This document shows, piece after piece, positions 1 through 64,000 of a stretch of DNA of 64,000 nt. Numbering within the stretch: position 1 is the first letter of the stretch; each line of letters starts with the position of its first letter. The stretch covers positions 5,115-69,114 of the forward strand of contig JAXDCM010000100.1 of NCBI GenBank assembly GCA_034677965.1. The letters run 5' to 3'. The notes below the pieces were generated by a model, which searched no databases, had not been told where the DNA came from, and saw only the letters and a program-made list of their open reading frames with translations. Position numbers and translations under genes: made by a program. This DNA is from Syntrophales bacterium. Its GTDB lineage: Bacteria > Desulfobacterota > Syntrophia > Syntrophales > UBA5619.

Positions 1-966
1 TACGATGCGCGGAAGTTCCACGAGGCGCTTCAATTCATGAGGATTGGCGGTTTGGATGTCCCGCTCGTGGGGAACATCTACGTGCTTACCTTCGGAGCGG
101 CCAAACTGATGAATCAAAACCGGATCCCCGGATGCGTCGTTACGGACAAACTCCTGACGGCGCTGGACCGGGAGAGGACCGAGCCGGATAAAGGTGTAAA
201 GGCGCGATTGCTCCGCGCCGCCCGGATGTACGCCTTCATGAAGGGGATGGGGTTCAGCGGCGTCCACATCGGCGGACACAACCTGAAATATGAAGAGGTC
301 GAAGAGATCATCGCCCGGGGGGAATCCCTCGCCCCCGTCTGGCAGGAGCTGATCGCCCATTTCAATTACCCGCAGCCGGACGGATTCTACCTCTACGAGA
401 AGGATCCGGGGACGGGTCTCAATACAGAGGTCCTGACGGAGAGAAAGGGAAGAACCCTCGATGCGCCGGTCGGCCTCTCCTATCGGAATTCCAGGTTCTT
501 CCACCGGCTGATGTTCGAGCCCGAAAAGAAGCTTTTCGGTGCAATGCGCTGGGTTTGCCGGTCTGTGAAAGGGACAAGAATCGAGGGCCTTTTTCACAAA
601 TTGGAGCATCTTTCGAAGGTCCTGCTGTTCGACTGCAAGGACTGCGGGGATTGCGCGCTGACGGATGTGGCCTACAACTGCCCTATGTCCCGATGCCCGA
701 AGCATCAGCGAAACGGGGCCTGCGGCGGCAGTTTCAACGGCTGGTGCGAGGTCCACCCGGGCAAGAGGCGCTGCATTTATGTCGAAGCGTATGCAAGATT
801 GAAGCATTACGGGGAGGAGTCGCGTCTGGACGATGCGCCCGTTCCTCCCTGCAACTGGGATTTTTATCAGACCTCCTCCTGGATCAACTTCTACCTGGGG
901 TACGATCACACGGCCCGCAGGCTGCGGATTCCGGAGGTTGAGAAGAAAGGAGAATCAAGATGCTGA
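1..966 (+). CDS. methylenetetrahydrofolate reductase-like protein (5' end outside window) with C-terminal Cys-rich MetV/MTHFR_C-like domain
   Basis: Frame 1 is open from base 1, so the true start lies upstream of the window (the ORF track begins it at 37). The translation shows the distal part of a MetF-type barrel (GFSGVHIGGHN). A Cys-rich module follows (CKDCGDCALTDVAYNCPMSRCPKHQRNGACGG..WCEV). The stop overlaps the next gene's ATG. Confidence 0.75.
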   Translation, partial: YDARKFHEALQFMRIGGLDVPLVGNIYVLTFGAAKLMNQNRIPGCVVTDKLLTALDRERTEPDKGVKARLLRAARMYAFMKGMGFSGVHIGGHNLKYEEVEEIIARGESLAPVWQELIAHFNYPQPDGFYLYEKDPGTGLNTEVLTERKGRTLDAPVGLSYRNSRFFHRLMFEPEKKLFGAMRWVCRSVKGTRIEGLFHKLEHLSKVLLFDCKDCGDCALTDVAYNCPMSRCPKHQRNGACGGSFNGWCEVHPGKRRCIYVEAYARLKHYGEESRLDDAPVPPCNWDFYQTSSWINFYLGYDHTARRLRIPEVEKKGESRC

Positions 967-1754
967 TTATTGCCGAGAGGATCAATGCGTCCCGAAAGTC
1001 GATCGCCCAGGCCATTTCGGCCGCCGACCGGGCGTTCATCCAGGGGGAGGCCAAGACGCAGGCCGAGGCCGGCGCCCATTACATCGACGTCAATGCCGGC
1101 ACCTTCGTCGGGGAGGAGACGGAAAAACTCAAATGGATCGTCGAGGCGGTTCAGGAGGTGACCGATCTGCCCCTTTCCATCGACAGCCCCGATCCGGAGG
1201 TGATTCGGGCAATGCTGCCGCTGGTCAAAAAAGCGCCGATGATCAACTCCATCACGCTGGAGCCCGCGCGGCTTAAGGGAATCCTGCCGCTCGTTGTCGA
1301 AAACAAGACCAAAATCATCGCGCTGTGCCAGTCGGAGCAGGCGATGGCCGAGACGGCGGACGACAAGGTCAGGCTTGCGGGCCTGCTCGTCGAGCGGCTG
1401 ACCGGGGCCGGCGTTCCGCTGGACGACATCCACATCGATCCGCTGGTCTATCCGCTGTCGACCAATCCGAAGTCGGCCGCCGCCACGCTCGAGGCCATCC
1501 GCCGGATCATGATCGAATTCCCCGGCGTCCATACGGTCTGCGGCCTGACGAACGTCTCCTTCGGCCTTCCCGCGAGAAAATTGGTGAATCGGGCGTTCCT
1601 GGCGGCGGCGATCGCGATGGGGCTCGATTCGGCAATCATCGATCCGACGGACAAGCTCCTCTTCGCGATGCTCAAAGCCTCAACCGTGATCGCCGGCAAG
1701 GATGACTTCTGTATGGAGTATATCTGTGCATTCCGTGAAGGGCGGGTGGAATAG
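960..1754 (+). CDS. methyltetrahydrofolate:corrinoid methyltransferase (pterin-binding, MeTr/AcsE-like; MT II type)
   Basis: 264-aa ORF with AERINASRK, IDVNAG, SIDS and GLTNVSFGLP segments typical of DHPS-like pterin-binding methyltransferases. AAGGAG lies upstream of ATG 960. The start overlaps the upstream stop. Confidence 0.85.
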   Translation: MLIIAERINASRKSIAQAISAADRAFIQGEAKTQAEAGAHYIDVNAGTFVGEETEKLKWIVEAVQEVTDLPLSIDSPDPEVIRAMLPLVKKAPMINSITLEPARLKGILPLVVENKTKIIALCQSEQAMAETADDKVRLAGLLVERLTGAGVPLDDIHIDPLVYPLSTNPKSAAATLEAIRRIMIEFPGVHTVCGLTNVSFGLPARKLVNRAFLAAAIAMGLDSAIIDPTDKLLFAMLKASTVIAGKDDFCMEYICAFREGRVE

Positions 1755-1768
1755 CGGAGGGTCGGAGA

Positions 1769-3103
1769 TCAGTCAACGTTCTGTTCGATTGACTGCTTTC
1801 GGTATTCCGTCGGGGAGATCCCCTCTTTTTTCTTAAAAACCTTGGAGAAGTGGCTGGGGTCCTGGTATCCGACTTCGAGGCAGATCTGCAACATGCTCAA
1901 CTCCCTTTGAATGAGCAGTTTTTTCGCGATCGAAATCCGGACGGAGGTGAGGTAGTCGAGGAAGGAGATTCCCATCTCTTCCCGAAACAGATGGCTGAGA
2001 TAGTAGGAATTGACTCCGACGGCCAGGGCCGTTTTTTTTAAGGAGATCTCCTCGCTGTAATGCCCCCAGATATATTCCTTGGCTTTGATGAAAAGACGGG
2101 TATGACGGATGTTCCGATTTTGATAGATGCACTCGAAGAGTTGGTCGAAGGCCTTTTTCAAGAAATAATAAAGGGTTTCCTGTGAGTCGTCCTGAGACAG
2201 GTTCTGGACATACTGGTATTTGAACCCGAGGATCTCCTCCAGGTTGGCGCCCGCCTCCACCGCCGCCCGCGCAATGATGAAAATGATCTCCAGGGCCCTG
2301 GCTTTCAGGATCCCAATATGTTCATGGCTTCGGAACAGCGTCGTTCCGAGAAGATCGTCCAGCAATTCCTTTGCCCCTTTTCGATCCCCCATTTTGATGA
2401 GCTCGATCAGTTCTTTTTCCTTGTAAAGATTCCCCCTTGCATGAAGATCGGACAGGACGACCGTCGGTTCGGCGGGTGTCTGCTGTTTGCTGATGTAAAG
2501 TTTTTCCGCCAACTGCGCCTGCTGCTCATTGATTTCATGTTCCCTTTGCAGGGACATCGAGTCCATGTTGGAGAAGTAATTGGCGATCATGAACAGAAGA
2601 TCGGCTGCGGCCTGAACCTGGCGTTCCGGAAATACGGGAATTTCCGCAAGACTTTGCCTGAGCGATTCCCCGTCGTTCGGCAAAAGCTCTTTTGCTTTGT
2701 CGACAATGCTCTGCTCGAGCAGCGGATTGAGCGGTCTGAGGAGTATCGGACCGCAAACAAAGGCGGAGAGGGGCTTCCGCCGCTGGAAAAGCGGTGCGGT
2801 GAATTCGATCATGTCCATGTGACATTGAAAGATATAGGGCTCTCCCGTTTTGATCGACATCCGGATGGCGCGATTGATTTCGTTGAGACAGTTTTCCCGC
2901 CCCAGTGAACAGCTCCTGATAGCTTGACAAAACGGGTGGCCTTTCCCTTCGATCGATCCGATTTCCTCCAATCCTTGCAACGGGAAGAGGCGGGCCTGCA
3001 TTTTGGTGGCCTGTTGAAAAGAGTCGATGATTCGCGAGAAGAGATGGTTTTCAGACAGCTCGAAGCCCGATATCCGGAGAGGGATTTCCTGATTCGAAAG
3101 CAT
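1769..3103 (-). CDS. PocR sensory domain / AraC-family HTH transcriptional regulator
   Basis: The N-terminal half has a PocR-like Cys/His pattern (HPFCQAIRS..GRENCLNE..IFQCHMDMIEFTAPL). The C-terminus has the AraC double HTH (LKKTALAVGVNSYYLSHLFREEMG..YQDPSHFSKVFKK). The start may be internal, because the first 53 nt overlap the upstream gene. Confidence 0.85.
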   Translation of the reverse strand: MLSNQEIPLRISGFELSENHLFSRIIDSFQQATKMQARLFPLQGLEEIGSIEGKGHPFCQAIRSCSLGRENCLNEINRAIRMSIKTGEPYIFQCHMDMIEFTAPLFQRRKPLSAFVCGPILLRPLNPLLEQSIVDKAKELLPNDGESLRQSLAEIPVFPERQVQAAADLLFMIANYFSNMDSMSLQREHEINEQQAQLAEKLYISKQQTPAEPTVVLSDLHARGNLYKEKELIELIKMGDRKGAKELLDDLLGTTLFRSHEHIGILKARALEIIFIIARAAVEAGANLEEILGFKYQYVQNLSQDDSQETLYYFLKKAFDQLFECIYQNRNIRHTRLFIKAKEYIWGHYSEEISLKKTALAVGVNSYYLSHLFREEMGISFLDYLTSVRISIAKKLLIQRELSMLQICLEVGYQDPSHFSKVFKKKEGISPTEYRKQSIEQNVD

Positions 3104-3776
3104 TCTTGATTCTCCCCCCTTTCATTCCGACCAATAACGCCTTCGCCTTGCTCACGCCATCCATCGCATCCATCCCGAATCCGTCCGCCCCGATGCTGTC
3201 GGCATACTCCTGGGTGATGGGCGCGCCGCCGACAAGGGTGCGGACATTTCCTTTGAGACCGGCTTTCTTCAACGCGATCAGTGTGTCTTCCATGGCGTGC
3301 ATCGTGAGGGTGTACAGACAGGAGAGCAGCAGCAAATCCGGTTTTTCCTTCCGGACGGCCTTGATAAAATTTTCAGGCGTAACATCAATTCCGAGATCAA
3401 CAACATCGAATCCGTTTGCCTGCATGAACATGAGGACAATGTTTTTGCCGATGTCGTGGACATCCCCGCTCACGGTTCCCGCCAATGCTTTTCCGACAAA
3501 GCGTGGTTGTGCCACCTTCAGTGAGGGCTGCAGGATGCCGAGGGAAAGCTTCGTTGCAATGGCAGAGATCAGCACATTCGGGATAAAGTATTCGAAGGTC
3601 TTCCATTTATCTCCTACGATTTCCATCCCGTGCAGGATTCCCTTTTCAATGATCATTGATGGGGCAAGGCCCTCCCGGAGACATTTTTCGGTGAGGGCGA
3701 CGGCTCTTTGGATATCCCCCTTCACAATCGCGCATTCCAACTGATGGATGAAGTTCATGGGATTCAGCGGATCCAA
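3051..3776 (-). CDS. corrinoid (B12-binding) protein 1
   Basis: B12-binding cap plus Rossmann domain with the DxHxxG motif (GDVHDIGKNIV) and LVGGAPIT. The start is ambiguous (TTG 3776 or ATG 3758). A C-terminal tail runs into the PocR regulator ORF. Confidence 0.85.
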   Translation of the reverse strand: MDPLNPMNFIHQLECAIVKGDIQRAVALTEKCLREGLAPSMIIEKGILHGMEIVGDKWKTFEYFIPNVLISAIATKLSLGILQPSLKVAQPRFVGKALAGTVSGDVHDIGKNIVLMFMQANGFDVVDLGIDVTPENFIKAVRKEKPDLLLLSCLYTLTMHAMEDTLIALKKAGLKGNVRTLVGGAPITQEYADSIGADGFGMDAMDGVSKAKALLVGMKGGRIKNAFESGNPSPDIGLRAV

Positions 3777-3911
3777 CCTTTCTTGTGCAGTGTGTGTTAC
3801 CTTATCCTATCCGCTCGAACAGTGAAAGCGGAAGAGGGACAAGCCCGGTTCGTATTTCAAAGAGTCCGCAACGGCTCATCGCGGAGGTTTCCGAAATGAT
3901 CACGTCGGACA

Positions 3912-4379
3912 TCAGATTTGTCGGTAACGGGAGATGCGGCGATGAATTTTCCACTTCATTTTCTGGAGCAGAAACCAGAAGTAGATCTCCTGGGGAAGGT
4001 TGGTACGGGACTTTTTCAAAGCCCGGATTCCCCGTTTCGCGGAGGCCAACGCCTCGGACGGACGGCCTGCGTCCAGATGCAGGTTGCTCAGCCGCAGATA
4101 GGTAAAGGGGGTGAGCGCCCCCTCTTGCGCACTTCTGTCGTAGCTGTCCAATGCACGCCGCAGATCCCCGATCGTTTCGTACAGGATCCCCATCTTGTTG
4201 TAAATCAGGACACGACCGGCGCTCTTGGGTGGGTAGTTCTTCAAGGCCTGGTGAAAGTAGCCCTCGGCCTCGTCAAAACGGCCTTCGTTGAACCGTTTTT
4301 GACCCAGCATCACCGGAGCGAGAGCCTCCATGGTTTCATCGGAAATGGTGGTTTTCGGGATCAGATCGTGCCAGCCCAT
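3912..4379 (-). CDS. small TPR-repeat protein
   Basis: 155-aa ORF with TPR-like helical repeats (AEGYFHQALKNYP, YNKMGILYETIGDLRRALDSYDRS, NLHLDAGRPSEALASAKRG). No clear SD, so the start is uncertain. Confidence 0.5.
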   Translation of the reverse strand: MGWHDLIPKTTISDETMEALAPVMLGQKRFNEGRFDEAEGYFHQALKNYPPKSAGRVLIYNKMGILYETIGDLRRALDSYDRSAQEGALTPFTYLRLSNLHLDAGRPSEALASAKRGIRALKKSRTNLPQEIYFWFLLQKMKWKIHRRISRYRQI

Positions 4380-4538
4380 ACGTTGTGCTCGTCATTCTTT
4401 GTTTGATTGCCGTATTTCCACCCGTTGCCCGGGACGTTGACCGGCAAGGGACTCCCCCCTTGTTGCCGGGAAAACAGCGCTAAGGAGGGAGTCCGCATCC
4501 GACCTGTGGAGTTGGTACGCACTTTCAACCCATCCCAT

Positions 4539-5894
4539 TCATTCATCCACTTCCACGACAGGCACCCGCCACAAGGCCAGCATGATGGTGCCGGCCACCA
4601 GTGCGGCGATGATCCAGTACCAGAAGGCGGCGGTCCAGCTGTAGTTGTCCACCAGCCATCCGGTGAAAATGCCGGTCATCGCGGCGCCGAGGTAGCCGAA
4701 ACCGTCAATGAAGCCTGCGGCCGAAGCCGCGGCTTTGCGACCGGCGAAGTCCTGCGCCGCATGTCCCACCATCAGCACGTGGGCACCGTAAGTGCAGAAC
4801 CCGATCACGGCCAGGTAGATCAGGCTCAGCACCCATGCCCCCTCAGGCGCATAGTAGAACAGATAGGAGAAGATGGCCAGACCGAAGAGACAGAGACAGA
4901 TCACCGGGGCCCGGCGATTTTGAAAGAATTTACCGGTGGCCCATCCGCAAAAGATGGAGCCGCACGAACCGGCGATGGGCAAAACGGCCACCGAAATGCC
5001 GGCACTGCTGATCGAGGCCCCCTGGACTTCAATCAAGAAAACCGGCGCCCAGTAGAAGAAACCGTAGCGGATGATGTCCAGTCCGAAGAACGCGATGGAA
5101 ACGCCCCAGATGCGCGGGTTGGTCAGGCATGTCTTGACCGTATAGCCGAACCCCATGTGCTTGTCCTCGGTGACACGGCAAACCGGAGCGGATGTGGGGT
5201 CGAGCGTTTTGGGTTCGGGGGCTTCACCAGCGGCGATCTTCCGAAGCTGTTCGATCGGCGGAAGCCCGACCTCCTCCGGCGCGTTGCGTAGGCGGATCAC
5301 GAAGTGGATCGAGGAGATGAGGAAGATGATGGCCGGCACCCAGAAGAGGGCGCGCCAGGTGTAGTTCGCTGCCAGATAGGAGGCCAGCAGCCAGGCGACC
5401 GCGTTTCCGATCTGGTAGCAGGAACCCATCAGGCCCATCCATTTCCCGCGCTGGGACACGGTGAACCAGTTGGCCATGGTCTTGACCTGGGGCGACCATC
5501 CCATGGACTGGAAGTAGCCGTTCAGGCCCCAGACGACCAGCATGAAGCCGAACGCGGTGGAAAAACTGAAAATGATGTTGAGCAAGGCCGAACCCACCAT
5601 TCCCACGAAGACGAGCTTGCGGGCCCCGTATTTGTCGCCCAACTGGCCGTTGACGAACTGGCCCAGCGAATACATGATGAAAAGGGCCGTGCCCAGCAGG
5701 CCCAGAAGGGTTTTGGAGTATCCGAACTCGTCGGAGAGGCCGGGCAGCGCAAAGGATATGTTGGCGCGGCACAGGTAGTATGAAGCATAGGTGAACCAGA
5801 TGGTGATGAAGATCCTGATTTGCCAGCTCTTCCAGGCGGAAAGGATATCCGTTTTACTCATTTTGCCGACATCGTATTGCGTCAATGTGCTCAT
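4539..5894 (-). CDS. MFS transporter, organophosphate:phosphate antiporter (GlpT/UhpC)-like
   Basis: 451 aa with about 12 hydrophobic spans. The N-terminal region (WQIRIFITIWFTYASYYLCRANISFALP..GQLGDKYGARK) resembles the OPA family of the MFS. Confidence 0.8.
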   Translation of the reverse strand: MSTLTQYDVGKMSKTDILSAWKSWQIRIFITIWFTYASYYLCRANISFALPGLSDEFGYSKTLLGLLGTALFIMYSLGQFVNGQLGDKYGARKLVFVGMVGSALLNIIFSFSTAFGFMLVVWGLNGYFQSMGWSPQVKTMANWFTVSQRGKWMGLMGSCYQIGNAVAWLLASYLAANYTWRALFWVPAIIFLISSIHFVIRLRNAPEEVGLPPIEQLRKIAAGEAPEPKTLDPTSAPVCRVTEDKHMGFGYTVKTCLTNPRIWGVSIAFFGLDIIRYGFFYWAPVFLIEVQGASISSAGISVAVLPIAGSCGSIFCGWATGKFFQNRRAPVICLCLFGLAIFSYLFYYAPEGAWVLSLIYLAVIGFCTYGAHVLMVGHAAQDFAGRKAAASAAGFIDGFGYLGAAMTGIFTGWLVDNYSWTAAFWYWIIAALVAGTIMLALWRVPVVEVDE

Positions 5895-5963
5895 AGATCT
5901 CCCTCCATATGCTTTCCCGAATCGGGTGGTTTGAGGATCCTTTCTGTCAATTCCGTCGAGGGT

Positions 5964-6443
5964 TTATCTGAGCTTACCCTGCAGAATGAGCTTGGGTTTG
6001 TCCTTTGCCACCAGAGCCCCCAAGGCTGCCTTTACCCCCACCGGATTAGGCATGGGTTTGCCGCCTGGATTGAGATAGATTCCCGCCGTCACAAAGCGCT
6101 TATAGATGTTCTTTTTGATCGTTCCCTTGAAATCCACTTCTCCCTTCTCGTTGACCGTGAGAACATGGGGCGCTTCGCCGATGCCTTCGAACATCAGGCT
6201 TTTCTCATTGACGAAGAAAGCGGTGTAGACGCCCTTGGGATCCAGTCCGGTGATCCGGATGGCGACATCGACGCCGCTGGCGGTGTTGATCGTGAGCGTG
6301 CCCTTTGCCTCCCCCTTGACCCCCTTGACCTGAACGAGAGCTATCTCCTTCAGGTCGCCCGATTTGGGCGGGTCTGCGGCCAGGGTCAGACCAACCCAGA
6401 CCAGCGCCAGTGCCGCGATCAAAATGATGGTGATCTTTTTCAT
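5964..6443 (-). CDS. secreted hypothetical protein (signal peptide, beta-rich)
   Basis: ATG 6443 is preceded by GGGAGG. The N-terminus MKKITIILIAALALVWVGLTLAA looks like a signal peptide. The ORF-track start at 6554 adds 37 residues with no SD. Confidence 0.6.
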   Translation of the reverse strand: MKKITIILIAALALVWVGLTLAADPPKSGDLKEIALVQVKGVKGEAKGTLTINTASGVDVAIRITGLDPKGVYTAFFVNEKSLMFEGIGEAPHVLTVNEKGEVDFKGTIKKNIYKRFVTAGIYLNPGGKPMPNPVGVKAALGALVAKDKPKLILQGKLR

Positions 6444-6614
6444 AACGACACCTCCCTTTCTAAAAAATGGATATTGCCCTATCTCCTGCCATTTTTTCGG
6501 CATCCATCGTTCCGGAATGAAATCGCCCCATTCCATCAGATCCTGCACCGCCAAGCGATCGAACGGAAAAGCCCCGGGTCAAGACGCCGTTTTCGCGTCC
6601 GGTTTAACCGGTCA

Positions 6615-7775
6615 TCAATAAACCCCATATTCGTGATAGGCCTCGAACAGAGCCGCCACATTCTCGATTGCGGTGTCCGCCTGGATATTGTGGGACGTTC
6701 CGAAAATGTAGCCACCCCCGGCCTTGCCGTTGTCCGCGGCGTACTTCACCATTTTTTTCACATCCGCCGGCGTGCCGAGCGGGAGCACCTGCTGGATGTC
6801 CATGCCGCCCTGGAAGGAGAGGTGCTTGCCGAATTCCTTTTTCAATCGTTTGATGTCCATGTTGGTGGCCTGGGGCTGCAGAGACTGGAGGCAATCCAGA
6901 CCGTTTTCAATAAACTGGGGGATGAGGGCGTAGACGTCCCCGCAGGTATGGTACATCACCTTCAGACCGTATTTATGGGCGATATCGCAGTATTTTCTGA
7001 ACCCGTCGGCGAAATACCGCTTCCACATGCCTGGACTCACGAGAGGTCCGCTCTGGCCTCCCATGTCATCGCCCATCATGAACATGTCCATCTCTTCGGC
7101 ACCGGCCTCGAAAACCTTTGGGTTGTAGTTTACGAAATAGTTGACAATATGATCGCGGATGCACTCGACGATTTTTGGGTTCGCGGCGAGGTCAATAAAG
7201 GTCTGCTGAATGCCCCGCATGTACATCATCGGCTTCAGTTGAGCCGTTCGGTCCAGCCGGTCGCCCTTGTTGAGGACGAAATACTGCGGGTGCCATTTGG
7301 CGCAGTCCTCCTTCACCTTTGAATAATCCCACCAGTCGGGGGAGGGCCAACGGGTATAGGAATTGATTTCCTCGACGGTTGTCATATGCTCCAACGGCGA
7401 CCAGGACACTTCCTTGAATGTCCCCTCGTGAGGCGTGCCCTTCCCGTAGGTCACGACTTTTCGCCTGACTCCCCAAAGGTCCTCCACCGTCCCGTCGTCG
7501 TACTTCTTGAATTCCTGACCTACGTAACTGGCCCCGTAGTTGTCGCGGACATCCACACCCAAAAACTTCAGAAGCTCTTCCTCATTCTCGCATCCCCAGT
7601 ATGCCATGCACCGCTGCTTGATCTCGGGTACCATCCAGTTGTCGATGGGAATGCGATCCGGTTCCTCGAAGTTGATTGCTTTACGGGTCCTCTGGCGGGA
7701 CGTCATTTTTTCATTCTTCGCCCGGAGTTCATTGATTCGATATCTCCGATCCTTGTAGATTTTATCCTCATTCAT
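6615..7775 (-). CDS. uroporphyrinogen decarboxylase (URO-D) family methyltransferase (MtaA/O-demethylase MT I-like)
   Basis: 386-aa ORF with URO-D/MT2-type segments (MGDDMGGQSGPLVSP, YHTCGD, IFGTSHNI). This family contains corrinoid-dependent methyltransferases. Confidence 0.8.
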   Translation of the reverse strand: MNEDKIYKDRRYRINELRAKNEKMTSRQRTRKAINFEEPDRIPIDNWMVPEIKQRCMAYWGCENEEELLKFLGVDVRDNYGASYVGQEFKKYDDGTVEDLWGVRRKVVTYGKGTPHEGTFKEVSWSPLEHMTTVEEINSYTRWPSPDWWDYSKVKEDCAKWHPQYFVLNKGDRLDRTAQLKPMMYMRGIQQTFIDLAANPKIVECIRDHIVNYFVNYNPKVFEAGAEEMDMFMMGDDMGGQSGPLVSPGMWKRYFADGFRKYCDIAHKYGLKVMYHTCGDVYALIPQFIENGLDCLQSLQPQATNMDIKRLKKEFGKHLSFQGGMDIQQVLPLGTPADVKKMVKYAADNGKAGGGYIFGTSHNIQADTAIENVAALFEAYHEYGVY

Positions 7776-7837
7776 GTCCTGCCTCCTTTTCAGTGAGCCT
7801 GGTGTTGGAAGGGTATCGTGAACCCTCGCGACATTGG

Positions 7838-8479
7838 CTATTTCGCCTGAATCAGGCTTCTTGCCATTTTAGCCGCCCGGGGCGCGTCCGGCGCATACCC
7901 GTCCGCGCCGATCAGGTTGCAGAAGGCCTGATCGATGGGGGCGCCCCCGACCAGGACCTTGATTTTATCCCGGATTCCCTGGTCTTTCAAGGCCTGGATG
8001 ACGTCCTTCATGGCCAGTCGGGTCGGCGTGTAGAGAGAGGAGAGGGCCAAGATGTCGGCTTCCTGGTATTTTGCTTCTTTCAAGAAACTGGCGGTGGAGA
8101 CGTTGACTCCGAGGTCAATCACTTTGAAGCCCGCTCCTTCCAGCACCATCGCGACGATATTTTTGCCGACGTCGTGAACGTCTCCCGCCACAGTGCCGAT
8201 CACAATGGTTCCCAGGGGCTTGTGCAGGGTTCCCTCTGACATTTTGGGCCGAAGAACCGCAAGGGCCTCCTGTGCTGCTATGGCGGCAATCATGAGTTCC
8301 GGGACGAATGCCTCGAATTTAGAGTATTTCTCTCCGATGGCGTCCAGTCCCGGAACGAGCCCCTCACTGACTATCCGGTCAGCGCTGATGTTATCGCCAA
8401 GGAGCTTTTGAACCAGCGGTTTGATTTCTTTTTTATTCCCTTTCTCCACGTACTCGGCCAATTGTTTTAACGTAGACAT
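7838..8479 (-). CDS. corrinoid (B12-binding) protein 2
   Basis: DxHxxG motif GDVHDVGKNIV, SSLYT and LVGGAPI. ATG 8479 (MSTLKQLAEYVEKG) is preceded by GGGAGGT. Confidence 0.9.
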   Translation of the reverse strand: MSTLKQLAEYVEKGNKKEIKPLVQKLLGDNISADRIVSEGLVPGLDAIGEKYSKFEAFVPELMIAAIAAQEALAVLRPKMSEGTLHKPLGTIVIGTVAGDVHDVGKNIVAMVLEGAGFKVIDLGVNVSTASFLKEAKYQEADILALSSLYTPTRLAMKDVIQALKDQGIRDKIKVLVGGAPIDQAFCNLIGADGYAPDAPRAAKMARSLIQAK

Positions 8480-9014
8480 TCCAGCACCTCCCTTGAATAA
8501 TTGATAAGGATCATCCACATTGACCCGTTTCCTTAAGCATTTGCGGCCGCCGACGCCATTCTTTCCATAGCCCGTCGGCCTGCTTTTTTCTCACCTCCTT
8601 CCCGATATTCCATTTCCACAAAAGTGGTTTCAGGGATCAACGGCTTTACACGGGAACGGGCCCCGCTGCCGCAAGAATGACGGTTGGTCGAGTTTTACAC
8701 GAAAGCCGAAGTATTGTGATGATCTGCTGGATCCGAAATTGGCCTATATGAGAAAAAAATGGGGCTGTCTATGGAAATTTTGTGAAGATTAAGGCGATAT
8801 TGCGAAAAAAAGGAAAGCAATCGGTCAAAGAATGGTTGAAGGATCTGCGGACCCCGCTAAAAAGTGCCTGGATATTTCTGCCACAAGCAAGACCGGGCCA
8901 TCATGAAAAATCTCTGCTTCTCGGTCAGGGCGAAACGTGCAATCAGGAATGGCTCGATTAGGCTTTGCCCGGTATAAAAATTTGGGGACGGATTTGAAAT
9001 CCTCCTCCATATTT

Positions 9015-10946
9015 CTATGGTTTGCCGATCGACGGCAGGTGGGGGAAGTCATCCGCCATGTGCGGAATGAACAACGCAGAGGTGAACTCCTCCTGGAACG
9101 CATCGGCCAGCGTCAATTCGAGATATTCGACTTGCCGAGCCATCTCTTCGGCCTCGCGACGTTTGTCCCGGTTTAGCAACGCGATTCTTGCCCCGTCGCC
9201 TGCCGCATTTCCGACGGACGAGACGTGGCTGATTTCGCAATCGGGAAACATCCCGAGAAACATGGCCTCCGTCTTGTCGATATAGCTCCCGAAGGCGCCC
9301 GCCAGGACCACGCGCTCCAGTTTTTCGATACCCAATTTTTTCATCAACAGTTTTGCGCCGGCATAAAGCGCGCCTTTGGCGAGCTGGACGTTCCGGATGT
9401 CCTGCTGGCTGATCGTGATCGGTTTCGCCAGAGAGGTTTCGTCCGGCCATGCAATCACGAACTCAGGCTGCCCGTCGGTCGTCAAGATGCGAGACGTCGC
9501 GAGTCCGGTCCGAAAACGACCGCTTGGATCGATAACGCCTGCCCGGTAGAGTTCGGCCACCCCGTCGATGATTCCGGAGCCGCAGATCCCCAGCGCGCCG
9601 GTGATCCGAAACTCCGGCCGCCAGCGTTCCTCTCCGATGATTTTAAAAGAAACCTCGAACGTTTCGGGATCGACACGAATCCGCTCGATGGCGCCGGGCG
9701 CCGCCCTCATGCCGAACCGGATATGGGCTCCCTCCAGGGCGGGGCCGGTGGCGCAGGATGCGGAAAGGAGTCTCTCGCGGTTTCCCAGCAGCATCTCTCC
9801 ATTGGTTCCCACATCGATGATCAGCGTCATCTCCTCCCGGCGATAGGGTTCCTCCGAGATCAGCACCCCTACGTTGTCCGCGCCGACAAAACCGGCAATA
9901 ATGGGGAGGAAGTGGACGTTGGCGGCAGGGTTGGCCTTGAGACCGAGATCGCGCGCCTTGATGTCCAGACTGCGATGTACGGCGGGTGTAAAAGGAGAGA
10001 AGCCGAGCGCGCGCGGATCGATTCCAAGCAGCAAGTGGTGCATCACCGTGTTTCCGACAATTGTGATCTCGAGAATGTCGGCCGGGGAGAGGTCGTGATC
10101 CGCGGTCACGGTCCGGAGGAGATGGTTCAGGCCATCGATGATGACTCCACGCATCTTGTCCATGCCGTCCGGGTTGTCCATCACATAGCTGATCCGTGCG
10201 ATCACATCGTCGCCGAACGTGATTTGCGGGTTCATGAACGATTCGGTGCCGACGATCCGGCCGGTACGGAGACTGCACAGGTATCCGGCCACGGTGGTCG
10301 AACCCACGTCGATGGCAAGGCCGTAAGCCTCCTCAACCGCTCCCGGAAAGACGGCGAGGATCTCCTGTTCCATCCGGACAGCCGCCGTAACGGTCCATTT
10401 TCCTTGTCGGAGGGCGCCGGGAAGGGCGAGAAGGGCGGAATAGTCCACTTCCAACCGATGTAGGCCGAAATGTTCCGCAAGGGACTCCGACAACCGTTCG
10501 AAGTCCCCGAGCGGATGGTCCAGAGTCGGGGAGGGAAGCGTCACGGTGAAGAGACGGACGGCAGGGTTCAAATGGATTTTTTTGTCGGTTGCATCCTTTT
10601 TGACCACCTGATTGCCCGTTCGGCTCTGCTCCGGCACAAAGATCAGAACATCCCCCCGGATGGTTGCCGCACAGGCCAAACGGAAGCCCTGCGATCGGTC
10701 GTATTCGGTGAGGTTTTTTTTCTCCTCTTCGGTGATCGGAGAGAGATGATCGGATAATGAATGGATTCCATGCCGGTCAAGGTTTTTCGAATCGATCCTG
10801 ATTTTGCACTTGCCGCAGCTCTTCTTTCCACCGCAGACGGACTCGATTCCGACACCCAGGATCCGTGCAGCCTCCAGAATGGTTTTTCCTTCCGGGATTT
10901 CCCCTCTCCTGCCGGAGGGCTGAAAAATCACCTGACAGGTCTTCAT
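9015..10946 (-). CDS. reductive activator of corrinoid enzymes (RACo/AcsV-like): [2Fe-2S] ferredoxin domain plus ASKHA-type ATPase
   Basis: The N-terminus has a plant-type 2Fe-2S motif (CGGKKSCGKCKI..RLACA). The body has IDVGSTTVAGYL and IDVGTNGEM phosphate-binding-like loops. ATG 10946 has AAGGAG 8 nt upstream. Confidence 0.85.
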   Translation of the reverse strand: MKTCQVIFQPSGRRGEIPEGKTILEAARILGVGIESVCGGKKSCGKCKIRIDSKNLDRHGIHSLSDHLSPITEEEKKNLTEYDRSQGFRLACAATIRGDVLIFVPEQSRTGNQVVKKDATDKKIHLNPAVRLFTVTLPSPTLDHPLGDFERLSESLAEHFGLHRLEVDYSALLALPGALRQGKWTVTAAVRMEQEILAVFPGAVEEAYGLAIDVGSTTVAGYLCSLRTGRIVGTESFMNPQITFGDDVIARISYVMDNPDGMDKMRGVIIDGLNHLLRTVTADHDLSPADILEITIVGNTVMHHLLLGIDPRALGFSPFTPAVHRSLDIKARDLGLKANPAANVHFLPIIAGFVGADNVGVLISEEPYRREEMTLIIDVGTNGEMLLGNRERLLSASCATGPALEGAHIRFGMRAAPGAIERIRVDPETFEVSFKIIGEERWRPEFRITGALGICGSGIIDGVAELYRAGVIDPSGRFRTGLATSRILTTDGQPEFVIAWPDETSLAKPITISQQDIRNVQLAKGALYAGAKLLMKKLGIEKLERVVLAGAFGSYIDKTEAMFLGMFPDCEISHVSSVGNAAGDGARIALLNRDKRREAEEMARQVEYLELTLADAFQEEFTSALFIPHMADDFPHLPSIGKP

Positions 10947-11209
10947 TTTTCGGTCTCCTTTATCCCCATGCGTTGCCTCCGAGACTGCGAACCCCATGGA
11001 TATCCGTCGTTACCGTAATTGTCGCTCGCTTAATCATGAACAAACGGCCGCCGTCAAGGTAAAAAAATCAGATGATCCCATTGGCGGCCCTACTTGGAGA
11101 GAAGAAGTTTCCTGACAGTTCGAAAACTTCCTCGGTAAATAAAGCCGTTATTCTTGCTTTGCGCGAAATGGATATGCTAAAATTATTTTGAACGTGAGCG
11201 CACCCTATC

Positions 11210-12007
11210 ATGGAAAGCCGTAAAATATCCGACAAGCCGGGATCCCCGAAAAAAAGGCGCCCCGGAAAAGATCTTGCCCGGGACATCGATCTCTATCACG
11301 AGGACCGCTTGGCGACTCTGGGGATGATGGCGGCGGGGATCGCACATGAATTGAACCAGCCGCTCAACACCATCCGGGTTGTGACGGACGGGTTTCTGTT
11401 CGGTCGCAGCGAGGGGTGGCCGCTCGATCCCGCAGAACTCTTCGACGGGTTGGAGATGATTTCCCGACAGGTGGCCAGGATGGATAAGGTGATCCGGAAT
11501 ATCCGGAATTTTGCCCGGGAAGGACGCGATTTCGAGGGCGAGTCCGTAAGGGTCAACGAGGCGATCGAAAATGTCTTCTCCATGATCGGCCGTCAGATCG
11601 AGGCCCACGGGATCCGCGTGGAGAAGGATCTGGATCCGGAGCTTCCGCGGACACGGGCTTCCCTCAACGGGCTAGAGCAGGTGGTGATGAACCTGATCGT
11701 CAACGCACGCCAGGCGCTCGATGAAAGCGCCGTCGATCCGAAGAGGCTGTGGATCCGAACGGAAAGCCGGGAGGGTACGATCCGGATCGAAGTGAGCGAC
11801 AACGGCGGCGGCGTTCCAAAGCACCTTCTGGAACGGATCTTCGATCCGTTCTTCACGACCAAAACCGCCGGCAAGGGGACAGGGCTGGGACTGAGCATCA
11901 GCCAGTCCATCATCAGCCGGTTCGGCGGCCGGATCGAAGTTCACAACAATGAAAACGGCGGCGCAACCTTTCTGGTCACCGTCCCCGCCGGGGAGGTCCT
12001 GTCTTGA
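11210..12007 (+). CDS. histidine kinase lacking any sensor domain (DHp + HATPase only)
   Basis: H box AGIAHELNQPL, N box VMNLIVNARQA, G1 DNGGGVP and G2 GKGTGLGLS. Only about 35 residues precede the H-box helix, and no TM or PAS segment is visible. Confidence 0.85.
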   Translation: MESRKISDKPGSPKKRRPGKDLARDIDLYHEDRLATLGMMAAGIAHELNQPLNTIRVVTDGFLFGRSEGWPLDPAELFDGLEMISRQVARMDKVIRNIRNFAREGRDFEGESVRVNEAIENVFSMIGRQIEAHGIRVEKDLDPELPRTRASLNGLEQVVMNLIVNARQALDESAVDPKRLWIRTESREGTIRIEVSDNGGGVPKHLLERIFDPFFTTKTAGKGTGLGLSISQSIISRFGGRIEVHNNENGGATFLVTVPAGEVLS

Positions 12008-13452
12008 ACATCCTGCTGGTGGACGATGAGGCGGACGTCCGTATAAGCATCTCCCGTTTTCTGGAGAAGCTCGGTCATGTCGTGACCTGTGCGGCAGACG
12101 GCATGGAGGCGCTGCGGGAATTCCACTTGCGGGAAATCAACCTCGTCATCACCGATATCCGGATGCCCGAAATCGACGGACTGGAGTTCCTCCGGAGGAT
12201 CAAGGTGATCGAGAAATCGCCCGTGGACGTCATCGTTGTGACCGGCCATGGGGATACAACCAGCGCGATCCGGGCGCTCAAGTACGGTGCCTTCGATTAT
12301 CTTCAGAAACCGATCGATGTCCGGGAGCTGGCCATCGTAATCGAACGTTCCGCGGCCTATCTGACCCTGCGCAACAACTACCGGCATCTGAAACAGGAAT
12401 TTCAGGAGCGGGTCCACAGCGAAACGCAGGCCGTTCGGGGAGAGGTGGAACGGCTCCGGGAAGCCTATCTGGAAGAGGTCGGACTGGACGGTCTCGGCGT
12501 CTATTCCGACGCGATGTGCCGGGTGGTCGCCCATGCGGAAAAATACAGCACGGACCGGGATATCCCGGTCCTGATCGAAGGGGAAAGCGGCACCGGCAAG
12601 GAACTGATCGCGCGGTATATCCATTTTTTCGGAGCAGGCAGCGCCATTCTCCCTTTCGTGGCGATCAACTGCGGCGCCATCAGTCAGGAACTCTTCGAAG
12701 GGGAGCTTTTCGGCCACGATCCCGGCGCCTATACGGGCGCCACCACACGTGGACAGATCGGAAAGATTGAGGCAGCCAACGGCGGAACGCTTTTCCTCGA
12801 CGAAATCGGCGAACTGCCGCCGGGCGTCCAGGTCAAACTCCTTCGGGTCCTTGAAGACAAAAAACTCTACCGACTCGGCAGCATCAAGGAAATTCCGGTG
12901 GATATCCGGATCATCTCCGCTACGAACAAGGACCTGCATCGGGAAGTGGAGGCAAAACGGTTTCGCCTCGATCTCTTCTACCGGGTGAACATGGGTCATA
13001 TCCGGATTCCCCCCCTCCGGGAAAGACAGGAGGATATCCAGCCGCTGGCGATCCGGTTTGCGGAGAGGGCCGCCCGTCGTCGGGGACTGAAGTTCGGAGG
13101 CTTCACACCGGCGGCGGAGAAGTTTCTGCACTCCTTTGACTGGCCGGGAAATGTCCGGCAACTCAAAAACGCGATGGAACGGCTGGTCTTGATGCAGGTT
13201 TCGGACCGCGCGGATCTGGAGGACTTGGCCTTCATCCGCGACGACGCGACCGTACCCGAAAAACCGGCAGCGGTCGCGCCCATTCCGGCGGACGGGGATT
13301 TTAAACTACCGGAAGCGGGGTTGGACATCGAGGCGTTCAACCGAAAGATCATCCGGATGGCGCTGGAAAAGCACGGGGGCAACCGCACCAAAACGGCGAA
13401 TTATCTGGGGATCTCGCGGCGGGTGCTGGAGGGACGTTTGAAAAAACTATGA
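12004..13452 (+). CDS. sigma-54-dependent response regulator (NtrC family: REC + AAA+ + Fis HTH)
   Basis: REC domain (ILLVDDE, ITDIRMP), Walker A GESGTGKE, a GAFTGA-like loop (DPGAYTGA), and a C-terminal HTH (RTKTANYLGISRRVLEGRLKK). The TTG start overlaps the kinase stop (TTGA). Confidence 0.9.
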   Translation: MNILLVDDEADVRISISRFLEKLGHVVTCAADGMEALREFHLREINLVITDIRMPEIDGLEFLRRIKVIEKSPVDVIVVTGHGDTTSAIRALKYGAFDYLQKPIDVRELAIVIERSAAYLTLRNNYRHLKQEFQERVHSETQAVRGEVERLREAYLEEVGLDGLGVYSDAMCRVVAHAEKYSTDRDIPVLIEGESGTGKELIARYIHFFGAGSAILPFVAINCGAISQELFEGELFGHDPGAYTGATTRGQIGKIEAANGGTLFLDEIGELPPGVQVKLLRVLEDKKLYRLGSIKEIPVDIRIISATNKDLHREVEAKRFRLDLFYRVNMGHIRIPPLRERQEDIQPLAIRFAERAARRRGLKFGGFTPAAEKFLHSFDWPGNVRQLKNAMERLVLMQVSDRADLEDLAFIRDDATVPEKPAAVAPIPADGDFKLPEAGLDIEAFNRKIIRMALEKHGGNRTKTANYLGISRRVLEGRLKKL

Positions 13453-13456
13453 GCGG

Positions 13457-13497
13457 AATGCCGGGGGATTTTTATGAAGAACGAAGCCCCCGGCATT
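13457..13497. terminator. stem-loop between convergent genes (possible bidirectional terminator)
   Basis: Perfect 11-bp stem AATGCCGGGGG / CCCCCGGCATT with a 19-nt loop, sitting between the regulator stop (13452) and the MFS stop (13519). No clear U-tract on either side. Confidence 0.45.
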
Positions 13498-13518
13498 GAA
13501 GTCGGTTCTATTGAGCCG

Positions 13519-14853
13519 TCACCCCTTTTTCCCCTCGGGCGGCTTGACGATCCAGACCAGGATCATCGATGCCAGGCACATCACCCCGGCAATGATGAAG
13601 GAGGCGATGTAATTCCCCGCCGGGTATTTGCCCGTCGAGACGACGCCCGCCGCCAGGCTTTCGAACGGAACCTCCTGGACCACTCTCATCAGTTTTGGGG
13701 CGATCCAGGGGCCGAACAGACCTGCCATCCCGTAGGCCATGAACATGCAGCCGTAGTTCACCCCCATGTTCTTCGTTCCGAAATAGTCCGCCGTCAGCGC
13801 GGGATAGACCCCCAGGAAACCCCCGAAGCAGAAGCCGACCGACATCACGCCGATGAGGAACAGCGGGAACGAGGTGAGCCAGTTCAACGCAAGCATGACC
13901 ACGCCGCTGTAAAGGAACATGATGTAGAGCGTGTTTTTCCGTCCGATGCTGTCCGAGACCTTCCCCCAGAGGATGCGTCCCAACGCGTTCATCACCGAGA
14001 TCGCCATGACGGCGGTGGTCCCTTTGGTCAGGATTTCCAGGTAGGTGTCCTTCGGGATGGTCGGAAACTGCTGGACGAGGCTCAGGATGGAGAAGGACTG
14101 CCAGATGTTGACCGTGTTCATGATGATCAGGAAGCCGGCGGAGCATCCCGCGAAGTAGGTGATCCAGAGCAGCCAGAAACGGGAGGTCTTGATCATCTCC
14201 TGCCACGTGTAATCGACACCGACGCAAGCCCCCTTAGCGCCGGTCGCGGCCGGCGGCGTCCAACCGGGGGGACAATAGCCGGCAGGAGGATTGATCATGA
14301 ACTGTGCGCCGATCATGACGATGACGAAAAAGATGATGCCCAGATAGAGGAAGGTGTTCATGACGCCGACGGAGAGGATCAGCGATTTTGCCACCGGGGC
14401 GAAGACAAGACCGCCGCCGCCGAAACCGGCAACCGCCAGGCCTGAGATGAGGCCGCGCTTGTCCGGGAACCATTTGACGCAGGTCGCGATCGGGCAGACA
14501 TAGGCGGTGCCGATCCCGAGGCCGCCGATGATCCCGAAGCCGAGCGTGAACAGGAACAGGCTGTTCGAGTAGGAGGCGAGCAGAAGGCCGAGACCGAGGA
14601 GGACGGCCCCGGACATGGCGACATAGCGCGGTCCGATCCGGTCCTGTACGCGGCCGGCAAAGATCGTTGCCAGGCCGAAGAAGAGCAGAACCAGCATGGA
14701 CGGGAGAGCCAGGTCGGTGTTGCTCCAGTCGGGAAAGCGGGCCTTGAGGCCGGGTTTGAAGACGCTGTAGATGTAGATGGCGCCGAGACTGACCTGGATC
14801 AGCAGTGCACCGACGACGATGAGCCAACGATTGAACGTTTTCCCGCCTTCCAT
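13519..14853 (-). CDS. MFS transporter, oxalate/formate antiporter (OFA) family
   Basis: 444 aa with 12 hydrophobic spans. The N-terminus NRWLIVVGALLIQVSLGAIYIYSVF is typical of the OFA family. AAGGAGG SD upstream of ATG 14853. Confidence 0.85.
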   Translation of the reverse strand: MEGGKTFNRWLIVVGALLIQVSLGAIYIYSVFKPGLKARFPDWSNTDLALPSMLVLLFFGLATIFAGRVQDRIGPRYVAMSGAVLLGLGLLLASYSNSLFLFTLGFGIIGGLGIGTAYVCPIATCVKWFPDKRGLISGLAVAGFGGGGLVFAPVAKSLILSVGVMNTFLYLGIIFFVIVMIGAQFMINPPAGYCPPGWTPPAATGAKGACVGVDYTWQEMIKTSRFWLLWITYFAGCSAGFLIIMNTVNIWQSFSILSLVQQFPTIPKDTYLEILTKGTTAVMAISVMNALGRILWGKVSDSIGRKNTLYIMFLYSGVVMLALNWLTSFPLFLIGVMSVGFCFGGFLGVYPALTADYFGTKNMGVNYGCMFMAYGMAGLFGPWIAPKLMRVVQEVPFESLAAGVVSTGKYPAGNYIASFIIAGVMCLASMILVWIVKPPEGKKG

Positions 14854-14904
14854 AGAGAAACCTCCTTTTTTTTCGGGCTCCTTAGCACGTTATGCCGGAA
14901 ATGT

Positions 14905-15471
14905 CTAACCCAATGTCCGCAGGTCTTCCGGGGTGTTCACGTTCAGGAACATCCTTCCCTCCGGATCGAAGGAATGAATGATCTCCGGGGATAGCTTCAG
15001 GAGACGGTGTGACGGATAAAAACCTGTGACCTTGAGCCGGTTCCGATCGAGCAGACCACGGATGACCGGCAGGCAGCGACGCGCATAGACGGCATGGAGA
15101 GGCTGAAGGCCGTCGGGCGTGGCCGGAACGACGATGTCATACCCGGAGGACCGCCGGGACATGTAGTCGAGAAAAGAGCGGTTCAGGAAGGGCATGTCGC
15201 AGGCTGAGACGAACATATGCTCCCCCCGGGCGAAAAAAAGACCGGTGTAGATCCCCCCGAGGGCGCCTTTGTCCGGAAGGATGTCGGTGACGATCACAGC
15301 CGGCTGATCGAGATAATCCGTCGGGTCTGTCGTGACGATGATCACCTCTTTGAAAATCGATCGAAAGAGGCGGACCGTACGGTCGATCAATCGTTCGCCG
15401 TTTATCGCGAGAAAGGCCTTGTTTTCGCCCATCCGCCGGTTTTTGCCGCCCGAAAGGATTACCCCCGTCAT
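14905..15471 (-). CDS. mobA: molybdenum cofactor guanylyltransferase
   Basis: 188 aa with an N-terminal GVILSGGKNRRMGENKAF nucleotide-binding loop and a MobA-like layout. Confidence 0.8.
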   Translation of the reverse strand: MTGVILSGGKNRRMGENKAFLAINGERLIDRTVRLFRSIFKEVIIVTTDPTDYLDQPAVIVTDILPDKGALGGIYTGLFFARGEHMFVSACDMPFLNRSFLDYMSRRSSGYDIVVPATPDGLQPLHAVYARRCLPVIRGLLDRNRLKVTGFYPSHRLLKLSPEIIHSFDPEGRMFLNVNTPEDLRTLG

Positions 15472-15769
15472 GACCGTTTCCCTTTATTCCTGAGTTCGCG
15501 ACAGCGTTCGTCCTGGATTGACGTTCTGCCCGGATCCGCCTCCGGGCGGAGGGGAGCATGCATCGGCAACGATTCATATCTTGCCCATAGCGATTTCGCA
15601 ACTTTTTTTGTAAAAGAATCAATTTTAACATCCATATGATTGACATAGGCGTCCGTTATGCCTATGTTTATAATCAAAAGCCCAGCAGAGGCATGATGAT
15701 CTTTTTGCACCGTTGCAAAGACTACCCGGCGCCCCTCTCGGGCTGTGGAACGGACAGGGAAACATTGGT

Positions 15770-16309
15770 ATGAAACCTTTTCGCATTCATCGCTATGCTA
15801 AGCCCGGACAGTACCGGCTGGCGGAGATCTTTCCCGATATCCGGAGCCGCGATGTTTTATCCGATATCTTTACCGGACCGGAAGAGATCGAGGATGTAAT
15901 CGAAAAGACCAGGGTGGTTGTGGCGGACATGCCCCATGAGATGTTTGTAAGCAATGATGACGGCTCCATAACGATCGGTCTGGCCCATCTATCTCAAGCC
16001 TCGGACCAGTTCCTCTATCTGGACATCATTCATGAGCTGTGCCATGTCAAACAACAAATGGAGGGACGCAACCTGTACGACCGGAGCAAGGCCTATGTGG
16101 ACCGTGAAACCGAAATCGATGCGTACCGGCTGACTGTCCGGGAAGCGAGACGGATCGGTCTGGATGATGAAGAGATCGCCAATTATCTCCGCGTTTCGTG
16201 GATTACGCAAAAGGAGCACCAACGGTTGATCCATACGCTGGGCGTGGTTTTCAAGCCGTCCCCTGTTGGAAAGGGCAGCCCGACCACGGATCCTTCAGAG
16301 GATGGATGA
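15770..16309 (+). CDS. hypothetical protein with HExxH zinc-metallohydrolase motif
   Basis: HELCH, followed 21-23 residues later by acidic residues (DRETEID), which is gluzincin-like spacing. ATG 15770 is preferred over the ORF-track start at 15713. Confidence 0.55.
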   Translation: MKPFRIHRYAKPGQYRLAEIFPDIRSRDVLSDIFTGPEEIEDVIEKTRVVVADMPHEMFVSNDDGSITIGLAHLSQASDQFLYLDIIHELCHVKQQMEGRNLYDRSKAYVDRETEIDAYRLTVREARRIGLDDEEIANYLRVSWITQKEHQRLIHTLGVVFKPSPVGKGSPTTDPSEDG

Positions 16310-16375
16310 CGCTTTTCGGGATTGGTTAGCCATGAAAATCAAAGGCTCCATAGAATGGGAGGTGGGAAATCAGAA

Positions 16376-16819
16376 ATGGACGTTCTGGAAACGATACATT
16401 CCCTGATTCGCACGAACGACGTCTGCGTGCTTTCGACGGTTTTTGAGGGGAAACCCCATTGCTCTCTGATGTCCTACGTCGTCGACGACGAATGTCGGGA
16501 GTTCTACATGATCACGCGGCCGGGATCGATGAAGTATCGGAATCTCGAACAAAACGGTTCGGTCAGTCTGCTGATCGATAGCCGGGAGCAGGAACCGGAC
16601 GGCAGACGGGAGGGGATACGGGCCCTGACCGTAAGCGGTGAGTTTCGGAAGATCGCCGACGGGAAAAAGGAAAAGGAGATCCTGGCCCTGCTGCTCGACA
16701 GGAATCCGCACCTGCGGGAGTTTGCCGAAAAAGGCGCAGCCAGTGTATTTGCGGTTTGCGTGAAATCTTTTCAGCTTCTCGAAGGGGTGGACCGCTCCCA
16801 TTTCGTGGAGGTTCAATAG
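16376..16819 (+). CDS. pyridoxamine 5'-phosphate oxidase-family (FMN-binding split barrel) protein
   Basis: The pattern VCVLSTVFEGKPHCSLMSYV..MKYRNLEQNGSVSLLID is typical of PNPOx-like split-barrel proteins. GGGAGGTGGG lies upstream of ATG 16376. Confidence 0.7.
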   Translation: MDVLETIHSLIRTNDVCVLSTVFEGKPHCSLMSYVVDDECREFYMITRPGSMKYRNLEQNGSVSLLIDSREQEPDGRREGIRALTVSGEFRKIADGKKEKEILALLLDRNPHLREFAEKGAASVFAVCVKSFQLLEGVDRSHFVEVQ

Positions 16820-16988
16820 GGGATTGGGGAATGCTGTTATGGTGAAGTGCCTCTGTCTTTGCAGGGTCAATCCCGTTTATCTATCCCGTTCATTTTCCTT
16901 GACATCCGAACACCCTTTCCCTATCCTCTGATCGATAAATCCATAATGAATCTAAAGGGTATCATATGCATCGGAAGGAGCCAAACCC

Positions 16989-18173
16989 ATGGAAGATCCC
17001 AAGAATCGGTTGGTCACATCCATATCAACACAGGAGATGCAGCGGAGATGGAAGGCAACCCGCGAGTGGATGGGGGAGGAGGGTGTCGACTATTTGCTGC
17101 TGCGGAACGATGAGGAGTTCTTCGGCGGGTATGTGAAGTGGTTTACCGACTTGCCGGCACGTCACAGCTATCCCTTTACGGTCATCTTTCCCCGGGGAGA
17201 CGAGATGACCACGATCACCAGCAGCCCCCCGGCTGAACCGGGGCCCAAGGCATGGGCAGTGCGTGGCGTCAAGCAACGACTGGGCGCCCCCTATTACCCC
17301 TCCCTCCATTACACCAGCCTGTACGACGCCGAGCTGGTGGTCGGGGTCCTCAAGGAAAGGCCTGGGGCGACCGTGGGCATCGTGGGCAAGACGTTTTTTC
17401 CTGTTCCTTTTTACGAGCACCTTGTAAAGCAGCTCACCGGGACACGGTTCGTCGACGCGACGGAGGCAGTCGATCAGATGAAGGCGGTCAAGTCTCCCGA
17501 GGAGATCGCGTTGATCCGGGGGACCGCCGAGATCCAGGACCAGGCACTTGACCACGTCCGAAAATGCATCAGGCCCGGGCTGCGGGAGGTAGACCTTTAC
17601 GCCGAAGCCCACTACATCTGCGCGAAGCTCGGCAGCGAACGCGTCCAGGTTCTGACCTGCTCCTATGCGCCGGGCGAGCCTTCAGGCTTCAATCAGCGTC
17701 ATTTCATGAATCGGGTGATCAAGGAGAAAGACCATTTCGTCATCCTGATCGAGGGAAACGGTCCCGGCGGCTACTATACGGAGATCGCCCGTCCCTTTTC
17801 TCTGGGCGAGCCTTCCCAGGAGACCCGGGATGTTTTTAACGCGGTTCTGGAGGCGGAACAGGTGACCCTCGATAGCCTGAAGCCCGGCGCTAATCCAAAG
17901 GAGATCTGGAACGCCCACAACGCCTTCCTGACGGGAAGGGGGTTGGCGCCGGAAGGGAGACTTTATGCCCACGGTGAGGGGTATGATTTGGTAGAACGGC
18001 CGGCGATCCGCTACGATGAAACGATGAGTCTCAGAGCCGGGATGAACATTGCGGTCCACCCCGGGGGAAAAAGCAGGAACGTCTGGACCACGATGTGCAG
18101 CAATTATCTGATCGATCGCGACGGTGTTGGCCCATGCCTGCATCGGACGCCGAAGAAGATCATCATCCTGTAA
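16989..18173 (+). CDS. M24-family hydrolase (creatinase/prolidase fold; Xaa-Pro peptidase or amidohydrolase homologue)
   Basis: 394 aa with a creatinase-like N-domain and a pita-bread C-domain (KSPEEIALIRGTAEI, HGEGYDLVERP). Some canonical Asp metal ligands appear substituted (LIEGNGPGGYYTEIARP). GGAAGGAG SD. Confidence 0.75.
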   Translation: MEDPKNRLVTSISTQEMQRRWKATREWMGEEGVDYLLLRNDEEFFGGYVKWFTDLPARHSYPFTVIFPRGDEMTTITSSPPAEPGPKAWAVRGVKQRLGAPYYPSLHYTSLYDAELVVGVLKERPGATVGIVGKTFFPVPFYEHLVKQLTGTRFVDATEAVDQMKAVKSPEEIALIRGTAEIQDQALDHVRKCIRPGLREVDLYAEAHYICAKLGSERVQVLTCSYAPGEPSGFNQRHFMNRVIKEKDHFVILIEGNGPGGYYTEIARPFSLGEPSQETRDVFNAVLEAEQVTLDSLKPGANPKEIWNAHNAFLTGRGLAPEGRLYAHGEGYDLVERPAIRYDETMSLRAGMNIAVHPGGKSRNVWTTMCSNYLIDRDGVGPCLHRTPKKIIIL

Positions 18174-18183
18174 GGGGAGAGCC

Positions 18184-19128
18184 ATGTATGTTCTGATTGC
18201 GGCCCGGGAGGCAGAAGAATACCGAAAGTCCCTGGCGCCTCTCTTTCCGGAGGTCGAATTTCACGCGGTGGAACGGGAATCCGACATCCGGGATCATGCC
18301 GGCCGGATGGAGGTGCTCATTACCGTTTACCGCGTTGCCAATGAGCTGCTTCGGCAGGCAACCCGGCTCCAGTGGATTCAGGTTACCACCGTAGGCGTCA
18401 ATTATCTCCTCGACCGTCCTTCCCTCCGAAGAGAGGTGGTCGTCACTTCCTGTAGCGGGATCCACGGCCCACAGATGTCAGAGATGGCTATCCTGATGAT
18501 GCTGGCCCTGAACCGGGACTTTTCTCGGTCTGTCCGAAACCAGGACCGTGGACAATGGGAGCGGTGGCCGGGGAAACTTCTCTTTCGAAAACACGTCGCG
18601 ATCCTGGGGATCGGAACGATTGGCGAGGCCATCGCCGAAAAGTGCAAATGCTTCGGGATGACGGTTTCGGGGATCGATATTGTGGAGAGAAGTCTTGCCT
18701 GCGTGGACATCTTCCATCCGCCCGACCGGCTTCCGGAGGTGGCGGCAGAGATCGATTATCTGATACTGGTCGCACCCTCGACGAATGAAACCCGCGGGAT
18801 CGTAGGGGAGAAAGTCCTCTCACGGATGAAGCCCACCGCTTACTTGATCAACATCGCCCGCGGGGAGCTGGTGGACGACGCGGCCCTGATCCGGGCCCTG
18901 GAGGCGGGAAAGATTGCCGGTGCGGCCCTGGACGTGTTTTCGGTCGAACCCCTCCCTGCCGATCACCCCCTGTGGAGGACGAAAAACATCATCATAACCC
19001 CCCATGTGGGTGGGATGAGCGATATCTATGTTGAACAGACCCTGCCCATCATTACGGAAAACCTCAGGCGGTTCATCCATGGCGAGCGGCGTGACCTGGT
19101 CAATTACATCGAAAGACAATGTTCTTGA
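18184..19128 (+). CDS. D-isomer-specific 2-hydroxyacid dehydrogenase family protein
   Basis: NAD motif ILGIGTIGEAIA, plus NIARGELVD and TPHVGG catalytic-region segments. ATG 18184 follows AGGGGAGAG. Confidence 0.85.
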   Translation: MYVLIAAREAEEYRKSLAPLFPEVEFHAVERESDIRDHAGRMEVLITVYRVANELLRQATRLQWIQVTTVGVNYLLDRPSLRREVVVTSCSGIHGPQMSEMAILMMLALNRDFSRSVRNQDRGQWERWPGKLLFRKHVAILGIGTIGEAIAEKCKCFGMTVSGIDIVERSLACVDIFHPPDRLPEVAAEIDYLILVAPSTNETRGIVGEKVLSRMKPTAYLINIARGELVDDAALIRALEAGKIAGAALDVFSVEPLPADHPLWRTKNIIITPHVGGMSDIYVEQTLPIITENLRRFIHGERRDLVNYIERQCS

Positions 19129-19248
19129 CTCCCGGGCGAGACCATTATACGTTTTTTGAGAATCATTTGTTTCTGCCGCGCTGATGGATCCATTCGCAAA
19201 ACAGTTGACCGACATCGGGCTGCAGGAATGGGCGGAGGATCGAGCATA

Positions 19249-19710
19249 GTGACGTCGGTTAAGATCTGGTGCAGCCTCTTCTGGATGCTTTTTGCGATTG
19301 TAATGGGTCGTCAGGCTTCTCAACTGCCGATGGGGGAGATGCGGGAGCCCGGCGCCGGCTTCTTTCCGTTGTTGATTGCCGTCGTGATCGGGCTTCTGGC
19401 CGTCCTGGCACTCATTCAGGCTCTGCAGAAGAAGTCGGGGAAGCGTCTCGAAAATGCGCGTTCAGTGGAACCCTTCCGGTGGTGGAACCTCGTCATTATC
19501 GCGACGGCTCTGACCGCCTATGCGCTGACCCTGCAAAAGGTGGGTTTCCTGATAAACACCTTTCTCCTGATGCTCCTTCTGGTCAAGATGATCGAGCCTC
19601 AGAGCTGGACGAAATCGCTGATCGCTGCGCTGATTACTGCCGTGGTTTCCGAACTCTTCTTCAACGTTCTACTCAACGCGCAGATTCCCAGAGGGATCCT
19701 CGGGTTTTAG
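19249..19710 (+). CDS. tctB: tripartite tricarboxylate transporter small subunit (TctB family)
   Basis: Small four-span hydrophobic protein directly upstream of tctA. GTG 19249 with GGAGGA 9 nt upstream is preferred; ATG 19228 or 19156 are also possible. Confidence 0.6.
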   Translation: MTSVKIWCSLFWMLFAIVMGRQASQLPMGEMREPGAGFFPLLIAVVIGLLAVLALIQALQKKSGKRLENARSVEPFRWWNLVIIATALTAYALTLQKVGFLINTFLLMLLLVKMIEPQSWTKSLIAALITAVVSELFFNVLLNAQIPRGILGF

Positions 19711-19724
19711 GAGTCGGAACCGAT

Positions 19725-21245
19725 ATGGACATCCTCGGCCAACTGTTGCACGGCTTCAGTGTCGCGACAATGCCGATGAACCTTCTCTTCTGTTTCATCG
19801 GGGTTTTCATTGGTACGCTCATCGGTGTGTTGCCGGGGATCGGACCCCCAGCGGCCCTGTCGCTGTTGCTGCCGGTCACCTTCCACGTCCCCCCGGTATC
19901 GGCCGTCATCCTTCTGGCGGGAATCATGTACGGCGCCATGTACGGGGGATCAACCACGTCGATCCTGGTGAACATTCCCGGGGAGGCCGCCTCTGTGGTG
20001 ACCTGCCTCGACGGTTACCGGATGGCCCGAAACGGCCGGGCCGGCGCGGCACTGGGCATCTCCGCCTTCGGCTCCTTTATTGCCGGTACGGTCAGCCTCT
20101 TCTTATTGGTTTTTCTGGCCCCGATGCTGGCCCAGTTTGCCCTGCGCTTCGGTCCTCCCGAATATTTCTCTCTGATGTTCATGGGCTTGAGCATCCTGGT
20201 CTATCTGGCCAGGGGGTCGATCCTCAACGCCCTGATCATGGTCTGCTTCGGTCTCATGATCGGGACGGTGGGTCTGGACCCCATGTCCGGCATTTCCCGC
20301 TTCAATTTCAAGATCATGTTGCTGATGGACGGCATCGGCCTTGTCCAGATCGTCATCGGCCTCTTCGGAATCTCCGAGGTCCTTCTGAATGTGGAAAGAA
20401 CTTTCCGACAGGAGATTTTCGAGACCAGGATCAGAGGTCTGCTGCCGAACCGCGAAGAGTGGAAGCGCAGCATCGGCCCCATCGGGCGCGGAACGGTGAT
20501 CGGCTTTTTCATGGGGATCATTCCGGGAATGAGCGTTGCGATCCCCACTTTCCTCTCCTATACTTTGGAGAAGAAACTTTCCAGGAATTCGGATCAATTC
20601 GGGACGGGCATGATCGAGGGGGTTGCTGGCCCAGAATCCGCCAACAATGCCGCCTCCAGCGGGACCATGGTCCCGATGCTAAGCTTGGGCATCCCTACCG
20701 GCGCAGCCACGGCCCTGCTGCTGGGGGCCCTGATGATCCATGGTCTCCGCCCCGGGCCGATGCTGATCACCGAATCACCGGATGTCTTCTGGGGCCTGGT
20801 GGCGAGCCTCTACGTGGGAAACGTCATACTGCTGGTCCTGAACCTTCCCCTCATCCCGCTCTGGGTGAAGATCCTCAGGATTCCTTATCATTATCTCTTC
20901 CCGCTGATCCTGCTCTTCTGCATCATCGGGGCCTATACGGTCAACAATAACCCCTATGACATCATTGTCATGATCATCTTCGGGGTCATCGGCTACGGGA
21001 TGAAAAAACTGGAATACGAAGCGGCTCCGCTGGTGCTGGCTTTGGTTCTCGGGCCGATCATGGAAAACGCCTTGCGCCGCTCGCTGGTGATCGCAGACGG
21101 GGATCCCACGGTCTTTTTCACCCGGCCGATCTCAGCCGTCTTCCTGACTCTGGGGGTGCTGATCCTTTTTTCACCCCTCTTTCTCAAGAAGAGGGGAGTT
21201 CGCGTAGAGTTGCGTGCCGGCGATGAACAGTCGCCGTCAGGCTGA
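19725..21245 (+). CDS. tctA: tripartite tricarboxylate transporter large permease (TctA family)
   Basis: 506-aa multi-span protein starting MDILGQLLHGFSVATMPMNLLFCFIGVFIGTLIGVLPGIGP, as expected for TctA. AGGAG lies upstream. Confidence 0.9.
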   Translation: MDILGQLLHGFSVATMPMNLLFCFIGVFIGTLIGVLPGIGPPAALSLLLPVTFHVPPVSAVILLAGIMYGAMYGGSTTSILVNIPGEAASVVTCLDGYRMARNGRAGAALGISAFGSFIAGTVSLFLLVFLAPMLAQFALRFGPPEYFSLMFMGLSILVYLARGSILNALIMVCFGLMIGTVGLDPMSGISRFNFKIMLLMDGIGLVQIVIGLFGISEVLLNVERTFRQEIFETRIRGLLPNREEWKRSIGPIGRGTVIGFFMGIIPGMSVAIPTFLSYTLEKKLSRNSDQFGTGMIEGVAGPESANNAASSGTMVPMLSLGIPTGAATALLLGALMIHGLRPGPMLITESPDVFWGLVASLYVGNVILLVLNLPLIPLWVKILRIPYHYLFPLILLFCIIGAYTVNNNPYDIIVMIIFGVIGYGMKKLEYEAAPLVLALVLGPIMENALRRSLVIADGDPTVFFTRPISAVFLTLGVLILFSPLFLKKRGVRVELRAGDEQSPSG

Positions 21246-21277
21246 AAACGACCACAACTATTCTAAGGAGGCATATC

Positions 21278-22249
21278 ATGAGAAAGAATCGTATAAAGCG
21301 CAGTTTCTGCATCCTGGCGTTGATCCTTTGCTGCATCGTCGCAGCCCCCGCGATCGCCCAGGATTACCCGAAGGGACCCATTCAACTGGTCGTTCCGTTC
21401 GGTTCCGGCGGGGCCACCGACATCTTTTGGAGGACCCTCAGCGATTACTTTTCCAAGGCCATGAAGACAAACATCGCCGTTGTCAACAAGCCGGGCGCTG
21501 GCGGGATTGTTGGGATGGCCGGAGTCCTTCAGGCGAAACCGGACGGATATACACTGTGTGCCGGTAATTCGGACACGGTCAACATCAATCCCTTGTTCAC
21601 GAAAAACCTCCCGTTCGACACCATCGAAGACGTGAATTACATCGTCAAGGTGGCGAACTTCCCCCAGAGTATGGTCGTCAGAACCGATTCGCCCTTCAAG
21701 AGCTTCGATGACGTGATTGTCTATGCCAGGGCGAACCCCAAGAAACTCAAGGCATCGACCCCCGGTCCCGGGACTAATCCGGCCATGGCTCTGCGGCTCC
21801 TCAGCTATGAAGCCAAGGCGGAGATCACACCGGTCGGCTTCTCGGGCGGCGGAGAGAGCATCACGGCGCTCCTGGGCGGCCATGTAGACCTGGCGGGCAT
21901 TGCCCTGCCGGCCGCCAAGGCCCAGATCGATGCCGGCAAGGTCCGCCTTCTGGTTTTCTTTTCGAAGGAGCGCCATCCGCTCTATCGGGATGTTCCTACA
22001 TCCTATGAAAAGGGCTACAAGCAAACCCTTGTCGACACCGGAATGGGGATCGTCGGACCCAAGGGGCTGCCAGCTGAGGTGATCAAGAAGTGGAATGATG
22101 TGATTCAGGCGGCCGTCCAGGACGTAGAGTTCGTCAAGATGGTCTACAAGTTCAACTTCGTGACAGACTACAAAAATGGCGCGGAGTACAAAAAAGAAAT
22201 TCTGGACGAGTTCAACCTTTTCAAGAAGGTGATCGTCGCCCAGCAGTGA
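21278..22249 (+). CDS. tctC: tripartite tricarboxylate transporter substrate-binding protein (TctC/Bug family)
   Basis: Signal peptide, then PIQLVVPFGSGGATD and VVNKPGAGG signatures. AAGGAGG SD. Confidence 0.9.
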   Translation: MRKNRIKRSFCILALILCCIVAAPAIAQDYPKGPIQLVVPFGSGGATDIFWRTLSDYFSKAMKTNIAVVNKPGAGGIVGMAGVLQAKPDGYTLCAGNSDTVNINPLFTKNLPFDTIEDVNYIVKVANFPQSMVVRTDSPFKSFDDVIVYARANPKKLKASTPGPGTNPAMALRLLSYEAKAEITPVGFSGGGESITALLGGHVDLAGIALPAAKAQIDAGKVRLLVFFSKERHPLYRDVPTSYEKGYKQTLVDTGMGIVGPKGLPAEVIKKWNDVIQAAVQDVEFVKMVYKFNFVTDYKNGAEYKKEILDEFNLFKKVIVAQQ

Positions 22250-22452
22250 CCGGGGACCGATCTGCCGGTCGACCTCATTGCGGAGGTGCGGTTCGCAAAG
22301 CGGGTTTCTCAACCGTTTGAGCCGGAAAAAGAGGGGGGGGGAACATCTTCCCTCTCCTTCGTCGGCGGCGCTTCCGCGCCTTTCATAACTGTGGAGGGGA
22401 AACCGATTTGCATGCATAGAGTGTTCAGGCGCGTCAAGAAGAAGGCGGAGGA

Positions 22453-23217
22453 ATGATTCAGAAAGGAAAGAAGACATGCGGGGCCGTAGAGGTTCCCCTG
22501 AAGGCGAAACTGGCACTGGCCTGCCGCATTCTGGGAACGGAAGGGCACGACGACATGGATCTCGGACATGTGAGCTTCCGGTGTCCAGACGAACCGGAAC
22601 GAATGGTTGTCAAGGGGAAAGGACTCTGTTTGAGCGAGATCCGTGAGAACGACCTTTTAACCCTGGATTTCAATTACAAAAAGATCGATGGGAAGCGGGA
22701 TCCCCACGGCGAGATGCCGATCCACATCGAAATTTACCGGGCGAGAAGGGATGTGAACAGTATTGTGCACACCCACCCCCTGTACGCGACGGCCTTTTCT
22801 GCCACAGAAGAGATTCTGCGGCCGATCAACAACGAAGGGGTGCTGTTTGCCAAGCCTTTGCCCTTCTTCAGCGCGGAGACGGACCTCATCTTCGCGCCGG
22901 CCCAGGGAAGGGCCGTAGCCGAAACCCTGGGCGATGCCAAAGCGGTTATCATGAAGAACCATGGAATCACTGTGGTGGGAAAGAGCATCGAACAGGCAGT
23001 GGTTCATGCCTATCTTCTGGAGAAGACGATCCAAACACTCTTTGTTGCCAAGGTGTTCGGCGAACCGACCTGGACCGGTGACGAAGAGGCGGAGAGGAAG
23101 TCGGACCATATCTTCAAGGGAAACCGGATCCAGGCAATCTGGAACACACTTGCAAGGAACCTCGAACGCCGGGAAAGGCCGCTGCGGCTACTCGAGGCCA
23201 TTCTGAAACGGGGATAA
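22453..23217 (+). CDS. class II aldolase/adducin-family protein
   Basis: GHVSFR, HTHPLYATAF and MKNHGITVVG segments typical of the class II aldolase/adducin N-terminal fold. Confidence 0.8.
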   Translation: MIQKGKKTCGAVEVPLKAKLALACRILGTEGHDDMDLGHVSFRCPDEPERMVVKGKGLCLSEIRENDLLTLDFNYKKIDGKRDPHGEMPIHIEIYRARRDVNSIVHTHPLYATAFSATEEILRPINNEGVLFAKPLPFFSAETDLIFAPAQGRAVAETLGDAKAVIMKNHGITVVGKSIEQAVVHAYLLEKTIQTLFVAKVFGEPTWTGDEEAERKSDHIFKGNRIQAIWNTLARNLERRERPLRLLEAILKRG

Positions 23218-23309
23218 CATCAGGATGACGAGGTCTACCGGGGTGCAGGGCTTTTAAAACATCGGAACGTGACGCTGGATGTCCGGCTCGGTTTAAAAAG
23301 GGATGCAGG

Positions 23310-24965
23310 ATGAAGGTGATCGAAACAGCATTGGGGAAAGTCGTAGAAACGGATGTGCTGATCCTCGGGGCAGGAGCGGCCGGGAGCGGAGCGGCGCTTG
23401 CCGCCCGACGCGAAGGAGTTGACGTGGTCCTCGTCGAAAAGGGGAAGATTGAGAGCTGCGGCAGCGCTGGCGGCGGCAATGACCATTTCCAGGCGCCTTT
23501 GGGCACCGGACCCGACTGGGACTCCTGCGAGACCTTCGTCAACTTCTATGACAGGCCAACCTCCGGCTGGAGCCGGGCAATGCTCGAGCATGGCTGGTAC
23601 CGGATCGTTCCGGTGATCCTCGAGATTTTGGAGCAGGAGCAGGTCCCTTTCGTGCGAAACCCCGACGGTTCTTACCTGCGGACCGTAGGGTTCGGCCAGC
23701 CCGGTGCGTGGTATCTGAATATCTCCCGGGGCCAGACGGTCAAGCGGAAGATCGCACGCCGCGTGCGCGCCGAAGGGGCCAACGTCTTCGACTACATCAT
23801 GATCACACGGCTGATCCGAGACGGCAGAAGGATCGTCGGATGCATGGGTTATCAGGTCCATACAGGCGAGTTTTATCTCTTCAAAGCAAAAACGGTGGTC
23901 TGCTGTCTCGGCAAGACCGTCAATCGGGCATCGACGAACTCGAGCGGCAATCCCTTCAACACCTGGCACGATCCCTTCGTAACAGGCGCCTATTTTGCGC
24001 TGCCCTACGAGATAGGCGCCGAGATCATGAATATGGATGTGGCTGAACAGGCGACACTGATCCCCAAAGGTTGGGGGGCACCGGGGATGAACGGAGTCAA
24101 CAGCATGGGCGGCCGCGAGCTCAACGCCCTCGGCGAACGGTTCATGGGCAAGTATGACCCGATGTGGGAGAACGGCATCCGACGCAACCAGATCCAAGGG
24201 ACATATCAGGAGATACTCGACGGCAAAGGTCCGCCGTTTCATATCGACATGACCCATTTTTCGGAGGAGGACGCCCATTCACTGCAGTATGTATTGATGC
24301 CGGGTGACAAGGCGACCTACAATGACTATACCGGCCAGAGGGGGATCAGCTTCAAACGGGATCTGCTGGAGGTGGAGATCAGTGAGCTGAACCTCGAGGG
24401 GCTGCTCTGTGTGAACGATCACCTGGAAACCAACATCAAGGGGCTTTACAGTGGCTGCGTGTTCCCGCAGCTTTCCGGGGCGATCTGCGGCGGCTACTGC
24501 GCGGGTTTCAATGCTGCCCGGGCAGCCAAGGCTGAGCGTGTGCCCGGTCCGATCGACGAAGAGACGGCCGCCCGTGAGAAAGAGCGGATCTTCGCACCGC
24601 TGCAAAGGGATGATGGGCTCAGTTACCGGGAGTTTGAAGGTGCGATCCGATCGGTTATGGACTACTACATGGGGCTGGTGCGCAACGAGAAAGGGATGCA
24701 GATTGCCCTGAACAAGCTCCGCTTTATCGGGACCTACGCCGACCGGATTCGGGCCGCGGACATGCACGAGCTGCTCAGGACGCAGGAGAGCCTCTTCCTG
24801 CACAAGACCTGCGAGCTGTCGGTCCTTACCTGCATCGAACGTCGAGAGAGCGGACGTTGCGTCTACCGTAGGACCGACTACCCCGGACTGAACTCCGAGA
24901 TGAACAAACCGATCGTGATCTGGCAAGAGGCCGGCCAATTCCACTTTTCCTGGGGGAGGACATGA
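23310..24965 (+). CDS. FAD-binding oxidoreductase of the FrdA/SdhA/AprA/TcuA flavoprotein type
   Basis: N-terminal DVLILGAGAAGSGAALAA dinucleotide fold. At 551 aa, the overall pattern resembles fumarate-reductase-type flavoproteins. Confidence 0.7.
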   Translation: MKVIETALGKVVETDVLILGAGAAGSGAALAARREGVDVVLVEKGKIESCGSAGGGNDHFQAPLGTGPDWDSCETFVNFYDRPTSGWSRAMLEHGWYRIVPVILEILEQEQVPFVRNPDGSYLRTVGFGQPGAWYLNISRGQTVKRKIARRVRAEGANVFDYIMITRLIRDGRRIVGCMGYQVHTGEFYLFKAKTVVCCLGKTVNRASTNSSGNPFNTWHDPFVTGAYFALPYEIGAEIMNMDVAEQATLIPKGWGAPGMNGVNSMGGRELNALGERFMGKYDPMWENGIRRNQIQGTYQEILDGKGPPFHIDMTHFSEEDAHSLQYVLMPGDKATYNDYTGQRGISFKRDLLEVEISELNLEGLLCVNDHLETNIKGLYSGCVFPQLSGAICGGYCAGFNAARAAKAERVPGPIDEETAAREKERIFAPLQRDDGLSYREFEGAIRSVMDYYMGLVRNEKGMQIALNKLRFIGTYADRIRAADMHELLRTQESLFLHKTCELSVLTCIERRESGRCVYRRTDYPGLNSEMNKPIVIWQEAGQFHFSWGRT

Positions 24966-25007
24966 ATCCCCGATTGCCGATGAACCTAAGCCAGTAAGGA
25001 GTATAAG

Positions 25008-26690
25008 ATGCCCCCGGTATTCAGCCGTGAAATTGTCAGACCGTTGATCTCGAGGACCCACCTGAAATATCAGGCCCGCACCTCGCCCTGCGAGTCGATC
25101 TGCCCTGCGGGAAACCCGATCCAGAAGGTCCACGAACTCGTCAAGGAGGGACGCTACGAGGAGGCGCTTGAGTTCCTCCGGGCGAGAAACCCTTTTCCAG
25201 GCGTGACCGGCCGGATTTGCACACACCCCTGCGAAAAGGAATGCAACCGCCGTGAGTGGGATGAACCGCTCAACATCCGCGGGATCGAGCGGGCCGCGGC
25301 CGATGGCGCCGACGCAACCCGTGTCCGGAAGCCTGAACGGCGTGAAAGAACGGGAAAGCGGATTGCTGTGGTCGGCGGTGGTCCGGCAGGACTGTCGTTT
25401 GCCTATTTTGCAAGCCTGATGGGACATGAGGTGACTATCTTTGAGGCAGGACCGGTGCTTGGCGGGATTCCGCGGCTCTGCGTCCCTGATTATCGACTCC
25501 CCAAAGACGTTCTCGACCTGGAGATCGGACTCGTTCTCGAGACCGGGGTTAAGGCGCGCACGAACCTGCAAATCGGGAAGGATATTCCATTTTCGGAACT
25601 CCGTGCTGGTTTCGACACGGTTCTCATCGCCTCGGGGGCTTGGCGGGAGCGGATTCTTCCCATCCCGAATGCCGGTCTGGCACTTCGGGGGGTCGAGTTC
25701 CTCCGGCAGGTGATGCTCGGCTTCGCCCCGGAGGTCGGTCAACGGGTCGTGATCCTTGGCGGCGGAGGGGTCGCCTTTGACTGTGCCTTTACGGCGCGAA
25801 GGCTTGGCGCCGATGAGGTGCACGTGTTGTGCCTCGAAAAGGCCGACTGCATGGTAGCGCCGGCTGACGACCTTATCCAGGCAAAAATAGAAGGGATCCG
25901 GATCCACAACGCCTGCAATGTCCTACGACTTATCGAAAGGGGCGGGAGGGCGACCGGTGTAGAATATCAGCAGATCGAGGGGTTCTGCTTTGACGAGCGG
26001 GGAGAGGCCCAGATCGGGAACGTCTGTGGACTGCCCAACATCCTCTCGGCGGATAGCGTGGTTTTCGCCGTCGGGATCCGGCCGGAGCTGGCCTATCTTG
26101 ATGGCAGCGGGATCGCGCTCAACCCGAACGGCACGGTGAAGATCGATCCCGTCACCCGCCGGACGTCGCTTCCAGGGATTTATGCAGCGGGCGATGCGGC
26201 GACGGGGCCTTCGATCGCCGCATCGGCCATCGGCCAGGGACGTGAGGCGGCACTGGCCGTCGACAGTGATTTGAGAGGGAAGAATACGGCCGAAGAAATC
26301 CTGTCAATCGCCACCAGTGGGCGAATCGTTTCCAAACCCCTGGCGGTAACGGGAGAACCCCACGTCGTGAAATTCGCGGAGATGTTTAACCCCGATTACT
26401 ACCCGAAGGCGCCGCGCCGCGAAGGAGCCGTATCGGTAGCGCTGTCTTTTGCCGAGCGCAATGCCGGGCTGGGCATCCAAGCCGCAGAAGAGGCCTCGCG
26501 CTGCCTCCATTGCGGTCACTGCGACACGTGCGGCAAGTGCGTTGAGGACTGCCCCGGTCACATCCTCGTTATGGAGGATAAGGGTCCCGTCGTCCGTTAC
26601 GCCGACGAATGCTGGCATTGCGGCAACTGCCGCACAAGCTGCCCGGATGCGGCTGTGTCTTACCTCTTTCCACTCTACACGCTGGTCTGA
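25008..26690 (+). CDS. GltD/NfnB-like NAD(P)H-dependent Fe-S flavoprotein with C-terminal 2x[4Fe-4S] ferredoxin domain
   Basis: N-terminal Cys motifs (CESICPAGN, CTHPCEKEC), two Rossmann motifs (VVGGGPAGLS, ILGGGGVAFDCA), and C-terminal CLHCGHCDTCGKC and CWHCGNCRTSCP. AAGGAG SD. Confidence 0.85.
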   Translation: MPPVFSREIVRPLISRTHLKYQARTSPCESICPAGNPIQKVHELVKEGRYEEALEFLRARNPFPGVTGRICTHPCEKECNRREWDEPLNIRGIERAAADGADATRVRKPERRERTGKRIAVVGGGPAGLSFAYFASLMGHEVTIFEAGPVLGGIPRLCVPDYRLPKDVLDLEIGLVLETGVKARTNLQIGKDIPFSELRAGFDTVLIASGAWRERILPIPNAGLALRGVEFLRQVMLGFAPEVGQRVVILGGGGVAFDCAFTARRLGADEVHVLCLEKADCMVAPADDLIQAKIEGIRIHNACNVLRLIERGGRATGVEYQQIEGFCFDERGEAQIGNVCGLPNILSADSVVFAVGIRPELAYLDGSGIALNPNGTVKIDPVTRRTSLPGIYAAGDAATGPSIAASAIGQGREAALAVDSDLRGKNTAEEILSIATSGRIVSKPLAVTGEPHVVKFAEMFNPDYYPKAPRREGAVSVALSFAERNAGLGIQAAEEASRCLHCGHCDTCGKCVEDCPGHILVMEDKGPVVRYADECWHCGNCRTSCPDAAVSYLFPLYTLV

Positions 26691-26911
26691 GCAACTGTAC
26701 CCAATTCAATCTGAGGAACTTCCGGTTTAGGATCCCGGGTGATCTCCCCGATAAGTCTGAGGATCGAGAGGGACGATTTCGTGAATAATCCTTCCCCTGT
26801 TATAAGCCGCTCAAGATCTGCAAGAGGGAATGCTATTATCTTATTTCTTCCACTTGGGTTTGTATGTTCAAATAGCGCCCAAAACAGAGGATCGCTTGCC
26901 AATATCCGCGA

Positions 26912-28303
26912 TCAAAGCATGAAGATGGCCACGATGATGACCCCGACAAACCCGGCCATGGCGGGCCACAGGTTCCTGCGGGCGATCTCGATGGGGTCTG
27001 AGCCGGTGATGGCTGCCGCCGGGATCAGGGCCCAGGGGATGATCGTCCCTCCTCCGACGGCGACTGCGAAGAACTGGCCCAGCGCTCCAAGCGTAGCCAC
27101 ATCAAGCTGTGTGGGCCCGCCAAGTGCCTGTGCGAGGGTGCCCACCAGCGGTAGCCCCGAGAATCCCGATCCGTCAAGGCCTGTGATCCCCCCGACCACC
27201 GCCTGGATGATGGCGATCGGCACGGCGCTCAGAGGGACGGCGTTCGCGAGGGCCTGCCCCAGGTCGAACAACAGCCCCTTGGCCCCATCGCCGAAGATCG
27301 CCTTGGCCGTTCCGGGAGAGCCCATGAAGAAGAAGGCCGCGATGATCAGCACCGGGGCGAAGATCTTGATGCCGAACTGAAATCCCGCCCGGATATGCTC
27401 GGTGAGCTTTTCGAACCCTTCTTTACCGTACCCCCCGATTGCGACAAAAACCATGACGATCCCGACGGTCCCTCCCAGAAGGGCCGTCGCGTCACCCCCG
27501 CGAAGCTTCAGAACGAGCATTCCCACCACGTCAAGCGCGAAAAGAGCGGCAATGACGGGCAGGGCGATCTTCTTGAATCCCGGGTTTGCGGACTGCCATT
27601 TCTCCCTCTCCTTGGCCGCCTCCGCGGAGAGCTCGAAAGGGGCCCACTCAATGGGCCTTCCCCCGTTGGCCCGGATGTCCCGTCTGACGGACCTGAAAGA
27701 AAGGGGCAGCGCGATGACGGCCCAGATCAGCATCAGCGGAAAGCTTTTCCACATGACGGTGTCGACGGTGATCCCGGCCGCCTTGGCGGTGATCCCCGGC
27801 GCGCCCTGGATGATGAAGTCCGTCGTCAACGCGCAGCCGTAACCGAACATGCTGATGGCCATGGCCGCGTTGATGGGCGAAAGGCCCGCCTTGATCGCCG
27901 CCGGGAGCAGCAGGGCCCCCACGAGCGCAATGGCCGGCGACGGCCAGAGGACCCAGGCCACGAGCATGATGACGACCCCCATGACCCAGAAGGCCACCGC
28001 CGGCGAGACAAGCATCTTCTGCACCGGCCGAAACATCATCTCTGCAATACCGATTTCTTCCAGCATCTTCGCCATCGCAACGATAATCGAGATGATGGCG
28101 ATGATCCCCAGCAGTTCGGTGAAGGCAACGGTCAGGGAGTTGAACACCGCCTGAACGGCCTTGACGAAACTGCCCGTAACCACCCAGGCCAGTACGAGGG
28201 AAGCGACAATGCAGACAATGGGCGTCTCCTTCCGCATGGCCATGGTGACGAGCACGACGACGATGAAAAAAGCATAGACCCAGTGCGCAAACGTCAGTTC
28301 CAT
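26912..28303 (-). CDS. ion-transporter-superfamily permease (CitMHS/GntP/NhaC-like), substrate unknown
   Basis: 463-aa highly hydrophobic protein with a central hydrophilic loop (RRDIRANGGRPIEWAPFELSAEAAKEREKW). AGGAGGG SD. The start lies 1 nt after the upstream stop. Confidence 0.65.
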   Translation of the reverse strand: MELTFAHWVYAFFIVVVLVTMAMRKETPIVCIVASLVLAWVVTGSFVKAVQAVFNSLTVAFTELLGIIAIISIIVAMAKMLEEIGIAEMMFRPVQKMLVSPAVAFWVMGVVIMLVAWVLWPSPAIALVGALLLPAAIKAGLSPINAAMAISMFGYGCALTTDFIIQGAPGITAKAAGITVDTVMWKSFPLMLIWAVIALPLSFRSVRRDIRANGGRPIEWAPFELSAEAAKEREKWQSANPGFKKIALPVIAALFALDVVGMLVLKLRGGDATALLGGTVGIVMVFVAIGGYGKEGFEKLTEHIRAGFQFGIKIFAPVLIIAAFFFMGSPGTAKAIFGDGAKGLLFDLGQALANAVPLSAVPIAIIQAVVGGITGLDGSGFSGLPLVGTLAQALGGPTQLDVATLGALGQFFAVAVGGGTIIPWALIPAAAITGSDPIEIARRNLWPAMAGFVGVIIVAIFML

Positions 28304-28304
28304 G

Positions 28305-29585
28305 TCAATTCCCTCCTTTGAAAATATCGAGAAGACCGGCCTTGTTCACCCTTTTCAAAACGGCGGCACGCTCCATTGTGTAGAGGCCCATTTCCTTCAT
28401 TCTTTCGAAATACACCGAGCCCGAAAAGGTGAACTTGCAGCCAAGACCCTCTTCAGTGCCCATCTGTTCCCGCACAAATCCGATGGCATCGCCCGCCGCC
28501 AGAGAACGGGGAAGGACCAAAGGCCGATCGCCCCGGATAAGCCGGACGGCATTGAAGCCTGCGAGCGTTCCCGTGACAATCGCCTCCGTATGTCCCACAA
28601 GCAGGCCCGCCTTTTCCCCCGCACAGAAGAGATTTTCGACCCCCTGCACCTTCAGGCCGTCGTCCCGCGGCGACATGCCCACGTAACGTATGGAGTTGCC
28701 CATCCCCCCGGCATAGGGATCTTCGTAGCGTGCATACTCAAACCCCCCGATTTTCCGCAGGGCCGCCAACGGGAAGAAGGGGACCATGAGCTTGGCGTGC
28801 CCCGTGTCGAGCAGGACGAGATTCGCCTTGAATTCAGGAATGGCGTACTGTTGGCAGGCCTTGATCGAAGTCTGCACTTCCTTCTGCAGCGAAACGGGAA
28901 TGGGGATGACGGCAACCCCTTTGCGGTTCAGTTCCCCGACAATGTCCGTCGAGAGAGACTCCTTCAGGAGTTTGCAGGACCCGCTCATGGCGCCGATCTG
29001 GCTTCCTTTTTTGCCTACGAGTTCACGAACGCCGCAGAGGGCCGTGACGCTTGCCCGACCCCCGAAAGTCAGGCAGCGAAGAACACAGAGAACGCAGCCG
29101 TTTCCGTACTTCGTACACTGACCGGGCGGGCCCGCCGTCCCCGTTGCATCGACATAGGCGCCGGCCGAAAAACGGACCGTCTCGTCTCCTTCCTTGCCGA
29201 GAATGGCGGCAATGGCGCCGTCCTTCATTGCCACGTCGTTGACGCGAGTGGCCATCCGGATTTCGACTCCCTTGGATTCCAGGAAGGCCCGGACGATGGG
29301 TTCCATCGTGGCCACGTTGTAGAGCGACGCGTGCGGATGTCCGGGAAACTCGATGTTGCGGTGGAGGGAGTTGGCGTCCGTCAACTGGAAGAGATCGCCC
29401 CCTCCCATGGCGAGCATCTCTTCGGCGGCAGTGAAACGGCCGTTGTTGCGCATGATCCCGCCCACGAGCCCCGTGCCTAAAAGCATGTCCGTGCGCTCGA
29501 TAAGGGTGACCTCGGCGCCCTGTTTTCTGGCGGAGAGGGCGGCAGCGCATCCCGCCCAACCCGCTCCGATGACGGCAACCTTCAT
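28305..29585 (-). CDS. FAD-dependent oxidoreductase (GidA/TrmFO-like fold) with internal four-Cys motif
   Basis: N-terminal KVAVIGAGWAGCAAAL. Internal CX6CX2CX3C (CTKYGNGCVLCVLRC). GGAGAGGA SD. Confidence 0.7.
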   Translation of the reverse strand: MKVAVIGAGWAGCAAALSARKQGAEVTLIERTDMLLGTGLVGGIMRNNGRFTAAEEMLAMGGGDLFQLTDANSLHRNIEFPGHPHASLYNVATMEPIVRAFLESKGVEIRMATRVNDVAMKDGAIAAILGKEGDETVRFSAGAYVDATGTAGPPGQCTKYGNGCVLCVLRCLTFGGRASVTALCGVRELVGKKGSQIGAMSGSCKLLKESLSTDIVGELNRKGVAVIPIPVSLQKEVQTSIKACQQYAIPEFKANLVLLDTGHAKLMVPFFPLAALRKIGGFEYARYEDPYAGGMGNSIRYVGMSPRDDGLKVQGVENLFCAGEKAGLLVGHTEAIVTGTLAGFNAVRLIRGDRPLVLPRSLAAGDAIGFVREQMGTEEGLGCKFTFSGSVYFERMKEMGLYTMERAAVLKRVNKAGLLDIFKGGN

Positions 29586-29766
29586 GGGGTCCTCTCCGGA
29601 ATGCTTTGAGGCATCCTTTCTATCTTTTTCTCTCTGAACTTGTGAATGAGGCTGGTGTGATTATGTTAATAAGGATTAGAAGCTCGCCGGCCAGACGATA
29701 CGGAACGTCACCTTCGATGTCAAGAGGATTTTAACAGGAGAGTGTGACAGGTCACAAGTTAATTTC

Positions 29767-29794
29767 TTGACTCTAAATCAAAGCCATAATAAAT
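29767..29794 (+). promoter_or_regulatory. candidate sigma-70 promoter upstream of purB
   Basis: TTGACT (29767-29772), a 16-nt spacer, then ATAAAT (29789-29794), in an AT-rich 310-bp spacer. Confidence 0.3.
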
Positions 29795-29895
29795 GTCTAA
29801 ATCAAGAAGGACCATTCGTTGAAGAATTCAAAAACCATGGACGATGAATTGCAGAACCATCCGTTTTCCATGTTTTGAAAAGGAGGAATCAAAGG

Positions 29896-31197
29896 TTGAT
29901 CAGCCGGTATTCACGAGAGAGGATGGAAGCGATCTGGAGTCCGGAAAACCGTTACCGAAAGTGGTTGGATATCGAAATCCTGGCCTGTGAGGCCATGGCA
30001 AAGCGGGGCGAAATTCCGGACGAATCGTTGAGGAATATCCGGGAAAAGGCCGCTTTCGATGTCGCAAGAATCGATGAAATCGAAAAAACGACAAAACACG
30101 ATGTGATCGCCTTTCTCACTTCGGTCACGGAAAAGGTCGGCGAGGACGGCCGTTTCATTCATCGGGGATTGACCTCCTCCGACATTCTGGATACCTCGTT
30201 GGCGCTGCTTTTGCGAGAGGCAGCGGGTATACTGATCGAGGATCTGGATCTGCTGCTGGCGGCGCTTCGAAAAATGGCCTTGAAACATCGAAACACACCC
30301 ATGATCGGACGTTCACATGGGATCCATGCGGAGCCGATCACCTTCGGTCTCAAGATGTGCCTCTGGTATGCGGAAATGCAGAGGAACCGGGATCGGTTGG
30401 TCCGGGCAAGGGACACGATCAGCGTCGGGAAACTTTCCGGAGCGGTGGGGACCTTTTCATTTGTCGATCCGGCCATTGAAGAGTATGTCTGTGAAAAGCT
30501 GTCGCTGAAGCCGGCGCCTGCCTCTTCGCAGATCGTTCAGCGTGACCGTCATGCAGAGTATTTCTCGACACTCGCCATCATTGCATCGTCCATAGACAAG
30601 TTTGCGCAAGAGATCCGGCTTCTTCAGAGGACCGAGGTTCGTGAAGCCGAGGAGTATTTCTCGCCGGGGCAGAAGGGATCTTCCGCCATGCCCCACAAAC
30701 GCAACCCTGTGCTGTCGGAGAACCTTTCGGGGCTGTCCCGGCTGATGCGCTCCTATGCCGTGGCGGCATTGGAGGACATGGCCCTTTGGCACGAGAGGGA
30801 CATCAGCCATTCGTCCGTGGAGAGGGTGATCGGTCCCGATGCGACAATCCTTCTTGATTTCATGCTGAATCGATTTACCGGTCTGATCGATCATCTTGTC
30901 GTTTATCCGGAGAGAATGCTTGCCAATATCGGCATGACAAGGGGGGTGATCTTTTCGCAGACCGTTCTGTTGAAGCTGATCGAAAAGGGGGTTACCCGCG
31001 AGGAAGCCTATGCCATTGTCCAGCGAAACGCCATGCGGTCCTGGCAGGAGGGGCTCGAATTCAAGGAGCTGCTGCTGCAGGATCCGGAGGTGAGCTCCCG
31101 AATCAAGACGGAAGATCTTGACGACGCATTCCAGATCGGCCATTTCCTGAAAAAGGTGGATTTCATCTTCGATCGGGTTTTCGGGAACCGATTCTGA
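29896..31197 (+). CDS. purB: adenylosuccinate lyase
   Basis: The N-terminus RYSRERMEAIWSPENRYRKWLDIE and the fumarate-lyase signature GSSAMPHKRNP. TTG 29896 with AGGAGG 9 nt upstream is preferred over ATG 29875. Confidence 0.9.
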   Translation: MISRYSRERMEAIWSPENRYRKWLDIEILACEAMAKRGEIPDESLRNIREKAAFDVARIDEIEKTTKHDVIAFLTSVTEKVGEDGRFIHRGLTSSDILDTSLALLLREAAGILIEDLDLLLAALRKMALKHRNTPMIGRSHGIHAEPITFGLKMCLWYAEMQRNRDRLVRARDTISVGKLSGAVGTFSFVDPAIEEYVCEKLSLKPAPASSQIVQRDRHAEYFSTLAIIASSIDKFAQEIRLLQRTEVREAEEYFSPGQKGSSAMPHKRNPVLSENLSGLSRLMRSYAVAALEDMALWHERDISHSSVERVIGPDATILLDFMLNRFTGLIDHLVVYPERMLANIGMTRGVIFSQTVLLKLIEKGVTREEAYAIVQRNAMRSWQEGLEFKELLLQDPEVSSRIKTEDLDDAFQIGHFLKKVDFIFDRVFGNRF

Positions 31198-31201
31198 ATC
31201 G

Positions 31202-32815
31202 TCAACGCCAGAGTTCCTCCCGGGAGACGACCGTGTCCTTCAGCCAGACCCGGTCATTTTTCTCGGGATAGTCCAGGTTGTAATGGAGCCCCCGGCTTTC
31301 CTTGCGCATCCGGGCGCAGACGACGATCAGTTTTGCGGCCAATGCGATGTTTCTCAGCTCCAGCAGATCCCGCGTGACAATGAAATTCCGGTAATAATCT
31401 TCAATCTCCCGGCTGATGAGATCGATCCGCCGTTGCGCCCTTTCCAGCCGTTTGTCGGAGCGAACGATTCCGACATAGTTCCACATGAATCGGCGGATTT
31501 CATCCCAGTTGTGCGACACGACGATGGATTCGTCACTTTCAGTGGCTCCCCGGGGATCCCAGGGCGGGACATCGATGGAAACCTCCTCCGCGGCGGGCAG
31601 GAGGTCGGCGATGCGCAGGAAGGAACGATGCGAGAAGACGATCGCTTCCAGCAAGGAATTGCTTGCAAGGCGATTTGCGCCGTGCAATCCCGTGCAGGAA
31701 ACCTCTCCACACGCAAAAAGGCCCGGAATGCTTGTTTCCCCCATCTCGTTCACGATGACCCCGCCGCATAGGTAGTGTTCGGCAGGCACGACCGGCACGG
31801 GGTCTTTTGCCATGTCGATCCCGAATTCCAGGCATTTTTCATAAATGTTCGGAAAACGGGACAGAAGGAAATCCCGTTCTCGATGAGTGATGTCGAGCAG
31901 GACGCAATCATCCCCGGATTTTTTCAACTCGGTGTCGATGGCCTTGGCCACCACGTCGCGTGGGGCGAGGCTTTTCATGGGATGGTATTTTTCCATGAAC
32001 GGGTCGCCGTTTTTCAGTTTGAGAATCCCCCCCTCTCCGCGCACCGCCTCGCTGATGAGGAAAGATTTGGCCGCCGGATGGAAAAGGCAGGTCGGATGAA
32101 ATTGAATAAACTCCATGTTGGCGATCTTTGCGCCGGCCCGGTATGCCATGGCAATTCCATCCGCCGTGGCGATGTCGGGATTTGTCGTGATCAGATAAAC
32201 TTTGCCTGCGCCCCCGGTGGACAGCATGACGAATTTTGCCCGAAACGTAAGGACTTGACCGGATGGGATATCCAGCACATAGGCGCCGAGGCATCGGTCG
32301 GGCTCGATCCTCCTGCCGAGGGCGGCAGATTTCATGACCAGATCTATCGCAATATGGTTCTCGAAGATTCGGATCCGGTCATTTTTTGCCGCCATCTTAT
32401 GTAAAGCCCGTTCGATCTCTTGTCCTGTCAGATCGCGGGCATGGACAACCCTCCTTCGGGAGTGGCCACCCTCACGGCCGAGATCGAAGGTTGACGAATC
32501 CTCATCGGAACGGGTGAATTCGACGCCCCATTTCACCAGTTCGCGAAGCCTGTCCGGGCCTTCCGATACCACAAAACGGACGACTTTTTCATTCGAGAGG
32601 CCTGCCCCACAGGTCAGGGTGTCTTCGATGTGATAATCGAAACGGTCCGTCCGATCCTGGACGACGGCGATTCCGCCCTGGGCCAGATTGGTATTCGAGT
32701 CGGTTTTGTCCTTCTTGGTGACCATCGCGACGGTGCCCAGTTCCGCCGCCTTGATCGCAAAGCTCAAACCGGCGATGCCGGTGCCCAAAACAAGAAAATC
32801 GGTATGGATTTCCAT
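31202..32815 (-). CDS. nadB: L-aspartate oxidase
   Basis: DFLVLGTGIAGLS and NTNLAQGGIA. The 537-aa FrdA-type flavoprotein layout is typical of NadB. Confidence 0.88.
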   Translation of the reverse strand: MEIHTDFLVLGTGIAGLSFAIKAAELGTVAMVTKKDKTDSNTNLAQGGIAVVQDRTDRFDYHIEDTLTCGAGLSNEKVVRFVVSEGPDRLRELVKWGVEFTRSDEDSSTFDLGREGGHSRRRVVHARDLTGQEIERALHKMAAKNDRIRIFENHIAIDLVMKSAALGRRIEPDRCLGAYVLDIPSGQVLTFRAKFVMLSTGGAGKVYLITTNPDIATADGIAMAYRAGAKIANMEFIQFHPTCLFHPAAKSFLISEAVRGEGGILKLKNGDPFMEKYHPMKSLAPRDVVAKAIDTELKKSGDDCVLLDITHRERDFLLSRFPNIYEKCLEFGIDMAKDPVPVVPAEHYLCGGVIVNEMGETSIPGLFACGEVSCTGLHGANRLASNSLLEAIVFSHRSFLRIADLLPAAEEVSIDVPPWDPRGATESDESIVVSHNWDEIRRFMWNYVGIVRSDKRLERAQRRIDLISREIEDYYRNFIVTRDLLELRNIALAAKLIVVCARMRKESRGLHYNLDYPEKNDRVWLKDTVVSREELWR

Positions 32816-32840
32816 GGTTGTCTATGTCCTGAAATGTTTG

Positions 32841-32887
32841 TTTACAAATATGGCGATTTTTATATATATTTTCGCGTCATTTGTAAA
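32841..32887. promoter_or_regulatory. large imperfect palindrome in the nadB/tsaD divergent promoter region
   Basis: TTTACAAAT (32841-32849) and ATTTGTAAA (32879-32887) are exact reverse complements. Inner GCGA/TCGC arms are symmetric about the same centre. The core is AT-rich (TTTTTATATATATTTT). Confidence 0.35.
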
Positions 32888-32913
32888 AGAAAATCTGCTT
32901 GGGAGTCGGTTTG

Positions 32914-33921
32914 ATGGTTGTTCTGGGTATAGAAACCTCCTGCGACGAAACGGCGGCTTCGGTGGTCGTGGACGGGACAGTTGCCCTTTCCAATGTGATT
33001 GCGTCGCAGATCAAGGTGCATGAACGTTACGGAGGCGTTGTTCCCGAAATCGCGTCGCGCAAACATATCGAAGCGATCATTCCGGTAATCCTGCAGGCCC
33101 TGGAGGATGCAGGCACCTCCCTTGACGGGATTGACGCCGTTGCCGTGACGAGAGGTCCGGGGCTGATCGGATCCCTTCTTGTCGGATTGTCGGTGGCCAA
33201 GGCACTCGCATTTTCACAACGTTTGCCGCTGGTCGGGGTCAATCATCTCGAGGGACACGTAGCGGCGTCCTTCCTGATGGAAAATCCACCGACTTTTCCT
33301 TTTGTCGCACTGGTGGTTTCGGGCGGACATACGACCATTTACCGGGTCGAGGATTTTCAGCGATTCTCCGTGCTGGGCCAGACGAGGGATGACGCGGCCG
33401 GCGAGGCCTTCGACAAGGCCGCAAAACTCCTGGGGATCGGTTACCCGGGAGGCGTGGTGATTGACCGGATTGCCAAGCAGGGCAACCACAAGGCATTTCC
33501 CTTCCCACGGGCGATGCGGGACAGCCTGGATTTTAGTTTCAGCGGACTCAAGACCTCCCTACTCTCCTGTCTCAAAAAACGGAAAGCTCCTTTTTCATCC
33601 GAAGAATTGCCCGATCTGACGGCATCGTATCAGGAGGCCATTTGCGACGTTTTGGTGGAGAAGACCCTTCGAGCTGCCGCGCAGATTTCAGCGACCCGAA
33701 TCGTCGTATGCGGCGGGGTTGCTGCAAACAGCCGCCTCCGTGAACGTTTCCTGTCCGATGCGGCCGACGCAGGAATGGAGGTTTTCATTCCTCCTCCCGT
33801 ATTTTGCACGGATAACGCGGCCATGATCGCTACGGTCGGAACACACCTCATCAGGGCGGGCCGGACGGAGGGTTTGAACCTGAATGCCGTTTCGCGCTGG
33901 CCCCTTGCGGTTCAGCCATGA
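32914..33921 (+). CDS. tsaD: tRNA N6-adenosine threonylcarbamoyltransferase
   Basis: LGIETSCDETAASVV, NHLEGH and GGVAAN signatures of Kae1/TsaD. Confidence 0.9.
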   Translation: MVVLGIETSCDETAASVVVDGTVALSNVIASQIKVHERYGGVVPEIASRKHIEAIIPVILQALEDAGTSLDGIDAVAVTRGPGLIGSLLVGLSVAKALAFSQRLPLVGVNHLEGHVAASFLMENPPTFPFVALVVSGGHTTIYRVEDFQRFSVLGQTRDDAAGEAFDKAAKLLGIGYPGGVVIDRIAKQGNHKAFPFPRAMRDSLDFSFSGLKTSLLSCLKKRKAPFSSEELPDLTASYQEAICDVLVEKTLRAAAQISATRIVVCGGVAANSRLRERFLSDAADAGMEVFIPPPVFCTDNAAMIATVGTHLIRAGRTEGLNLNAVSRWPLAVQP

Positions 33922-34367
33922 TCCTGAAAAAACGATTCGCGACCTTCTATGAGAAGTTTATCAGCCTTCAAGGAGAACCGGCGAGAATCGCGGCGGGTAT
34001 CGCGCTGGGTGTTTTTGTCGGTGTCACCCCGACCATTCCGTTTCACACGGTAATCATTATTCTGATCAGCTTCCTCTTCCGTCAAAACCTGACAGCCGGT
34101 TACCTCGGTTCTTGGGTGATATCCAATCCGCTGACCATTCCGCTGTTTTATGGATCGCAGTACGAACTCGGCCGCCTTCTGCTGGGAATGGAGCGTTGTC
34201 ATTTCGAGTTTCACGATTATACCTTCAGCACCGTTACGACGCTGGGCTCGCAAATTATGATCCCCCTTTTGACGGGAGGGATTCTGATGGCCCCATTCTT
34301 TTCCATCCTTGCGTATTGGATCGCATATCGATTGGCCAAAGCGTTCAGAAATCGGGGGATGCCTTGA
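33918..34367 (+). CDS. DUF2062-family membrane protein
   Basis: 149 aa with GIALGVFVGVTPTIPFHTVI and NPLTIPLFYG segments typical of DUF2062. The start overlaps the tsaD stop. Confidence 0.65.
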   Translation: MILKKRFATFYEKFISLQGEPARIAAGIALGVFVGVTPTIPFHTVIIILISFLFRQNLTAGYLGSWVISNPLTIPLFYGSQYELGRLLLGMERCHFEFHDYTFSTVTTLGSQIMIPLLTGGILMAPFFSILAYWIAYRLAKAFRNRGMP

Positions 34368-34381
34368 TCTCCGTCCGGAAG

Positions 34382-35239
34382 ATGCTGGACCATTATCAGA
34401 TTCGTCCCCAAAAAAGGTTGGGGCAGTCCTTTCTGAAGGATGTGAATATCATCCGCAAGATTGTCGAGATCGCGGATCCTGGCGGCGATCAGACGATTGT
34501 TGAAATCGGTGCCGGTCTCGGCCTGCTGACGGAAAAACTGGCGGAAAAAGCCGAAAAGGTCATCGCCATCGAAATCGACGCACGGCTTGAAAAGGCATTG
34601 CGCAACCGTTTTGAAGGAAAGGAGAGTGTGGAGGTTCTTGGAATGGATGTCCTTGATTATGATTTTTCCTCTGCCTGCCGGGGTGGAAAAATCAAGGTCG
34701 TCGGAAACATACCCTACCACATCTCCACGCCGATTCTTTTTCGTTTGCTCGAATTTAGACGATCGATTTCCGCCATGACATTGATGTTTCAGAAGGAACT
34801 GGCGGACCGGATTATGGCCATTCCGGGAACGAAACAGTATGGATTGCCGTCAGTCATGGTGGCGAGTCGGGCAATAGTCGATTGCATTTTGAATGTTCCC
34901 CCGGCCTGTTTTTATCCGGTGCCCGGTGTTTCTTCATCAATCCTGCGGTTCACATTTCGGGAAGGGAAGTTTCCATTTTCCGAGCCGCTGTTCGATCAAA
35001 TTGTGCGGATGTCTTTTGCACAACGAAGGAAAACCCTGTGGAACAACCTCCGTCGTACCGGTCTTCCGGATGCAACCGCCGCGATGATATTCGACAAAAG
35101 CGGCATTGACCGGACAAGAAGGGCGGAAACACTGTCGGTGGATGATTTTTGCCGGTTGACCAGGGCATGGACCGAAAGCGGTGCCGTCAACGACCCCGGT
35201 CGAATTGCCGTTCAGCACAGAGAGAGTCGGGGGGAATGA
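34382..35239 (+). CDS. rsmA: 16S rRNA (adenine1518/1519-N6)-dimethyltransferase
   Basis: LGQSFLKD, SAM motif VEIGAGLGLLT, and GNIPYHISTPI. An alternative TTG start at 34364 overlaps the upstream stop. Confidence 0.85.
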   Translation: MLDHYQIRPQKRLGQSFLKDVNIIRKIVEIADPGGDQTIVEIGAGLGLLTEKLAEKAEKVIAIEIDARLEKALRNRFEGKESVEVLGMDVLDYDFSSACRGGKIKVVGNIPYHISTPILFRLLEFRRSISAMTLMFQKELADRIMAIPGTKQYGLPSVMVASRAIVDCILNVPPACFYPVPGVSSSILRFTFREGKFPFSEPLFDQIVRMSFAQRRKTLWNNLRRTGLPDATAAMIFDKSGIDRTRRAETLSVDDFCRLTRAWTESGAVNDPGRIAVQHRESRGE

Positions 35240-35346
35240 CTTGAAAAGGCTTGACATTCGGGAGTGCAACTGTTAAAGGGGAACCGCGCTTGGATCCGGA
35301 AACGGACCGAGACGATACGGCTTGAGAATTCATTGATACCGAAAGG

Positions 35347-35377
35347 GCCTCTCGTCTATGGCGATGAGGCTTTTTTT
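35347..35377 (+). terminator. intrinsic terminator-like hairpin 14 nt upstream of the panC start (rsmA terminator or panC leader attenuator)
   Basis: Stem GCCTCTCG / CGA(T)GAGGC with a 7-nt loop, followed by TTTTTTT (35371-35377). Confidence 0.5.
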
Positions 35378-35390
35378 GTGGGGATGGGCC

Positions 35391-36344
35391 ATGAAAATCA
35401 TTCGATCCGTGAAGGGAATGCAAAGCCTTGCCGATTCGATACGATCCCGAGGGGAAAGGATCGCCTTTGTTCCGACGATGGGATACTTTCATGAGGGACA
35501 TCTCAACCTGATGCGCATCGGTCGAACACAGGGAGATTGCCTCGTGGTGAGCATTTACGTGAATCCTACACAATTTTCCCCCACCGAGGACTTGGAGACC
35601 TATCCCCGCGACTTTGACCGAGACCGGATGCTTGCAGAAACGGTCGGTGTCGATGTGATTTTTTTACCGAACGATCAGGAGATGTATCCGGATGGGTATC
35701 AGACCTTTGTGGAGGTGGCAGGGGTTACGAAAAACCTCTGCGGAATCTCCCGTCCACAATTTTTCCGGGGGGTGACCACGGTATGCACGAAACTTTTTCA
35801 AATCGTAAAACCTCATGTCACGGTATTCGGGAAGAAGGATTTCCAGCAATATGTCACCATTCAAAGGCTGGTCCGGGATTTAAACATGGACCTTGAAGTC
35901 ATCGGCATGGATACGACGCGGGAGTCCGACGGCCTTGCAATGAGTTCGCGGAATACGTACCTGAATCCCGAAGAGAGAAGGTCGGCCTTGAGTCTAAGCC
36001 GCGCGCTCGTCCTGGCGGAAGATCTGTACAGCCGAGGGGAAAGGAATCCCGAACGGATATTGAAAAAGGTGCGGACGTTCATTACGGGTCACCCCCACAC
36101 GGAAATCGACTATGCACGGATTTGTGACACATCGACGATCAAAGATGTAACGCTCATCGAAGGGGAATGTGTGCTGGCACTGGCGGTCAGGGTCGGCAAG
36201 ACGAGGTTGATCGACAACCATGTTTTCGGTGAAACGTTGAAAATCGGTGATAACCGCTCTTCGACCCATCAGGAAGGGCCTGTAAAATCGTCGGATAATG
36301 CCGAAAAGCCGCCATGGTACGGCAGTGTATGTCAGCCTCTGTGA
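35391..36344 (+). CDS. panC: pantoate--beta-alanine ligase
   Basis: FVPTMGYFHEGHLNLMR (HxGH motif) and ESDGLAMSSRN. About 30 extra C-terminal residues compared with typical PanC length. Confidence 0.9.
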   Translation: MKIIRSVKGMQSLADSIRSRGERIAFVPTMGYFHEGHLNLMRIGRTQGDCLVVSIYVNPTQFSPTEDLETYPRDFDRDRMLAETVGVDVIFLPNDQEMYPDGYQTFVEVAGVTKNLCGISRPQFFRGVTTVCTKLFQIVKPHVTVFGKKDFQQYVTIQRLVRDLNMDLEVIGMDTTRESDGLAMSSRNTYLNPEERRSALSLSRALVLAEDLYSRGERNPERILKKVRTFITGHPHTEIDYARICDTSTIKDVTLIEGECVLALAVRVGKTRLIDNHVFGETLKIGDNRSSTHQEGPVKSSDNAEKPPWYGSVCQPL

Positions 36345-36530
36345 CAAGACGAGCGATCCGATTCGTCGGCCTGAATCGATCCGGCATCCCGGTCCGGAAA
36401 ACACAGAAAATCCATTCGAAAGAAAATCTTTCCCCCGGAAAAAGACGCTTCATACAGAAATAAACCATTGAAACTATTTTTTGATTCTGATATGGAGCCG
36501 TCGGCTCAACCATCCTATCAAGGCAAGACA

Positions 36531-37247
36531 ATGTTGAAGAAGAAATTGAAACGGATCTTCCTGACCGGTTTGGCTGTCGTGATTCCGGCGGGAGTGACGA
36601 TCTATATCCTGTTTTTCATCATCGGCGTGATGGACAGCCTCCTGCGGGTCATTCCTGCAGAATATCATCCGGATCATTTGTTGAAGGTTCATATCCCGGG
36701 ATTGGGTGCCATCATTACGATTCTGTTGATCTTTATTTGCGGTCTCGTTACGACAAGTTATTTCGGAAAGCGTCTGATCACCTTCGGGGAGCACCTTGTT
36801 GGAAAGATTCCGTTCGTCCGGAGCATCTACCAGGCCATCAAGAGGATTGCCGACAGTTTGCTGATGGACAAGGCGCGGAGTTTTAAGAGCGTGGTTATGG
36901 TGGAGTATCCGCGAAAAGGCGTTTACAGCATCGGATTCATCACCGGGACCCCCAACGGAGAAATACAGAACAGAATCGGTCGAAATACACAGTGCATCGG
37001 TGTTTTTATTCCACTTGCCCTCACACCGACGACGGGATTCTTCATCATGGTGCCGAAGGATGAGCTGATTGAACTCAGCATGTCCGTGGAAGAGGCGTTC
37101 ACACTGATCATTTCTGCCGGCATTGTCACGCCGAAAGACCGCCTCAGCGTCGCCGGGACGAAACCCGTCGAAATCAACGAGAAAGACCTGCTGCCAAGGA
37201 TGCAGACCGGTCATGCCGCCGGGAGCGCCCCGGATGTGATTCGGTGA
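36531..37247 (+). CDS. DUF502-family membrane protein
   Basis: The N-terminus [29 protein letters not shown], then [12 protein letters not shown], typical of DUF502. Confidence 0.65.
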
Positions 37248-37270
37248 TCATGCATAAGGAGAGGAAGGAT

Positions 37271-38695
37271 ATGAAATTTTTGAAAGTCGATCTGAAGATG
37301 CCTTACAAGATTGCGGATCTCTCTCTTGCCGCCTGGGGAAGGGAGGAAATGCGCCTTTCCGAGAATGAGATGCCGGGCCTGATGGCCATCCGGGAAAAGT
37401 ACGGTCCGAAAAAACCTTTGGCCGGAATGAAAATCACAGGCAGTCTTCACATGACGATTCAGACGGCCATGCTGATTGAAACCTTGAAGAGTCTGGGGGC
37501 TGATCTTCGATGGGCATCCTGCAATATCTTCTCGACTCAAGACCATGCCGCGGCTGCCATTGCGAAGTCGGGAACCGCCGCCGTTTTTGCGTGGAAGGGA
37601 GAATCCCTGGAGGATTACTGGTGGTGCACCGAACAGGCGCTGACCTGGCCGGACGGTACGGGACCAAATCTGATCGTCGATGACGGCGGTGACGCAACCC
37701 TCTTCGTTCATGAGGGAGTTCGCATAGAAAAGGATCCCTCCCTGCTGAAGCAACAGTGCGAAAACAAGGAATTCCGAATTATTCGGGAACGGCTCGCCAA
37801 TGGTCTCAAAACGGCGCCGGGACACTGGCATCAGGTGACATCGGGAATCCGCGGCGTATCCGAGGAAACCACTACCGGGGTAAACCGTCTCTACCAGATG
37901 GCCAAGAAGGGCGAACTCCTTTTCCCGGCCATCAATGTCAACAATTCGGTGACCAAGTCCAAGTTCGACAACCTATACGGTTGCCGCGAGTCTCTGGCGG
38001 ACGGCATCAAACGAGCTACAGACATCATGATTGCGGGTAAGGTGGTGGTTCTGTGCGGGTATGGTGATGTCGGCAAGGGATGTGCCCAATCGATGAGGGG
38101 TTTCGGCGCCCGCGTGATCATTGTGGAGATTGATCCGATCTGCGCCTTGCAGGCGGCCATGGAGGGATATGAGGTGAAAACCCTCGATGATGTGATTGCC
38201 AAAGGGGATATCTTCATCACGTCGACCGGCTGCTGCGACGTCATTACCGGACAGCATATGGAGAAGATGAAAAACGAGGCGATCCTATGCAATATCGGCC
38301 ATTTTGACAGTGAAATTGATATGCATTATCTGGAAAATACGCCCGGATGCCGGCGGATTTCGATCAAACCGCAGGTGGACAAATGGACGCTGAAATCCGG
38401 CAGGACCATCATCGTCCTGGCGGAGGGACGCCTGGTCAATCTCGGATGCGCGACCGGCCACGCGAGCTTTGTGATGAGCAGCAGCTTTACCAATCAGTGT
38501 CTCGCACAGATGAAGCTGGCGGCCGGGGGGTTGAAGCCGGATGTTCACATTCTTCCCAAGAAGCTGGATGAGGAAGTGGCTCGACTTCACCTGAAGCGTT
38601 TGGGCGCAAAACTCTCGAAACTCAGCAAAAAACAGGCCCAGTATCTCGGCGTTACCGTCGGGGGGCCTTTCAAGCCGGATTCATACCGCTATTGA
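37271..38695 (+). CDS. ahcY: adenosylhomocysteinase
   Basis: [18 protein letters not shown] motif [11 protein letters not shown], and [22 protein letters not shown] lies upstream of ATG 37271. Confidence 0.92.
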
Positions 38696-38765
38696 AAGAA
38701 GGAGTATGGAGGGCAGATGATTGCAGGGGAATTGACGATTTCAACCCCGCTTTCAAAGGCCTTTG

Positions 38766-39854
38766 TCAGGTTCTGACCCGCAGAACGAGAAAAATCGAGA
38801 CGGCGGTGAAAAGAATGTTGGCAAACCATGCGGCGATCAGCGGGGAAAGGGTTTCCGACCGGCCCAGGGACATTCCAAAGGCATAGACAAGCCAGTACGA
38901 AAATCCGATGATCAGTCCCGTTCCGATTCCCTGTGCAATTCCTCCGCTCCTCTCCGAGCGGAGGGAAAATGAGAAACCGATCACGGCCAGAATGATGCTC
39001 ACGAAGGAAAAGGCGATCTTCCCCTGGAGATCGACGATGTACCGTGTTGCATCGTAACCTTCCGATTGAAGTTTCCGAATGTAACGATCCAGTTCGAAAT
39101 AGCCCATCGACTCAATGTCCTTCTGAATCATTTTAAAATCAGAAGGCTTTTCCGGGAGGTCGATCACCTCCTGAGGCACTTTCGAGAGCAGCGGAAACCC
39201 ACCCTCCCGGAATTGGGTGATCAGGACATTGTGAAAGAGCCATTGATTTCCGTTCCACTCGCCCTTTTCGGCGTCCAGACGCTTGATCAGGTTCATCTGG
39301 CGATCAAGGTAATGGATGGTAATCCCCCGAAGGGTGTTGGTCTGGGCGTCGAACAGCCGAAAGTTGTAGATTCCCTTTTGCCCGCGGTACCAGATCTGAT
39401 CCTGTTTGAAGGTTCCCATGGATTTTCTTTTCTGTACTTCGATCAACCGGATATGCTCGGCCCTGTCATTGGTATAGGGGGTGACCCATTCGCTCAAATA
39501 GAAAATCAAAAGGCAGACCACAATCGCGATGCTCATCACCGGGACAGAAAGCCGATAAAGGCTGATCCCGTTCGCTTTGATGGCGGTAATTTCGCTGTGC
39601 TTGGAGAGGTAGCCGAATGTCAGCAGGGAGGAGAGGAGGACCGACGCCGGCAGGATCTGCGCGATCATCATCGGTATCCGAAACAGAAAAAAAGAGCCCA
39701 TCTGCATGACGGTTGCATGATTGCTGAGAAACATCCTGATCTTCTCGAAAAAATCGATGATCAAAAAAAGCAGAACGAACGATATCGTAATCAAAAAAAG
39801 GTTTCTCAGAAATTCCGTAAACAGATAACGGTCCAAAATTTTCATCATCTTCAT
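38766..39854 (-). CDS. lptG: LPS export ABC transporter permease
   Basis: YjgP/YjgQ family with N-terminus ILDRYLFTEFLRN, six spans and a large periplasmic loop. It is the second gene of the pair. Confidence 0.75.
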   Translation of the reverse strand: MKMMKILDRYLFTEFLRNLFLITISFVLLFLIIDFFEKIRMFLSNHATVMQMGSFFLFRIPMMIAQILPASVLLSSLLTFGYLSKHSEITAIKANGISLYRLSVPVMSIAIVVCLLIFYLSEWVTPYTNDRAEHIRLIEVQKRKSMGTFKQDQIWYRGQKGIYNFRLFDAQTNTLRGITIHYLDRQMNLIKRLDAEKGEWNGNQWLFHNVLITQFREGGFPLLSKVPQEVIDLPEKPSDFKMIQKDIESMGYFELDRYIRKLQSEGYDATRYIVDLQGKIAFSFVSIILAVIGFSFSLRSERSGGIAQGIGTGLIIGFSYWLVYAFGMSLGRSETLSPLIAAWFANILFTAVSIFLVLRVRT

Positions 39855-39904
39855 TCATTTGCCAACTAAAATTTCCGCTGGTTTGATACAGCGGTGAGTC
39901 TGCC

Positions 39905-41041
39905 CTAAACACTGCGCGTGGGACGACTCCGAATTCCTTCCCTTGCGGTAAAGACAAAAACGAGAAATCCGGCAACGGTAAAAATAAGATTGGGCGCCCA
40001 GGTTCCGATGATCGCAGGGAGTCTGCCTGTTTCAACCATGGCTTCGCCGCTGATTCGAAGCAGATAGTAGATCAGAACCAGGAATATGCCGATCGTAAAA
40101 CCCCGGGACCGCACCGAACGGTGTGCACGGATGGCCAAGGGCATGCCGATCACGGCGAAAAGAATGCAGGAAAAAGGGATGGTCAGTTTCTTGTGCAGTT
40201 CGATCTGCAGTTCGCGAAGCTCCTCCGGTTTTGCCTCTCTTTTCCGGATCGCGTCATTCAGCTGCGAAAGATTCATTTCCGTGCTGGATAGCATTCCATG
40301 CTTGTTGTCCGCGGCAAGGTTTGATGCAAAATCCAGACGAACATCGTAAAAATGAAAGTCCATCTTCCGGTAATTGTTGAGATCGGAATCGACCGTATGG
40401 GTGCTGCCGTCCTCGAGGCGCAACGTGACAACCATCGTATCGGGATTTGAAACAAGATAGGCACGGCGGGCGATAATGGTACTCGGTTCGCGGCTGATTC
40501 TGCTGTCCGAAACGAGAACTCCCTCCAGGTAATCTCCATGGATGGGAATGCTGTCCGCATACAACAATATGCCTTGAAAATCGTCGACAAACACCTTTTC
40601 CCGGATACTCACACTGGCCTTTTGTCGGGCCATGTCGAACAGAAGGGCCTTGGAGGCAAGGTTGCCGTAAGGCACCAGGAAGAGGGTCGTAGCCAGGGTC
40701 ATCAAAAAGGCGGTCAATGCAGATAGGCATACCGGTATCGACAACTGATAGAGGCTGAGGCCGGACATCTTCATGATGGTCCATTCATTGTCGCCGGAAA
40801 GTCTTCCCAGTCCGATCAGAATCGCGATCAGCAGCGAAACCGGAATCGTGAAGACGAGAAACGAAGGAATCAGGAACAACATCAGAAGGGCGATCTCAAC
40901 AAAACCGATGCCCTTGTTGATCATCAAGTCCATGACCTGCAGGATTTTCCCCATCAGCAAAACGAAGGTGAGTACGCAGAGAATCATGCAGAACGGCAGG
41001 AATATTTCTTTTAGAATATAACGGTTGATCAAACGTCGCAT
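39905..41041 (-). CDS. lptF: LPS export ABC transporter permease
   Basis: YjgP/YjgQ family with N-terminus INRYILKEIFLPF. It is the first gene of the pair. Confidence 0.75.
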   Translation of the reverse strand: MRRLINRYILKEIFLPFCMILCVLTFVLLMGKILQVMDLMINKGIGFVEIALLMLFLIPSFLVFTIPVSLLIAILIGLGRLSGDNEWTIMKMSGLSLYQLSIPVCLSALTAFLMTLATTLFLVPYGNLASKALLFDMARQKASVSIREKVFVDDFQGILLYADSIPIHGDYLEGVLVSDSRISREPSTIIARRAYLVSNPDTMVVTLRLEDGSTHTVDSDLNNYRKMDFHFYDVRLDFASNLAADNKHGMLSSTEMNLSQLNDAIRKREAKPEELRELQIELHKKLTIPFSCILFAVIGMPLAIRAHRSVRSRGFTIGIFLVLIYYLLRISGEAMVETGRLPAIIGTWAPNLIFTVAGFLVFVFTAREGIRSRPTRSV

Positions 41042-41065
41042 GTTCCCGAACCCGATTCTTCTTTG

Positions 41066-41782
41066 CTATACCGTCAAATGTAAGGGCTCGATAAAGGCGG
41101 GATCCTCTTTTTCCATGATTTCGATGATCGAACGGTGCAACCGTTTTTTCATTTCACCGAAGATGGCTCTTTTCTTGGTAAAGGTTTTGGCGAAAGCCAG
41201 GGTTTCACTCATCAGCGCCTCTTCATTCTCGCATGCCTTCACAATGATGTGGTGGGTTTCCAACTCGGTGGCGACGGTTCTCTTTCCGCTGTATACGAGG
41301 TCTTCCAGCATGTAGTAGGGGACGGCTTTTTTGAGGATTGCCAGCATCCCGGGGAGAAAGGGGATATTGATGTCGACTTCCGGAAAACAGAAGTAACCGC
41401 GATCCGACTTCATGAAACGGAAATCACAGGCACAGGCCAGAATCGCGCCGCCGGCAAAAACATGTCCGTTGATGGCGGCAATGACCGGCATGGGGTAGAG
41501 CAGAACACGTTTGTAAACTTGGTTCAGGCCGTATAAAAACCCCTTGATCTTCCCGAGATCTTTCTTGGCCATGGCGTCCATGATCCATTGGAGATCGAGC
41601 CCTTGCGACCAGTTTTTTGAATCGCTGGAAGTGACGATCACCGATGAAATCGCAGGGTCTCTCTCGACTTCGTCGAAGGCTGTCAAAAGGGCGGAGACAA
41701 AATCGGAGTTCATCCTGTTTTCGACGTTGTTCATTGTGATGATGCCGGTTGTTTCTGCTTTTTTCCATTCAATGATCGGCAT
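41066..41782 (-). CDS. enoyl-CoA hydratase/isomerase (crotonase) family protein
   Basis: 238 aa with a crotonase-fold pattern (ITMNNVENRMN, VIVTSSDSKNWSQGLDL, INGHVFAGGAILA). Confidence 0.8.
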   Translation of the reverse strand: MPIIEWKKAETTGIITMNNVENRMNSDFVSALLTAFDEVERDPAISSVIVTSSDSKNWSQGLDLQWIMDAMAKKDLGKIKGFLYGLNQVYKRVLLYPMPVIAAINGHVFAGGAILACACDFRFMKSDRGYFCFPEVDINIPFLPGMLAILKKAVPYYMLEDLVYSGKRTVATELETHHIIVKACENEEALMSETLAFAKTFTKKRAIFGEMKKRLHRSIIEIMEKEDPAFIEPLHLTV

Positions 41783-42016
41783 TTCGGCGGCCTCCCGTAT
41801 CTGGAATGATGGTCATCGGACGTTTAACGGCCTATGCTGCATCACACATATTGACCGATAAGTCAAGAATCTACCCGGCTGCCACCGGTTCATCCCGGCT
41901 TTGAGAAGATCATGATGCCGAACATCCCCGTGGATTAATCGGTTGACAACACCGGTTGGCCTGTGGAATACAAATCCCGCGAAAAATTGTGGTTTTCATT
42001 TAGATCCGAGGCCGAT

Positions 42017-43702
42017 ATGCTGCGGGACAGATCCGTTAAAATCGTGGTTCTTTTTCTCGTTCCGCTGCTGCTGTATGTTGTTCCCCTTTCGTGGATCCCT
42101 TTGATGGAACCGGACGAGGGGAGGTACAGTTCGATTTCCGCCGCGATGAACGCCTCCGGAGACTATGTGACACCTCGACTAAAGGCAACGGTTTATTTTG
42201 AAAAGCCGCCGCTGAGCTACTGGGCGACAAGCTTCTTCTTCCGGATTCTGGGAGAAAATGAATTTTCATCACGTCTGTTTGCAGCCTTCTGCGCGTGGGG
42301 ATGCATCCTTCTGGTTTATTACATGGGATTTTTTTTTCACGATGCGCGAACGGGACTCTATGCCGCAGCCGTGTTGACCACATTCCTGTTTCATCTGGCG
42401 ATCGGACGAATCAATATACTCGATATGCCCCTTGCCTTTATGGTGTGTATGGCGATTTGGTGCGGTTTCCGATTTTATGCCGGGACGCCCGGGAAAAAGG
42501 CATGGCTTTATCTTCTCTATTTTTTCAGCGGGTTGGCGTTTCTGACGAAGGGGCTGATCGGAGTCGCCTTTCCATTCGGCATCCTTTTGACCTGGTTGCT
42601 CCTATCCAGGCGCTGGAGGGACCTATTCGCGCTTTTTTCCCCTGTGGGCATCCTCATTTTTTGCGCTACGGCCATCCCGTGGCTGATTCTGATTCAGCGG
42701 GAACATCCCGATTTTTTCCGTTTTTTTTTCCTCCAAGAGCATCTGTTTCGCTATGTCTCCCGGATCCATGGTCATTATCAGCCTTTCTATTACTATTTGC
42801 CGATCCTTCTGATCGGAACGCTTCCGTGGTGTGCGTTTTTACCCGAGGTGATCGCCAGGCTCGGAATGCGCGGAAAATTATTCGAGGATGTCGAAAAAAA
42901 GCTGCTGCTGGCCTGGTTCGGCCTGATTCTTGTCTTCTTTTCAGTTTCTTCCTCGAAATTGGTCCCTTACGTGACACCGCTTTTCCCGCCCATTGCTCTG
43001 GCCTTCGGTCATCTCTTTCGACGTTATGAGGAAAAAGGATATGCGGATCGTTCCAGAGAATCCGCGTCACGGATCGGCAGGTTACTTAAAATCGTGCAAC
43101 CCCTTCTTTTTACGGTGATTCTTTTTGCGCCCGTATTTCTTCCGACCAACCGCATCCCCTGGAGCGAATGGTGGCCGTGGATTGTCATTCCGGCGTTGCT
43201 GCAGTTCATGATGATCATCATCCCGCGCAGGGTCCGGAACAAGGCCGGAAAAGGATGGTTCGCTGCAGTCTATCTGTTGTTTGCGCTTTATTTCATTTCG
43301 ATCATACCGCCGGTTGCGAAATACCTTTCCCCGTACAAATCGGCCTACCCGCTCTCCCAGGCGGTCCTGGAATACGTTCCTGCCGACGCAATCCTTTACC
43401 AGTACGGGATATCGCTTTACGGGATCGATTTCTATACGGGGAAAAGAACCCCGGTCGTTGACGATATCGGCGAATTGAGATATGGCGCCGAACAGCTTCC
43501 CGCGGCGGAACGGGAGCGCTATTTTTTGACGTCGGATTCGTTTTTTCACGTAACGCGGGCCAAGGGCTCAGTATACTGTGCAACCAGGAAAGGAGACCGG
43601 CTGGCAATACTGAAAAAAGAGGTGCCAGACCTCCATCTATTATGGCATAATGACCGGTATGCGCTGGTGCTTTTGAATCGGTCAGGAAAAAAGGGGTCTT
43701 GA
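42017..43702 (+). CDS. arnT: 4-amino-4-deoxy-L-arabinose (L-Ara4N) transferase-like GT39/GT83 glycosyltransferase
   Basis: EPDEGRYSSISAAM..YFEKPPLSYW motif of the ArnT/PMT_2 family, multi-span, 561 aa from ATG 42017 (ORF-track GTG 41963 is possible). Confidence 0.8.
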   Translation: MLRDRSVKIVVLFLVPLLLYVVPLSWIPLMEPDEGRYSSISAAMNASGDYVTPRLKATVYFEKPPLSYWATSFFFRILGENEFSSRLFAAFCAWGCILLVYYMGFFFHDARTGLYAAAVLTTFLFHLAIGRINILDMPLAFMVCMAIWCGFRFYAGTPGKKAWLYLLYFFSGLAFLTKGLIGVAFPFGILLTWLLLSRRWRDLFALFSPVGILIFCATAIPWLILIQREHPDFFRFFFLQEHLFRYVSRIHGHYQPFYYYLPILLIGTLPWCAFLPEVIARLGMRGKLFEDVEKKLLLAWFGLILVFFSVSSSKLVPYVTPLFPPIALAFGHLFRRYEEKGYADRSRESASRIGRLLKIVQPLLFTVILFAPVFLPTNRIPWSEWWPWIVIPALLQFMMIIIPRRVRNKAGKGWFAAVYLLFALYFISIIPPVAKYLSPYKSAYPLSQAVLEYVPADAILYQYGISLYGIDFYTGKRTPVVDDIGELRYGAEQLPAAERERYFLTSDSFFHVTRAKGSVYCATRKGDRLAILKKEVPDLHLLWHNDRYALVLLNRSGKKGS

Positions 43703-44856
43703 TGGAAATACGAAAAGATTTTTTGCCGCTGAGCCGGCCTTCCATAGGTGACGCGGAGATCGCCGCGGTGACCGCTTGTTTGAGATCGCGATGGATTACG
43801 ACCGGTCCGTTGTGTAAAACCTTTGAAGAGAGGTTTCAGCAGTTGACGGGTGCACGTCACGCCGTGTCGATTTGCTCGGGGACGGCCGGAATGCAGCTTG
43901 TGCTGGCATCTCTCGGGATAGGTCCCGGGGATGAGGTCATCACGCCGTCGCTGACCTTTGCTTCGACGGTGAATATGATCGTACTTGGCGGGGCAAGACC
44001 TGTTTTTGCCGATATTCACTATGACACCCTCAACATCAGCGCCGATGACGCCGAAACCCGGATCACTCCGCGGACCAAGGCGATCATTCCCGTCCATTTT
44101 GCAGGTGCGCCTGCGGAAATGGATCGAATCCTTGAATTGGCGGATCGACATCATCTGACGGTTATCGAAGACGCCGCCCATGCCCTTGGAACGAGATATC
44201 GGGGCGTTCATGCCGGCGGTTTCGGAAAAATTGCCATATTTTCCTTTCATCCGATTAAAAATATAACCACCGGTGAGGGCGGTCTCATCACGCACAGCGA
44301 CGATCCATTGGAGACAAGGCTTCGAATGTTGCGTTTTCACGGGATCGAACGGGACGCCTGGAAGCGTTATGGCAAAAGCGGCAATCCGGACTATGATATC
44401 GAGACGCCGGGCTGGAAATTCAATTTGACGGATATTCAGGCGGCCCTGGGGATTGCCCAGCTTGAGAGGCTTGACGAATTCAACCGACGAAGGACAGAAC
44501 TTGTCGAGATTTACAGGGAGGAGCTCAAAGGCATCCCCGGTCTGGAACTGCCGGGTGATCCTCCCTACCCGCACGTTCATTCCCATCACCTCTTTGTGGT
44601 GAAGATCCTGTCCATGGACAGGGGAAGGTTTATGGAACGTTTGGCCGATTACAATATCGGTTATGGTTTCCATTTCCCGGCGTGTCATCTGCTGAAATAT
44701 GTGAGGGAGCGCTTCGGAGTGCAGAGGTTGCCGGAAACCGAGCGTGCGGCGCAGGCCATCTTATCCCTTCCCCTTTTCCCGGAGATGGATGATGCGGATG
44801 TCTCCTATGTATGTTCGTCGGTGAAGACGATTCTGAAGGGCTCGCGGGGCGACTGA
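43702..44856 (+). CDS. arnB: UDP-4-amino-4-deoxy-L-arabinose--oxoglutarate aminotransferase (DegT/DnrJ/EryC1 family)
   Basis: DFLPLSRPSIGDAEIAAV and FSFHPIKNITTGEGG (PLP Lys region). The ATG overlaps the arnT stop. Confidence 0.85.
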   Translation: MEIRKDFLPLSRPSIGDAEIAAVTACLRSRWITTGPLCKTFEERFQQLTGARHAVSICSGTAGMQLVLASLGIGPGDEVITPSLTFASTVNMIVLGGARPVFADIHYDTLNISADDAETRITPRTKAIIPVHFAGAPAEMDRILELADRHHLTVIEDAAHALGTRYRGVHAGGFGKIAIFSFHPIKNITTGEGGLITHSDDPLETRLRMLRFHGIERDAWKRYGKSGNPDYDIETPGWKFNLTDIQAALGIAQLERLDEFNRRRTELVEIYREELKGIPGLELPGDPPYPHVHSHHLFVVKILSMDRGRFMERLADYNIGYGFHFPACHLLKYVRERFGVQRLPETERAAQAILSLPLFPEMDDADVSYVCSSVKTILKGSRGD

Positions 44857-44858
44857 AA

Positions 44859-45845
44859 ATGATTGCAGATGGAAAGGAGTGGAGCAGGACCGCAATGATC
44901 TCTCTGGTCATTCCCGTGTTCAACGAGGAGGAAAACCTTCCATTGCTGATCAACCGAGTCCGAACCGTCATGACCCGGATGAAACGGTCTTGGGAACTCA
45001 TTCTGGTGGATGACGGAAGCTGGGATCGCTCTTTGGAAATCCTGAAGGCGTTTACAATCTATCCCGAAGTTCGAATCATAGAACTCACCCGGAACTACGG
45101 ACAGCATGCGGCTATTCTGGCCGGTTTTTCAATCGTCCGGGGTGAGATCGTTGTGACACTCGATGCCGATCTTCAAAATCCGCCGGAAGAGATTCCCCGT
45201 CTGATCGAAAAAATGGAAGAGGGGGGGTTTGACGTGGTCGGGTCCATCCGCCAGAGCAGGAAGGATTCGCTGCTCCGGATTTTTCCCTCCCGCATCGTGA
45301 ACTGGGTCGCAAGAAAGATTACCGGTGTCCGAATGTCCGATTGGGGATGCATGCTCAGAGCCTATCGCCGGACGGTTGTGCAACGGATGATCGCCTGTCA
45401 CGAACATGCCACCTTCATCCCGGCCCTTGCGACACACTTCGGAAAGAGGGTGACGGAGATCGAGGTCGCCCATGAGGAGAGACACGGGGGAAAATCGAAC
45501 TATCCGCTGCGGAAATTGATCAACCTTCAATTCGATCTGGTGGCGTCCTTTTCCGAACTTCCCATCAAGATCATCATGTACGGCGGGATCCTGCTGGCCA
45601 TGCTCGGGGTTTGCTTCGGCCTGGCGCTCGTCATTCTGCGTCTGCTGTACGGGGTGATTTGGGCGGCACAGGGGGTCTTTACGCTGTTCGCCGTTCTGTT
45701 TGTGTTTGTGGGACTTCAGTTTTTTGCGCTGGGATTGACCGGCGAATATATCGGCCGGATCTATCGCGAGGTTCGCAAACGGCCCGAGTATGTCATCGAA
45801 CACATCCATGGCGATGATTCTCTTTCACCCGGGGGGGATGCATGA
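44859..45845 (+). CDS. arnC: undecaprenyl-phosphate 4-deoxy-4-formamido-L-arabinose transferase (GT2)
   Basis: VIPVFNEEENLP, LDADLQNPPEEIPRL and RNYGQHAAILAGF closely resemble E. coli ArnC as I remember it. An alternative start is at 44895. Confidence 0.85.
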   Translation: MIADGKEWSRTAMISLVIPVFNEEENLPLLINRVRTVMTRMKRSWELILVDDGSWDRSLEILKAFTIYPEVRIIELTRNYGQHAAILAGFSIVRGEIVVTLDADLQNPPEEIPRLIEKMEEGGFDVVGSIRQSRKDSLLRIFPSRIVNWVARKITGVRMSDWGCMLRAYRRTVVQRMIACHEHATFIPALATHFGKRVTEIEVAHEERHGGKSNYPLRKLINLQFDLVASFSELPIKIIMYGGILLAMLGVCFGLALVILRLLYGVIWAAQGVFTLFAVLFVFVGLQFFALGLTGEYIGRIYREVRKRPEYVIEHIHGDDSLSPGGDA

Positions 45846-46771
45846 GAGTTGTAGTATTTGCCTATCACAACATGGGCATAGCCGGCCTCAACTCCCTCGA
45901 ACGTGCAGGTTTTCCGATTGTCCAAATCTATTCCCACGAGGACGATCCTGCGGAAAAACGGTGGTTTGATTCAGTACAGGAATGGGGAAAAGGGAAGGGG
46001 ATTCCCGTCGAATGCAGAGCTGATCTGAATCAAAAGGAAATGGCTGATAAGATTGCCGCACTTCAGCCGCAGATGATTTTTTCGTTCTACTACCGCCACA
46101 TGATCGCAGAAGAAATCCTCCGAATCCCGCCGAAAGGTGCATATAACCTGCACGGATCGCTTCTTCCCGCGTACCGTGGTCGATGCCCCGTCAATTGGGT
46201 TCTGTTGAACGGGGAGGTCCGGACGGGGGTCACCCTTCATCACATGGTCCGGAGGGCCGATGCGGGGGATGTCGTCGGACAAAAGGTCGTACGCATTTTG
46301 GAGGACGATACGGCTTTGACTCTGTACCGAAAGCTCTGTGCCGCCTCGGAAACGCTCCTCGACGAACTTCTTCCGCTGATGAGGGACGGATTGGCCCCTT
46401 GTATCCCGCAGGATATTTCCCCGGGGAGCTATTTCGGCCGTCGCAGGCCGGAGGATGGTCGCATCGATTGGAACTGGCCGGCGGTGAGAATCTACAACCT
46501 TATCCGTGCCGTGACGGATCCTTATCCCGGGGCGTTTTGCAAGTTGCCGGACGGATCCACGTTGATGGTTTGGTGGGGAGCGCCAGAAGGAAATCAGGAT
46601 GGAGAAAAGACGCAGACCCCCGGGATTGTCGAAATCAATGACGGCAGGGTTCTGGTTTCTACGGGAAGCGGAAAAATTCGCCTGCTCGATCTGCAGGTCG
46701 GGGGCGAGAGGATGGCCGGTGACGAAATCATCCGTTACTTTAAAGACAAGGAAGGAATACGGCTCCAATGA
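45842..46771 (+). CDS. arnA: UDP-L-Ara4N formyltransferase (stand-alone ArnA N-terminal domain)
   Basis: Formyltransferase motifs ([18 protein letters not shown]). ATGA overlaps occur at both ends. Confidence 0.85.
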
Positions 46772-47802
46772 ACGTCTTGATCCTGGGGGTAAACGGCTTT
46801 ATCGGTCACCACCTGACGCAGCGGACGCTCGCCGAGACGGACTGGACCGTTTACGGCATGGACCTTTCCGACGATCGCCTCGGGAAAACATTGCAGAATC
46901 CGCGTTTTCACTTTATCGAGGGGGACATTGCGATCAATCGGGAATGGATTGAATATCACATCAAGAAATGCGATGTCGTTCTTCCCCTCGTGGCAATTGC
47001 CACCCCGAAGCTCTATGTGGAAGATCCGATCGGAGTCTACCATCTCGACTTTGAAATGAATCTGAACATCATCAAGGAGTGTGTCAAATATCATAAACGA
47101 GTCGTTTTTCCTTCCACCTCGGAGGTATACGGGGCTTGCAGCGATTCCGCATTCACGGAAGACGAGAGCTATCTGGTTGTCGGACCGATCCAGAAGGAGC
47201 GATGGATCTACTCTTGCTGCAAGCAGTTGTTAGACCGGGTGATCTATGCATACGGAACACGCGGGCATCTTGAATTTACCCTGTTTCGCCCCTTTAACTG
47301 GATCGGCCCTCGCCTGGACTCTCTGTATGCCGCAAAGGAGGGGAGTTCCAGGGTGGTCACGCAGTTTATCGCCGATCTGCTGATGAAGCAGCCGATCACC
47401 CTGGTGGACGGTGGCCGACAAAAACGTTGCTTTACCTATGTGGATGACGGAATTGGGGCATTGCTGCGCATTCTGGAGAACCGGAATAACGTCTGCAAGA
47501 ATCAGATTATCAATGTCGGCAATCCGGATAACGAATGTTCCATCCGGGAGCTGGCAAATATGCTGAAGAAGATATTCAGAGAACATCCGAATCATCGTAC
47601 GGATGATACCTATTCGGAAATTATTGAAGTCCCCGCCGGCGACTATTATGGAAAAGGCTATCAGGACATCTATACCCGGAAGCCAAGCATCGATAAAGCG
47701 AAGACCCTTCTCGACTGGTCGCCGGTCATCGGACTGGAGAATTCTTTGCGGATGACCCTCTATTCCTTCCTCGAGGAGAACGAACCGCCCGTTCGCAGAT
47801 AG
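46768..47802 (+). CDS. arnA: UDP-glucuronate oxidative decarboxylase (stand-alone ArnA C-terminal SDR domain)
   Basis: [12 protein letters not shown] Rossmann motif, FPSTSEVYG and YSCCKQL (SDR catalytic YxxxK), as in the ArnA dehydrogenase domain. Confidence 0.85.
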
Positions 47803-47852
47803 CCGATGATCCGTTTGCGGCGCTGAAAAGTTTTCACCGTTCAGGAAAAGGG

Positions 47853-48713
47853 ATGACCAGAATCCTGGGGCTGAAAATCGATGTCGACACCTACCAGGGG
47901 ATGAAACACGGGGTTCCCAGGCTCCTTTCGCTGCTGGAACGGGAAGGAATTCGGGCCACTTTTTTCCTCAGCATCGGACCGGATTCATCGGGAAGGGCGA
48001 TGATACAGATACTGAGGAACCCCGCCTTTCTCAAAAAAATGATACGGACCCATGCGGGCAGCCTCTATGGTTTTAGAACCGCCCTTTACGGGACGCTGCT
48101 CCCTTCCCCCAAAATTGCATTATCTTTTCCCGAACTGGTCGTCCGTCTCCTGAGGGAGGGTCACGAGGTTCAATTCCATGCATGGGACCACCGTCGATGG
48201 CAGGATGAATTGTTCAGGCAACCGGAACAATGGATTCGGGAGTGGTTTCGTCGCGGTTTGGAGGGTTTTGAAATCCTGACCGATAAAAGACCGACATCGT
48301 TTGCCGCCCCTGGGTGGCTCATTGATGATCGTGTTATTTCTCTGGTGAGCGAGATGGGACTGGATTACCTGAGCTGTACAAGGGCGACAGAGCCGTTTGT
48401 CCATGAAGGGACGAACCTGATGGAGATTCCTTCCGATCTTCCCTGCCTCGAAGAGACAGGGGTCGGGGATGGCGAGAGGAGAATCATCGCCGATCTTGAA
48501 GCGGGAGGCATCCATGTCCTTCCGGTCCATGCTGAAATGGAAGGCGGCATCGGCGCGGAGGCCTTTGTCCGCCTGATACAGGCTGTTCGGAAATCCGGAT
48601 ACACATTCCTCCATTTAGACGAAATCCGAAAAATCCTCGAACAGAGAGAGCTGGTTTCCAGGAGATTTGAAATGAAACTTCTCCCTGGTCGCGCCGTTCC
48701 GTGTGCCGCATGA
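47853..48713 (+). CDS. arnD: 4-deoxy-4-formamido-L-arabinose-phosphoundecaprenol deformylase (polysaccharide deacetylase fold)
   Basis: LKIDVDTYQGMKHGVPRLLSLLEREGIRATFFLSIGPD parallels the ArnD N-terminus. Confidence 0.85.
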   Translation: MTRILGLKIDVDTYQGMKHGVPRLLSLLEREGIRATFFLSIGPDSSGRAMIQILRNPAFLKKMIRTHAGSLYGFRTALYGTLLPSPKIALSFPELVVRLLREGHEVQFHAWDHRRWQDELFRQPEQWIREWFRRGLEGFEILTDKRPTSFAAPGWLIDDRVISLVSEMGLDYLSCTRATEPFVHEGTNLMEIPSDLPCLEETGVGDGERRIIADLEAGGIHVLPVHAEMEGGIGAEAFVRLIQAVRKSGYTFLHLDEIRKILEQRELVSRRFEMKLLPGRAVPCAA

Positions 48714-48809
48714 GGAAACGGGTCGGAAAGTCGTCTGAGGTGGGCGGGCCACCTCAAGAGAAATTAGAGCAGAGATCATTAAAAAATTATCCGCAAAATA
48801 ATATCTTTG

Positions 48810-48838
48810 TTGACGGTGAATCACAATTCTGGTATCAA
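48810..48838 (+). promoter_or_regulatory. candidate sigma-70 promoter for the first ABC importer operon
   Basis: TTGACG (48810-48815), a 17-nt spacer, then TATCAA (48833-48838), in the AT-rich 250-bp spacer after arnD. Confidence 0.3.
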
Positions 48839-48967
48839 CGTGACACGCTGAAAATGATCACAAGCCGTCAGATAACAATCTGTTCAGGCAAGCTGGTGAT
48901 AAGCGTTTTTACTGGTGACGCTTTCGTTCAGGGCTCATATCCGAAACAACCATTTTAAAAAGGAGGT

Positions 48968-49981
48968 TTGCGTATGAAGCGTTCAGGTTTGCTGTGCGTT
49001 GTTGTGATCATGGCCATGTGCCTGGCAGTTAGCGCACCGGCTGCGGAGAAGGTGACCGTTTATACCTCCCTCGAAACGGATGAAACGGTCAAATATCTCG
49101 AATTAGCCAGAAAGGAGTTGCCGGATCTTGAAATCAATGTCATCCGTCTTTCCACCGGCGAACTGGGCGCCCGCATGCTGGCTGAAAAAGACAACCCGCA
49201 GGCGGACCTGGTATGGGGCTGGGCCGTCACCGACATGGAACAGTTTATTCCTAGGGGACTTGTCGTGCCTTACAAACCGAAAGGGGTGGAGAGGCTCGAA
49301 AAACGATTTGTCCATCCTCAGTTTATGTATGTCGGCATTGATATGTACATTGCCGCATTCTGCGTCAATACGAAGGTGATGCAGGAGAAAGGGCTTCCGA
49401 TGCCCAAGGGGTGGAACGATCTCCTGGATCCGAAATTCAAGGGTCTTGTCACCATGCCCAACCCGGTGGCTTCCGGGACAGGCTTCCTACAGGTGGCCAG
49501 CATCCTGCAGATGTACGGCGCAAAGGAAGGCAAGGAGGACGGCTGGGAATTTCTGAAGAAACTCGACAAGAATATCGGTCAGTACATCAAGAGCGGTTCC
49601 CGTCCTGCAAAAATGACCGCAGCAGGCGAGTTTGCCGTCGGGGCCTCCTTTGAATTCGTTGTTGCTGAATTGATCAAACAGGGCTTCCCGGTGAAATTCG
49701 TATTCCCGGTTGAGGGAGCCGGGTATGAAGTGGAGGCCAATGCACTGATGAAAGGCGCGAAAAATCCCAATGCGGCCAAAAAATTCCTGGATTGGGCCAT
49801 TACGGACAACGCCATGAAGGCTTATTCGGCATTCAAACATGGTGTGACCCTGCCGGGGATTCCGTCCCGTCCGGATCTCCCAAAGCTCTCCGAGATCAAA
49901 CTCTACCCCATGGATTTTGCATGGCAGGCGAAAAACGCCCCCGACATCAAAAAGAAGTGGGAAACCCTATTCAACCGATAA
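48968..49981 (+). CDS. ABC transporter periplasmic substrate-binding protein, Fe3+/2-aminoethylphosphonate (PhnS)-type family
   Basis: Signal peptide (LLCVVVIMAMCLAVSAPAAE), VTVYTSLE, NPVASGTGF and GQYIKSGSRPA segments. AAGGAGG SD. Confidence 0.8.
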   Translation: MRMKRSGLLCVVVIMAMCLAVSAPAAEKVTVYTSLETDETVKYLELARKELPDLEINVIRLSTGELGARMLAEKDNPQADLVWGWAVTDMEQFIPRGLVVPYKPKGVERLEKRFVHPQFMYVGIDMYIAAFCVNTKVMQEKGLPMPKGWNDLLDPKFKGLVTMPNPVASGTGFLQVASILQMYGAKEGKEDGWEFLKKLDKNIGQYIKSGSRPAKMTAAGEFAVGASFEFVVAELIKQGFPVKFVFPVEGAGYEVEANALMKGAKNPNAAKKFLDWAITDNAMKAYSAFKHGVTLPGIPSRPDLPKLSEIKLYPMDFAWQAKNAPDIKKKWETLFNR

Positions 49982-49991
49982 CGGTCAAATC

Positions 49992-50021
49992 CCGGTCATC
50001 CCGCCCGTGCGGGATGACCGG
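49992..50021 (+). promoter_or_regulatory. intercistronic stem-loop after the binding-protein gene
   Basis: Perfect 13-bp stem CCGGTCATCCCGC / GCGGGATGACCGG with a 4-nt loop, 10 nt after the stop. It is followed by AAATAAAATTT, which is not a clean U-tract. Confidence 0.5.
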
Positions 50022-50078
50022 AAATAAAATTTACCTTCATTCTGTATAGAACACTGAACGTCTATGAGAGGATGGACA

Positions 50079-51164
50079 ATGGGTAGAGATCTCAAGCTGG
50101 AGCAGTTGACAAAACGCTACGGGAATCTTACCGCGGTCGATCATGTGAACCTGGAGATCAAGGAAGGGGAATTTATCTGCTTTCTGGGGCCGAGCGGTTG
50201 CGGGAAAACCACAATCCTCAGGATGATCACCGGATTTGAAACCGTCACGGAAGGGAACGTAATTTTCAACGACCGCATCATCAACGACCTGCTTCCCAAG
50301 AAGCGGGAGTTCGGGATCGTCTTTCAATCCTACGCATTGTTTCCGAATATGACCGTGGAGGAGAACATTGCCTTCGGTCTCAGGATGAGAAAGTGGTCAA
50401 AAAGGGACATCAAAGAACGGGTGGACAAGATGCTGGACCTGATCGGTCTGTCCGACTGGCGAAAACTCTATCCCGCACAACTCAGCGGAGGCCAGCAGCA
50501 GCGTGTCGCCCTGGTGAGGGCTCTCGCCCCCGATCCACAGGTTCTGCTCCTCGATGAGCCTCTGAGCGCGCTGGATGCGAAAATCAGACTCCGTCTGCGG
50601 GCGGAGATCAAGCGCCTGCAGCAGGAATTGAAAAAAACGATGATCCACGTCACACACGACCAGGAAGAGGCACTCTCTATAGCGGATCGCGTGGTGGTCA
50701 TGGAAAAAGGGCAGTTCAGGCAGGTGGGACGACCGATCGACATCTATAAGAACCCGACCTGCAATTTCGTCGCGGATTTCGTGGGCACCTCCAACTTTTT
50801 TTCGGGACGCCGTACCGTGGATGTTGTCGATATCGGCAGCAGGAAGATCAAGGTGACGCACAACGGCGACAGAAGGGAAGAGTCTGTTTCCCTGGCGATT
50901 CGCCCGGAAAACGTGGAAGTTTTTAAGGGGGACTCCATCCCCGAGGTTTCCGAACCCATGAATCTCTCTAACGGAAAGATCGAAGTGGTGGTGTTTCAGG
51001 GTGCCGCCGTCAGGCTTCTGATCCGTCTGAATGGAGAAGAGATCATCTCGGACATCATCGAAAAGGATTTCGAACAGCGTGCCTTGAAAACAGGTGATCG
51101 GGTTTATGTCTACTGCGCGCCTGAATCCTATCTGGTGTTTCCGGAAGAGGAGTGTGCCAAATGA
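50079..51164 (+). CDS. ABC transporter ATP-binding protein (PotA/FbpC/PhnT type with C-terminal TOBE-like domain)
   Basis: Walker A GPSGCGKTT, signature LSGGQQQR, Walker B LLLDEP. GAGAGGA lies upstream of ATG 50079. Confidence 0.9.
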   Translation: MGRDLKLEQLTKRYGNLTAVDHVNLEIKEGEFICFLGPSGCGKTTILRMITGFETVTEGNVIFNDRIINDLLPKKREFGIVFQSYALFPNMTVEENIAFGLRMRKWSKRDIKERVDKMLDLIGLSDWRKLYPAQLSGGQQQRVALVRALAPDPQVLLLDEPLSALDAKIRLRLRAEIKRLQQELKKTMIHVTHDQEEALSIADRVVVMEKGQFRQVGRPIDIYKNPTCNFVADFVGTSNFFSGRRTVDVVDIGSRKIKVTHNGDRREESVSLAIRPENVEVFKGDSIPEVSEPMNLSNGKIEVVVFQGAAVRLLIRLNGEEIISDIIEKDFEQRALKTGDRVYVYCAPESYLVFPEEECAK

Positions 51165-52912
51165 ACGCCGTGCAACCCTCCGGAAAAGGATTCTTCTCAT
51201 GGTTTACCGCCGACAACCTCTTCACCTGGGTGATCACGATTTTTCTGTTGGTCGTTCTGACGGTCTTTCTGCTCTATCCGGTGGTCGATATCTGCCGGCT
51301 GAGCTTTATCAGGGATGGGTTTTTTACCCTGCAGAACTATCTCGATTTTTTTGCCGAACCCCGGATATACAAATCCTTTTACAACAGCATGTATGTCTCC
51401 ATTGTGACGATGGTCGTCACGACGGTGCTGGCCTTCCTGTTCGCCTACGGCCTGACCCGCACGACCATGCCCGGCAAGGGATTCTTCTACATGGTCTCGA
51501 CACTTCCGTTGATCGCGCCGACCATCATCCAGGCCCTGGCGCTCATCCTGCTCTTCGGGCGGAACGGCGTGATCACACGTTACCTGCTGGACACGAGCTG
51601 GAATATTTACGGCGCCACGGGCATCATTGTGGGAGAGGTACTCTACTGTTTTCCCAACGCGCTTTTCATCCTCTATACGACCCTGTCTGCCGTGGATACG
51701 AGGTTGGATGAAGCCGCACAGAGCCTGGGGGCATCGGCCCTGAAAACTTTTTTCAAGGTGACGCTCCCGTCGGCGAAATACGGAATTGCCAGCGCGGCGG
51801 CGCTCTGCTTCAATTTGACCATCACGGACTTCGGAATTCCGATCGTCATCGGGGGCGACTATTCGGTTCTGGCGACGGAGATCGTCAACAAGGTCTTCGG
51901 CATGCAGCGCTTCGACCTCGGGGCGACGATCAGCGTGATCCTGCTGGTCCCCTCCATCACCGCTTTTGCGATCAATTACTACCTGACACGAAAAAGCTAT
52001 GCAATGATCAGCGGCCAGGCCCGGCCGTTCATCCAGCCTTCCCGGCCGCTGAAGAAGTGGGGATTTACGATCTACTCGGTCTTCGTATGTTCGAGTATCC
52101 TGCTGGTCTTTGTCACGGTCTTTTTGGGATCCTTTGTCAAGACCTGGCCCTACGATTTTACGCTCACCCTGAAGCACTTCGATTTTCCGTCGCTCGGAGC
52201 CAGCGTGCCAATCTGGACCTCTTTCTGGAACAGCGTGTTGGAGCCGGGACCGTTCCGCGAGATGATCGCCATCAAATACGCCCCGATTTGGACCAGTCTT
52301 CTGGTTTCCCTGGTGGTAGCGGCGATTGGGGCATCGATCACGCTGGTAGCCTCCTACATCATCGAGAAAAAGAAACCCCGCGGCGAGCAGCTTCTCTATG
52401 CGCTGTCGGTGTTGCCGGCGGCCATCCCCGGCGTCGTCCTCGGGCTGGGATATGTTTTGGCTTTCAACAAACCGTACTTTTTGATTTACGGCACCATCTG
52501 GATCATCATCATCAATGTGGTGATCGCGAACTTCACGCTGGGTGTCCTTTCCGGAACGGCCAACCTCAAGCAGATCGATAAGTCTGTCGAGGAGGCCGCG
52601 GTCAGCCTCGGCGCGGGACCCGTAACCACCTTCACCCGAATCGTCTTTCCGCTCTCCAAGGTGGCCTTTCTTTCCACGACCACCTTCTTTTTTATGCGGG
52701 CGATGACCACAATCAGCGCGGTTCTGTTTTTGGTTTCGGCACAGATCAAACTGGCCGCCATCGAGATCATTTTTCTCGATGTGGACGGGCGTACGGCAAG
52801 CGCCAACGCCATGTGCACCGTGGTTGTTCTCATTGTCGCGTTGTTCCTGGTCATTATGAGGGTTACAACCGGCAGCACGGGGCTTTCGGGGATGAGCGGC
52901 ACAAAGGGATAG
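51161..52912 (+). CDS. ABC transporter permease, fused double-domain (two BPD-type modules)
   Basis: 583 aa with about 12 spans and two EAA-like regions (DEAAQSLGAS.., EEAAVSLGAG..). ATGA overlap with the ATPase stop. Confidence 0.85.
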   Translation: MNAVQPSGKGFFSWFTADNLFTWVITIFLLVVLTVFLLYPVVDICRLSFIRDGFFTLQNYLDFFAEPRIYKSFYNSMYVSIVTMVVTTVLAFLFAYGLTRTTMPGKGFFYMVSTLPLIAPTIIQALALILLFGRNGVITRYLLDTSWNIYGATGIIVGEVLYCFPNALFILYTTLSAVDTRLDEAAQSLGASALKTFFKVTLPSAKYGIASAAALCFNLTITDFGIPIVIGGDYSVLATEIVNKVFGMQRFDLGATISVILLVPSITAFAINYYLTRKSYAMISGQARPFIQPSRPLKKWGFTIYSVFVCSSILLVFVTVFLGSFVKTWPYDFTLTLKHFDFPSLGASVPIWTSFWNSVLEPGPFREMIAIKYAPIWTSLLVSLVVAAIGASITLVASYIIEKKKPRGEQLLYALSVLPAAIPGVVLGLGYVLAFNKPYFLIYGTIWIIIINVVIANFTLGVLSGTANLKQIDKSVEEAAVSLGAGPVTTFTRIVFPLSKVAFLSTTTFFFMRAMTTISAVLFLVSAQIKLAAIEIIFLDVDGRTASANAMCTVVVLIVALFLVIMRVTTGSTGLSGMSGTKG

Positions 52913-52924
52913 GGTATTTCGATC

Positions 52925-53695
52925 ATGAACGTCATCGATCCGGACAATCCCATACCCAAATATCTGCAGATCAGCGCCTGGATCAGGGAACTGATCCAGT
53001 CGGGGAGATATGAACGGGGAACATCGCTTCCGTCGGAGGTCGAACTGTCCAAGATCTGCCAAGTCAATCGCAATACCCTTCGTCAGGCCATTGCCGAACT
53101 GACTGCGGCGGGAATGCTGCGAAAGGAAAAAGGTCGCGGAACCTTTGTCTGCGCGGAAACACCTCTTGCCGTTACGCACAAGCTCAAGAGCATTTCGAGT
53201 TTCAGCGCGGACCTGCATGAGCTTGGAATCAAGGAAAGAAACCGCATCGTTAAAAAGAGCATAGAGGAGGCCAGCGATCAGGTCGCCAAAAAGCTGATCC
53301 TGAGTCCGAACGGTAAAGTTGCGGTGATCCGCCGCATCCGGAGCGGCAACGACGTCCCATTCATTTACGAGGAGAGCTACCTCCCGGGTTCCACGTTCCG
53401 TGACATCTTGGAGATGGACTTGACCGGTTCGATGTACCAGATCATCCATGAGCGATTCAACGTCACCCTGGCCCGGTCGGACCAGAAAATTCGCGCGGTC
53501 AACTTGAAAGGCCTTATCGCGTCTTATCTCGATGTCCCGGAGAAGTCGGCCGCTTTTTTCATGGAGAGTCTGACCTACGACGAAAACAATGTCCCCGTGG
53601 AGCTTTTGTATTCCTACTATCGGGGAGATAAATATGTTTTTGAAATCGAGCTTGGCCGTTACCACATTGAAGAGGACCGGATACACCACGAATAA
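52925..53695 (+). CDS. GntR-family transcriptional regulator, HutC/UTRA subfamily
   Basis: Winged HTH (LPSEVELSKICQVNRNTLRQAIAELTAAGMLRKEKGRGTFV) followed by a UTRA-like effector domain. Confidence 0.88.
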   Translation: MNVIDPDNPIPKYLQISAWIRELIQSGRYERGTSLPSEVELSKICQVNRNTLRQAIAELTAAGMLRKEKGRGTFVCAETPLAVTHKLKSISSFSADLHELGIKERNRIVKKSIEEASDQVAKKLILSPNGKVAVIRRIRSGNDVPFIYEESYLPGSTFRDILEMDLTGSMYQIIHERFNVTLARSDQKIRAVNLKGLIASYLDVPEKSAAFFMESLTYDENNVPVELLYSYYRGDKYVFEIELGRYHIEEDRIHHE

Positions 53696-53696
53696 T

Positions 53697-53727
53697 TTGC
53701 ACAAGTCAGAGATATGTTGTATATACA
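53697..53727 (+). promoter_or_regulatory. candidate promoter with overlapping GntR/HutC-type palindromic operator
   Basis: TTGCAC (53697-53702), a 17-nt spacer, then TATATA (53720-53725). The perfect 10-bp palindrome TGTATATACA (53718-53727) contains GTATATAC, matching the HutC-subfamily GTnTAnAC core. Confidence 0.4.
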
Positions 53728-53768
53728 TCTAAACATTTATATCTGAATAGAGGTGAAAAGGGGGAAAA

Positions 53769-54968
53769 ATGAACGAAAACAACCTGCTGGAGAAACTGGT
53801 TCAAGTCAGTCCCGGAATGGAAATCTGGTGGGATTCTTCGCCGGTGATCTTCGAAAACTGGTGCCGCAAGCTTCTGGCGAAAACGCAAGAGGCGGACCAG
53901 GAAACACTTAAACGTCAATTCTCACGGATGTACGATGGGAAAAATCCGGAAAAATGGCTCTTTCGGGGCGTCACAACCAACCCCTCGCTTTCCCTCCAGG
54001 CCATCAAGGATGACGAACCATACTGGAAGAAAGTGGTTCAGGGGATGATCCGGGAGAATCCCGGGATCGACAAGGAGTCCCTCTTCTGGCTTCTCTACAA
54101 AGAGATTGTCCGGCGTGGATCGGAAATGTTCCTGCCGCTTTTCGAGAAAAGCGGCCACCGAGAAGGATACCTCTCCGGCCAGGTCGACCCGCGCAAGTGT
54201 CACGAACGGGACGTGATGCTCAAACAGGCGGATGACCTCGCATCCATCAATCCAAACGTGATGATCAAGGTTCCCGGGACCAAGGCAGGTTATGAAGTCA
54301 TCGAGATCCTCACCTCCAAAGGAATCGCCACGAACAACACGCTCACGTTCGTTTTGCCGCAATTGATGGATTGCGCCAAGTCCGTGCAGAGAGGCTTGGA
54401 AAAGGCCAAGGCGAACCATGTGGATCTTTCGCGCTGGCGATCCGTAATCACGCACATGGAAGCCCGTTACGGAGATCTCGGAGGGCTTCGAGATTTCGCA
54501 AAAGAGAAGGGAATCGAACTGACGGAAGGGGAGGTGCGGCTCGCGGAACTGGCCATCTTCAAGAAGGCCTACCGGCTGATCAAAGAGCGGAAATATCCGA
54601 GCAAACTGCTCTCCTGTTCGCTGAGGGTGGGACCGAAGGTAAACGGGGTGTTGAAGCTCTGGCACCTGGAAGAAAAGGCGGGCGCCGACATCGTGGTGAC
54701 CTGTCCTCCGACATTCATTGACGAGGTGATCCATTTCCCGAACCAAGAGCAGATCGTCTTTGATAAAGGGAGGATCGACCGGGAAATTCCGAAGGCGGCA
54801 TTGGAGAAGTTGCTGCGCATCCCGTATTTCGAAAGGGCCTACGCCGAGGACGGCTATTCGCGCGACGAGTACAAGAACCTTCCGCCGCTGGTCAAGACGG
54901 CGCAGCAATTCAGCAAGGCCACGGACGATATGGCGGACTTTGCCGGGAAATGTATAGAAGAAAAATAA
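53769..54968 (+). CDS. divergent transaldolase-family (class I aldolase fold) protein
   Basis: GVTTNPS, MIKVPGT (Schiff-base Lys context) and TNNTLTF motifs. 399 aa. GAGGTGAAAAGGGGG SD region. Confidence 0.75.
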   Translation: MNENNLLEKLVQVSPGMEIWWDSSPVIFENWCRKLLAKTQEADQETLKRQFSRMYDGKNPEKWLFRGVTTNPSLSLQAIKDDEPYWKKVVQGMIRENPGIDKESLFWLLYKEIVRRGSEMFLPLFEKSGHREGYLSGQVDPRKCHERDVMLKQADDLASINPNVMIKVPGTKAGYEVIEILTSKGIATNNTLTFVLPQLMDCAKSVQRGLEKAKANHVDLSRWRSVITHMEARYGDLGGLRDFAKEKGIELTEGEVRLAELAIFKKAYRLIKERKYPSKLLSCSLRVGPKVNGVLKLWHLEEKAGADIVVTCPPTFIDEVIHFPNQEQIVFDKGRIDREIPKAALEKLLRIPYFERAYAEDGYSRDEYKNLPPLVKTAQQFSKATDDMADFAGKCIEEK

Positions 54969-54994
54969 CAATATCCATGAAAGGAGATCAAGAT

Positions 54995-56089
54995 ATGAAG
55001 CCCCTGAAAGAATGGTTTGTTCCCTGGTTGTTCACGGCGCGGGAATACAACACGGCCATACTCGACAAGGCTTGGGCGAAACCGGATTACGGCCGCCTGA
55101 TGCTGAACGAGAACCCGATTCCCCCTTCGGATAAGGTGATCCAGGCAGTGGCCGATGTCCTCAAAAACGGGAACCGTTATCCCGACAGCATGCTGCGGCT
55201 AAGGACCAAACTGGGGAAGCTCCACAACCTCGGGCCCGACAACATCGCCCTGTGCAACGGCTCTTCGGAGATCATCGATTGCATGATGCGGATCTTCCTC
55301 CAGCCGGGCGATGAATTCATCGTTTCCAATCCGACGTTCGGACTCTTCCCGCCCCGGGCGGAATTGGTTGGTGGAAAGGTGGTTTCCATCCCCTTGCGCA
55401 AGGAGGATCTCCAGTATGACGTGGACGCCATGCTCAAGGCGATCACACCAAAAACCAAGGTGATCCTGGTCATCAACCCCAATAATCCGACCGGTATCTT
55501 CATCGACGACAAGGATCTGATCCGCTTCTGCGAGACGGGGATTCCTCTGTGCGTCGACGAAGCCTATCTGGACTACCATCCCGAGATTCCGTCCAAGGAC
55601 TTCCTGATCAAGAAGTATCCCCAGGTTTTCCTTTCGCACACCTTTTCCAAAGCATACGGCTTTGCCGGAATCCGCTTCGGGTACGTCGTGGGAACGGAAG
55701 AGATGGTCAAGGCCTTCAACACCATGTTCCTGCCCTGGAACGTAAGCCTGATGTCGATGGCGGCGGCGGAGGCCATCCTGGACAATCCGGGAGAGGTTCA
55801 GGCAAAGGTCAAGCACAACAACCGCTGGATGGACATCTTCACCAAGGAACTGGTCCAGGTCGGCCTGAAACCCTTCCCGGCGCACGGCAACTACATGCTC
55901 GTGGACGCCACGATGACCGGCAAGACCACGTCCCAGATTTTGGCGGCGGCGCTGGAGACGGAGCATCTCTTCCTGAAGAGCATCCCTGTGATCCATGGCA
56001 AGGACGGCTATTTCCGTGTGACGCCGGGCCTGGACGAGGAAAACGAACGCTTCGTGCGTTTCGTCCGCAACTATTTCGGTAAAAAATGA
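54995..56089 (+). CDS. PLP-dependent aminotransferase/decarboxylase of the HisC/CobD (class II) family
   Basis: LNENPIPPS, INPNNPTG and TFSKAYGFAGIRFGY (PLP Lys). AAAGGAG lies 9 nt upstream of ATG 54995. Confidence 0.85.
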   Translation: MKPLKEWFVPWLFTAREYNTAILDKAWAKPDYGRLMLNENPIPPSDKVIQAVADVLKNGNRYPDSMLRLRTKLGKLHNLGPDNIALCNGSSEIIDCMMRIFLQPGDEFIVSNPTFGLFPPRAELVGGKVVSIPLRKEDLQYDVDAMLKAITPKTKVILVINPNNPTGIFIDDKDLIRFCETGIPLCVDEAYLDYHPEIPSKDFLIKKYPQVFLSHTFSKAYGFAGIRFGYVVGTEEMVKAFNTMFLPWNVSLMSMAAAEAILDNPGEVQAKVKHNNRWMDIFTKELVQVGLKPFPAHGNYMLVDATMTGKTTSQILAAALETEHLFLKSIPVIHGKDGYFRVTPGLDEENERFVRFVRNYFGKK

Positions 56090-56124
56090 AAGACAGGGAA
56101 AATCGCCCTTCCTGAAGCAAATGT

Positions 56125-56155
56125 CCCGGGAGCCTCCACCGGAAAGGCTCCCGGG
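56125..56155 (+). promoter_or_regulatory. intercistronic stem-loop between the aminotransferase and etfB
   Basis: Perfect 10-bp stem CCCGGGAGCC / GGCTCCCGGG with an 11-nt loop and no U-tract. Confidence 0.45.
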
Positions 56156-56207
56156 CTGAAACTCCGGATGATCCCGGACGATTCATTCGGCACTTTTGCG
56201 ACCCACC

Positions 56208-56975
56208 ATGCGGATCTATGTTTGCATCAAACACGTTCCCGACACGGCCGCGAACATCAGGCCGGTGGGGAAAACAAGATTCGATGAAACCGTCAAGTTC
56301 ATTGCCAACCCTTACGACGAATACGCGCTGGAGGAGGCCATCAGAATCCGCGAAAAGATCGCGGGGACGAGCGTGGTTGCGGTCACGGTCGGCAGAGAGG
56401 CCGCCGTTTCGACCTTGCGGACGGCTCTGGCCGTGGGCGCCGACCGGGCGATCCACATCCTGACGAAGGCCTATTTTACGGATGCCGTTGAAACGGCACG
56501 CCTCCTCTACAAGTCCATATCCGGCGAAGGTTTGCCGGATCTCATCCTGACCGGTCGCCAGTCGGTCGATACGGAGGGAATGCAGGTCCCGTATCGCCTG
56601 GGAACGCTTTTCGATATGCCCGTGGCCGTCAACGTGGTGTCCCTTCGCATCGACGGCGGAACCGCCACGGCGGAGCGGGAAATTGAAGGGGACGTGCGGG
56701 AGGTGATCGAAATGCGGATGCCCTGCATTGTCGGCGCCACCAAGGGATTAAACCATCCGCGTTCTCCCACCCTTCCGGACATGATGAAGGCAAAGAAAAA
56801 AGAGGTTCTCACCATTCCATCCGCGAATCTGGAAATTCCTGTATCAGATGCTTCCATGCCGCTTCTGGAACTTCAGGCGGTGCCCGACCGAACCCGGGGG
56901 CGAATGCTCGAAGGTTCCCCTGAGGACATGGTCCGGGAACTCCTGAACATCCTGCGGGAAAACAAAACATTGTAA
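56208..56975 (+). CDS. etfB: electron transfer flavoprotein beta subunit
   Basis: MRIYVCIKHVPDTAANI and NPYDEYALEEAIRI are typical of EtfB. No obvious SD. Confidence 0.88.
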   Translation: MRIYVCIKHVPDTAANIRPVGKTRFDETVKFIANPYDEYALEEAIRIREKIAGTSVVAVTVGREAAVSTLRTALAVGADRAIHILTKAYFTDAVETARLLYKSISGEGLPDLILTGRQSVDTEGMQVPYRLGTLFDMPVAVNVVSLRIDGGTATAEREIEGDVREVIEMRMPCIVGATKGLNHPRSPTLPDMMKAKKKEVLTIPSANLEIPVSDASMPLLELQAVPDRTRGRMLEGSPEDMVRELLNILRENKTL

Positions 56976-56992
56976 ACAAGAATCCTCAAGCG

Positions 56993-57991
56993 ATGAAAAG
57001 AATCGGTGTCTTGATTGAGCAAAGCAACGGAGAGGTCAGGAAAACCTCCCTGGGCGTTCTGGCGGCTGCCAGACATTTCAAAGACCGGGAGGTGTTTGCC
57101 CTGTTGATGGCCCCGAAGACGGAACCGTGCCGTGATACGTTGCGCCGTCACGGTTCGGATTGGATCGTATCGATCGCAAGCGCAGAAGGGGATTGGGCGT
57201 CCCTGCCTGAGGAACAGGCCGCTTCGATCGCCTGGGCTGTCCAGCATTGTGAACTCCAGGTCCTTCTGGGGTCGTCGGGACAGGTCGGAAGGGATCTGCT
57301 GGCCAGGGTGGCCTCACTGAATAATGCCCCCCTGGTCCTGGATTGCCTGCATCTGGACCTTGAGGGAGGGATTGCCCGGAAATCCCATTTTTCAGGCAGA
57401 GCGACAGCGACAATGAAACTGAACGGAATACCCTGGATATTGGGAATTCGGCCCAACGTCTTCGCAGAACGAATCGACCCGAGAGCCGGAAAGGTCATCG
57501 AGGTGAAGCCCGAGATCGCTTTTCGCAGGCGGATGATGGTCCGGGAAATCCGGCGGGGCGGCACGGGGGGACCGGATGTTTCGGAAGCGGAGATCATTGT
57601 TTCCGGCGGTCGAGGTTTGGGGTCGGCTGAGAACTTCAGGATTTTGCGCGACTGCGCGTCCAAGCTTGGCGCTGCGGTCGGAGCCTCCCGGGCGGCGGTC
57701 GATGCGGGATATGCGCCGCATGCGCTTCAGGTGGGACAGACCGGAAAAACCGTCAGCCCCAAGCTTTACATCGCCTGCGGAATCTCCGGCTCGGTACAGC
57801 ATTTCGCCGGAATGAAGACCTCCAAGGTGATCGTCGGCATCAACCAGGATAAAGATGCGCCGATTTTTCAGAAATGCGATTACGGTCTTCTCGGGGATCT
57901 GTTCGAGGTCGTTCCCGCCCTCACGAAAGAGCTGGATTCGAAAACCATTCAGGGCCGATCATCGGATGATGCCGTAAAGAATTCGTCATAG
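56993..57991 (+). CDS. etfA: electron transfer flavoprotein alpha subunit
   Basis: The C-terminal FAD domain VSGGRGLGS..GASRAAVDAGY..QVGQTGKTVSPKLYIACGISGSVQH is typical of EtfA. Confidence 0.88.
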   Translation: MKRIGVLIEQSNGEVRKTSLGVLAAARHFKDREVFALLMAPKTEPCRDTLRRHGSDWIVSIASAEGDWASLPEEQAASIAWAVQHCELQVLLGSSGQVGRDLLARVASLNNAPLVLDCLHLDLEGGIARKSHFSGRATATMKLNGIPWILGIRPNVFAERIDPRAGKVIEVKPEIAFRRRMMVREIRRGGTGGPDVSEAEIIVSGGRGLGSAENFRILRDCASKLGAAVGASRAAVDAGYAPHALQVGQTGKTVSPKLYIACGISGSVQHFAGMKTSKVIVGINQDKDAPIFQKCDYGLLGDLFEVVPALTKELDSKTIQGRSSDDAVKNSS

Positions 57992-58034
57992 ACTCGCCGG
58001 AGAGATCATTCCAGGAGACTGAAAGGAGAGGAGC

Positions 58035-60455
58035 ATGCGTGACAGTGCACAGGTCGTCATTATTGGTGGAGGGATCGTGGGATGCAGCATCGCCTATCAC
58101 CTGACCAAAATGGGATGGCGGGACGTGGTCATCCTGGAAAAGGGCGAGTTGACCAGTGGATCGACCTGGCATGCAGCCGGTCTTGTCGGTCAACTGCGCT
58201 CTCACCGAAATATTACACGGATGCTTCAATACAGCGTCGGTCTCTACAAGACGCTGGAAGCGGAGACGGGGCTGACGACGGGCTGGAAGGAGAGCGGTTG
58301 TCTCCACCTGGCGAGCACGAAGGAGCGCATCCTCGAGTTGAAGAAGGGAGCGACAACGGCCCGCAGTTTCGGACTCGATCTGCACATGATTACCCCGGAG
58401 GAAGCTCTGAAACTCTGCCCCATTCTGAATATGGAAGGGATTATCGGTGCAGCTTACATGCCCTCCGACGGCCAAGCCGACCCAAGCGGTCTGACCATGG
58501 CCTTGGCCAAGGGGGCCGTGAACCGAGGCGCAGCAGTGGAACAGAAGACCTTGGTCACGGGATTCGAAATCCGAAACAATCGAGCCGAAGCCGTACTGAC
58601 CGATAAAGGAAAAATCCGCTGTGAAATGGTCGTTAATGCGGCCGGGATGTGGGGCCGTCAGATTGGCCGCATGATGGGCGTGAACATTCCTTTGGTTCCC
58701 TTTCAACACCAGTATCTGGTCACCGAGGCGATTGAGGGGGTGCCGCCGGACATGCCGACGTTGCGGGATAAGGATAGCCTTCTGTACTACAAGGAAGAGG
58801 TGGGGGGACTTGTCATGGGCGGTTACGAACGGGATGGGATCCCCTGGTCTGTCCGGTGGGTGCCCCATGCGTTCACCCAGGAGCTTCTGGAACCAGACTT
58901 TGAACACTTCGAGTCCATTTCTCAGGCGGCGGTCCGCCGAACACCCTGCCTGGGAACTGCCGGGATTGCCCGCCTCGTCAACGGACCGGAGGCCTTTACG
59001 CCGGACGGGAATTGCATTCTGGGACCGGCTCCCGAAATCGAAAACGGATTCGTTGCCGTGGGATTTAATGCCTTTGGGATCGCTGCGGGCGGCGGCGCCG
59101 GAAAAATGCTTGCCGAATGGATCGTGGAAGGAGAACCGAGCCTGAACATCTGGCCGCTGGACATCCGCCGTTTTGGCCAGTACCACCATAGTCTCCGGTA
59201 TAACGTTGAACGCACAAAAGAGATCTACGGGAAGCATTACACCATTTCCTGGCCCCATGAGGAGCACGATTCGGCCCGGAGGGTGAAGCGTTCTCCTCTG
59301 TACTGGCTGTTGAAGGAAAAAGGAGCCGTTTACGGGGCGAAATACGGGTGGGAACGCGCCAATTGGTTCGCACCGCCCGGTGTGCCCGCTGAGGATTCCT
59401 GCACCTTCGGCATCCCAAACTGGTTCGAGCCGGTATCTGCGGAGCACAGGGCGGCGCGCGAAGCGGTTGTGCTCATCGACCAGTCATCGTTCAGCAAGTT
59501 CGAGGTGACGGGAACCGGTGCCCTGGCCTTTCTAAATTACGTCGCGGCCGGAAACCTGAACAGACCGGTGGGGACAACCGTATATACGCAGTTCTGCAAC
59601 AAACGCGGCGGTGTCGAGGCGGACGTCACCGTTTCCCGGGTGGAAAACGAAAAATTTTTTATCATTACCGGGACGGCCTTCGGGGCGCATGACTTCATGT
59701 GGCTCAAAAAGCACCTTCCAAAGGACGGATCCGTCGCGTTGCGCGACGTGACGTCCTCGTTTGCGATGATCAATGTCTGCGGCCCCCGTTCGCGGGAACT
59801 CCTGCAGGGGCTTTCCGAGGACGATTTCGGCAATGACGCTTTCCCCTTTGGTCAATGTCGGCAAGTCGTTATCGGGTATGCCCCCGTCCTGGCCCTCCGG
59901 GTCACTTACATCGGCGAATTGGGCTATGAGCTTTACATGCCGCCGGAATATGCCGCGGGTCTCTATGAGAGCCTCTGGGAAAACGGTCAGCCCCTCGGTG
60001 TCCGCAATGCCGGATACCGAGCGATCGATTCGCTGCGTTTGGAGAAGGGGTACTGCTACTGGGGCGCCGAGGTTTCGCCCGATTACACTCCCTTCGATGC
60101 CGGGATCGGCTTTGCGGTCAGCCTCGACAAAAGTCCCTTTATCGGACGGGAGGCTCTCCTGAAAATCAAAGAGGAGGGTGCGCCCTGGAAGCTGCGGACC
60201 TTCACGCTCGAAGCCGATCGGCCGATGCTGCTTCACGGAGGGGAAACCATCACCTGCCGCGGCAGGGTGGTCGGTGTGGTTACCAGCGGCGGTTTCGGAC
60301 ATGCGGTGGGAAAAACGATCGCCATGGGATATCTTTCCACCGAGGACTCGCAGGCCACTGATGGCTTTGCGGTCGAAGTTTTTGGAGAAGCTTTTCCGGC
60401 CACATTGGTGACGAAGGCTTGTTACGATCCTGAGAGGCTCAGGATATTTCTGTAG
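58035..60455 (+). CDS. dimethylglycine/sarcosine dehydrogenase-type enzyme (DAO FAD domain fused to GcvT folate-binding domain)
   Basis: VVIIGGGIVGCSIAYHL. SGSTWHAAGL is the motif holding the covalent-FAD His in DMGDH/SARDH. The C-terminal half has GcvT-like segments (YIGELGYELY, LRLEKGY). Confidence 0.88.
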   Translation: MRDSAQVVIIGGGIVGCSIAYHLTKMGWRDVVILEKGELTSGSTWHAAGLVGQLRSHRNITRMLQYSVGLYKTLEAETGLTTGWKESGCLHLASTKERILELKKGATTARSFGLDLHMITPEEALKLCPILNMEGIIGAAYMPSDGQADPSGLTMALAKGAVNRGAAVEQKTLVTGFEIRNNRAEAVLTDKGKIRCEMVVNAAGMWGRQIGRMMGVNIPLVPFQHQYLVTEAIEGVPPDMPTLRDKDSLLYYKEEVGGLVMGGYERDGIPWSVRWVPHAFTQELLEPDFEHFESISQAAVRRTPCLGTAGIARLVNGPEAFTPDGNCILGPAPEIENGFVAVGFNAFGIAAGGGAGKMLAEWIVEGEPSLNIWPLDIRRFGQYHHSLRYNVERTKEIYGKHYTISWPHEEHDSARRVKRSPLYWLLKEKGAVYGAKYGWERANWFAPPGVPAEDSCTFGIPNWFEPVSAEHRAAREAVVLIDQSSFSKFEVTGTGALAFLNYVAAGNLNRPVGTTVYTQFCNKRGGVEADVTVSRVENEKFFIITGTAFGAHDFMWLKKHLPKDGSVALRDVTSSFAMINVCGPRSRELLQGLSEDDFGNDAFPFGQCRQVVIGYAPVLALRVTYIGELGYELYMPPEYAAGLYESLWENGQPLGVRNAGYRAIDSLRLEKGYCYWGAEVSPDYTPFDAGIGFAVSLDKSPFIGREALLKIKEEGAPWKLRTFTLEADRPMLLHGGETITCRGRVVGVVTSGGFGHAVGKTIAMGYLSTEDSQATDGFAVEVFGEAFPATLVTKACYDPERLRIFL

Positions 60456-60598
60456 GCCGGATCGTTCATCCATGGTAAAGTAATGCAAAGGCGGGGAAAC
60501 ATCGATATAAACGGGCATCGGCCCGGGAAGATGCGGAGGGAAGGGCACTTCATGCCGTCGGGTCAACAGCTTTTTCTTCAATGGAAGGAGGGACCAAT

Positions 60599-61597
60599 AT
60601 GAATCGTATGAAAAAGTTCATTGGTTTGGCGATCGTCGCGGCGCTCACGGCGGGAATCATAACCGCGTCCCCATGCGATGCGCAGACGGAACTCCGTGTT
60701 TACACCCACAACGAGACGGCCGAGATGGAAAAATGGGTACCCATTGCGGAAAAGGCAATCGGCATGAAGATCGTCTGGAGTCCTCGGCTGGCATCCAATG
60801 AACTCTGGACCCGCGTATTGACGGAAAATCCCAACTTCAATGCCGATGTGATCTGGGGCTTTCTGAACTCGGACGCGCAAGTGGGGACCCAAAGGGGTTT
60901 TTTCGTTTCATACTCATCGCCCGCATGGGCGGATATCCCGGCCGAATTCAAGGACCCGGATCATCATTGGTACGGGTATAACTATTGGTTTTCCGCCATT
61001 GCCGTCAATCCGGATCTCCTGAAAAAGAAAAACCTGCCGAAACCGGCATCTTGGGTGGACCTGACCAATCCCGTCTACAAGGGAGAGATCGTGATGCCCG
61101 ACCCCGCCACAAGCGGCACGGCGTTTATTTTCGTCTCCGCGGTGATGCAGATCTTCGGCGAAAACAAGGGCTGGGAAATCCTGGAGAAGATACACAAGAA
61201 CGCCGGCCAATACACCAAATCCGGTTCGGCGCCGGCCCAGTCCGTTGCGCAGGGGGAATACGCCATCGGGGTGAGCTGGGATCAGGCCGTATACGGAAGG
61301 GTGCAGCAGAAATTCCCCATTGAGGGTCTCATCCCGACCGAAGGGACCGCGTTTGACCTGGAGTCCGTGGCCATTCTGAAGGGGACGAAAAATCTTGCCG
61401 CCGCGCAGAAGCTCGTGGACTGGTTGGGCACCAAGGAGGGACAGACGCAGATCGGTCTTCTCCGTTCCAAGGTGACGCGACCCGGCGTTCCGGGAAAAGT
61501 GCTCGTCGATCCCAAACTGATCAAGTATGATGCGCTATGGGCCGGGGAAAACAAGAAGCGCATCATGACCGAGTGGGCGAAACGTTTCCAGAAATAA
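60599..61597 (+). CDS. second ABC substrate-binding protein, same PhnS/Fe3+-type family (distant paralogue of 48968..49981)
   Basis: Signal peptide (IGLAIVAALTAGIITASPCDA), LRVYTHNE, DPATSGTAF and GQYTKSGSAPA. GGAAGGAGGG SD. Confidence 0.8.
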   Translation: MNRMKKFIGLAIVAALTAGIITASPCDAQTELRVYTHNETAEMEKWVPIAEKAIGMKIVWSPRLASNELWTRVLTENPNFNADVIWGFLNSDAQVGTQRGFFVSYSSPAWADIPAEFKDPDHHWYGYNYWFSAIAVNPDLLKKKNLPKPASWVDLTNPVYKGEIVMPDPATSGTAFIFVSAVMQIFGENKGWEILEKIHKNAGQYTKSGSAPAQSVAQGEYAIGVSWDQAVYGRVQQKFPIEGLIPTEGTAFDLESVAILKGTKNLAAAQKLVDWLGTKEGQTQIGLLRSKVTRPGVPGKVLVDPKLIKYDALWAGENKKRIMTEWAKRFQK

Positions 61598-61647
61598 AAG
61601 CGGATATTCGTTTTTCAAGACTTGCAGGGTCAAGATTGTTTTGAGCA

Positions 61648-61681
61648 GGCATGGGGCGGGCGTTGAGTCCGGCCCCATGCC
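61648..61681 (+). promoter_or_regulatory. intercistronic stem-loop after the second binding-protein gene
   Basis: 10-bp stem GGCATGGGGC / GCCCCATGCC with a 14-nt loop, 50 nt after the stop. Confidence 0.45.
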
Positions 61682-61716
61682 GAAGCGGCATCCAGATCTG
61701 ACCATTTGGAGCCAGA

Positions 61717-63663
61717 ATGACTCTTTTCCCGGGCAGCGCCATCCTGAAGCGGCAAGTGGACGACTTCCGGTATATCTTCCGCAGGCCGGGTTTGCTGCTT
61801 GTCTCCTCGATTGCCGTTCTTCTGATTTTCCTCTTCATTGTCTTCCCGATCGGATCCGTGCTGATAAAAAGCTTTACCGTCAGCTATCCGACGGTCGGCA
61901 TCGCCGTTGCGGATGCGGGGTTTTCCGGCGCCGAGACGGCCGGAAGCGCAAACGATTCCCTGCTCCGGATTCTTCAACCCATCCAGGGGATCGAACAAAT
62001 CCGGATCGAAAGGGAAGCGGGGGCAACCGTTCATACGGTCCGTTTTCGCAAGGATTGGGACGATCTCAAGGGCTTCAACGACATCAAGCGCGCGATCCAG
62101 CGAAACCGGGGTTCCCTGGAGCCCGCGGTGGTGAACGCCAAGCTGTCGCTGGGAAAGGAAAGCACGGCCAGCCTGGCCACCTACATCGACTTCTTTTCCA
62201 GCGGTCGGTATTACCGTGCGCTGAAAAACAGCATTGTCGTGGCGATTGTGACCACGCTGCTGGTCATTCCGCTGGCCTTCTGTTTCGCTTTTCTGGGGCT
62301 CAAGGGGCCCGCCTTGCTGAAATTTCCGTTGAGGATGCTCGGTCTCATACCGCTGGTTGCGCCTCCTTTCATTTTTTCGCTGGCCCTGATCATCATCGGC
62401 GGCCGTCACGGCATCGTGACGCGTTTTCTGGATTTGCCGTTCGACATCTACGGATGGCGCGGGGTGATCATCGCCCAGGTGATCACCTTCCTGCCGCTGG
62501 GCTACCTGATGATCGAAAACGTGCTGCGCTCGCTGGGTTCCAATCTCGAAGATGCCGCCTATGACATGCGCGCAACCGACTGGCAGATCCTGTACAAGAT
62601 CACCATACCCCTTTCGTCTCCGGGCATTCTGAAGGCGGCTTTGCTTGTTTTCATCCTGTCGATCGCCGACTTCGGGAATCCGATGCTGATCGGCGGGGAT
62701 GTCCCTTTTCTTTCCACAGGCGCCTATCTTCTGTGGGTCAGCGAGAACAATCTCGAGATGGCGGCGGTCTTCTGTGTTTTTCTGGTCCTGCCCAGCCTGA
62801 TCATTTTCCTGGTGAACGAGTTTGTGCTGAGAGGAAAGGCCTTCACGACCATCGGTGGAAAGCCGCAGCAGACGGAGAGACGACCCATTGCCCCCAGAAT
62901 CCTCTACCCGATGCTGGTCCTGGTGGCGGCGGCTTCGGCGGCCATTCTTGTCAGCTTCGGGATCATTTTCGTCGGGGCCTTCACCAAAATCCTGATGGTG
63001 GACAACAGTCTGACCCTGGATCATTTCCGCAGCCCGAACGGCTTCAGGACGCTGATCACCAGCCTCAAGTTTTCGCTGGGGGCGGCCCTGGTGGCGCCGA
63101 CGGTCGGCATCGTCCTCTCCTATATCTTGGTCCGGAAAAGGGTTCCCCTGAAGAAGGTTGTGGAGTCTCTTGCCCTTCTGGGGTTTGCGGTTCCCGGCAC
63201 GGTGATGGGGATCGGGTATATTCTCGCCTTCAACAACCCGCCGCTGAAGCTCACCGGGACTTTCATCATCCTGATCGTCAACGAGGCATTTCGGAACCTG
63301 TCGGTCAGCCTTGAAGCCGGGGTCAGTAAACTCCATCAGATCGACGTGGCCATCGAGGAGGCGGCGGCCGACATGGGCGCCGGCGCCTTTCGGACCTTTT
63401 TCAGGATCGTTTTGCCCTTGATCAGCTCCGCATTCGTTGCCGGTTTCATCTACACATTCATGGTTGGAATGATCGCGGTGAGCGCGGTGATCTTCTTGAT
63501 CACCCCTGGTAACGACCTGGCGGCGCTGTATATTCTGAACGTGGCCGAGCAGGGTTATTTGGGAATGGCTTGCGCAATTTCCACGATGTTGATCGCCGTT
63601 GTCCTGGCCTGCCTGGGAGGGCTGAAACTATTGGTCAAATTGTCGAAAATAGAAATGTTCTAA
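61717..63663 (+). CDS. second fused double-domain ABC permease
   Basis: 648 aa with about 12 spans and two EAA-like regions (LEDAAYDMRAT.., IEEAAADMGAG..). GGAG SD. Confidence 0.85.
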   Translation: MTLFPGSAILKRQVDDFRYIFRRPGLLLVSSIAVLLIFLFIVFPIGSVLIKSFTVSYPTVGIAVADAGFSGAETAGSANDSLLRILQPIQGIEQIRIEREAGATVHTVRFRKDWDDLKGFNDIKRAIQRNRGSLEPAVVNAKLSLGKESTASLATYIDFFSSGRYYRALKNSIVVAIVTTLLVIPLAFCFAFLGLKGPALLKFPLRMLGLIPLVAPPFIFSLALIIIGGRHGIVTRFLDLPFDIYGWRGVIIAQVITFLPLGYLMIENVLRSLGSNLEDAAYDMRATDWQILYKITIPLSSPGILKAALLVFILSIADFGNPMLIGGDVPFLSTGAYLLWVSENNLEMAAVFCVFLVLPSLIIFLVNEFVLRGKAFTTIGGKPQQTERRPIAPRILYPMLVLVAAASAAILVSFGIIFVGAFTKILMVDNSLTLDHFRSPNGFRTLITSLKFSLGAALVAPTVGIVLSYILVRKRVPLKKVVESLALLGFAVPGTVMGIGYILAFNNPPLKLTGTFIILIVNEAFRNLSVSLEAGVSKLHQIDVAIEEAAADMGAGAFRTFFRIVLPLISSAFVAGFIYTFMVGMIAVSAVIFLITPGNDLAALYILNVAEQGYLGMACAISTMLIAVVLACLGGLKLLVKLSKIEMF

Positions 63664-63676
63664 AGAGGCGTCAGCC

Positions 63677-64000
63677 ATGATTCGGAAAGGGGACTCATTC
63701 ATACTGGAGTTGAAGAACATCGTCAAACGGTTCGGTGAATTAACGGCGGTGAATGACGTTTCCCTGGATCTGGAACGCGGGAAGCTGGTCACCTTTCTCG
63801 GTCCCAGCGGCTGCGGAAAGACCACGCTTTTGAGGGTCGTCAGCGGATTCACCATTCCCGACGAAGGAAAGGTTATTCTGGACGGAGTGGACATAACCGA
63901 TCTCCAGCCGAACGCGCGTGACACGGCCATGGTTTTTCAAAACTACGCCCTTTTCCCACACATGACCGTAGCCGCAAACATCGGATTCGGCCTCAAGATT
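63677..64000 (+). CDS. second ABC transporter ATP-binding protein (3' end outside window)
   Basis: Not in the ORF track because there is no stop inside the window. ATG 63677 follows AAAGAGG. The translation MIRKGDSFILELKNIVKRFG..GPSGCGKTTLLR..MVFQNYALFPHMTV is a Walker A/Q-loop ATPase. Confidence 0.85.
   Translation, partial: MIRKGDSFILELKNIVKRFGELTAVNDVSLDLERGKLVTFLGPSGCGKTTLLRVVSGFTIPDEGKVILDGVDITDLQPNARDTAMVFQNYALFPHMTVAANIGFGLKI

Follow-up and report, generated by a model that had tools for sequence, protein, structure and literature searches.

Known corrinoid methyl-transfer systems

The three-component O-demethylase and haloalkane systems MtvABC, OdmABD, VdmB, MtoABCD and CdmBCA, which are found mainly in Bacillota and Archaea, combine a URO-D-superfamily substrate:corrinoid methyltransferase (MT I) with a small corrinoid protein carrying a DxHxxG motif, a pterin-binding methyltransferase (MT II) and a RACo-type activase, and they pass the methyl group into the folate branch. 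To our knowledge, the methyl donors of URO-D-type MT I enzymes are O-, S-, Se- and halide-methyl compounds, and include neither phosphate esters nor quaternary amines. The locus described here has the same types of component and would likewise feed the folate branch, but it also has a dedicated transporter of the organophosphate:phosphate antiporter (OPA) family, which is absent from the systems above. CdmB, which is closely related to MtvB, OdmB, VdmB and MtoB, has no zinc (PMC13222342), whereas the URO-D protein of our locus keeps an HxC motif.

The mtpCAP system of Methanosarcina, which acts on methylmercaptopropionate, likewise comprises a corrinoid protein, a URO-D methyltransferase and an MFS transporter (PMC7374477), the likeness of MtpA and MtpP to our proteins being one of description. 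Among the soluble CoM methyltransferases MtaA, MtbA and MtsA, MtaA was the best structural match to our URO-D protein, with the HxC motifs aligned. In both groups the third zinc ligand is a Cys and the acceptor is coenzyme M, whereas in our module the corresponding residue is a His, the acceptor would be tetrahydrofolate (THF), reached through a pterin-binding MT II, and the host is bacterial.

A phosphorylated methyl donor is used by MthBCAK of Eubacterium limosum, which also has a corrinoid protein, an MT II and a THF route; phosphocholine is the proven donor of MthBCA (PMC12155760). No other precedent for an organophosphate substrate is known to us. However, MthB belongs to the MttB superfamily rather than to URO-D, and its substrate is made intracellularly by the kinase MthK, whereas import by an OPA transporter is proposed for our module, in which no kinase is present. 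In the acetogen methanol cluster mtaR-mtaC1-...-mtaB-mtaC2-mtaA, a PocR/AraC activator stands beside one corrinoid protein and a second corrinoid protein belongs to the catalytic core (PMC13602510), a logic that is repeated in the CoP1-PocR pair and CoP2 of our module; the MT I of that cluster, MtaB, has a different fold, its substrate is neutral methanol and there is no transporter. The Type 1 mlp clusters of Kountz and Balskus, which are widespread in anaerobes and whose function is not known, share URO-D-family proteins, a corrinoid protein and a RACE/RACo activase with our module, but each has two or three paralogues of Mlp, a protein with His-Cys-Cys ligands and about 30% identity to MtbA, and lacks a THF methyltransferase (PMC10418091). 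In our module a single distant URO-D protein is instead combined with an MT II and an OPA transporter. Differences in MT I type or in composition separate it from the mlp, mta, mtp and mth systems.

Gene content of the locus

The window, that is, the whole stretch of 64,000 nucleotides analysed, comes from a Syntrophales (Desulfobacterota) population that is 98% identical to MAG AnMBR.bin353. Pfam and NCBIfam searches recovered every part of the gene list given in the preliminary description, at or near the coordinates reported there, and by domain identity the three-component corrinoid methyl-transfer system is complete, with an MT I candidate, corrinoid proteins, MT II and RACo. The diderm context proposed earlier was also borne out, by an arn-like cluster at 41963–47802 and by the match to Syntrophales MAGs. 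No locus orthologous to ours was found among the characterised demethylase operons compared.

The island reaches beyond the left edge of the window. Positions 1–966 (forward strand) hold the 3′ part of an MTHFR gene with a C-terminal DUF5981 (MetV-like) domain (PF12225, E 2.4e-28, in the 321-aa frame-1 translation); the gene starts upstream, and its C-terminal 321 aa lie inside the window. At the corresponding locus of the 98%-identical MAG (L001), the neighbours are Fhs, FolD and a full MTHFR; the MTHFR-DUF5981 protein is 88% identical to ours, its upstream part matches PF02219 (MTHFR, E 6.5e-19), and FolD and Fhs precede it. The next gene, at 960–1754 (forward strand), encodes MT II, a methyl-corrinoid:tetrahydrofolate methyltransferase with a pterin-binding TIM barrel (PF00809, E 7e-22; NF005719, 321.7 bits, cut-off 259), which scored 126 bits with the canonical AcsE model against a cut-off of 370. 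It is 36–46% identical to the MT II encoded directly after the URO-D gene in most relatives, and MT II genes of the window type also lie beside the module in four other loci (L003, L073, L094 and L099). Judging from sequence, the MT II at 960–1754 is a lineage-specific substitute.

The two corrinoid proteins of the preliminary description are both present, but they are not equivalent: CoP2 partners the URO-D protein, and CoP1 is paired with the regulator. CoP2 (7838–8479, reverse strand; PF02607 and PF02310; DVHDVG at 8165–8182) is the candidate methyl carrier of the core operon. Its ORF extends to 8518, the likely start being the ATG at 8479 with GGAGG in front, and it lies upstream of the URO-D gene at a distance of 62 nt. 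CoP1 (3051–3776, likely start 3758, reverse strand; PF02607 and PF02310; DVHDIG at 3447–3464) is 38% identical to CoP2. The PocR-sensor/AraC-HTH regulator gene (1769–3103, reverse strand; PF10114, E 2.6e-29; PF12833, E 8e-25) shares its first 53 nt with the end of CoP1. The pair was found in 16 of 34 long loci, and in related loci CoP1 always adjoins the PocR/AraC gene. CoP1, a member of this conserved overlapping pair, is probably regulatory; the regulator shares its type with MtaR, which belongs to the E. limosum mta cluster (PMC13602510).

The reductive activator is of the RACo type, with a [2Fe-2S] ferredoxin and an ASKHA ATPase (9015–10997, reverse strand; RACo_C_ter, E 5e-97; Raco_middle, E 5e-54; RACo_linker, E 9e-23; Fer2, E 7e-9; AcsV-like model, 477 bits), and contains the cysteines Cys55/61/64/109. 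Between it and the CoP2-URO-D operon lies a non-coding spacer of 535 bp (8480–9014), presumed from its position to be the promoter region. Rfam gave no match in it at E ≤ 0.1, no sigma-54 consensus was seen, and sigma-70-like sites were no commoner than in shuffled sequence. A small TPR protein of 155 aa is encoded at 3912–4379 (reverse strand; TPR_2, E 7.6e-12), and 19 of 34 long loci have an orthologue after RACo; the forward-strand ORF at 3918–4406 is a shadow of this gene.

The URO-D-superfamily protein

The candidate MT I is a URO-D-superfamily protein of 386 aa (6615–7775, reverse strand; PF01208, E 1.7e-22), in which the Pfam match covers residues 183–383 only. Its AF2 model (pLDDT 83) had MtaA (4ay7) as the best fold match (TM 0.63/0.71), and H276-x-C278 (6936–6950) aligned with the HxC zinc motif of MtaA. 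The position of the third Cys of MtaA is taken by H362, and this His is invariant in the alignment. The protein probably has a zinc site, predicted to consist of His276, Cys278 and His362; we know of no characterised precedent for a His-Cys-His zinc site in the URO-D superfamily. A subfamily-specific loop, NKGDRLDR (residues 169–176; 7248–7271), contains the invariant R173 and R176 and is accompanied by an invariant K181; these features were absent from 94 of 128 broader-family representatives in the alignment. The loop follows barrel strand 166–169 and would therefore lie on the catalytic face.

The protein did not group with HemE, an identity ruled out by a TIGR01464 score of 26 bits against a cut-off of 303. 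Membership of the MtaA/CmuA family was likewise rejected (TIGR01463, 50 bits against 235). In the comparison with O-demethylases, CdmB served as a stand-in for the MtvB/OdmB/VdmB/MtoB clade; its match (E 0.009–0.014) was restricted to the last 79 residues, and a CdmB-type O-demethylase was ruled out. As far as these sequence models reach, the URO-D protein belongs to no characterised family.

The transporter and the exported protein

The preliminary description held that nothing in the locus identifies the substrate; against this, a hint is given by the MFS transporter at 4539–5894 (reverse strand), a GlpT-like member of the OPA family (TIGR00881, E 2e-76; glpT, E 4e-71). The MFS aromatic-acid:H+ symporter model gave only 1.8e-24. 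The best PDB match was GlpT (1pw4, E 7.9e-47), whose phosphate-binding arginines R45 and R269 and neighbouring tyrosines are kept, while K80 is replaced by Q and H165 by Y. Both MFS subtypes found in the loci match GlpT best and keep the two arginines. The window type differs from the GlpT/UhpT/PgtP antiporters in that all of its NCBIfam scores are below the equivalog cut-offs and in that it never occurs here with glycerol or sugar-phosphate genes. Membership of the OPA family is no proof of a phosphate substrate; the family also carries phosphonates.

Next to the transporter gene, at 5964–6443 (reverse strand), lies the gene for an exported (periplasmic) beta-sandwich protein of 159 aa, with the signal peptide MKKITIILIAALALVWVGLTLA/AD read from the sequence. 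It had no Pfam or NCBIfam match and only 170 homologues, none of them named. Its AF2 model (pLDDT 80) gave weak Cu/Zn-SOD-like fold matches (E at least 0.013, TM 0.35–0.5), but the SOD histidines are absent. The protein is limited to architecture A (30 of 50 loci).

Conservation of the module

The survey covered 95 loci from Desulfobacterota and Nitrospirota MAGs and metagenomes in which the URO-D protein was at least 60% identical. In 78 of 81 loci the URO-D gene is immediately preceded by a corrinoid protein gene, and in 64 of 81 it is immediately followed by a pterin-binding MT II gene, most of these loci having the URO-D gene between the two with gaps of tens of bases. A GlpT-like MFS transporter follows in 48 of 50 loci, which makes it a nearly constant partner, and RACo was present in 29 of 34. 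Since this gene order recurs in about 95 loci, it is far beyond chance, and the module is a widespread gene family rather than a single-genome oddity. It was seen in about a hundred environmental genomes, every homologue coming from a MAG or metagenome, with hosts among Syntrophales, Desulfobacterales, Syntrophobacteraceae, Deferrisomatales, Thermodesulfobacteriota and Nitrospirota MAGs.

Only the window lineage has methyl-branch genes next to the module; the majority of loci carry an MT II of their own and lack folate genes. In minimal modules (L009, L010 and L019) the URO-D protein is the sole MT I candidate. In one locus (L016), on which the link to a phosphodiesterase is based, the MFS transporter is swapped for an Opp/Nik-type ABC importer and a class-III metallophosphodiesterase (SpdA/CpdA-like, E 9e-43), whose genes run in the same direction as CoP-URO-D-MT II-RACo and immediately precede them. 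Two loci contain mlp-like gene sets (L012 and L014), and two others have an Fe-ADH gene divergently upstream (L015 and L020). URO-D relatives at 37–45% identity occur outside corrinoid contexts (L013, L017 and P0123), and the wider clade is thus not uniformly made up of methyltransferases. No product-processing enzyme was conserved beside the module in the surveyed loci, which fits an exported or inorganic product.

Proposed function

We propose, at about even confidence, that the locus encodes a catabolic methyl-X:tetrahydrofolate system whose methyl donor is an imported anion, most probably an organophosphate. The general mechanism is one in which we have good confidence. The OPA-family transporter would import the methyl donor, by family analogy in exchange for the demethylated product or phosphate. 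As synteny and motifs suggest, the URO-D-type enzyme would act as MT I and pass the methyl group to Co(I) of CoP2, the substrate probably being bound and activated through the predicted His276/Cys278/His362 zinc site and the subfamily Arg/Lys loop. From their domains, MT II would hand the methyl group to THF, and RACo would use ATP to re-reduce corrinoid protein oxidised to Co(II). Expression would be controlled by the PocR/AraC regulator with the coupled CoP1. The organophosphate assignment of the donor, which draws on likeness to GlpT, is tentative; the most likely donors would carry a phosphate group and be methyl phosphate esters or phosphocholine-like molecules. We know of no documented natural pools of methyl phosphate.

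Among bacterial systems laid out in this way, three-component URO-D-type O-demethylases are the most frequent, and the module could belong to an O-demethylase for methoxylated carboxylic acids (vanillate, syringate, methoxyacetate), in which the MFS transporter would import the acid, the URO-D protein would cleave the methyl ether and the hydroxylated product would be released or used elsewhere. An anionic substrate would fit the conserved Arg/Lys loop, the soils, sediments and digesters that harbour the module are rich in methoxy compounds derived from lignin, and the Fe-ADH genes of L015 and L020 point the same way. Moreover, replacement of a zinc-ligand Cys goes with O- rather than S-methyl substrates (PMC10418091), and the third Cys is a His here. 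We nevertheless regard this reading as unlikely, because the URO-D protein lies outside the O-demethylase clade as represented by CdmB, the transporter fits the OPA model rather than the aromatic-acid symporter model, the L016 variant carries a phosphodiesterase, and aromatic-ring catabolic genes are not conserved nearby.

It is rather improbable that the module encodes an S-demethylase whose substrate is an anionic methylthio compound resembling methylmercaptopropionate, which would make it a THF-linked bacterial equivalent of Methanosarcina mtpCAP. Such a substrate would need a transporter, the HxC zinc motif is common to thiol methyltransferases, and MtaA was the best structural match; however, the MtaA/CmuA model scored well below its cut-off and sulfur-metabolism genes are not conserved nearby. 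The habitats also differ, methylmercaptopropionate being chiefly a marine compound and the module having been found in a wastewater bioreactor (AnMBR) and in an ‘RBG’-labelled MAG, which we take to be a terrestrial subsurface sample. The arrangement of corrinoid protein, URO-D-family methyltransferase and MFS transporter is that of mtpCAP (PMC7374477), but within the superfamily S- and Se-methyltransferases use His-Cys-Cys as ligands (PMC10418091), in contrast to the invariant third His found here.

Operation in the reverse direction, with methyl-THF from the Wood-Ljungdahl pathway passing through MT II and CoP to the URO-D protein, which would methylate a thiol, sulfide, selenide or metalloid for export by the MFS transporter, is very unlikely. 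MtaA, with its similar fold and HxC motif, itself works in this way, corrinoid methyl transfers are reversible in vitro, an Mlp having been assayed in reverse (PMC10418091), and methyl-branch genes adjoin the module in the window; that adjacency, however, is confined to the window lineage, OPA transporters import or exchange anionic nutrients, the PocR/AraC activator is the regulator type of a catabolic mta operon (PMC13602510), and no acceptor-synthesis genes are present. That the URO-D protein is a decarboxylase or other enzyme, with MT I encoded elsewhere, might be suggested by the relatives without any corrinoid genes and by the C-terminal confinement of the Pfam match, but is highly improbable given its tight placement between CoP and MT II, the minimal modules without another MT I candidate and the low HemE score.

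In the proposed catabolic methyl-X:tetrahydrofolate system, methyl-THF may be oxidised to formate by MTHFR, FolD and Fhs, whose genes are adjacent in L001, a route that would suit a syntroph. The module recurs in environmental genomes, yet its key enzyme lies outside the characterised families.

Gene organization of the island

ORF listing combined with domain scans identified the parts of the corrinoid methyl-transfer island at the left end of the window, and every gene named in the preliminary description was found again. Two genes are encoded on the plus strand. The first (1–966) is the 3′ part of a methylene-tetrahydrofolate (THF) reductase gene fused to DUF5981 (MTHFR-DUF5981), which begins before the window and is represented by its last 321 codons. 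The second (960–1754) encodes MT II, a pterin-binding methyltransferase (PF00809, E = 7e-22), which passed the NCBIfam methyl-THF:corrinoid model (NF005719; 321.7 bits, cut-off 259) and did not pass the canonical AcsE model. The minus-strand genes, from RACo through PocR/AraC, converge on this pair from the right. The reductive activase RACo (10997–9015) contains four RACo domains and a four-Cys [2Fe-2S] motif, and is separated by a 535-bp spacer with no ORF of note (8480–9014) from the corrinoid protein gene CoP2 (8479–7838). These are followed by the sole URO-D gene in the window (7775–6615) and by genes for a 159-aa exported protein (6443–5964), an OPA-type MFS transporter (5894–4539), a small TPR protein (4379–3912), a second corrinoid protein, CoP1 (3776–3051), and a PocR/AraC regulator (3103–1769), with 53 nt shared between its start and the end of CoP1. 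Both corrinoid proteins combine a B12-binding_2 cap with a Rossmann B12-binding domain (PF02607 and PF02310) and carry the DxHxxG motif, as DVHDIG in CoP1 and DVHDVG in CoP2. The corrinoid protein, MT II and ATP-dependent RACo/RamA-type activase of a three-component methyl-X:THF system are thus all present, and domain identities supported the earlier interpretation of the region as a methyl-transfer locus.

The exported 159-aa protein had no family match in domain searches. A Cu/Zn-SOD identity was rejected because the fold matches were weak (E ≥ 0.013) and a single His was near-invariant. An Rfam search of positions 1–16000, including the 535-bp spacer, returned no riboswitch or other RNA at E ≤ 0.1. 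Scans for σ70 promoters and terminators found sites no more commonly than in shuffled sequence. The relevant spacers contained no match to a σ54 promoter, and the window-wide count of such matches was below the shuffled mean. A histidine kinase and a σ54-dependent response regulator are encoded divergently from RACo (11210–13452, plus strand). This pair was rejected as part of the module, since its adjacency to the module is confined to the window lineage (L001) and the module's spacers hold no σ54 promoter.

Further to the right, genes for an M24 creatinase/prolidase-like peptidase, a D-2-hydroxyacid dehydrogenase and a 658-aa TctA-family transporter (16989–21245, plus strand) showed no link to the module in the other loci compared. 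An 806-aa DAO/FAO_M/GCV_T/GCV_T_C fusion similar to dimethylglycine or sarcosine dehydrogenase (58035–60455, plus strand) represents a second type of THF-linked demethylase in this presumed strict anaerobe. The arn-like lipid A aminoarabinose cluster (41963–47802, plus strand), which consists of a PMT-family transferase, a DegT aminotransferase, a GT2 glycosyltransferase, a formyltransferase and an epimerase/dehydratase, agrees with the diderm host proposed earlier.

Conservation of the module in related loci

We surveyed 95 loci encoding a URO-D protein at least 60% identical to that of the window, taken from species-representative genomes or found through exact-protein look-ups and a scan of metagenomes. 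Neighbors were scored by tblastn, with the contigs reaching far enough as the denominator in each case. A corrinoid protein gene lay immediately 5′ of URO-D in 78/81 loci and a pterin MT II gene immediately 3′ in 64/81, and a GlpT-like MFS gene followed within 3 kb in 48 of 50. One of the two long loci lacking the MFS gene, L018, carries an orphan URO-D gene. RACo was found in 29/34 loci, the TPR protein in 19/34 and the CoP1–PocR pair in 16/34. The URO-D protein is 65–100% identical across phyla, and the module is compact and strongly conserved.

Two arrangements were distinguished. Type A loci (URO-D at least 77% identical to that of the window) have the order CoP, URO-D, MT II, exported protein, MFS, RACo and TPR, and type B loci (65–73% identical) the order CoP, URO-D, MT II, MFS, RACo, CoP1 and PocR, without the exported protein. 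In type A loci, the gene after TPR often encodes a protein of approximately 250 aa weakly similar to the SAM-binding activation domain of MetH, and a gene for a CobW/ZigA-like metallochaperone GTPase is commonly located near the module. Regions of this kind were found in many type A loci and at L015 16438–18167, L020 11512–12276 and L016 13976–14707; both genes are absent from the window. The window copy has lost MT II from its usual place after URO-D, where 171 nt are left, and its module is predicted to rely instead on the MT II paralog at 960–1754. A paralog of this type adjoins the module in four other loci (L003, L073, L094 and L099). At locus L014 (7006–8706), a second corrinoid protein gene and an MtaA/CmuA-like URO-D gene (92 bits, TIGR01463) adjoin the module, and at locus L012 (3913–9059) two paired mlp-like URO-D genes accompany RACo.

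The module was found in metagenome contigs and MAGs, including one from a wastewater bioreactor. Named hosts include MAGs of Syntrophales, Syntrophobacteraceae, Desulfobacterales, Deferrisomatales, Thermodesulfobacteriota and Nitrospirota, with no cultured host among the matches listed. Metagenome contigs L021–L024 carry a URO-D copy 100% identical to that of the window, and the protein at L001, in an anaerobic membrane bioreactor MAG of Syntrophales, is 98% identical. Past the position of the window's left edge, L001 shows full MTHFR, FolD and formate–THF ligase genes; therefore, the module in this lineage adjoins the whole methyl branch, the set needed for oxidation of methyl-THF to formate. 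The MTHFR-DUF5981 gene of L001 (16816–18405) is divided into two ORFs of 377 and 140 aa, an apparent frameshift or assembly error, and the frame is continuous in the window.

The URO-D protein and its predicted metal site

The 386-aa proteins to which the window protein belongs form a tight family, and the nearest representatives outside the family are 45% identical. The preliminary description had named a grouping with true uroporphyrinogen decarboxylases (HemE) as counting against its interpretation of the locus. The protein is not HemE: it scored 26.2 bits against TIGR01464 (cut-off, 302.95), and HemE structures matched at E = 0.0017 at best. Model bit scores and PDB E-values served as proxies for placement relative to MtaA, MtbA, MtsA, CmuA, OdmB and MtvB, and by these the protein missed the MtaA/CmuA subfamily cut-offs (TIGR01463, 49.6 versus 235.4 bits; PRK06252, 55.1 versus 244), with a marginal match to MtaA in PDB (E = 1e-5 with the family profile). 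Membership in the O-demethylase clade was judged through CdmB, as a stand-in for its close relatives MtvB, OdmB, VdmB and MtoB (PMC13222342). Because CdmB (9rui) matched weakly (E = 0.0086 with the single sequence and 0.014 with the profile) and over residues 308–386 only (the last 79), the URO-D protein appears to lie outside this clade.

AlphaFold predicted a URO-D-type barrel (pLDDT 83), for which MtaA (4ay7) was the best fold match (TM 0.63/0.71). In a profile alignment with MtaA, H276-x-C278 aligned with the HxC zinc motif, and H362, an invariant residue of the family, took the position of the third zinc Cys; the His-Cys-Cys set is thus not kept. We know of no characterized counterpart of the resulting His-Cys-His set. 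Within the URO-D superfamily, His-Cys-Cys is associated with S/Se-methyltransferases and loss of the Cys ligands with O-methyltransferases (PMC10418091).

Alignment with 127 representatives of the broader family (128 sequences) revealed a subfamily insertion, NKGDRLDR (residues 169–176), in which R173 and R176 are invariant, followed by the invariant K181. The insertion directly follows a barrel strand and would therefore lie on the catalytic face, and these residues suggest an anionic substrate. The invariant His of H-x-C is kept in relatives 37–45% identical to the window protein, and at the Cys position 105 of the 128 aligned sequences have C and 23 have D. These relatives, which occur outside any corrinoid context (L013 8001–9071; L017 7944–9026; P0123 contigs), form a large uncharacterized sister group; the methyltransferase role would therefore be specific to this subfamily and would not extend to the clade as a whole. 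Their neighbors include a BNR-repeat protein (L017), FGE-sulfatase-domain and radical SAM proteins (L013) and a CBM9/NHL protein (a P0123 contig), and a cluster look-up of more distant URO-D relatives gave no informative names. Synteny with CoP and MT II (78/81 and 64/81 loci) and the conserved motifs point to the URO-D protein as the candidate MT I.

Comparison with known systems and the role of CoP1

Identity as a type 1 mlp cluster was rejected on composition: such a cluster has at least the Mlp2 and Mlp3 paralogs and no THF methyltransferase, whereas the window contains one URO-D gene and an MT II. The MthBCAK phosphocholine system was rejected because no MttB-superfamily or kinase (MthK) domain was found among the island genes, and the methanol system because there is no MtaB.

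PocR/AraC regulators are activators of corrinoid methyltransferase operons. The CoP1 gene overlaps the start of the PocR/AraC gene by 14–71 nt across loci (window 1769–3776, minus strand; L015 5199–7176; L016 29–1985; L019 10135–12109), and the pair travels as a unit. In E. limosum, the PocR/AraC protein MtaR heads a cluster starting mtaR-mtaC1, with MtaC2 in the catalytic core (PMC13602510). Since the overlapping pair mirrors the mtaR-mtaC1 layout of these acetogen methanol clusters, our comparison suggests a regulatory function for CoP1 instead of bulk methyl transfer, and CoP1–PocR may be a transcription switch coupled to a B12 protein.

The transporter and the methyl donor

The best matches of both MFS subtypes were to the OPA family (TIGR00881, E = 2e-76; GlpT 1pw4, E = 7.9e-47 and 2.8e-44). 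The phosphate-binding arginines of GlpT, R45 and R269, are aligned and conserved in both, with K80 replaced by Q and H165 by Y. The window MFS protein missed all equivalog cut-offs for known specificities (GlpT, UhpT, UhpC and PgtP), scoring, for example, 240 versus 633 for glpT and 161 versus 750 for PgtP. At L016 (2792–9212), the other long locus lacking the MFS gene, genes for an Opp/Nik-type ABC importer (SBP_bac_5, two ATPases and two permeases) and a class-III metallophosphodiesterase (SpdA/CpdA-like, E = 9e-43) stand in place of the MFS and exported protein genes. The substituting genes are co-oriented with and immediately 5′ of CoP, URO-D, MT II and RACo; the association with a phosphodiesterase was seen at this one locus. 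No enzyme able to process a demethylated organic product was conserved beside the module in the loci compared, and phosphocholine was recently demonstrated to be the methyl donor actually used by a corrinoid system whose MT I is of the MttB type (PMC12155760). Taken together, the OPA-type transporter, the L016 phosphodiesterase, the lack of a product-processing enzyme and the phosphocholine precedent give indirect evidence in favor of a phosphate-bearing donor, and organophosphates are our leading, still tentative, hypothesis for the donor class.

Methoxylated acids rank next but are an unlikely donor class, the aromatic-acid symporter model being far weaker on the MFS protein (1.8e-24), and methylthio acids follow as slightly less likely. 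On chemical reasoning, methylphosphonate (a poor leaving group) and methylarsonate (trace abundance) are unlikely donors, and a preprint on arsenic demethylation (10.64898/2026.08.27.747368) gives no link, because it analyzed standard mta, mtt, mts and mtv genes alone.

A possible methylotrophic niche in Desulfobacterota and Nitrospirota

As a general mechanism, catabolic methyl-X:THF transfer with ATP-dependent reactivation, feeding the folate branch of the syntroph, is likely. A more specific joint reading would make the 386-aa protein the founding member of a new group within the URO-D-type corrinoid methyltransferases, in which a His-Cys-His zinc site takes the methyl group from a phosphate-bearing donor. 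Candidate donors would be methyl phosphate esters, phosphocholine and related phospho-amines, and a GlpT-like exchanger would supply the compound by antiport of precursor and product (or phosphate). As a whole, we regard this joint reading as possible, if doubtful; if true, sulfate-reducing and syntrophic Desulfobacterota and Nitrospirota would gain an unrecognized methylotrophic niche tied to organic-phosphorus turnover.

In anoxic habitats, corrinoid methyltransferase systems determine which methylated compounds enter acetogenesis, methanogenesis and sulfate reduction, and their substrate catalog is growing, with phosphocholine added in 2025 and chloromethane in 2026. New here are a putative URO-D MT I subfamily whose predicted metal site is unusual, a near-obligatory OPA-type transporter partner (48/50 loci) and a distribution centered on Desulfobacterota and Nitrospirota, in contrast to the Bacillota or methanogens of known systems. 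If the substrate is an organophosphate, anaerobic C1 metabolism would be linked with organic-phosphorus cycling, and the known chemistry of URO-D-type MT I enzymes would be extended. Even with a conventional substrate, the combination of CoP, URO-D, MT II and an OPA-type MFS would provide a marker set for methylotrophy in Desulfobacterota and Nitrospirota, which surveys searching only for mtaB, mttB, mtsA or mtvB currently score as non-methylotrophic.

Follow-up and report, generated by a model that had tools for sequence, protein, structure and literature searches.

Demethylation of phosphocholine has been described for the Mth system of Eubacterium limosum, which comprises MthK, MthB, MthC and MthA (Jiang et al., J Biol Chem 2025, PMC12155760). 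MthB demethylates phosphocholine only; one methyl group is removed, N,N-dimethylaminoethanol is excreted, and E. limosum does not grow on phosphocholine (PMC12155760). Sporomusa malonica grows on choline and possesses co-localized mthK and mthB homologues (PMC12155760). Among binding proteins of ABC importers, AfuA binds hexose and heptose phosphates and P5PA binds PLP (PMC4546632, PMC8427247). In the literature searched, only the first demethylation (MthB, 2025) was described and the remaining route was not found, nor was any characterized pathway with the composition of the locus analysed here, in agreement with a preliminary description of this DNA.

The locus occupies positions 48968 to 64000 of a 64,000-nucleotide stretch (the window) from a Syntrophales (Thermodesulfobacteriota) anaerobe. 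ORF listing and Pfam/NCBIfam scans identify 12 co-directional genes, all on the plus strand and with intergenic gaps of −19 to 126 nt, and bear out the order and domains previously assigned: a first importer, a GntR/UTRA regulator, a divergent transaldolase/FSA-family (TAL-like) enzyme, a HisC/CobD-family aminotransferase (AT), EtfB, EtfA, a DMGDH-type dehydrogenase and a second importer. With moderate confidence, we interpret this island as a unit for anaerobic demethylation of phosphocholine to phosphoethanolamine (PEtn), transamination to glycolaldehyde phosphate and transaldolase-like conversion to a pentulose phosphate. The substrates are likely to be phosphate esters (phosphocholine, N-methyl-phosphoethanolamines and PEtn) rather than phosphonates. 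If so, the island would represent a unit with which an anaerobe catabolizes head groups from the most common membrane phospholipids.

Importer 1 consists of an AfuA/PhnS2-like periplasmic binding protein (SBP1, 48968..49981; Pfam SBP_bac_8/6/1), an ATPase (50064..51164; ABC_tran and TOBE_2) and a fused double-domain permease (51152..52912; two BPD_transp_1 stretches). Importer 2 comprises a binding protein (SBP2, 60581..61597), a 648-amino-acid fused permease (61717..63663; two BPD_transp_1 stretches) and an ATPase cut by the window end (63677..64000), whose Walker A motif, GPSGCGKT, was read from the sequence. From end to end, SBP1 and SBP2 share 34% identity and contain the motifs quoted in the preliminary description; the permeases are 33% identical. 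These values are consistent with the earlier view of the importers as old paralogues. A further suggestion, that they are PhnS2T2U2-like, holds in that these are the best models for importer 1 and SBP2, but all scores lie under the curated cut-offs: 328 bits for SBP1 against PhnS2 (TIGR03261, cut-off 392.75), 432 bits for ATPase 1 against PhnT2 (TIGR03265, 457.7), 483 bits for permease 1 against PhnU2 (TIGR03262, 593) and 254 bits for SBP2 against the PhnS2 model. The nearest solved structures are AfuA (4r72-75, 143 bits) and then P5PA (6wce) for SBP1, and 8x1a and AfuA (4r72) for SBP2, rather than the ferric-iron or thiamine binders previously considered, although similarity to AfuA/P5PA is moderate (134-144 bits). 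SBP1-type proteins also accompany GntR-TAL-AT genes in three other loci (L045, L057 and L069), and in 18 of ~43 metagenome contigs with a permease ≥60% identical to permease 2, importers of the SBP2/permease 2 type have MttB, MtmB-like and corrinoid genes as neighbours. PEtn or a close organophosphate amine is proposed as the SBP1 ligand, and phosphocholine or another N-methylated organophosphate as that of SBP2.

The importer matches and the PhnF/PhnR-like character of the regulator (HutC/PhnF type, 52925..53695; Pfam GntR and UTRA) could also indicate breakdown of 2-aminoethylphosphonate and its N-methyl derivatives, with the HisC-like enzyme replacing PhnW, which likewise performs pyruvate/alanine-coupled transamination. 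This is very unlikely, as the importer scores are all below cut-off, the C-P bond would remain in the transaldolase product and the kinases of sister loci (see below) would make no sense for a phosphonate substrate. Furthermore, neither the island nor related loci revealed a PhnW-type class V enzyme or a gene for PhnX, PhnA or C-P lyase, extending the absence already reported for this DNA. For a nearby HAD protein, TIGR01548 is the sole match at E ≤ 1e-10, and PhnX models are not among the matches listed.

The TAL-like enzyme (53769..54968, 399 amino acids; TAL_FSA PF00923, 110 bits) fails all NCBIfam TAL/FSA equivalogs, with scores far under the cut-offs. Its AlphaFold2 model (pLDDT 88) adopts the transaldolase fold, with TM scores of 0.68-0.76 to solved transaldolases that share 19% identity with it. 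Alignment with TalB indicates retention of the Schiff-base lysine (K167), D22, N71 and T191 and of the phosphate site (R233/S284/R286, equivalent to TalB R181/S226/R228), with substitution of TalB E96 by Q138 and of F178 by M230, the latter being the position presumably occupied by the catalytic Tyr in FSA. Loss of the TalB general acid/base Glu without gain of the FSA Tyr makes a different Schiff-base reaction possible, and a glycolaldehyde-phosphate-accepting transaldolase or aldolase is proposed.

The AT (54950..56089; Aminotran_1_2, 164 bits) has HisC (TIGR01141) as its best model, with a score of 253 bits (cut-off 276.55). Its true start may lie ~45 nt further 3', as homologues have 364 amino acids. 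All PLP residues of Escherichia coli HisC are kept and both phosphate-binding positions remain positively charged (R335 as R356, R322 replaced by K343), but the imidazole pocket is altered (Y20L, D85S and Y110F), and these changes are invariant in 46 homologues. The residue pattern is compatible with the proposed reaction of PEtn and pyruvate to glycolaldehyde phosphate and alanine.

The neighbourhood is conserved in related genomes, a check suggested by the preliminary description: at least 12 of them preserve the whole island in synteny (L001, L002, L005-L007, L010, L011, L014, L016, L019, L088 and L112/L119), so its arrangement is not due to chance. The TAL-like gene occurs in 83 loci of Syntrophales, Desulfobacterales, Thermoleophilia/Actinomycetota and others, with a HisC-like AT within 9 kb in 67 of these; the GntR/UTRA gene lies directly 5' of it in 39 related loci. 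The conserved core is therefore the TAL-like/AT pair, often with GntR/UTRA. In 30 loci, TAL and AT are separated by an alanine dehydrogenase gene, which suggests pyruvate/alanine-coupled transamination. A transketolase is found in 38 loci, although none is present within the island in the window. The DMGDH-like enzyme and genes of MthK/MthB-like type for phosphocholine demethylation also recur as partners. A block of D-alanine-related genes lies 3' of the core in Desulfobacterales, outside the proposed scheme.

This distribution bears on whether the pair could be a housekeeping pentose-phosphate transaldolase and histidinol-phosphate aminotransferase that neighbour transport and demethylation genes by chance. 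The strong conservation of the TAL-like protein (≥66% identity across phyla) would suit a central enzyme, the AT is just 24 bits under the HisC cut-off, and five loci (L017, L018, L020, L021 and L073) have the TAL-like gene without an aminotransferase. The function of this gene could be wider than the one proposed, or in certain genomes a housekeeping one. A housekeeping origin of the pair is highly improbable, however, since in different phyla the two genes travel jointly with GntR, alanine dehydrogenase, kinases and transporters rather than with his or pentose-phosphate operons, the HisC imidazole-pocket residues are lost in 46/46 AT homologues, and the TAL-like protein lacks the transaldolase catalytic Glu and every equivalog assignment.

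Loci with other transport genes provide evidence for the phosphate-ester substrates favoured here. Of the 43 loci with enough upstream sequence, 16 encode a choline/ethanolamine kinase (PF01633) or an MthK-like APH kinase, usually together with a TRAP or APC permease, and 11 encode an AfuA/PhnS2-like ABC importer. Kinase and ABC importer never occur together (0/43; Fisher p = 0.003, a value that ignores phylogeny, the ABC-bearing loci being mostly Syntrophales). This exclusion is expected if the ABC importers take up a phosphate ester while other systems take up the alcohol and then phosphorylate it, although TRAP transporters, usually acid carriers, count against import of an alcohol. Independent operons join all modules in Actinomycetota (L033/L034/L047: APH kinase, MttB, corrinoid protein, MtmB-like, ChoK-like kinase, ACT-family permease, TAL, AT and TK) and in Desulfobacterales (L049/L065: MthK-like kinase, MttB, TAL, Ald, AT, DMGDH and TK), the MthK-like kinase of the latter being 48% identical to the S. 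malonica kinase.

The same logic, N-demethylation followed by transamination and an aldol-type C-C step, could serve another amino-alcohol phosphate, such as N-methylated 1-amino-2-propanol phosphate, serinol phosphate or an amino-sugar phosphate, with a carbonyl product other than glycolaldehyde phosphate. Family-level evidence shows just an amine with a phosphate-like group, and the kinases of other lineages are assigned at family level only. We nevertheless regard such substrates as improbable, given that the MthK/MthB-type link specifically favours choline/phosphocholine and that serinol phosphate or 3-amino-1,2-propanediol phosphate would presumably yield DHAP or G3P directly, with no need for transaldolase and transketolase.

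The MttB gene itself is absent from the window. In close relatives (L119, L112, L088 and L001), ATPase 2 is followed by an MthB-like MttB-family gene, two corrinoid protein genes and an MtmB-family gene; the island thus extends past position 64000 into a corrinoid methyltransferase module in these genomes. The MttB protein of syntenic relatives is 65% identical to S. malonica P0219, from a locus with the order APH kinase, MttB, corrinoid protein and pterin-binding methyltransferase. It is thus an orthologue of the S. malonica homologue in an MthK-MthB-MthC-MthA type cluster, and its link to MthB is made through this homologue, not E. limosum MthB (WP_341455952.1) itself. Elsewhere in the window, positions 960-10997 encode a pterin-binding methyltransferase, corrinoid proteins and a RACo activator, a further resemblance to the Mth system.

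EtfB (56196..56975; PF01012), EtfA (56993..57991; PF01012 and PF00766) and the 806-amino-acid DMGDH-type FAD/THF dehydrogenase (58035..60455; DAO, FAO_M, GCV_T and GCV_T_C) follow a GC-rich hairpin (13-bp stem; 56125..56155) that lies between AT and etfB and could act as a partial terminator, as a processing site or as a stabilizing element separating two sub-operons. Two unrelated systems could be adjacent: a unit for demethylation of glycine betaine, dimethylglycine and sarcosine, formed by the DMGDH-type enzyme, EtfAB and importer 2 together with the MttB, MtmB-like and corrinoid genes that follow, and a separate importer 1-GntR-TAL-AT unit with a different substrate. This division, unlikely but the least so of the alternatives, would explain the strong hairpin, the many TAL-AT loci lacking DMGDH and ETF, and the similarity of the dehydrogenase to genuine DMGDH (584 bits to the rat enzyme, 4p9s); moreover, MttB-family members such as MtgB use glycine betaine. 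Set against it, DMGDH orthologues (66-74% identity) adjoin TAL/AT in Desulfobacterales (L049, L065, L076, L077 and L082), and these and the MttB/MtmB-like genes (also in L033/L034/L047) lie within TAL-AT-TK operons of unrelated lineages. Moreover, importer 2 is of the organophosphate AfuA/PhnS2 type and not betaine-binding, and the adjacent MttB is 65% identical to the S. malonica homologue in an MthK/MthB-type cluster, MthB being phosphocholine-specific. Orthologues also adjoin MttB/MtmB-like genes in L113-L116. The locus matches no known sarcosine/dimethylglycine or opine locus, an identity raised in the preliminary description, and N,N-dimethyl- and/or N-methyl-PEtn are proposed as substrates of the dehydrogenase.

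In the single pathway that we infer, including its substrates and products, importer-ligand assignments and the enzyme for the second and third demethylations, pre-phosphorylated amines would enter through the two importers, PEtn through importer 1 and phosphocholine or N-methylated PEtn through importer 2. The first methyl group of phosphocholine would be removed by the MthB-type corrinoid methyltransferase encoded just past the window end in relatives. The DMGDH-type enzyme would then demethylate N,N-dimethyl-PEtn and N-methyl-PEtn, passing methyl carbon to tetrahydrofolate and electrons to EtfAB, with a possible contribution of the MtmB-family methyltransferase to tertiary or secondary amine demethylation. 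After transamination of PEtn with pyruvate to alanine and glycolaldehyde 2-phosphate by the AT, the TAL-like enzyme may transfer the dihydroxyacetone unit of fructose-6-phosphate or sedoheptulose-7-phosphate onto glycolaldehyde phosphate. The resulting pentulose 5-phosphate, predicted to be D-xylulose-5-phosphate by stereochemical analogy to transaldolase chemistry, could be converted to triose phosphates by transketolase and the pentose-phosphate pathway, and the GntR/UTRA protein would regulate the unit. Comparative evidence supports the order suggested earlier: import, THF-dependent N-demethylation with ETF, transamination and Schiff-base C-C chemistry.

Each module resembles a known system. 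AfuABC and P5PA, the closest solved relatives of both binding proteins, belong to a group once annotated as Fe3+ transporters that are actually organophosphate carriers, but the island genes adjoin amine-catabolic rather than sugar-phosphate genes and their ligands are proposed only. With the TalB/FSA family (PF00923, including sulfofructose transaldolase), the TAL-like enzyme shares the fold, Schiff-base Lys, Asp/Asn/Thr active-site residues and phosphate-binding Arg/Ser/Arg. It differs in its ~19% identity to solved members, its length and large insertions, and its placement beside an aminotransferase gene in a catabolic operon; as in FSA, the catalytic Glu has given way to Gln, but Met is found where FSA has the catalytic Tyr. 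The aminoethylphosphonate and taurine routes (PhnW-PhnX; Tpa-Ald-Xsc; PhnS2T2U2-type or TRAP uptake) follow a common logic, in which an acidic beta-substituted ethylamine is imported and transaminated with pyruvate to a substituted acetaldehyde, alanine dehydrogenase regenerates pyruvate and the aldehyde is processed. Importer family and GntR/UTRA regulator type are also shared, whereas the island aminotransferase is class I HisC-type rather than class V (PhnW) or class III (Tpa), and a transaldolase-family protein takes the place of a HAD hydrolase or the ThDP enzyme Xsc.

The dehydrogenase and ETF have the same domains, adjacent acceptor and THF-dependent N-demethylation as those of glycine betaine catabolism, but occur in an anaerobe without betaine, sarcosine or glycine genes in the island context, have orthologues tied to TAL-AT and MttB/MtmB-like genes, and probably act on a phosphate ester, not a carboxylate. 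The Mth system is similar in demethylating the phosphate ester rather than choline, in the MttB and corrinoid genes that follow the island in relatives, and in the MthK-like kinases encoded with the TAL-AT core of Desulfobacterales and Actinomycetota. The Syntrophales version lacks a kinase and has organophosphate ABC importers instead. Beyond the Mth components, the island cluster also has genes for a DMGDH-type dehydrogenase and ETF, an MtmB-family protein, an aminotransferase and a transaldolase-family enzyme, implying that degradation is complete.

Twelve codirectional genes on the plus strand run from 48968 to the end of the window, a layout read earlier from the sequence alone and borne out by an ORF listing with Pfam and NCBIfam scans. 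The first three encode importer 1, comprising a substrate-binding protein (SBP1; 48968 to 49981), an ATPase (ATPase1; 50064 to 51164), and a fused double permease (permease 1; 51152 to 52912). They are followed by genes for a GntR/UTRA regulator (52925 to 53695), a 399-amino-acid (aa) TAL_FSA protein of the transaldolase family (TAL-like; 53769 to 54968), a class I/II aminotransferase with HisC as its best model (AT; 54950 to 56089), EtfB (56196 to 56975), EtfA (56993 to 57991), and an 806-aa DMGDH-like dehydrogenase (58035 to 60455). Importer 2 closes the island with SBP2 (60581 to 61597), fused permease 2 (61717 to 63663), and ATPase2 (63677 to 64000), which is cut by the window end and was recognized from its start and a Walker A motif (GPSGCGKT) read from the sequence. 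The 107-nucleotide (nt) gap between the AT gene and etfB holds a perfect 11-nt inverted repeat (56125 to 56155) that grows to a 13-bp GC-rich stem; this hairpin alone stands out in a terminator scan (25 sites, 17.3 ± 5.2 expected from shuffles) and may be a suboperon boundary or an RNA-stabilizing element. A promoter scan was uninformative (5 sites observed, 6.3 expected from shuffles), four intergenic gaps held no convincing GntR operator palindrome, and an Rfam search of the whole window at gathering thresholds yielded no riboswitch or other RNA family.

A check of neighborhood conservation against numbered related loci in other genomes and contigs found the complete island to be syntenic in L001, L002, L005 to L007, L010, L011, L014, L016, L019, L088, and L112/L119. 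Its genes match those of a Syntrophales MAG (L005) at 89 to 99% protein identity, and homologues of the TAL-like protein, up to 94% identical, belong to Syntrophales, Smithellaceae, and other Thermodesulfobacteriota, from which an anaerobic host follows. BLASTN against plasmids matched the enzyme block only to partial alphaproteobacterial DMGDH/ETF paralogues (64 to 72% identity), and the alphaproteobacterial origin that this implied was rejected because the protein homologues point to Syntrophales. Just upstream of the island (~43700 to 48713), codirectional genes correspond, by synteny with L001 and L002, to an arn-like set for lipid A modification with aminoarabinose, made up of a DegT aminotransferase, GT2, a formyltransferase, an epimerase, and a polysaccharide deacetylase; they look unrelated to the island. 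A HAD-family hydrolase of 330 to 340 aa is found repeatedly in the vicinity of the TAL-like gene (L004, L010, L014, L017 to L020, L072, and L112/L119, and also L036, L045, L057, and L076) and in Syntrophales adjoins a GT1 glycosyltransferase. This hydrolase scores 80 bits to TIGR01548 (cutoff, 140) and matched no other model; it could be a phosphatase balancing pathway phosphate, or its recurrence could be mere conserved synteny.

SBP1 and SBP2 share 34% identity along their full length and permeases 1 and 2 share 33%, and the importers are therefore old paralogues, as the preliminary description held; both SBP motif pairs that it quoted are present. The PhnS2T2U2 models, the subfamily to which it pointed, score best for the components of importer 1 and for SBP2, but every score is under the curated cutoff (PhnS2 TIGR03261, 328 bits for SBP1 and 254 bits for SBP2 versus 392.75; PhnT2 TIGR03265, 432 bits for ATPase1 versus 457.7; PhnU2 TIGR03262, 483 bits for permease 1 versus 593.25). 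Aminoethylphosphonate catabolism, suggested by the closeness of the importers to these putative phosphonate models, is improbable given the subthreshold scores and the lack of phosphonate catabolic genes: as first noticed, no phnW, phnX, phnA, or C-P lyase gene occurs among the island genes, nor does one occur among recurrent neighbors in 83 loci. In this search the aminotransferase was class I/II, and the HAD neighbor matched TIGR01548 alone.

Neither SBP comes out by score as a ferric iron or thiamine binder. The nearest solved relatives of SBP1 are AfuA (4r72; 143 bits) and P5PA (6wce; 122 bits), with ferric binders such as HitA at 33 bits or less, and those of SBP2 are 8x1a (144 bits) and AfuA (4r72; 134 bits); the structures 4r72 to 4r75 are of AfuA, and 6wce is of the PLP binder P5PA. 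The thiamine/sfuA model gives 47 and 83 bits for the two SBPs (cutoff, 93.4). Both are thus related in sequence to AfuA/P5PA-type organophosphate binders, and a phosphate ester is the predicted ligand. The AfuABC system, earlier taken for an iron transporter, imports hexose and heptose phosphates (PMC4546632, PMC8427247). SBP1-type importers accompany the GntR, TAL-like, and AT genes in L045, L057, and L069, and importers of the SBP2/permease 2 type adjoin MttB, MtmB-like, corrinoid protein, DMGDH, or APH kinase genes on 18 of ~43 metagenome contigs, many of them short, with a permease at least 60% identical.

The TAL-like protein scores 110 bits to PF00923 (cutoff, 27) and misses the equivalog models tal_mycobact (86 versus 234 bits), talAB (29 versus 396), and fsa (43 versus 246). 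Its AlphaFold2 model (pLDDT, 88) shows the TIM barrel fold of transaldolases, and the top Foldseek matches are all transaldolases (TM, 0.68 to 0.76) at 19% identity, and in a PDB sequence search the N-terminal half alone aligns (79 bits to 3r5e), so the protein is a distinct branch of the transaldolase family. Residues D17, N35, K132, N154, and T156 of Escherichia coli TalB are kept, and K167, which aligns with the Schiff base lysine K132, is invariant in 62 homologues. The TalB phosphate site (R181/S226/R228) is also kept in the family, and the enzyme very probably binds a phosphorylated substrate. In place of the catalytic Glu96 of TalB stands Q138, and M230 occupies the F178 position; both are invariant in the 62 homologues. 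The Gln is shared with FSA, whereas the Met sets the protein apart from FSA, which has a catalytic Tyr at this position; in the literature, FSA Tyr131 corresponds to TalB F178, and the FSA alignment made here is unreliable near Tyr131. On these alignments, the acid/base residues are atypical for a transaldolase. TAL-like genes with 67 to 70% identity also occur on a contig binned as Promethearchaeota (Asgard MAG; L040), with a GntR gene upstream, and on a Paracoccaceae chromosome (L073), next to LysR and Zn-dependent alcohol dehydrogenase genes, which suggests horizontal spread or, for L040, misbinning.

The AT scores 252.8 bits to HisC TIGR01141 (cutoff, 276.55) and was compared with E. coli HisC after the residue identities had been confirmed on the E. 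coli sequence. The PLP residues Y55, N157, D184, Y187, T211, S213, K214, and R222 are kept. Of the two phosphate arginines, R335 persists as R356 and R322 has become K343, which leaves a positive charge at both substrate phosphate positions. In essentially all 46 homologues, Y20 is replaced by Leu, D85 by Ser, and Y110 by Phe, residues that presumably form the imidazole ring pocket of HisC. Because the PLP residues and phosphate site charge are kept and the imidazole pocket is replaced, the sequence fits a HisC/CobD-like enzyme for a small 2-amino-alcohol phosphate. A housekeeping tal and hisC, as the family matches of the two proteins might be read, would have to combine missed equivalog cutoffs with these replacements; this explanation is highly improbable.

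When one genome per species was scanned with the TAL-like alignment, 219 relatives were confirmed, and 80 loci were kept; they belong to Syntrophales, Desulfobacterales, Thermoleophilia/Actinomycetota, and a few other groups and are all at least 66% identical to the query. Neighbors were annotated by tblastn, ORF clustering, and Pfam/NCBIfam searches of cluster representatives. A HisC-like aminotransferase lies within 9 kb of the TAL-like gene at 67 of 83 loci. Recurrent partners at these 83 loci are the GntR/UTRA regulator (39 loci), a transketolase in a divergent 631-aa or canonical 681-aa form (38 loci), and an alanine dehydrogenase (Ald), mostly between the TAL-like and AT genes (30 loci; TIGR00518, 531 bits). 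At some loci that lack the AT (L017, L018, L020, L021, and L073), the TAL-like gene has as neighbors unrelated genes, a pair resembling GlcD/GlcF, or a gene for a Zn-dependent alcohol dehydrogenase.

Kinases and importers were counted at 43 loci, those whose sequence extends at least 5 kb upstream of the TAL-like gene. Sixteen of these have a choline/ethanolamine kinase (PF01633) or APH family kinase, accompanied at 13 of the 16 by a TRAP or APC superfamily permease, and 11 have an AfuA/PhnS2-like ABC importer; kinase and ABC importer are never found together (0/43; Fisher P = 0.003, with kinship of the loci ignored). Such exclusion is expected if the ABC importers bring in a phosphate ester and the other systems import the alcohol, which is then phosphorylated inside the cell. 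Eight Desulfobacterales loci (L030, L031, L041, L043, L050, L056, L059, and L074) carry a conserved block 3′ of the TAL-Ald-AT core that encodes a class IV (d-amino-acid) aminotransferase, alanine racemase, PGA_cap, Asp/Glu racemase, Ddl-like ATP-grasp, and FGase family amidohydrolase; no tie between this d-alanine/peptide-related block and the proposed pathway was found. A DXP reductoisomerase family gene (~390 to 440 aa) lies upstream of and divergent from the GntR gene in L027, L029, L049, and L065 and may be a housekeeping dxr or act on a xylulose-5-phosphate-like product.

The 806-aa protein has DMGDH-type architecture (DAO, FAO_M, GCV_T, and GCV_T_C domains), with etfBA directly upstream as the ETF partner, and reaches no equivalog cutoff in the NCBIfam scan. 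Its gene context argues for an N-methyl amine substrate other than dimethylglycine or sarcosine. An orthologue is present at 14 of the 83 TAL-like loci, and a composite island, in which a betaine/dimethylglycine unit adjoins a separate TAL-AT unit, is unlikely. A 668-aa GlpC/DsrK-like Fe-S (CCG domain) oxidoreductase gene adjoins the etfBA or DMGDH-like gene in L036, L077, L082, and L118 and probably encodes a membrane-linked acceptor that reoxidizes ETF in these anaerobes; the island in the window has no copy.

In close relatives, ATPase2 is followed by an uninterrupted gene for a 481-aa MttB family protein, genes for two ~215-aa corrinoid proteins, and an uninterrupted gene for a 459-aa MtmB family protein. 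The window ends within ATPase2 and the MttB family gene thus lies outside it, directly after ATPase2 in L001, L084 to L086, L088, and L112/L119. In Eubacterium limosum, the APH-like kinase MthK makes phosphocholine, the MttB family protein MthB forms N,N-dimethylaminoethanol phosphate from phosphocholine and does not demethylate choline, corrinoid protein MthC and tetrahydrofolate (THF) methyltransferase MthA complete the system, and dimethylaminoethanol is excreted afterwards (Jiang et al., J Biol Chem 2025, PMC12155760). Homologues of mthK and mthB colocalize in other bacteria, including deltaproteobacteria and choline-growing Sporomusa malonica (PMC12155760), and a nonpyrrolysine MtmB homologue demethylates tetramethylammonium and choline (PMC13044021).

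The S. malonica locus encodes, in order, an APH kinase, MttB, a corrinoid protein, and a pterin-binding methyltransferase (an MthK-B-C-A arrangement), and its MttB protein, 65% identical to the one that follows ATPase2 in relatives, was used as a bridge to E. limosum MthB. The Syntrophales island encodes no MthK choline kinase; kinases resembling MthK occur in L033, L034, L047, L049, L065, and L118, and that of the L049/L065 TAL-AT operons is 48% identical to the S. malonica APH kinase. Genes for an APH kinase, MttB (62%), corrinoid protein, MtmB-like protein (70%), ChoK-like kinase, ACT family permease, TAL, AT, and transketolase occur together in the Actinomycetota loci L033, L034, and L047, and those for an APH kinase, distant MttB, TAL, Ald, AT, DMGDH, and transketolase occur together in the Desulfobacterales loci L049 and L065. 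Far from the island, a second corrinoid methyl transfer system (37 to 10997) encodes an MTHFR C-terminal-like protein (37 to 966), a pterin-binding methyltransferase (960 to 1754), and, on the minus strand, a PocR/AraC regulator (1769 to 3103), a corrinoid protein (3051 to 3776), an MFS transporter (4539 to 5894), a URO-D family methyltransferase (6615 to 7775), another corrinoid protein (7838 to 8518), and a RACo reductive activator (9015 to 10997). This system could supply THF methyltransferase and activator functions to the MttB/MtmB module.

We infer all substrates of the following route. Phosphocholine would be taken up, probably by importer 2, and demethylated by the putative MthB-type enzyme to N,N-dimethyl-phosphoethanolamine, and the remaining methyls would be stripped by the DMGDH-type enzyme, perhaps aided by the MtmB-like methyltransferase, with methyl carbon passed to THF and electrons to EtfAB. 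Phosphoethanolamine, also imported directly, probably by importer 1, would be transaminated with pyruvate to glycolaldehyde phosphate, to which the TAL-like enzyme would add a dihydroxyacetone unit. The product would be a pentulose 5-phosphate, d-xylulose-5-phosphate by analogy with transaldolase stereochemistry, that transketolase and the pentose phosphate pathway would convert to triose phosphates. We tentatively favor this route. Its boldest form, somewhat less likely than not, would be a previously undescribed anaerobic full degradation of phosphocholine and phosphoethanolamine, without release of trimethylamine and widespread in Syntrophales, Desulfobacterales, and Thermoleophilia, in which all three N-methyls would enter one-carbon metabolism and the intact C2 phosphate ester would become glycolaldehyde phosphate through a new HisC family phosphoethanolamine:pyruvate aminotransferase and then pentulose phosphate through a new transaldolase family enzyme.

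A C2 aldehyde phosphate best accounts for the recruitment of both transaldolase-type and transketolase genes. Against the route weigh the loci that have a TAL-like gene but no AT, the atypical catalytic residues of the TAL-like enzyme, the location of the MttB family gene outside the window, the closeness of the importers to the putative phosphonate models, and statistics that leave phylogeny uncorrected. Another amino-alcohol phosphate as the substrate is quite unlikely; those with three carbons fit less well because they would yield dihydroxyacetone phosphate or glyceraldehyde-3-phosphate directly, making both enzymes superfluous. Sulfonates (taurine or N-methyltaurine, with sulfo-TAL/sulfo-TK logic) were rejected, as they leave the kinases and organophosphate-type SBPs unexplained and no desulfonating enzyme is present, and opine or Amadori catabolism was rejected since neither an amadoriase-type nor an opine oxidase context is present in this anaerobic host.

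The preliminary description knew of no characterized pathway of this composition, and none was found in open-access PubMed Central and bioRxiv to mid-2026. The same sources held no description of a phosphoethanolamine aminotransferase, of glycolaldehyde phosphate as a natural catabolic intermediate, or of this transaldolase family branch, and nothing relevant on transaldolase combined with MttB or ETF; the first demethylation is the sole step already described there. The two central enzymes, the AT and the TAL-like protein, probably have new activities. If the route is correct, these would be a phosphoethanolamine aminotransferase and a glycolaldehyde-phosphate-accepting transaldolase, the latter of interest for engineered C2 assimilation, and a function would be assigned to a transaldolase family branch that is large, highly conserved, and as yet unannotated.

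The most abundant membrane lipids carry phosphocholine and phosphoethanolamine as head groups, so that much carbon, nitrogen, and phosphorus flows through these two compounds in sediments, digesters, and guts. Under anaerobic conditions, choline and ethanolamine are known to be cleaved to trimethylamine by CutC, deaminated in a B12-dependent reaction by EutBC, or demethylated once by MthB with excretion of dimethylaminoethanol. The proposed route would instead remove all methyls, assimilate the C2 phosphate, and bypass trimethylamine, which would alter estimates of methylamine-driven methanogenesis. Among known systems, the island is best grouped with gene clusters that break down acidic ethylamines and those that break down methylated amines.
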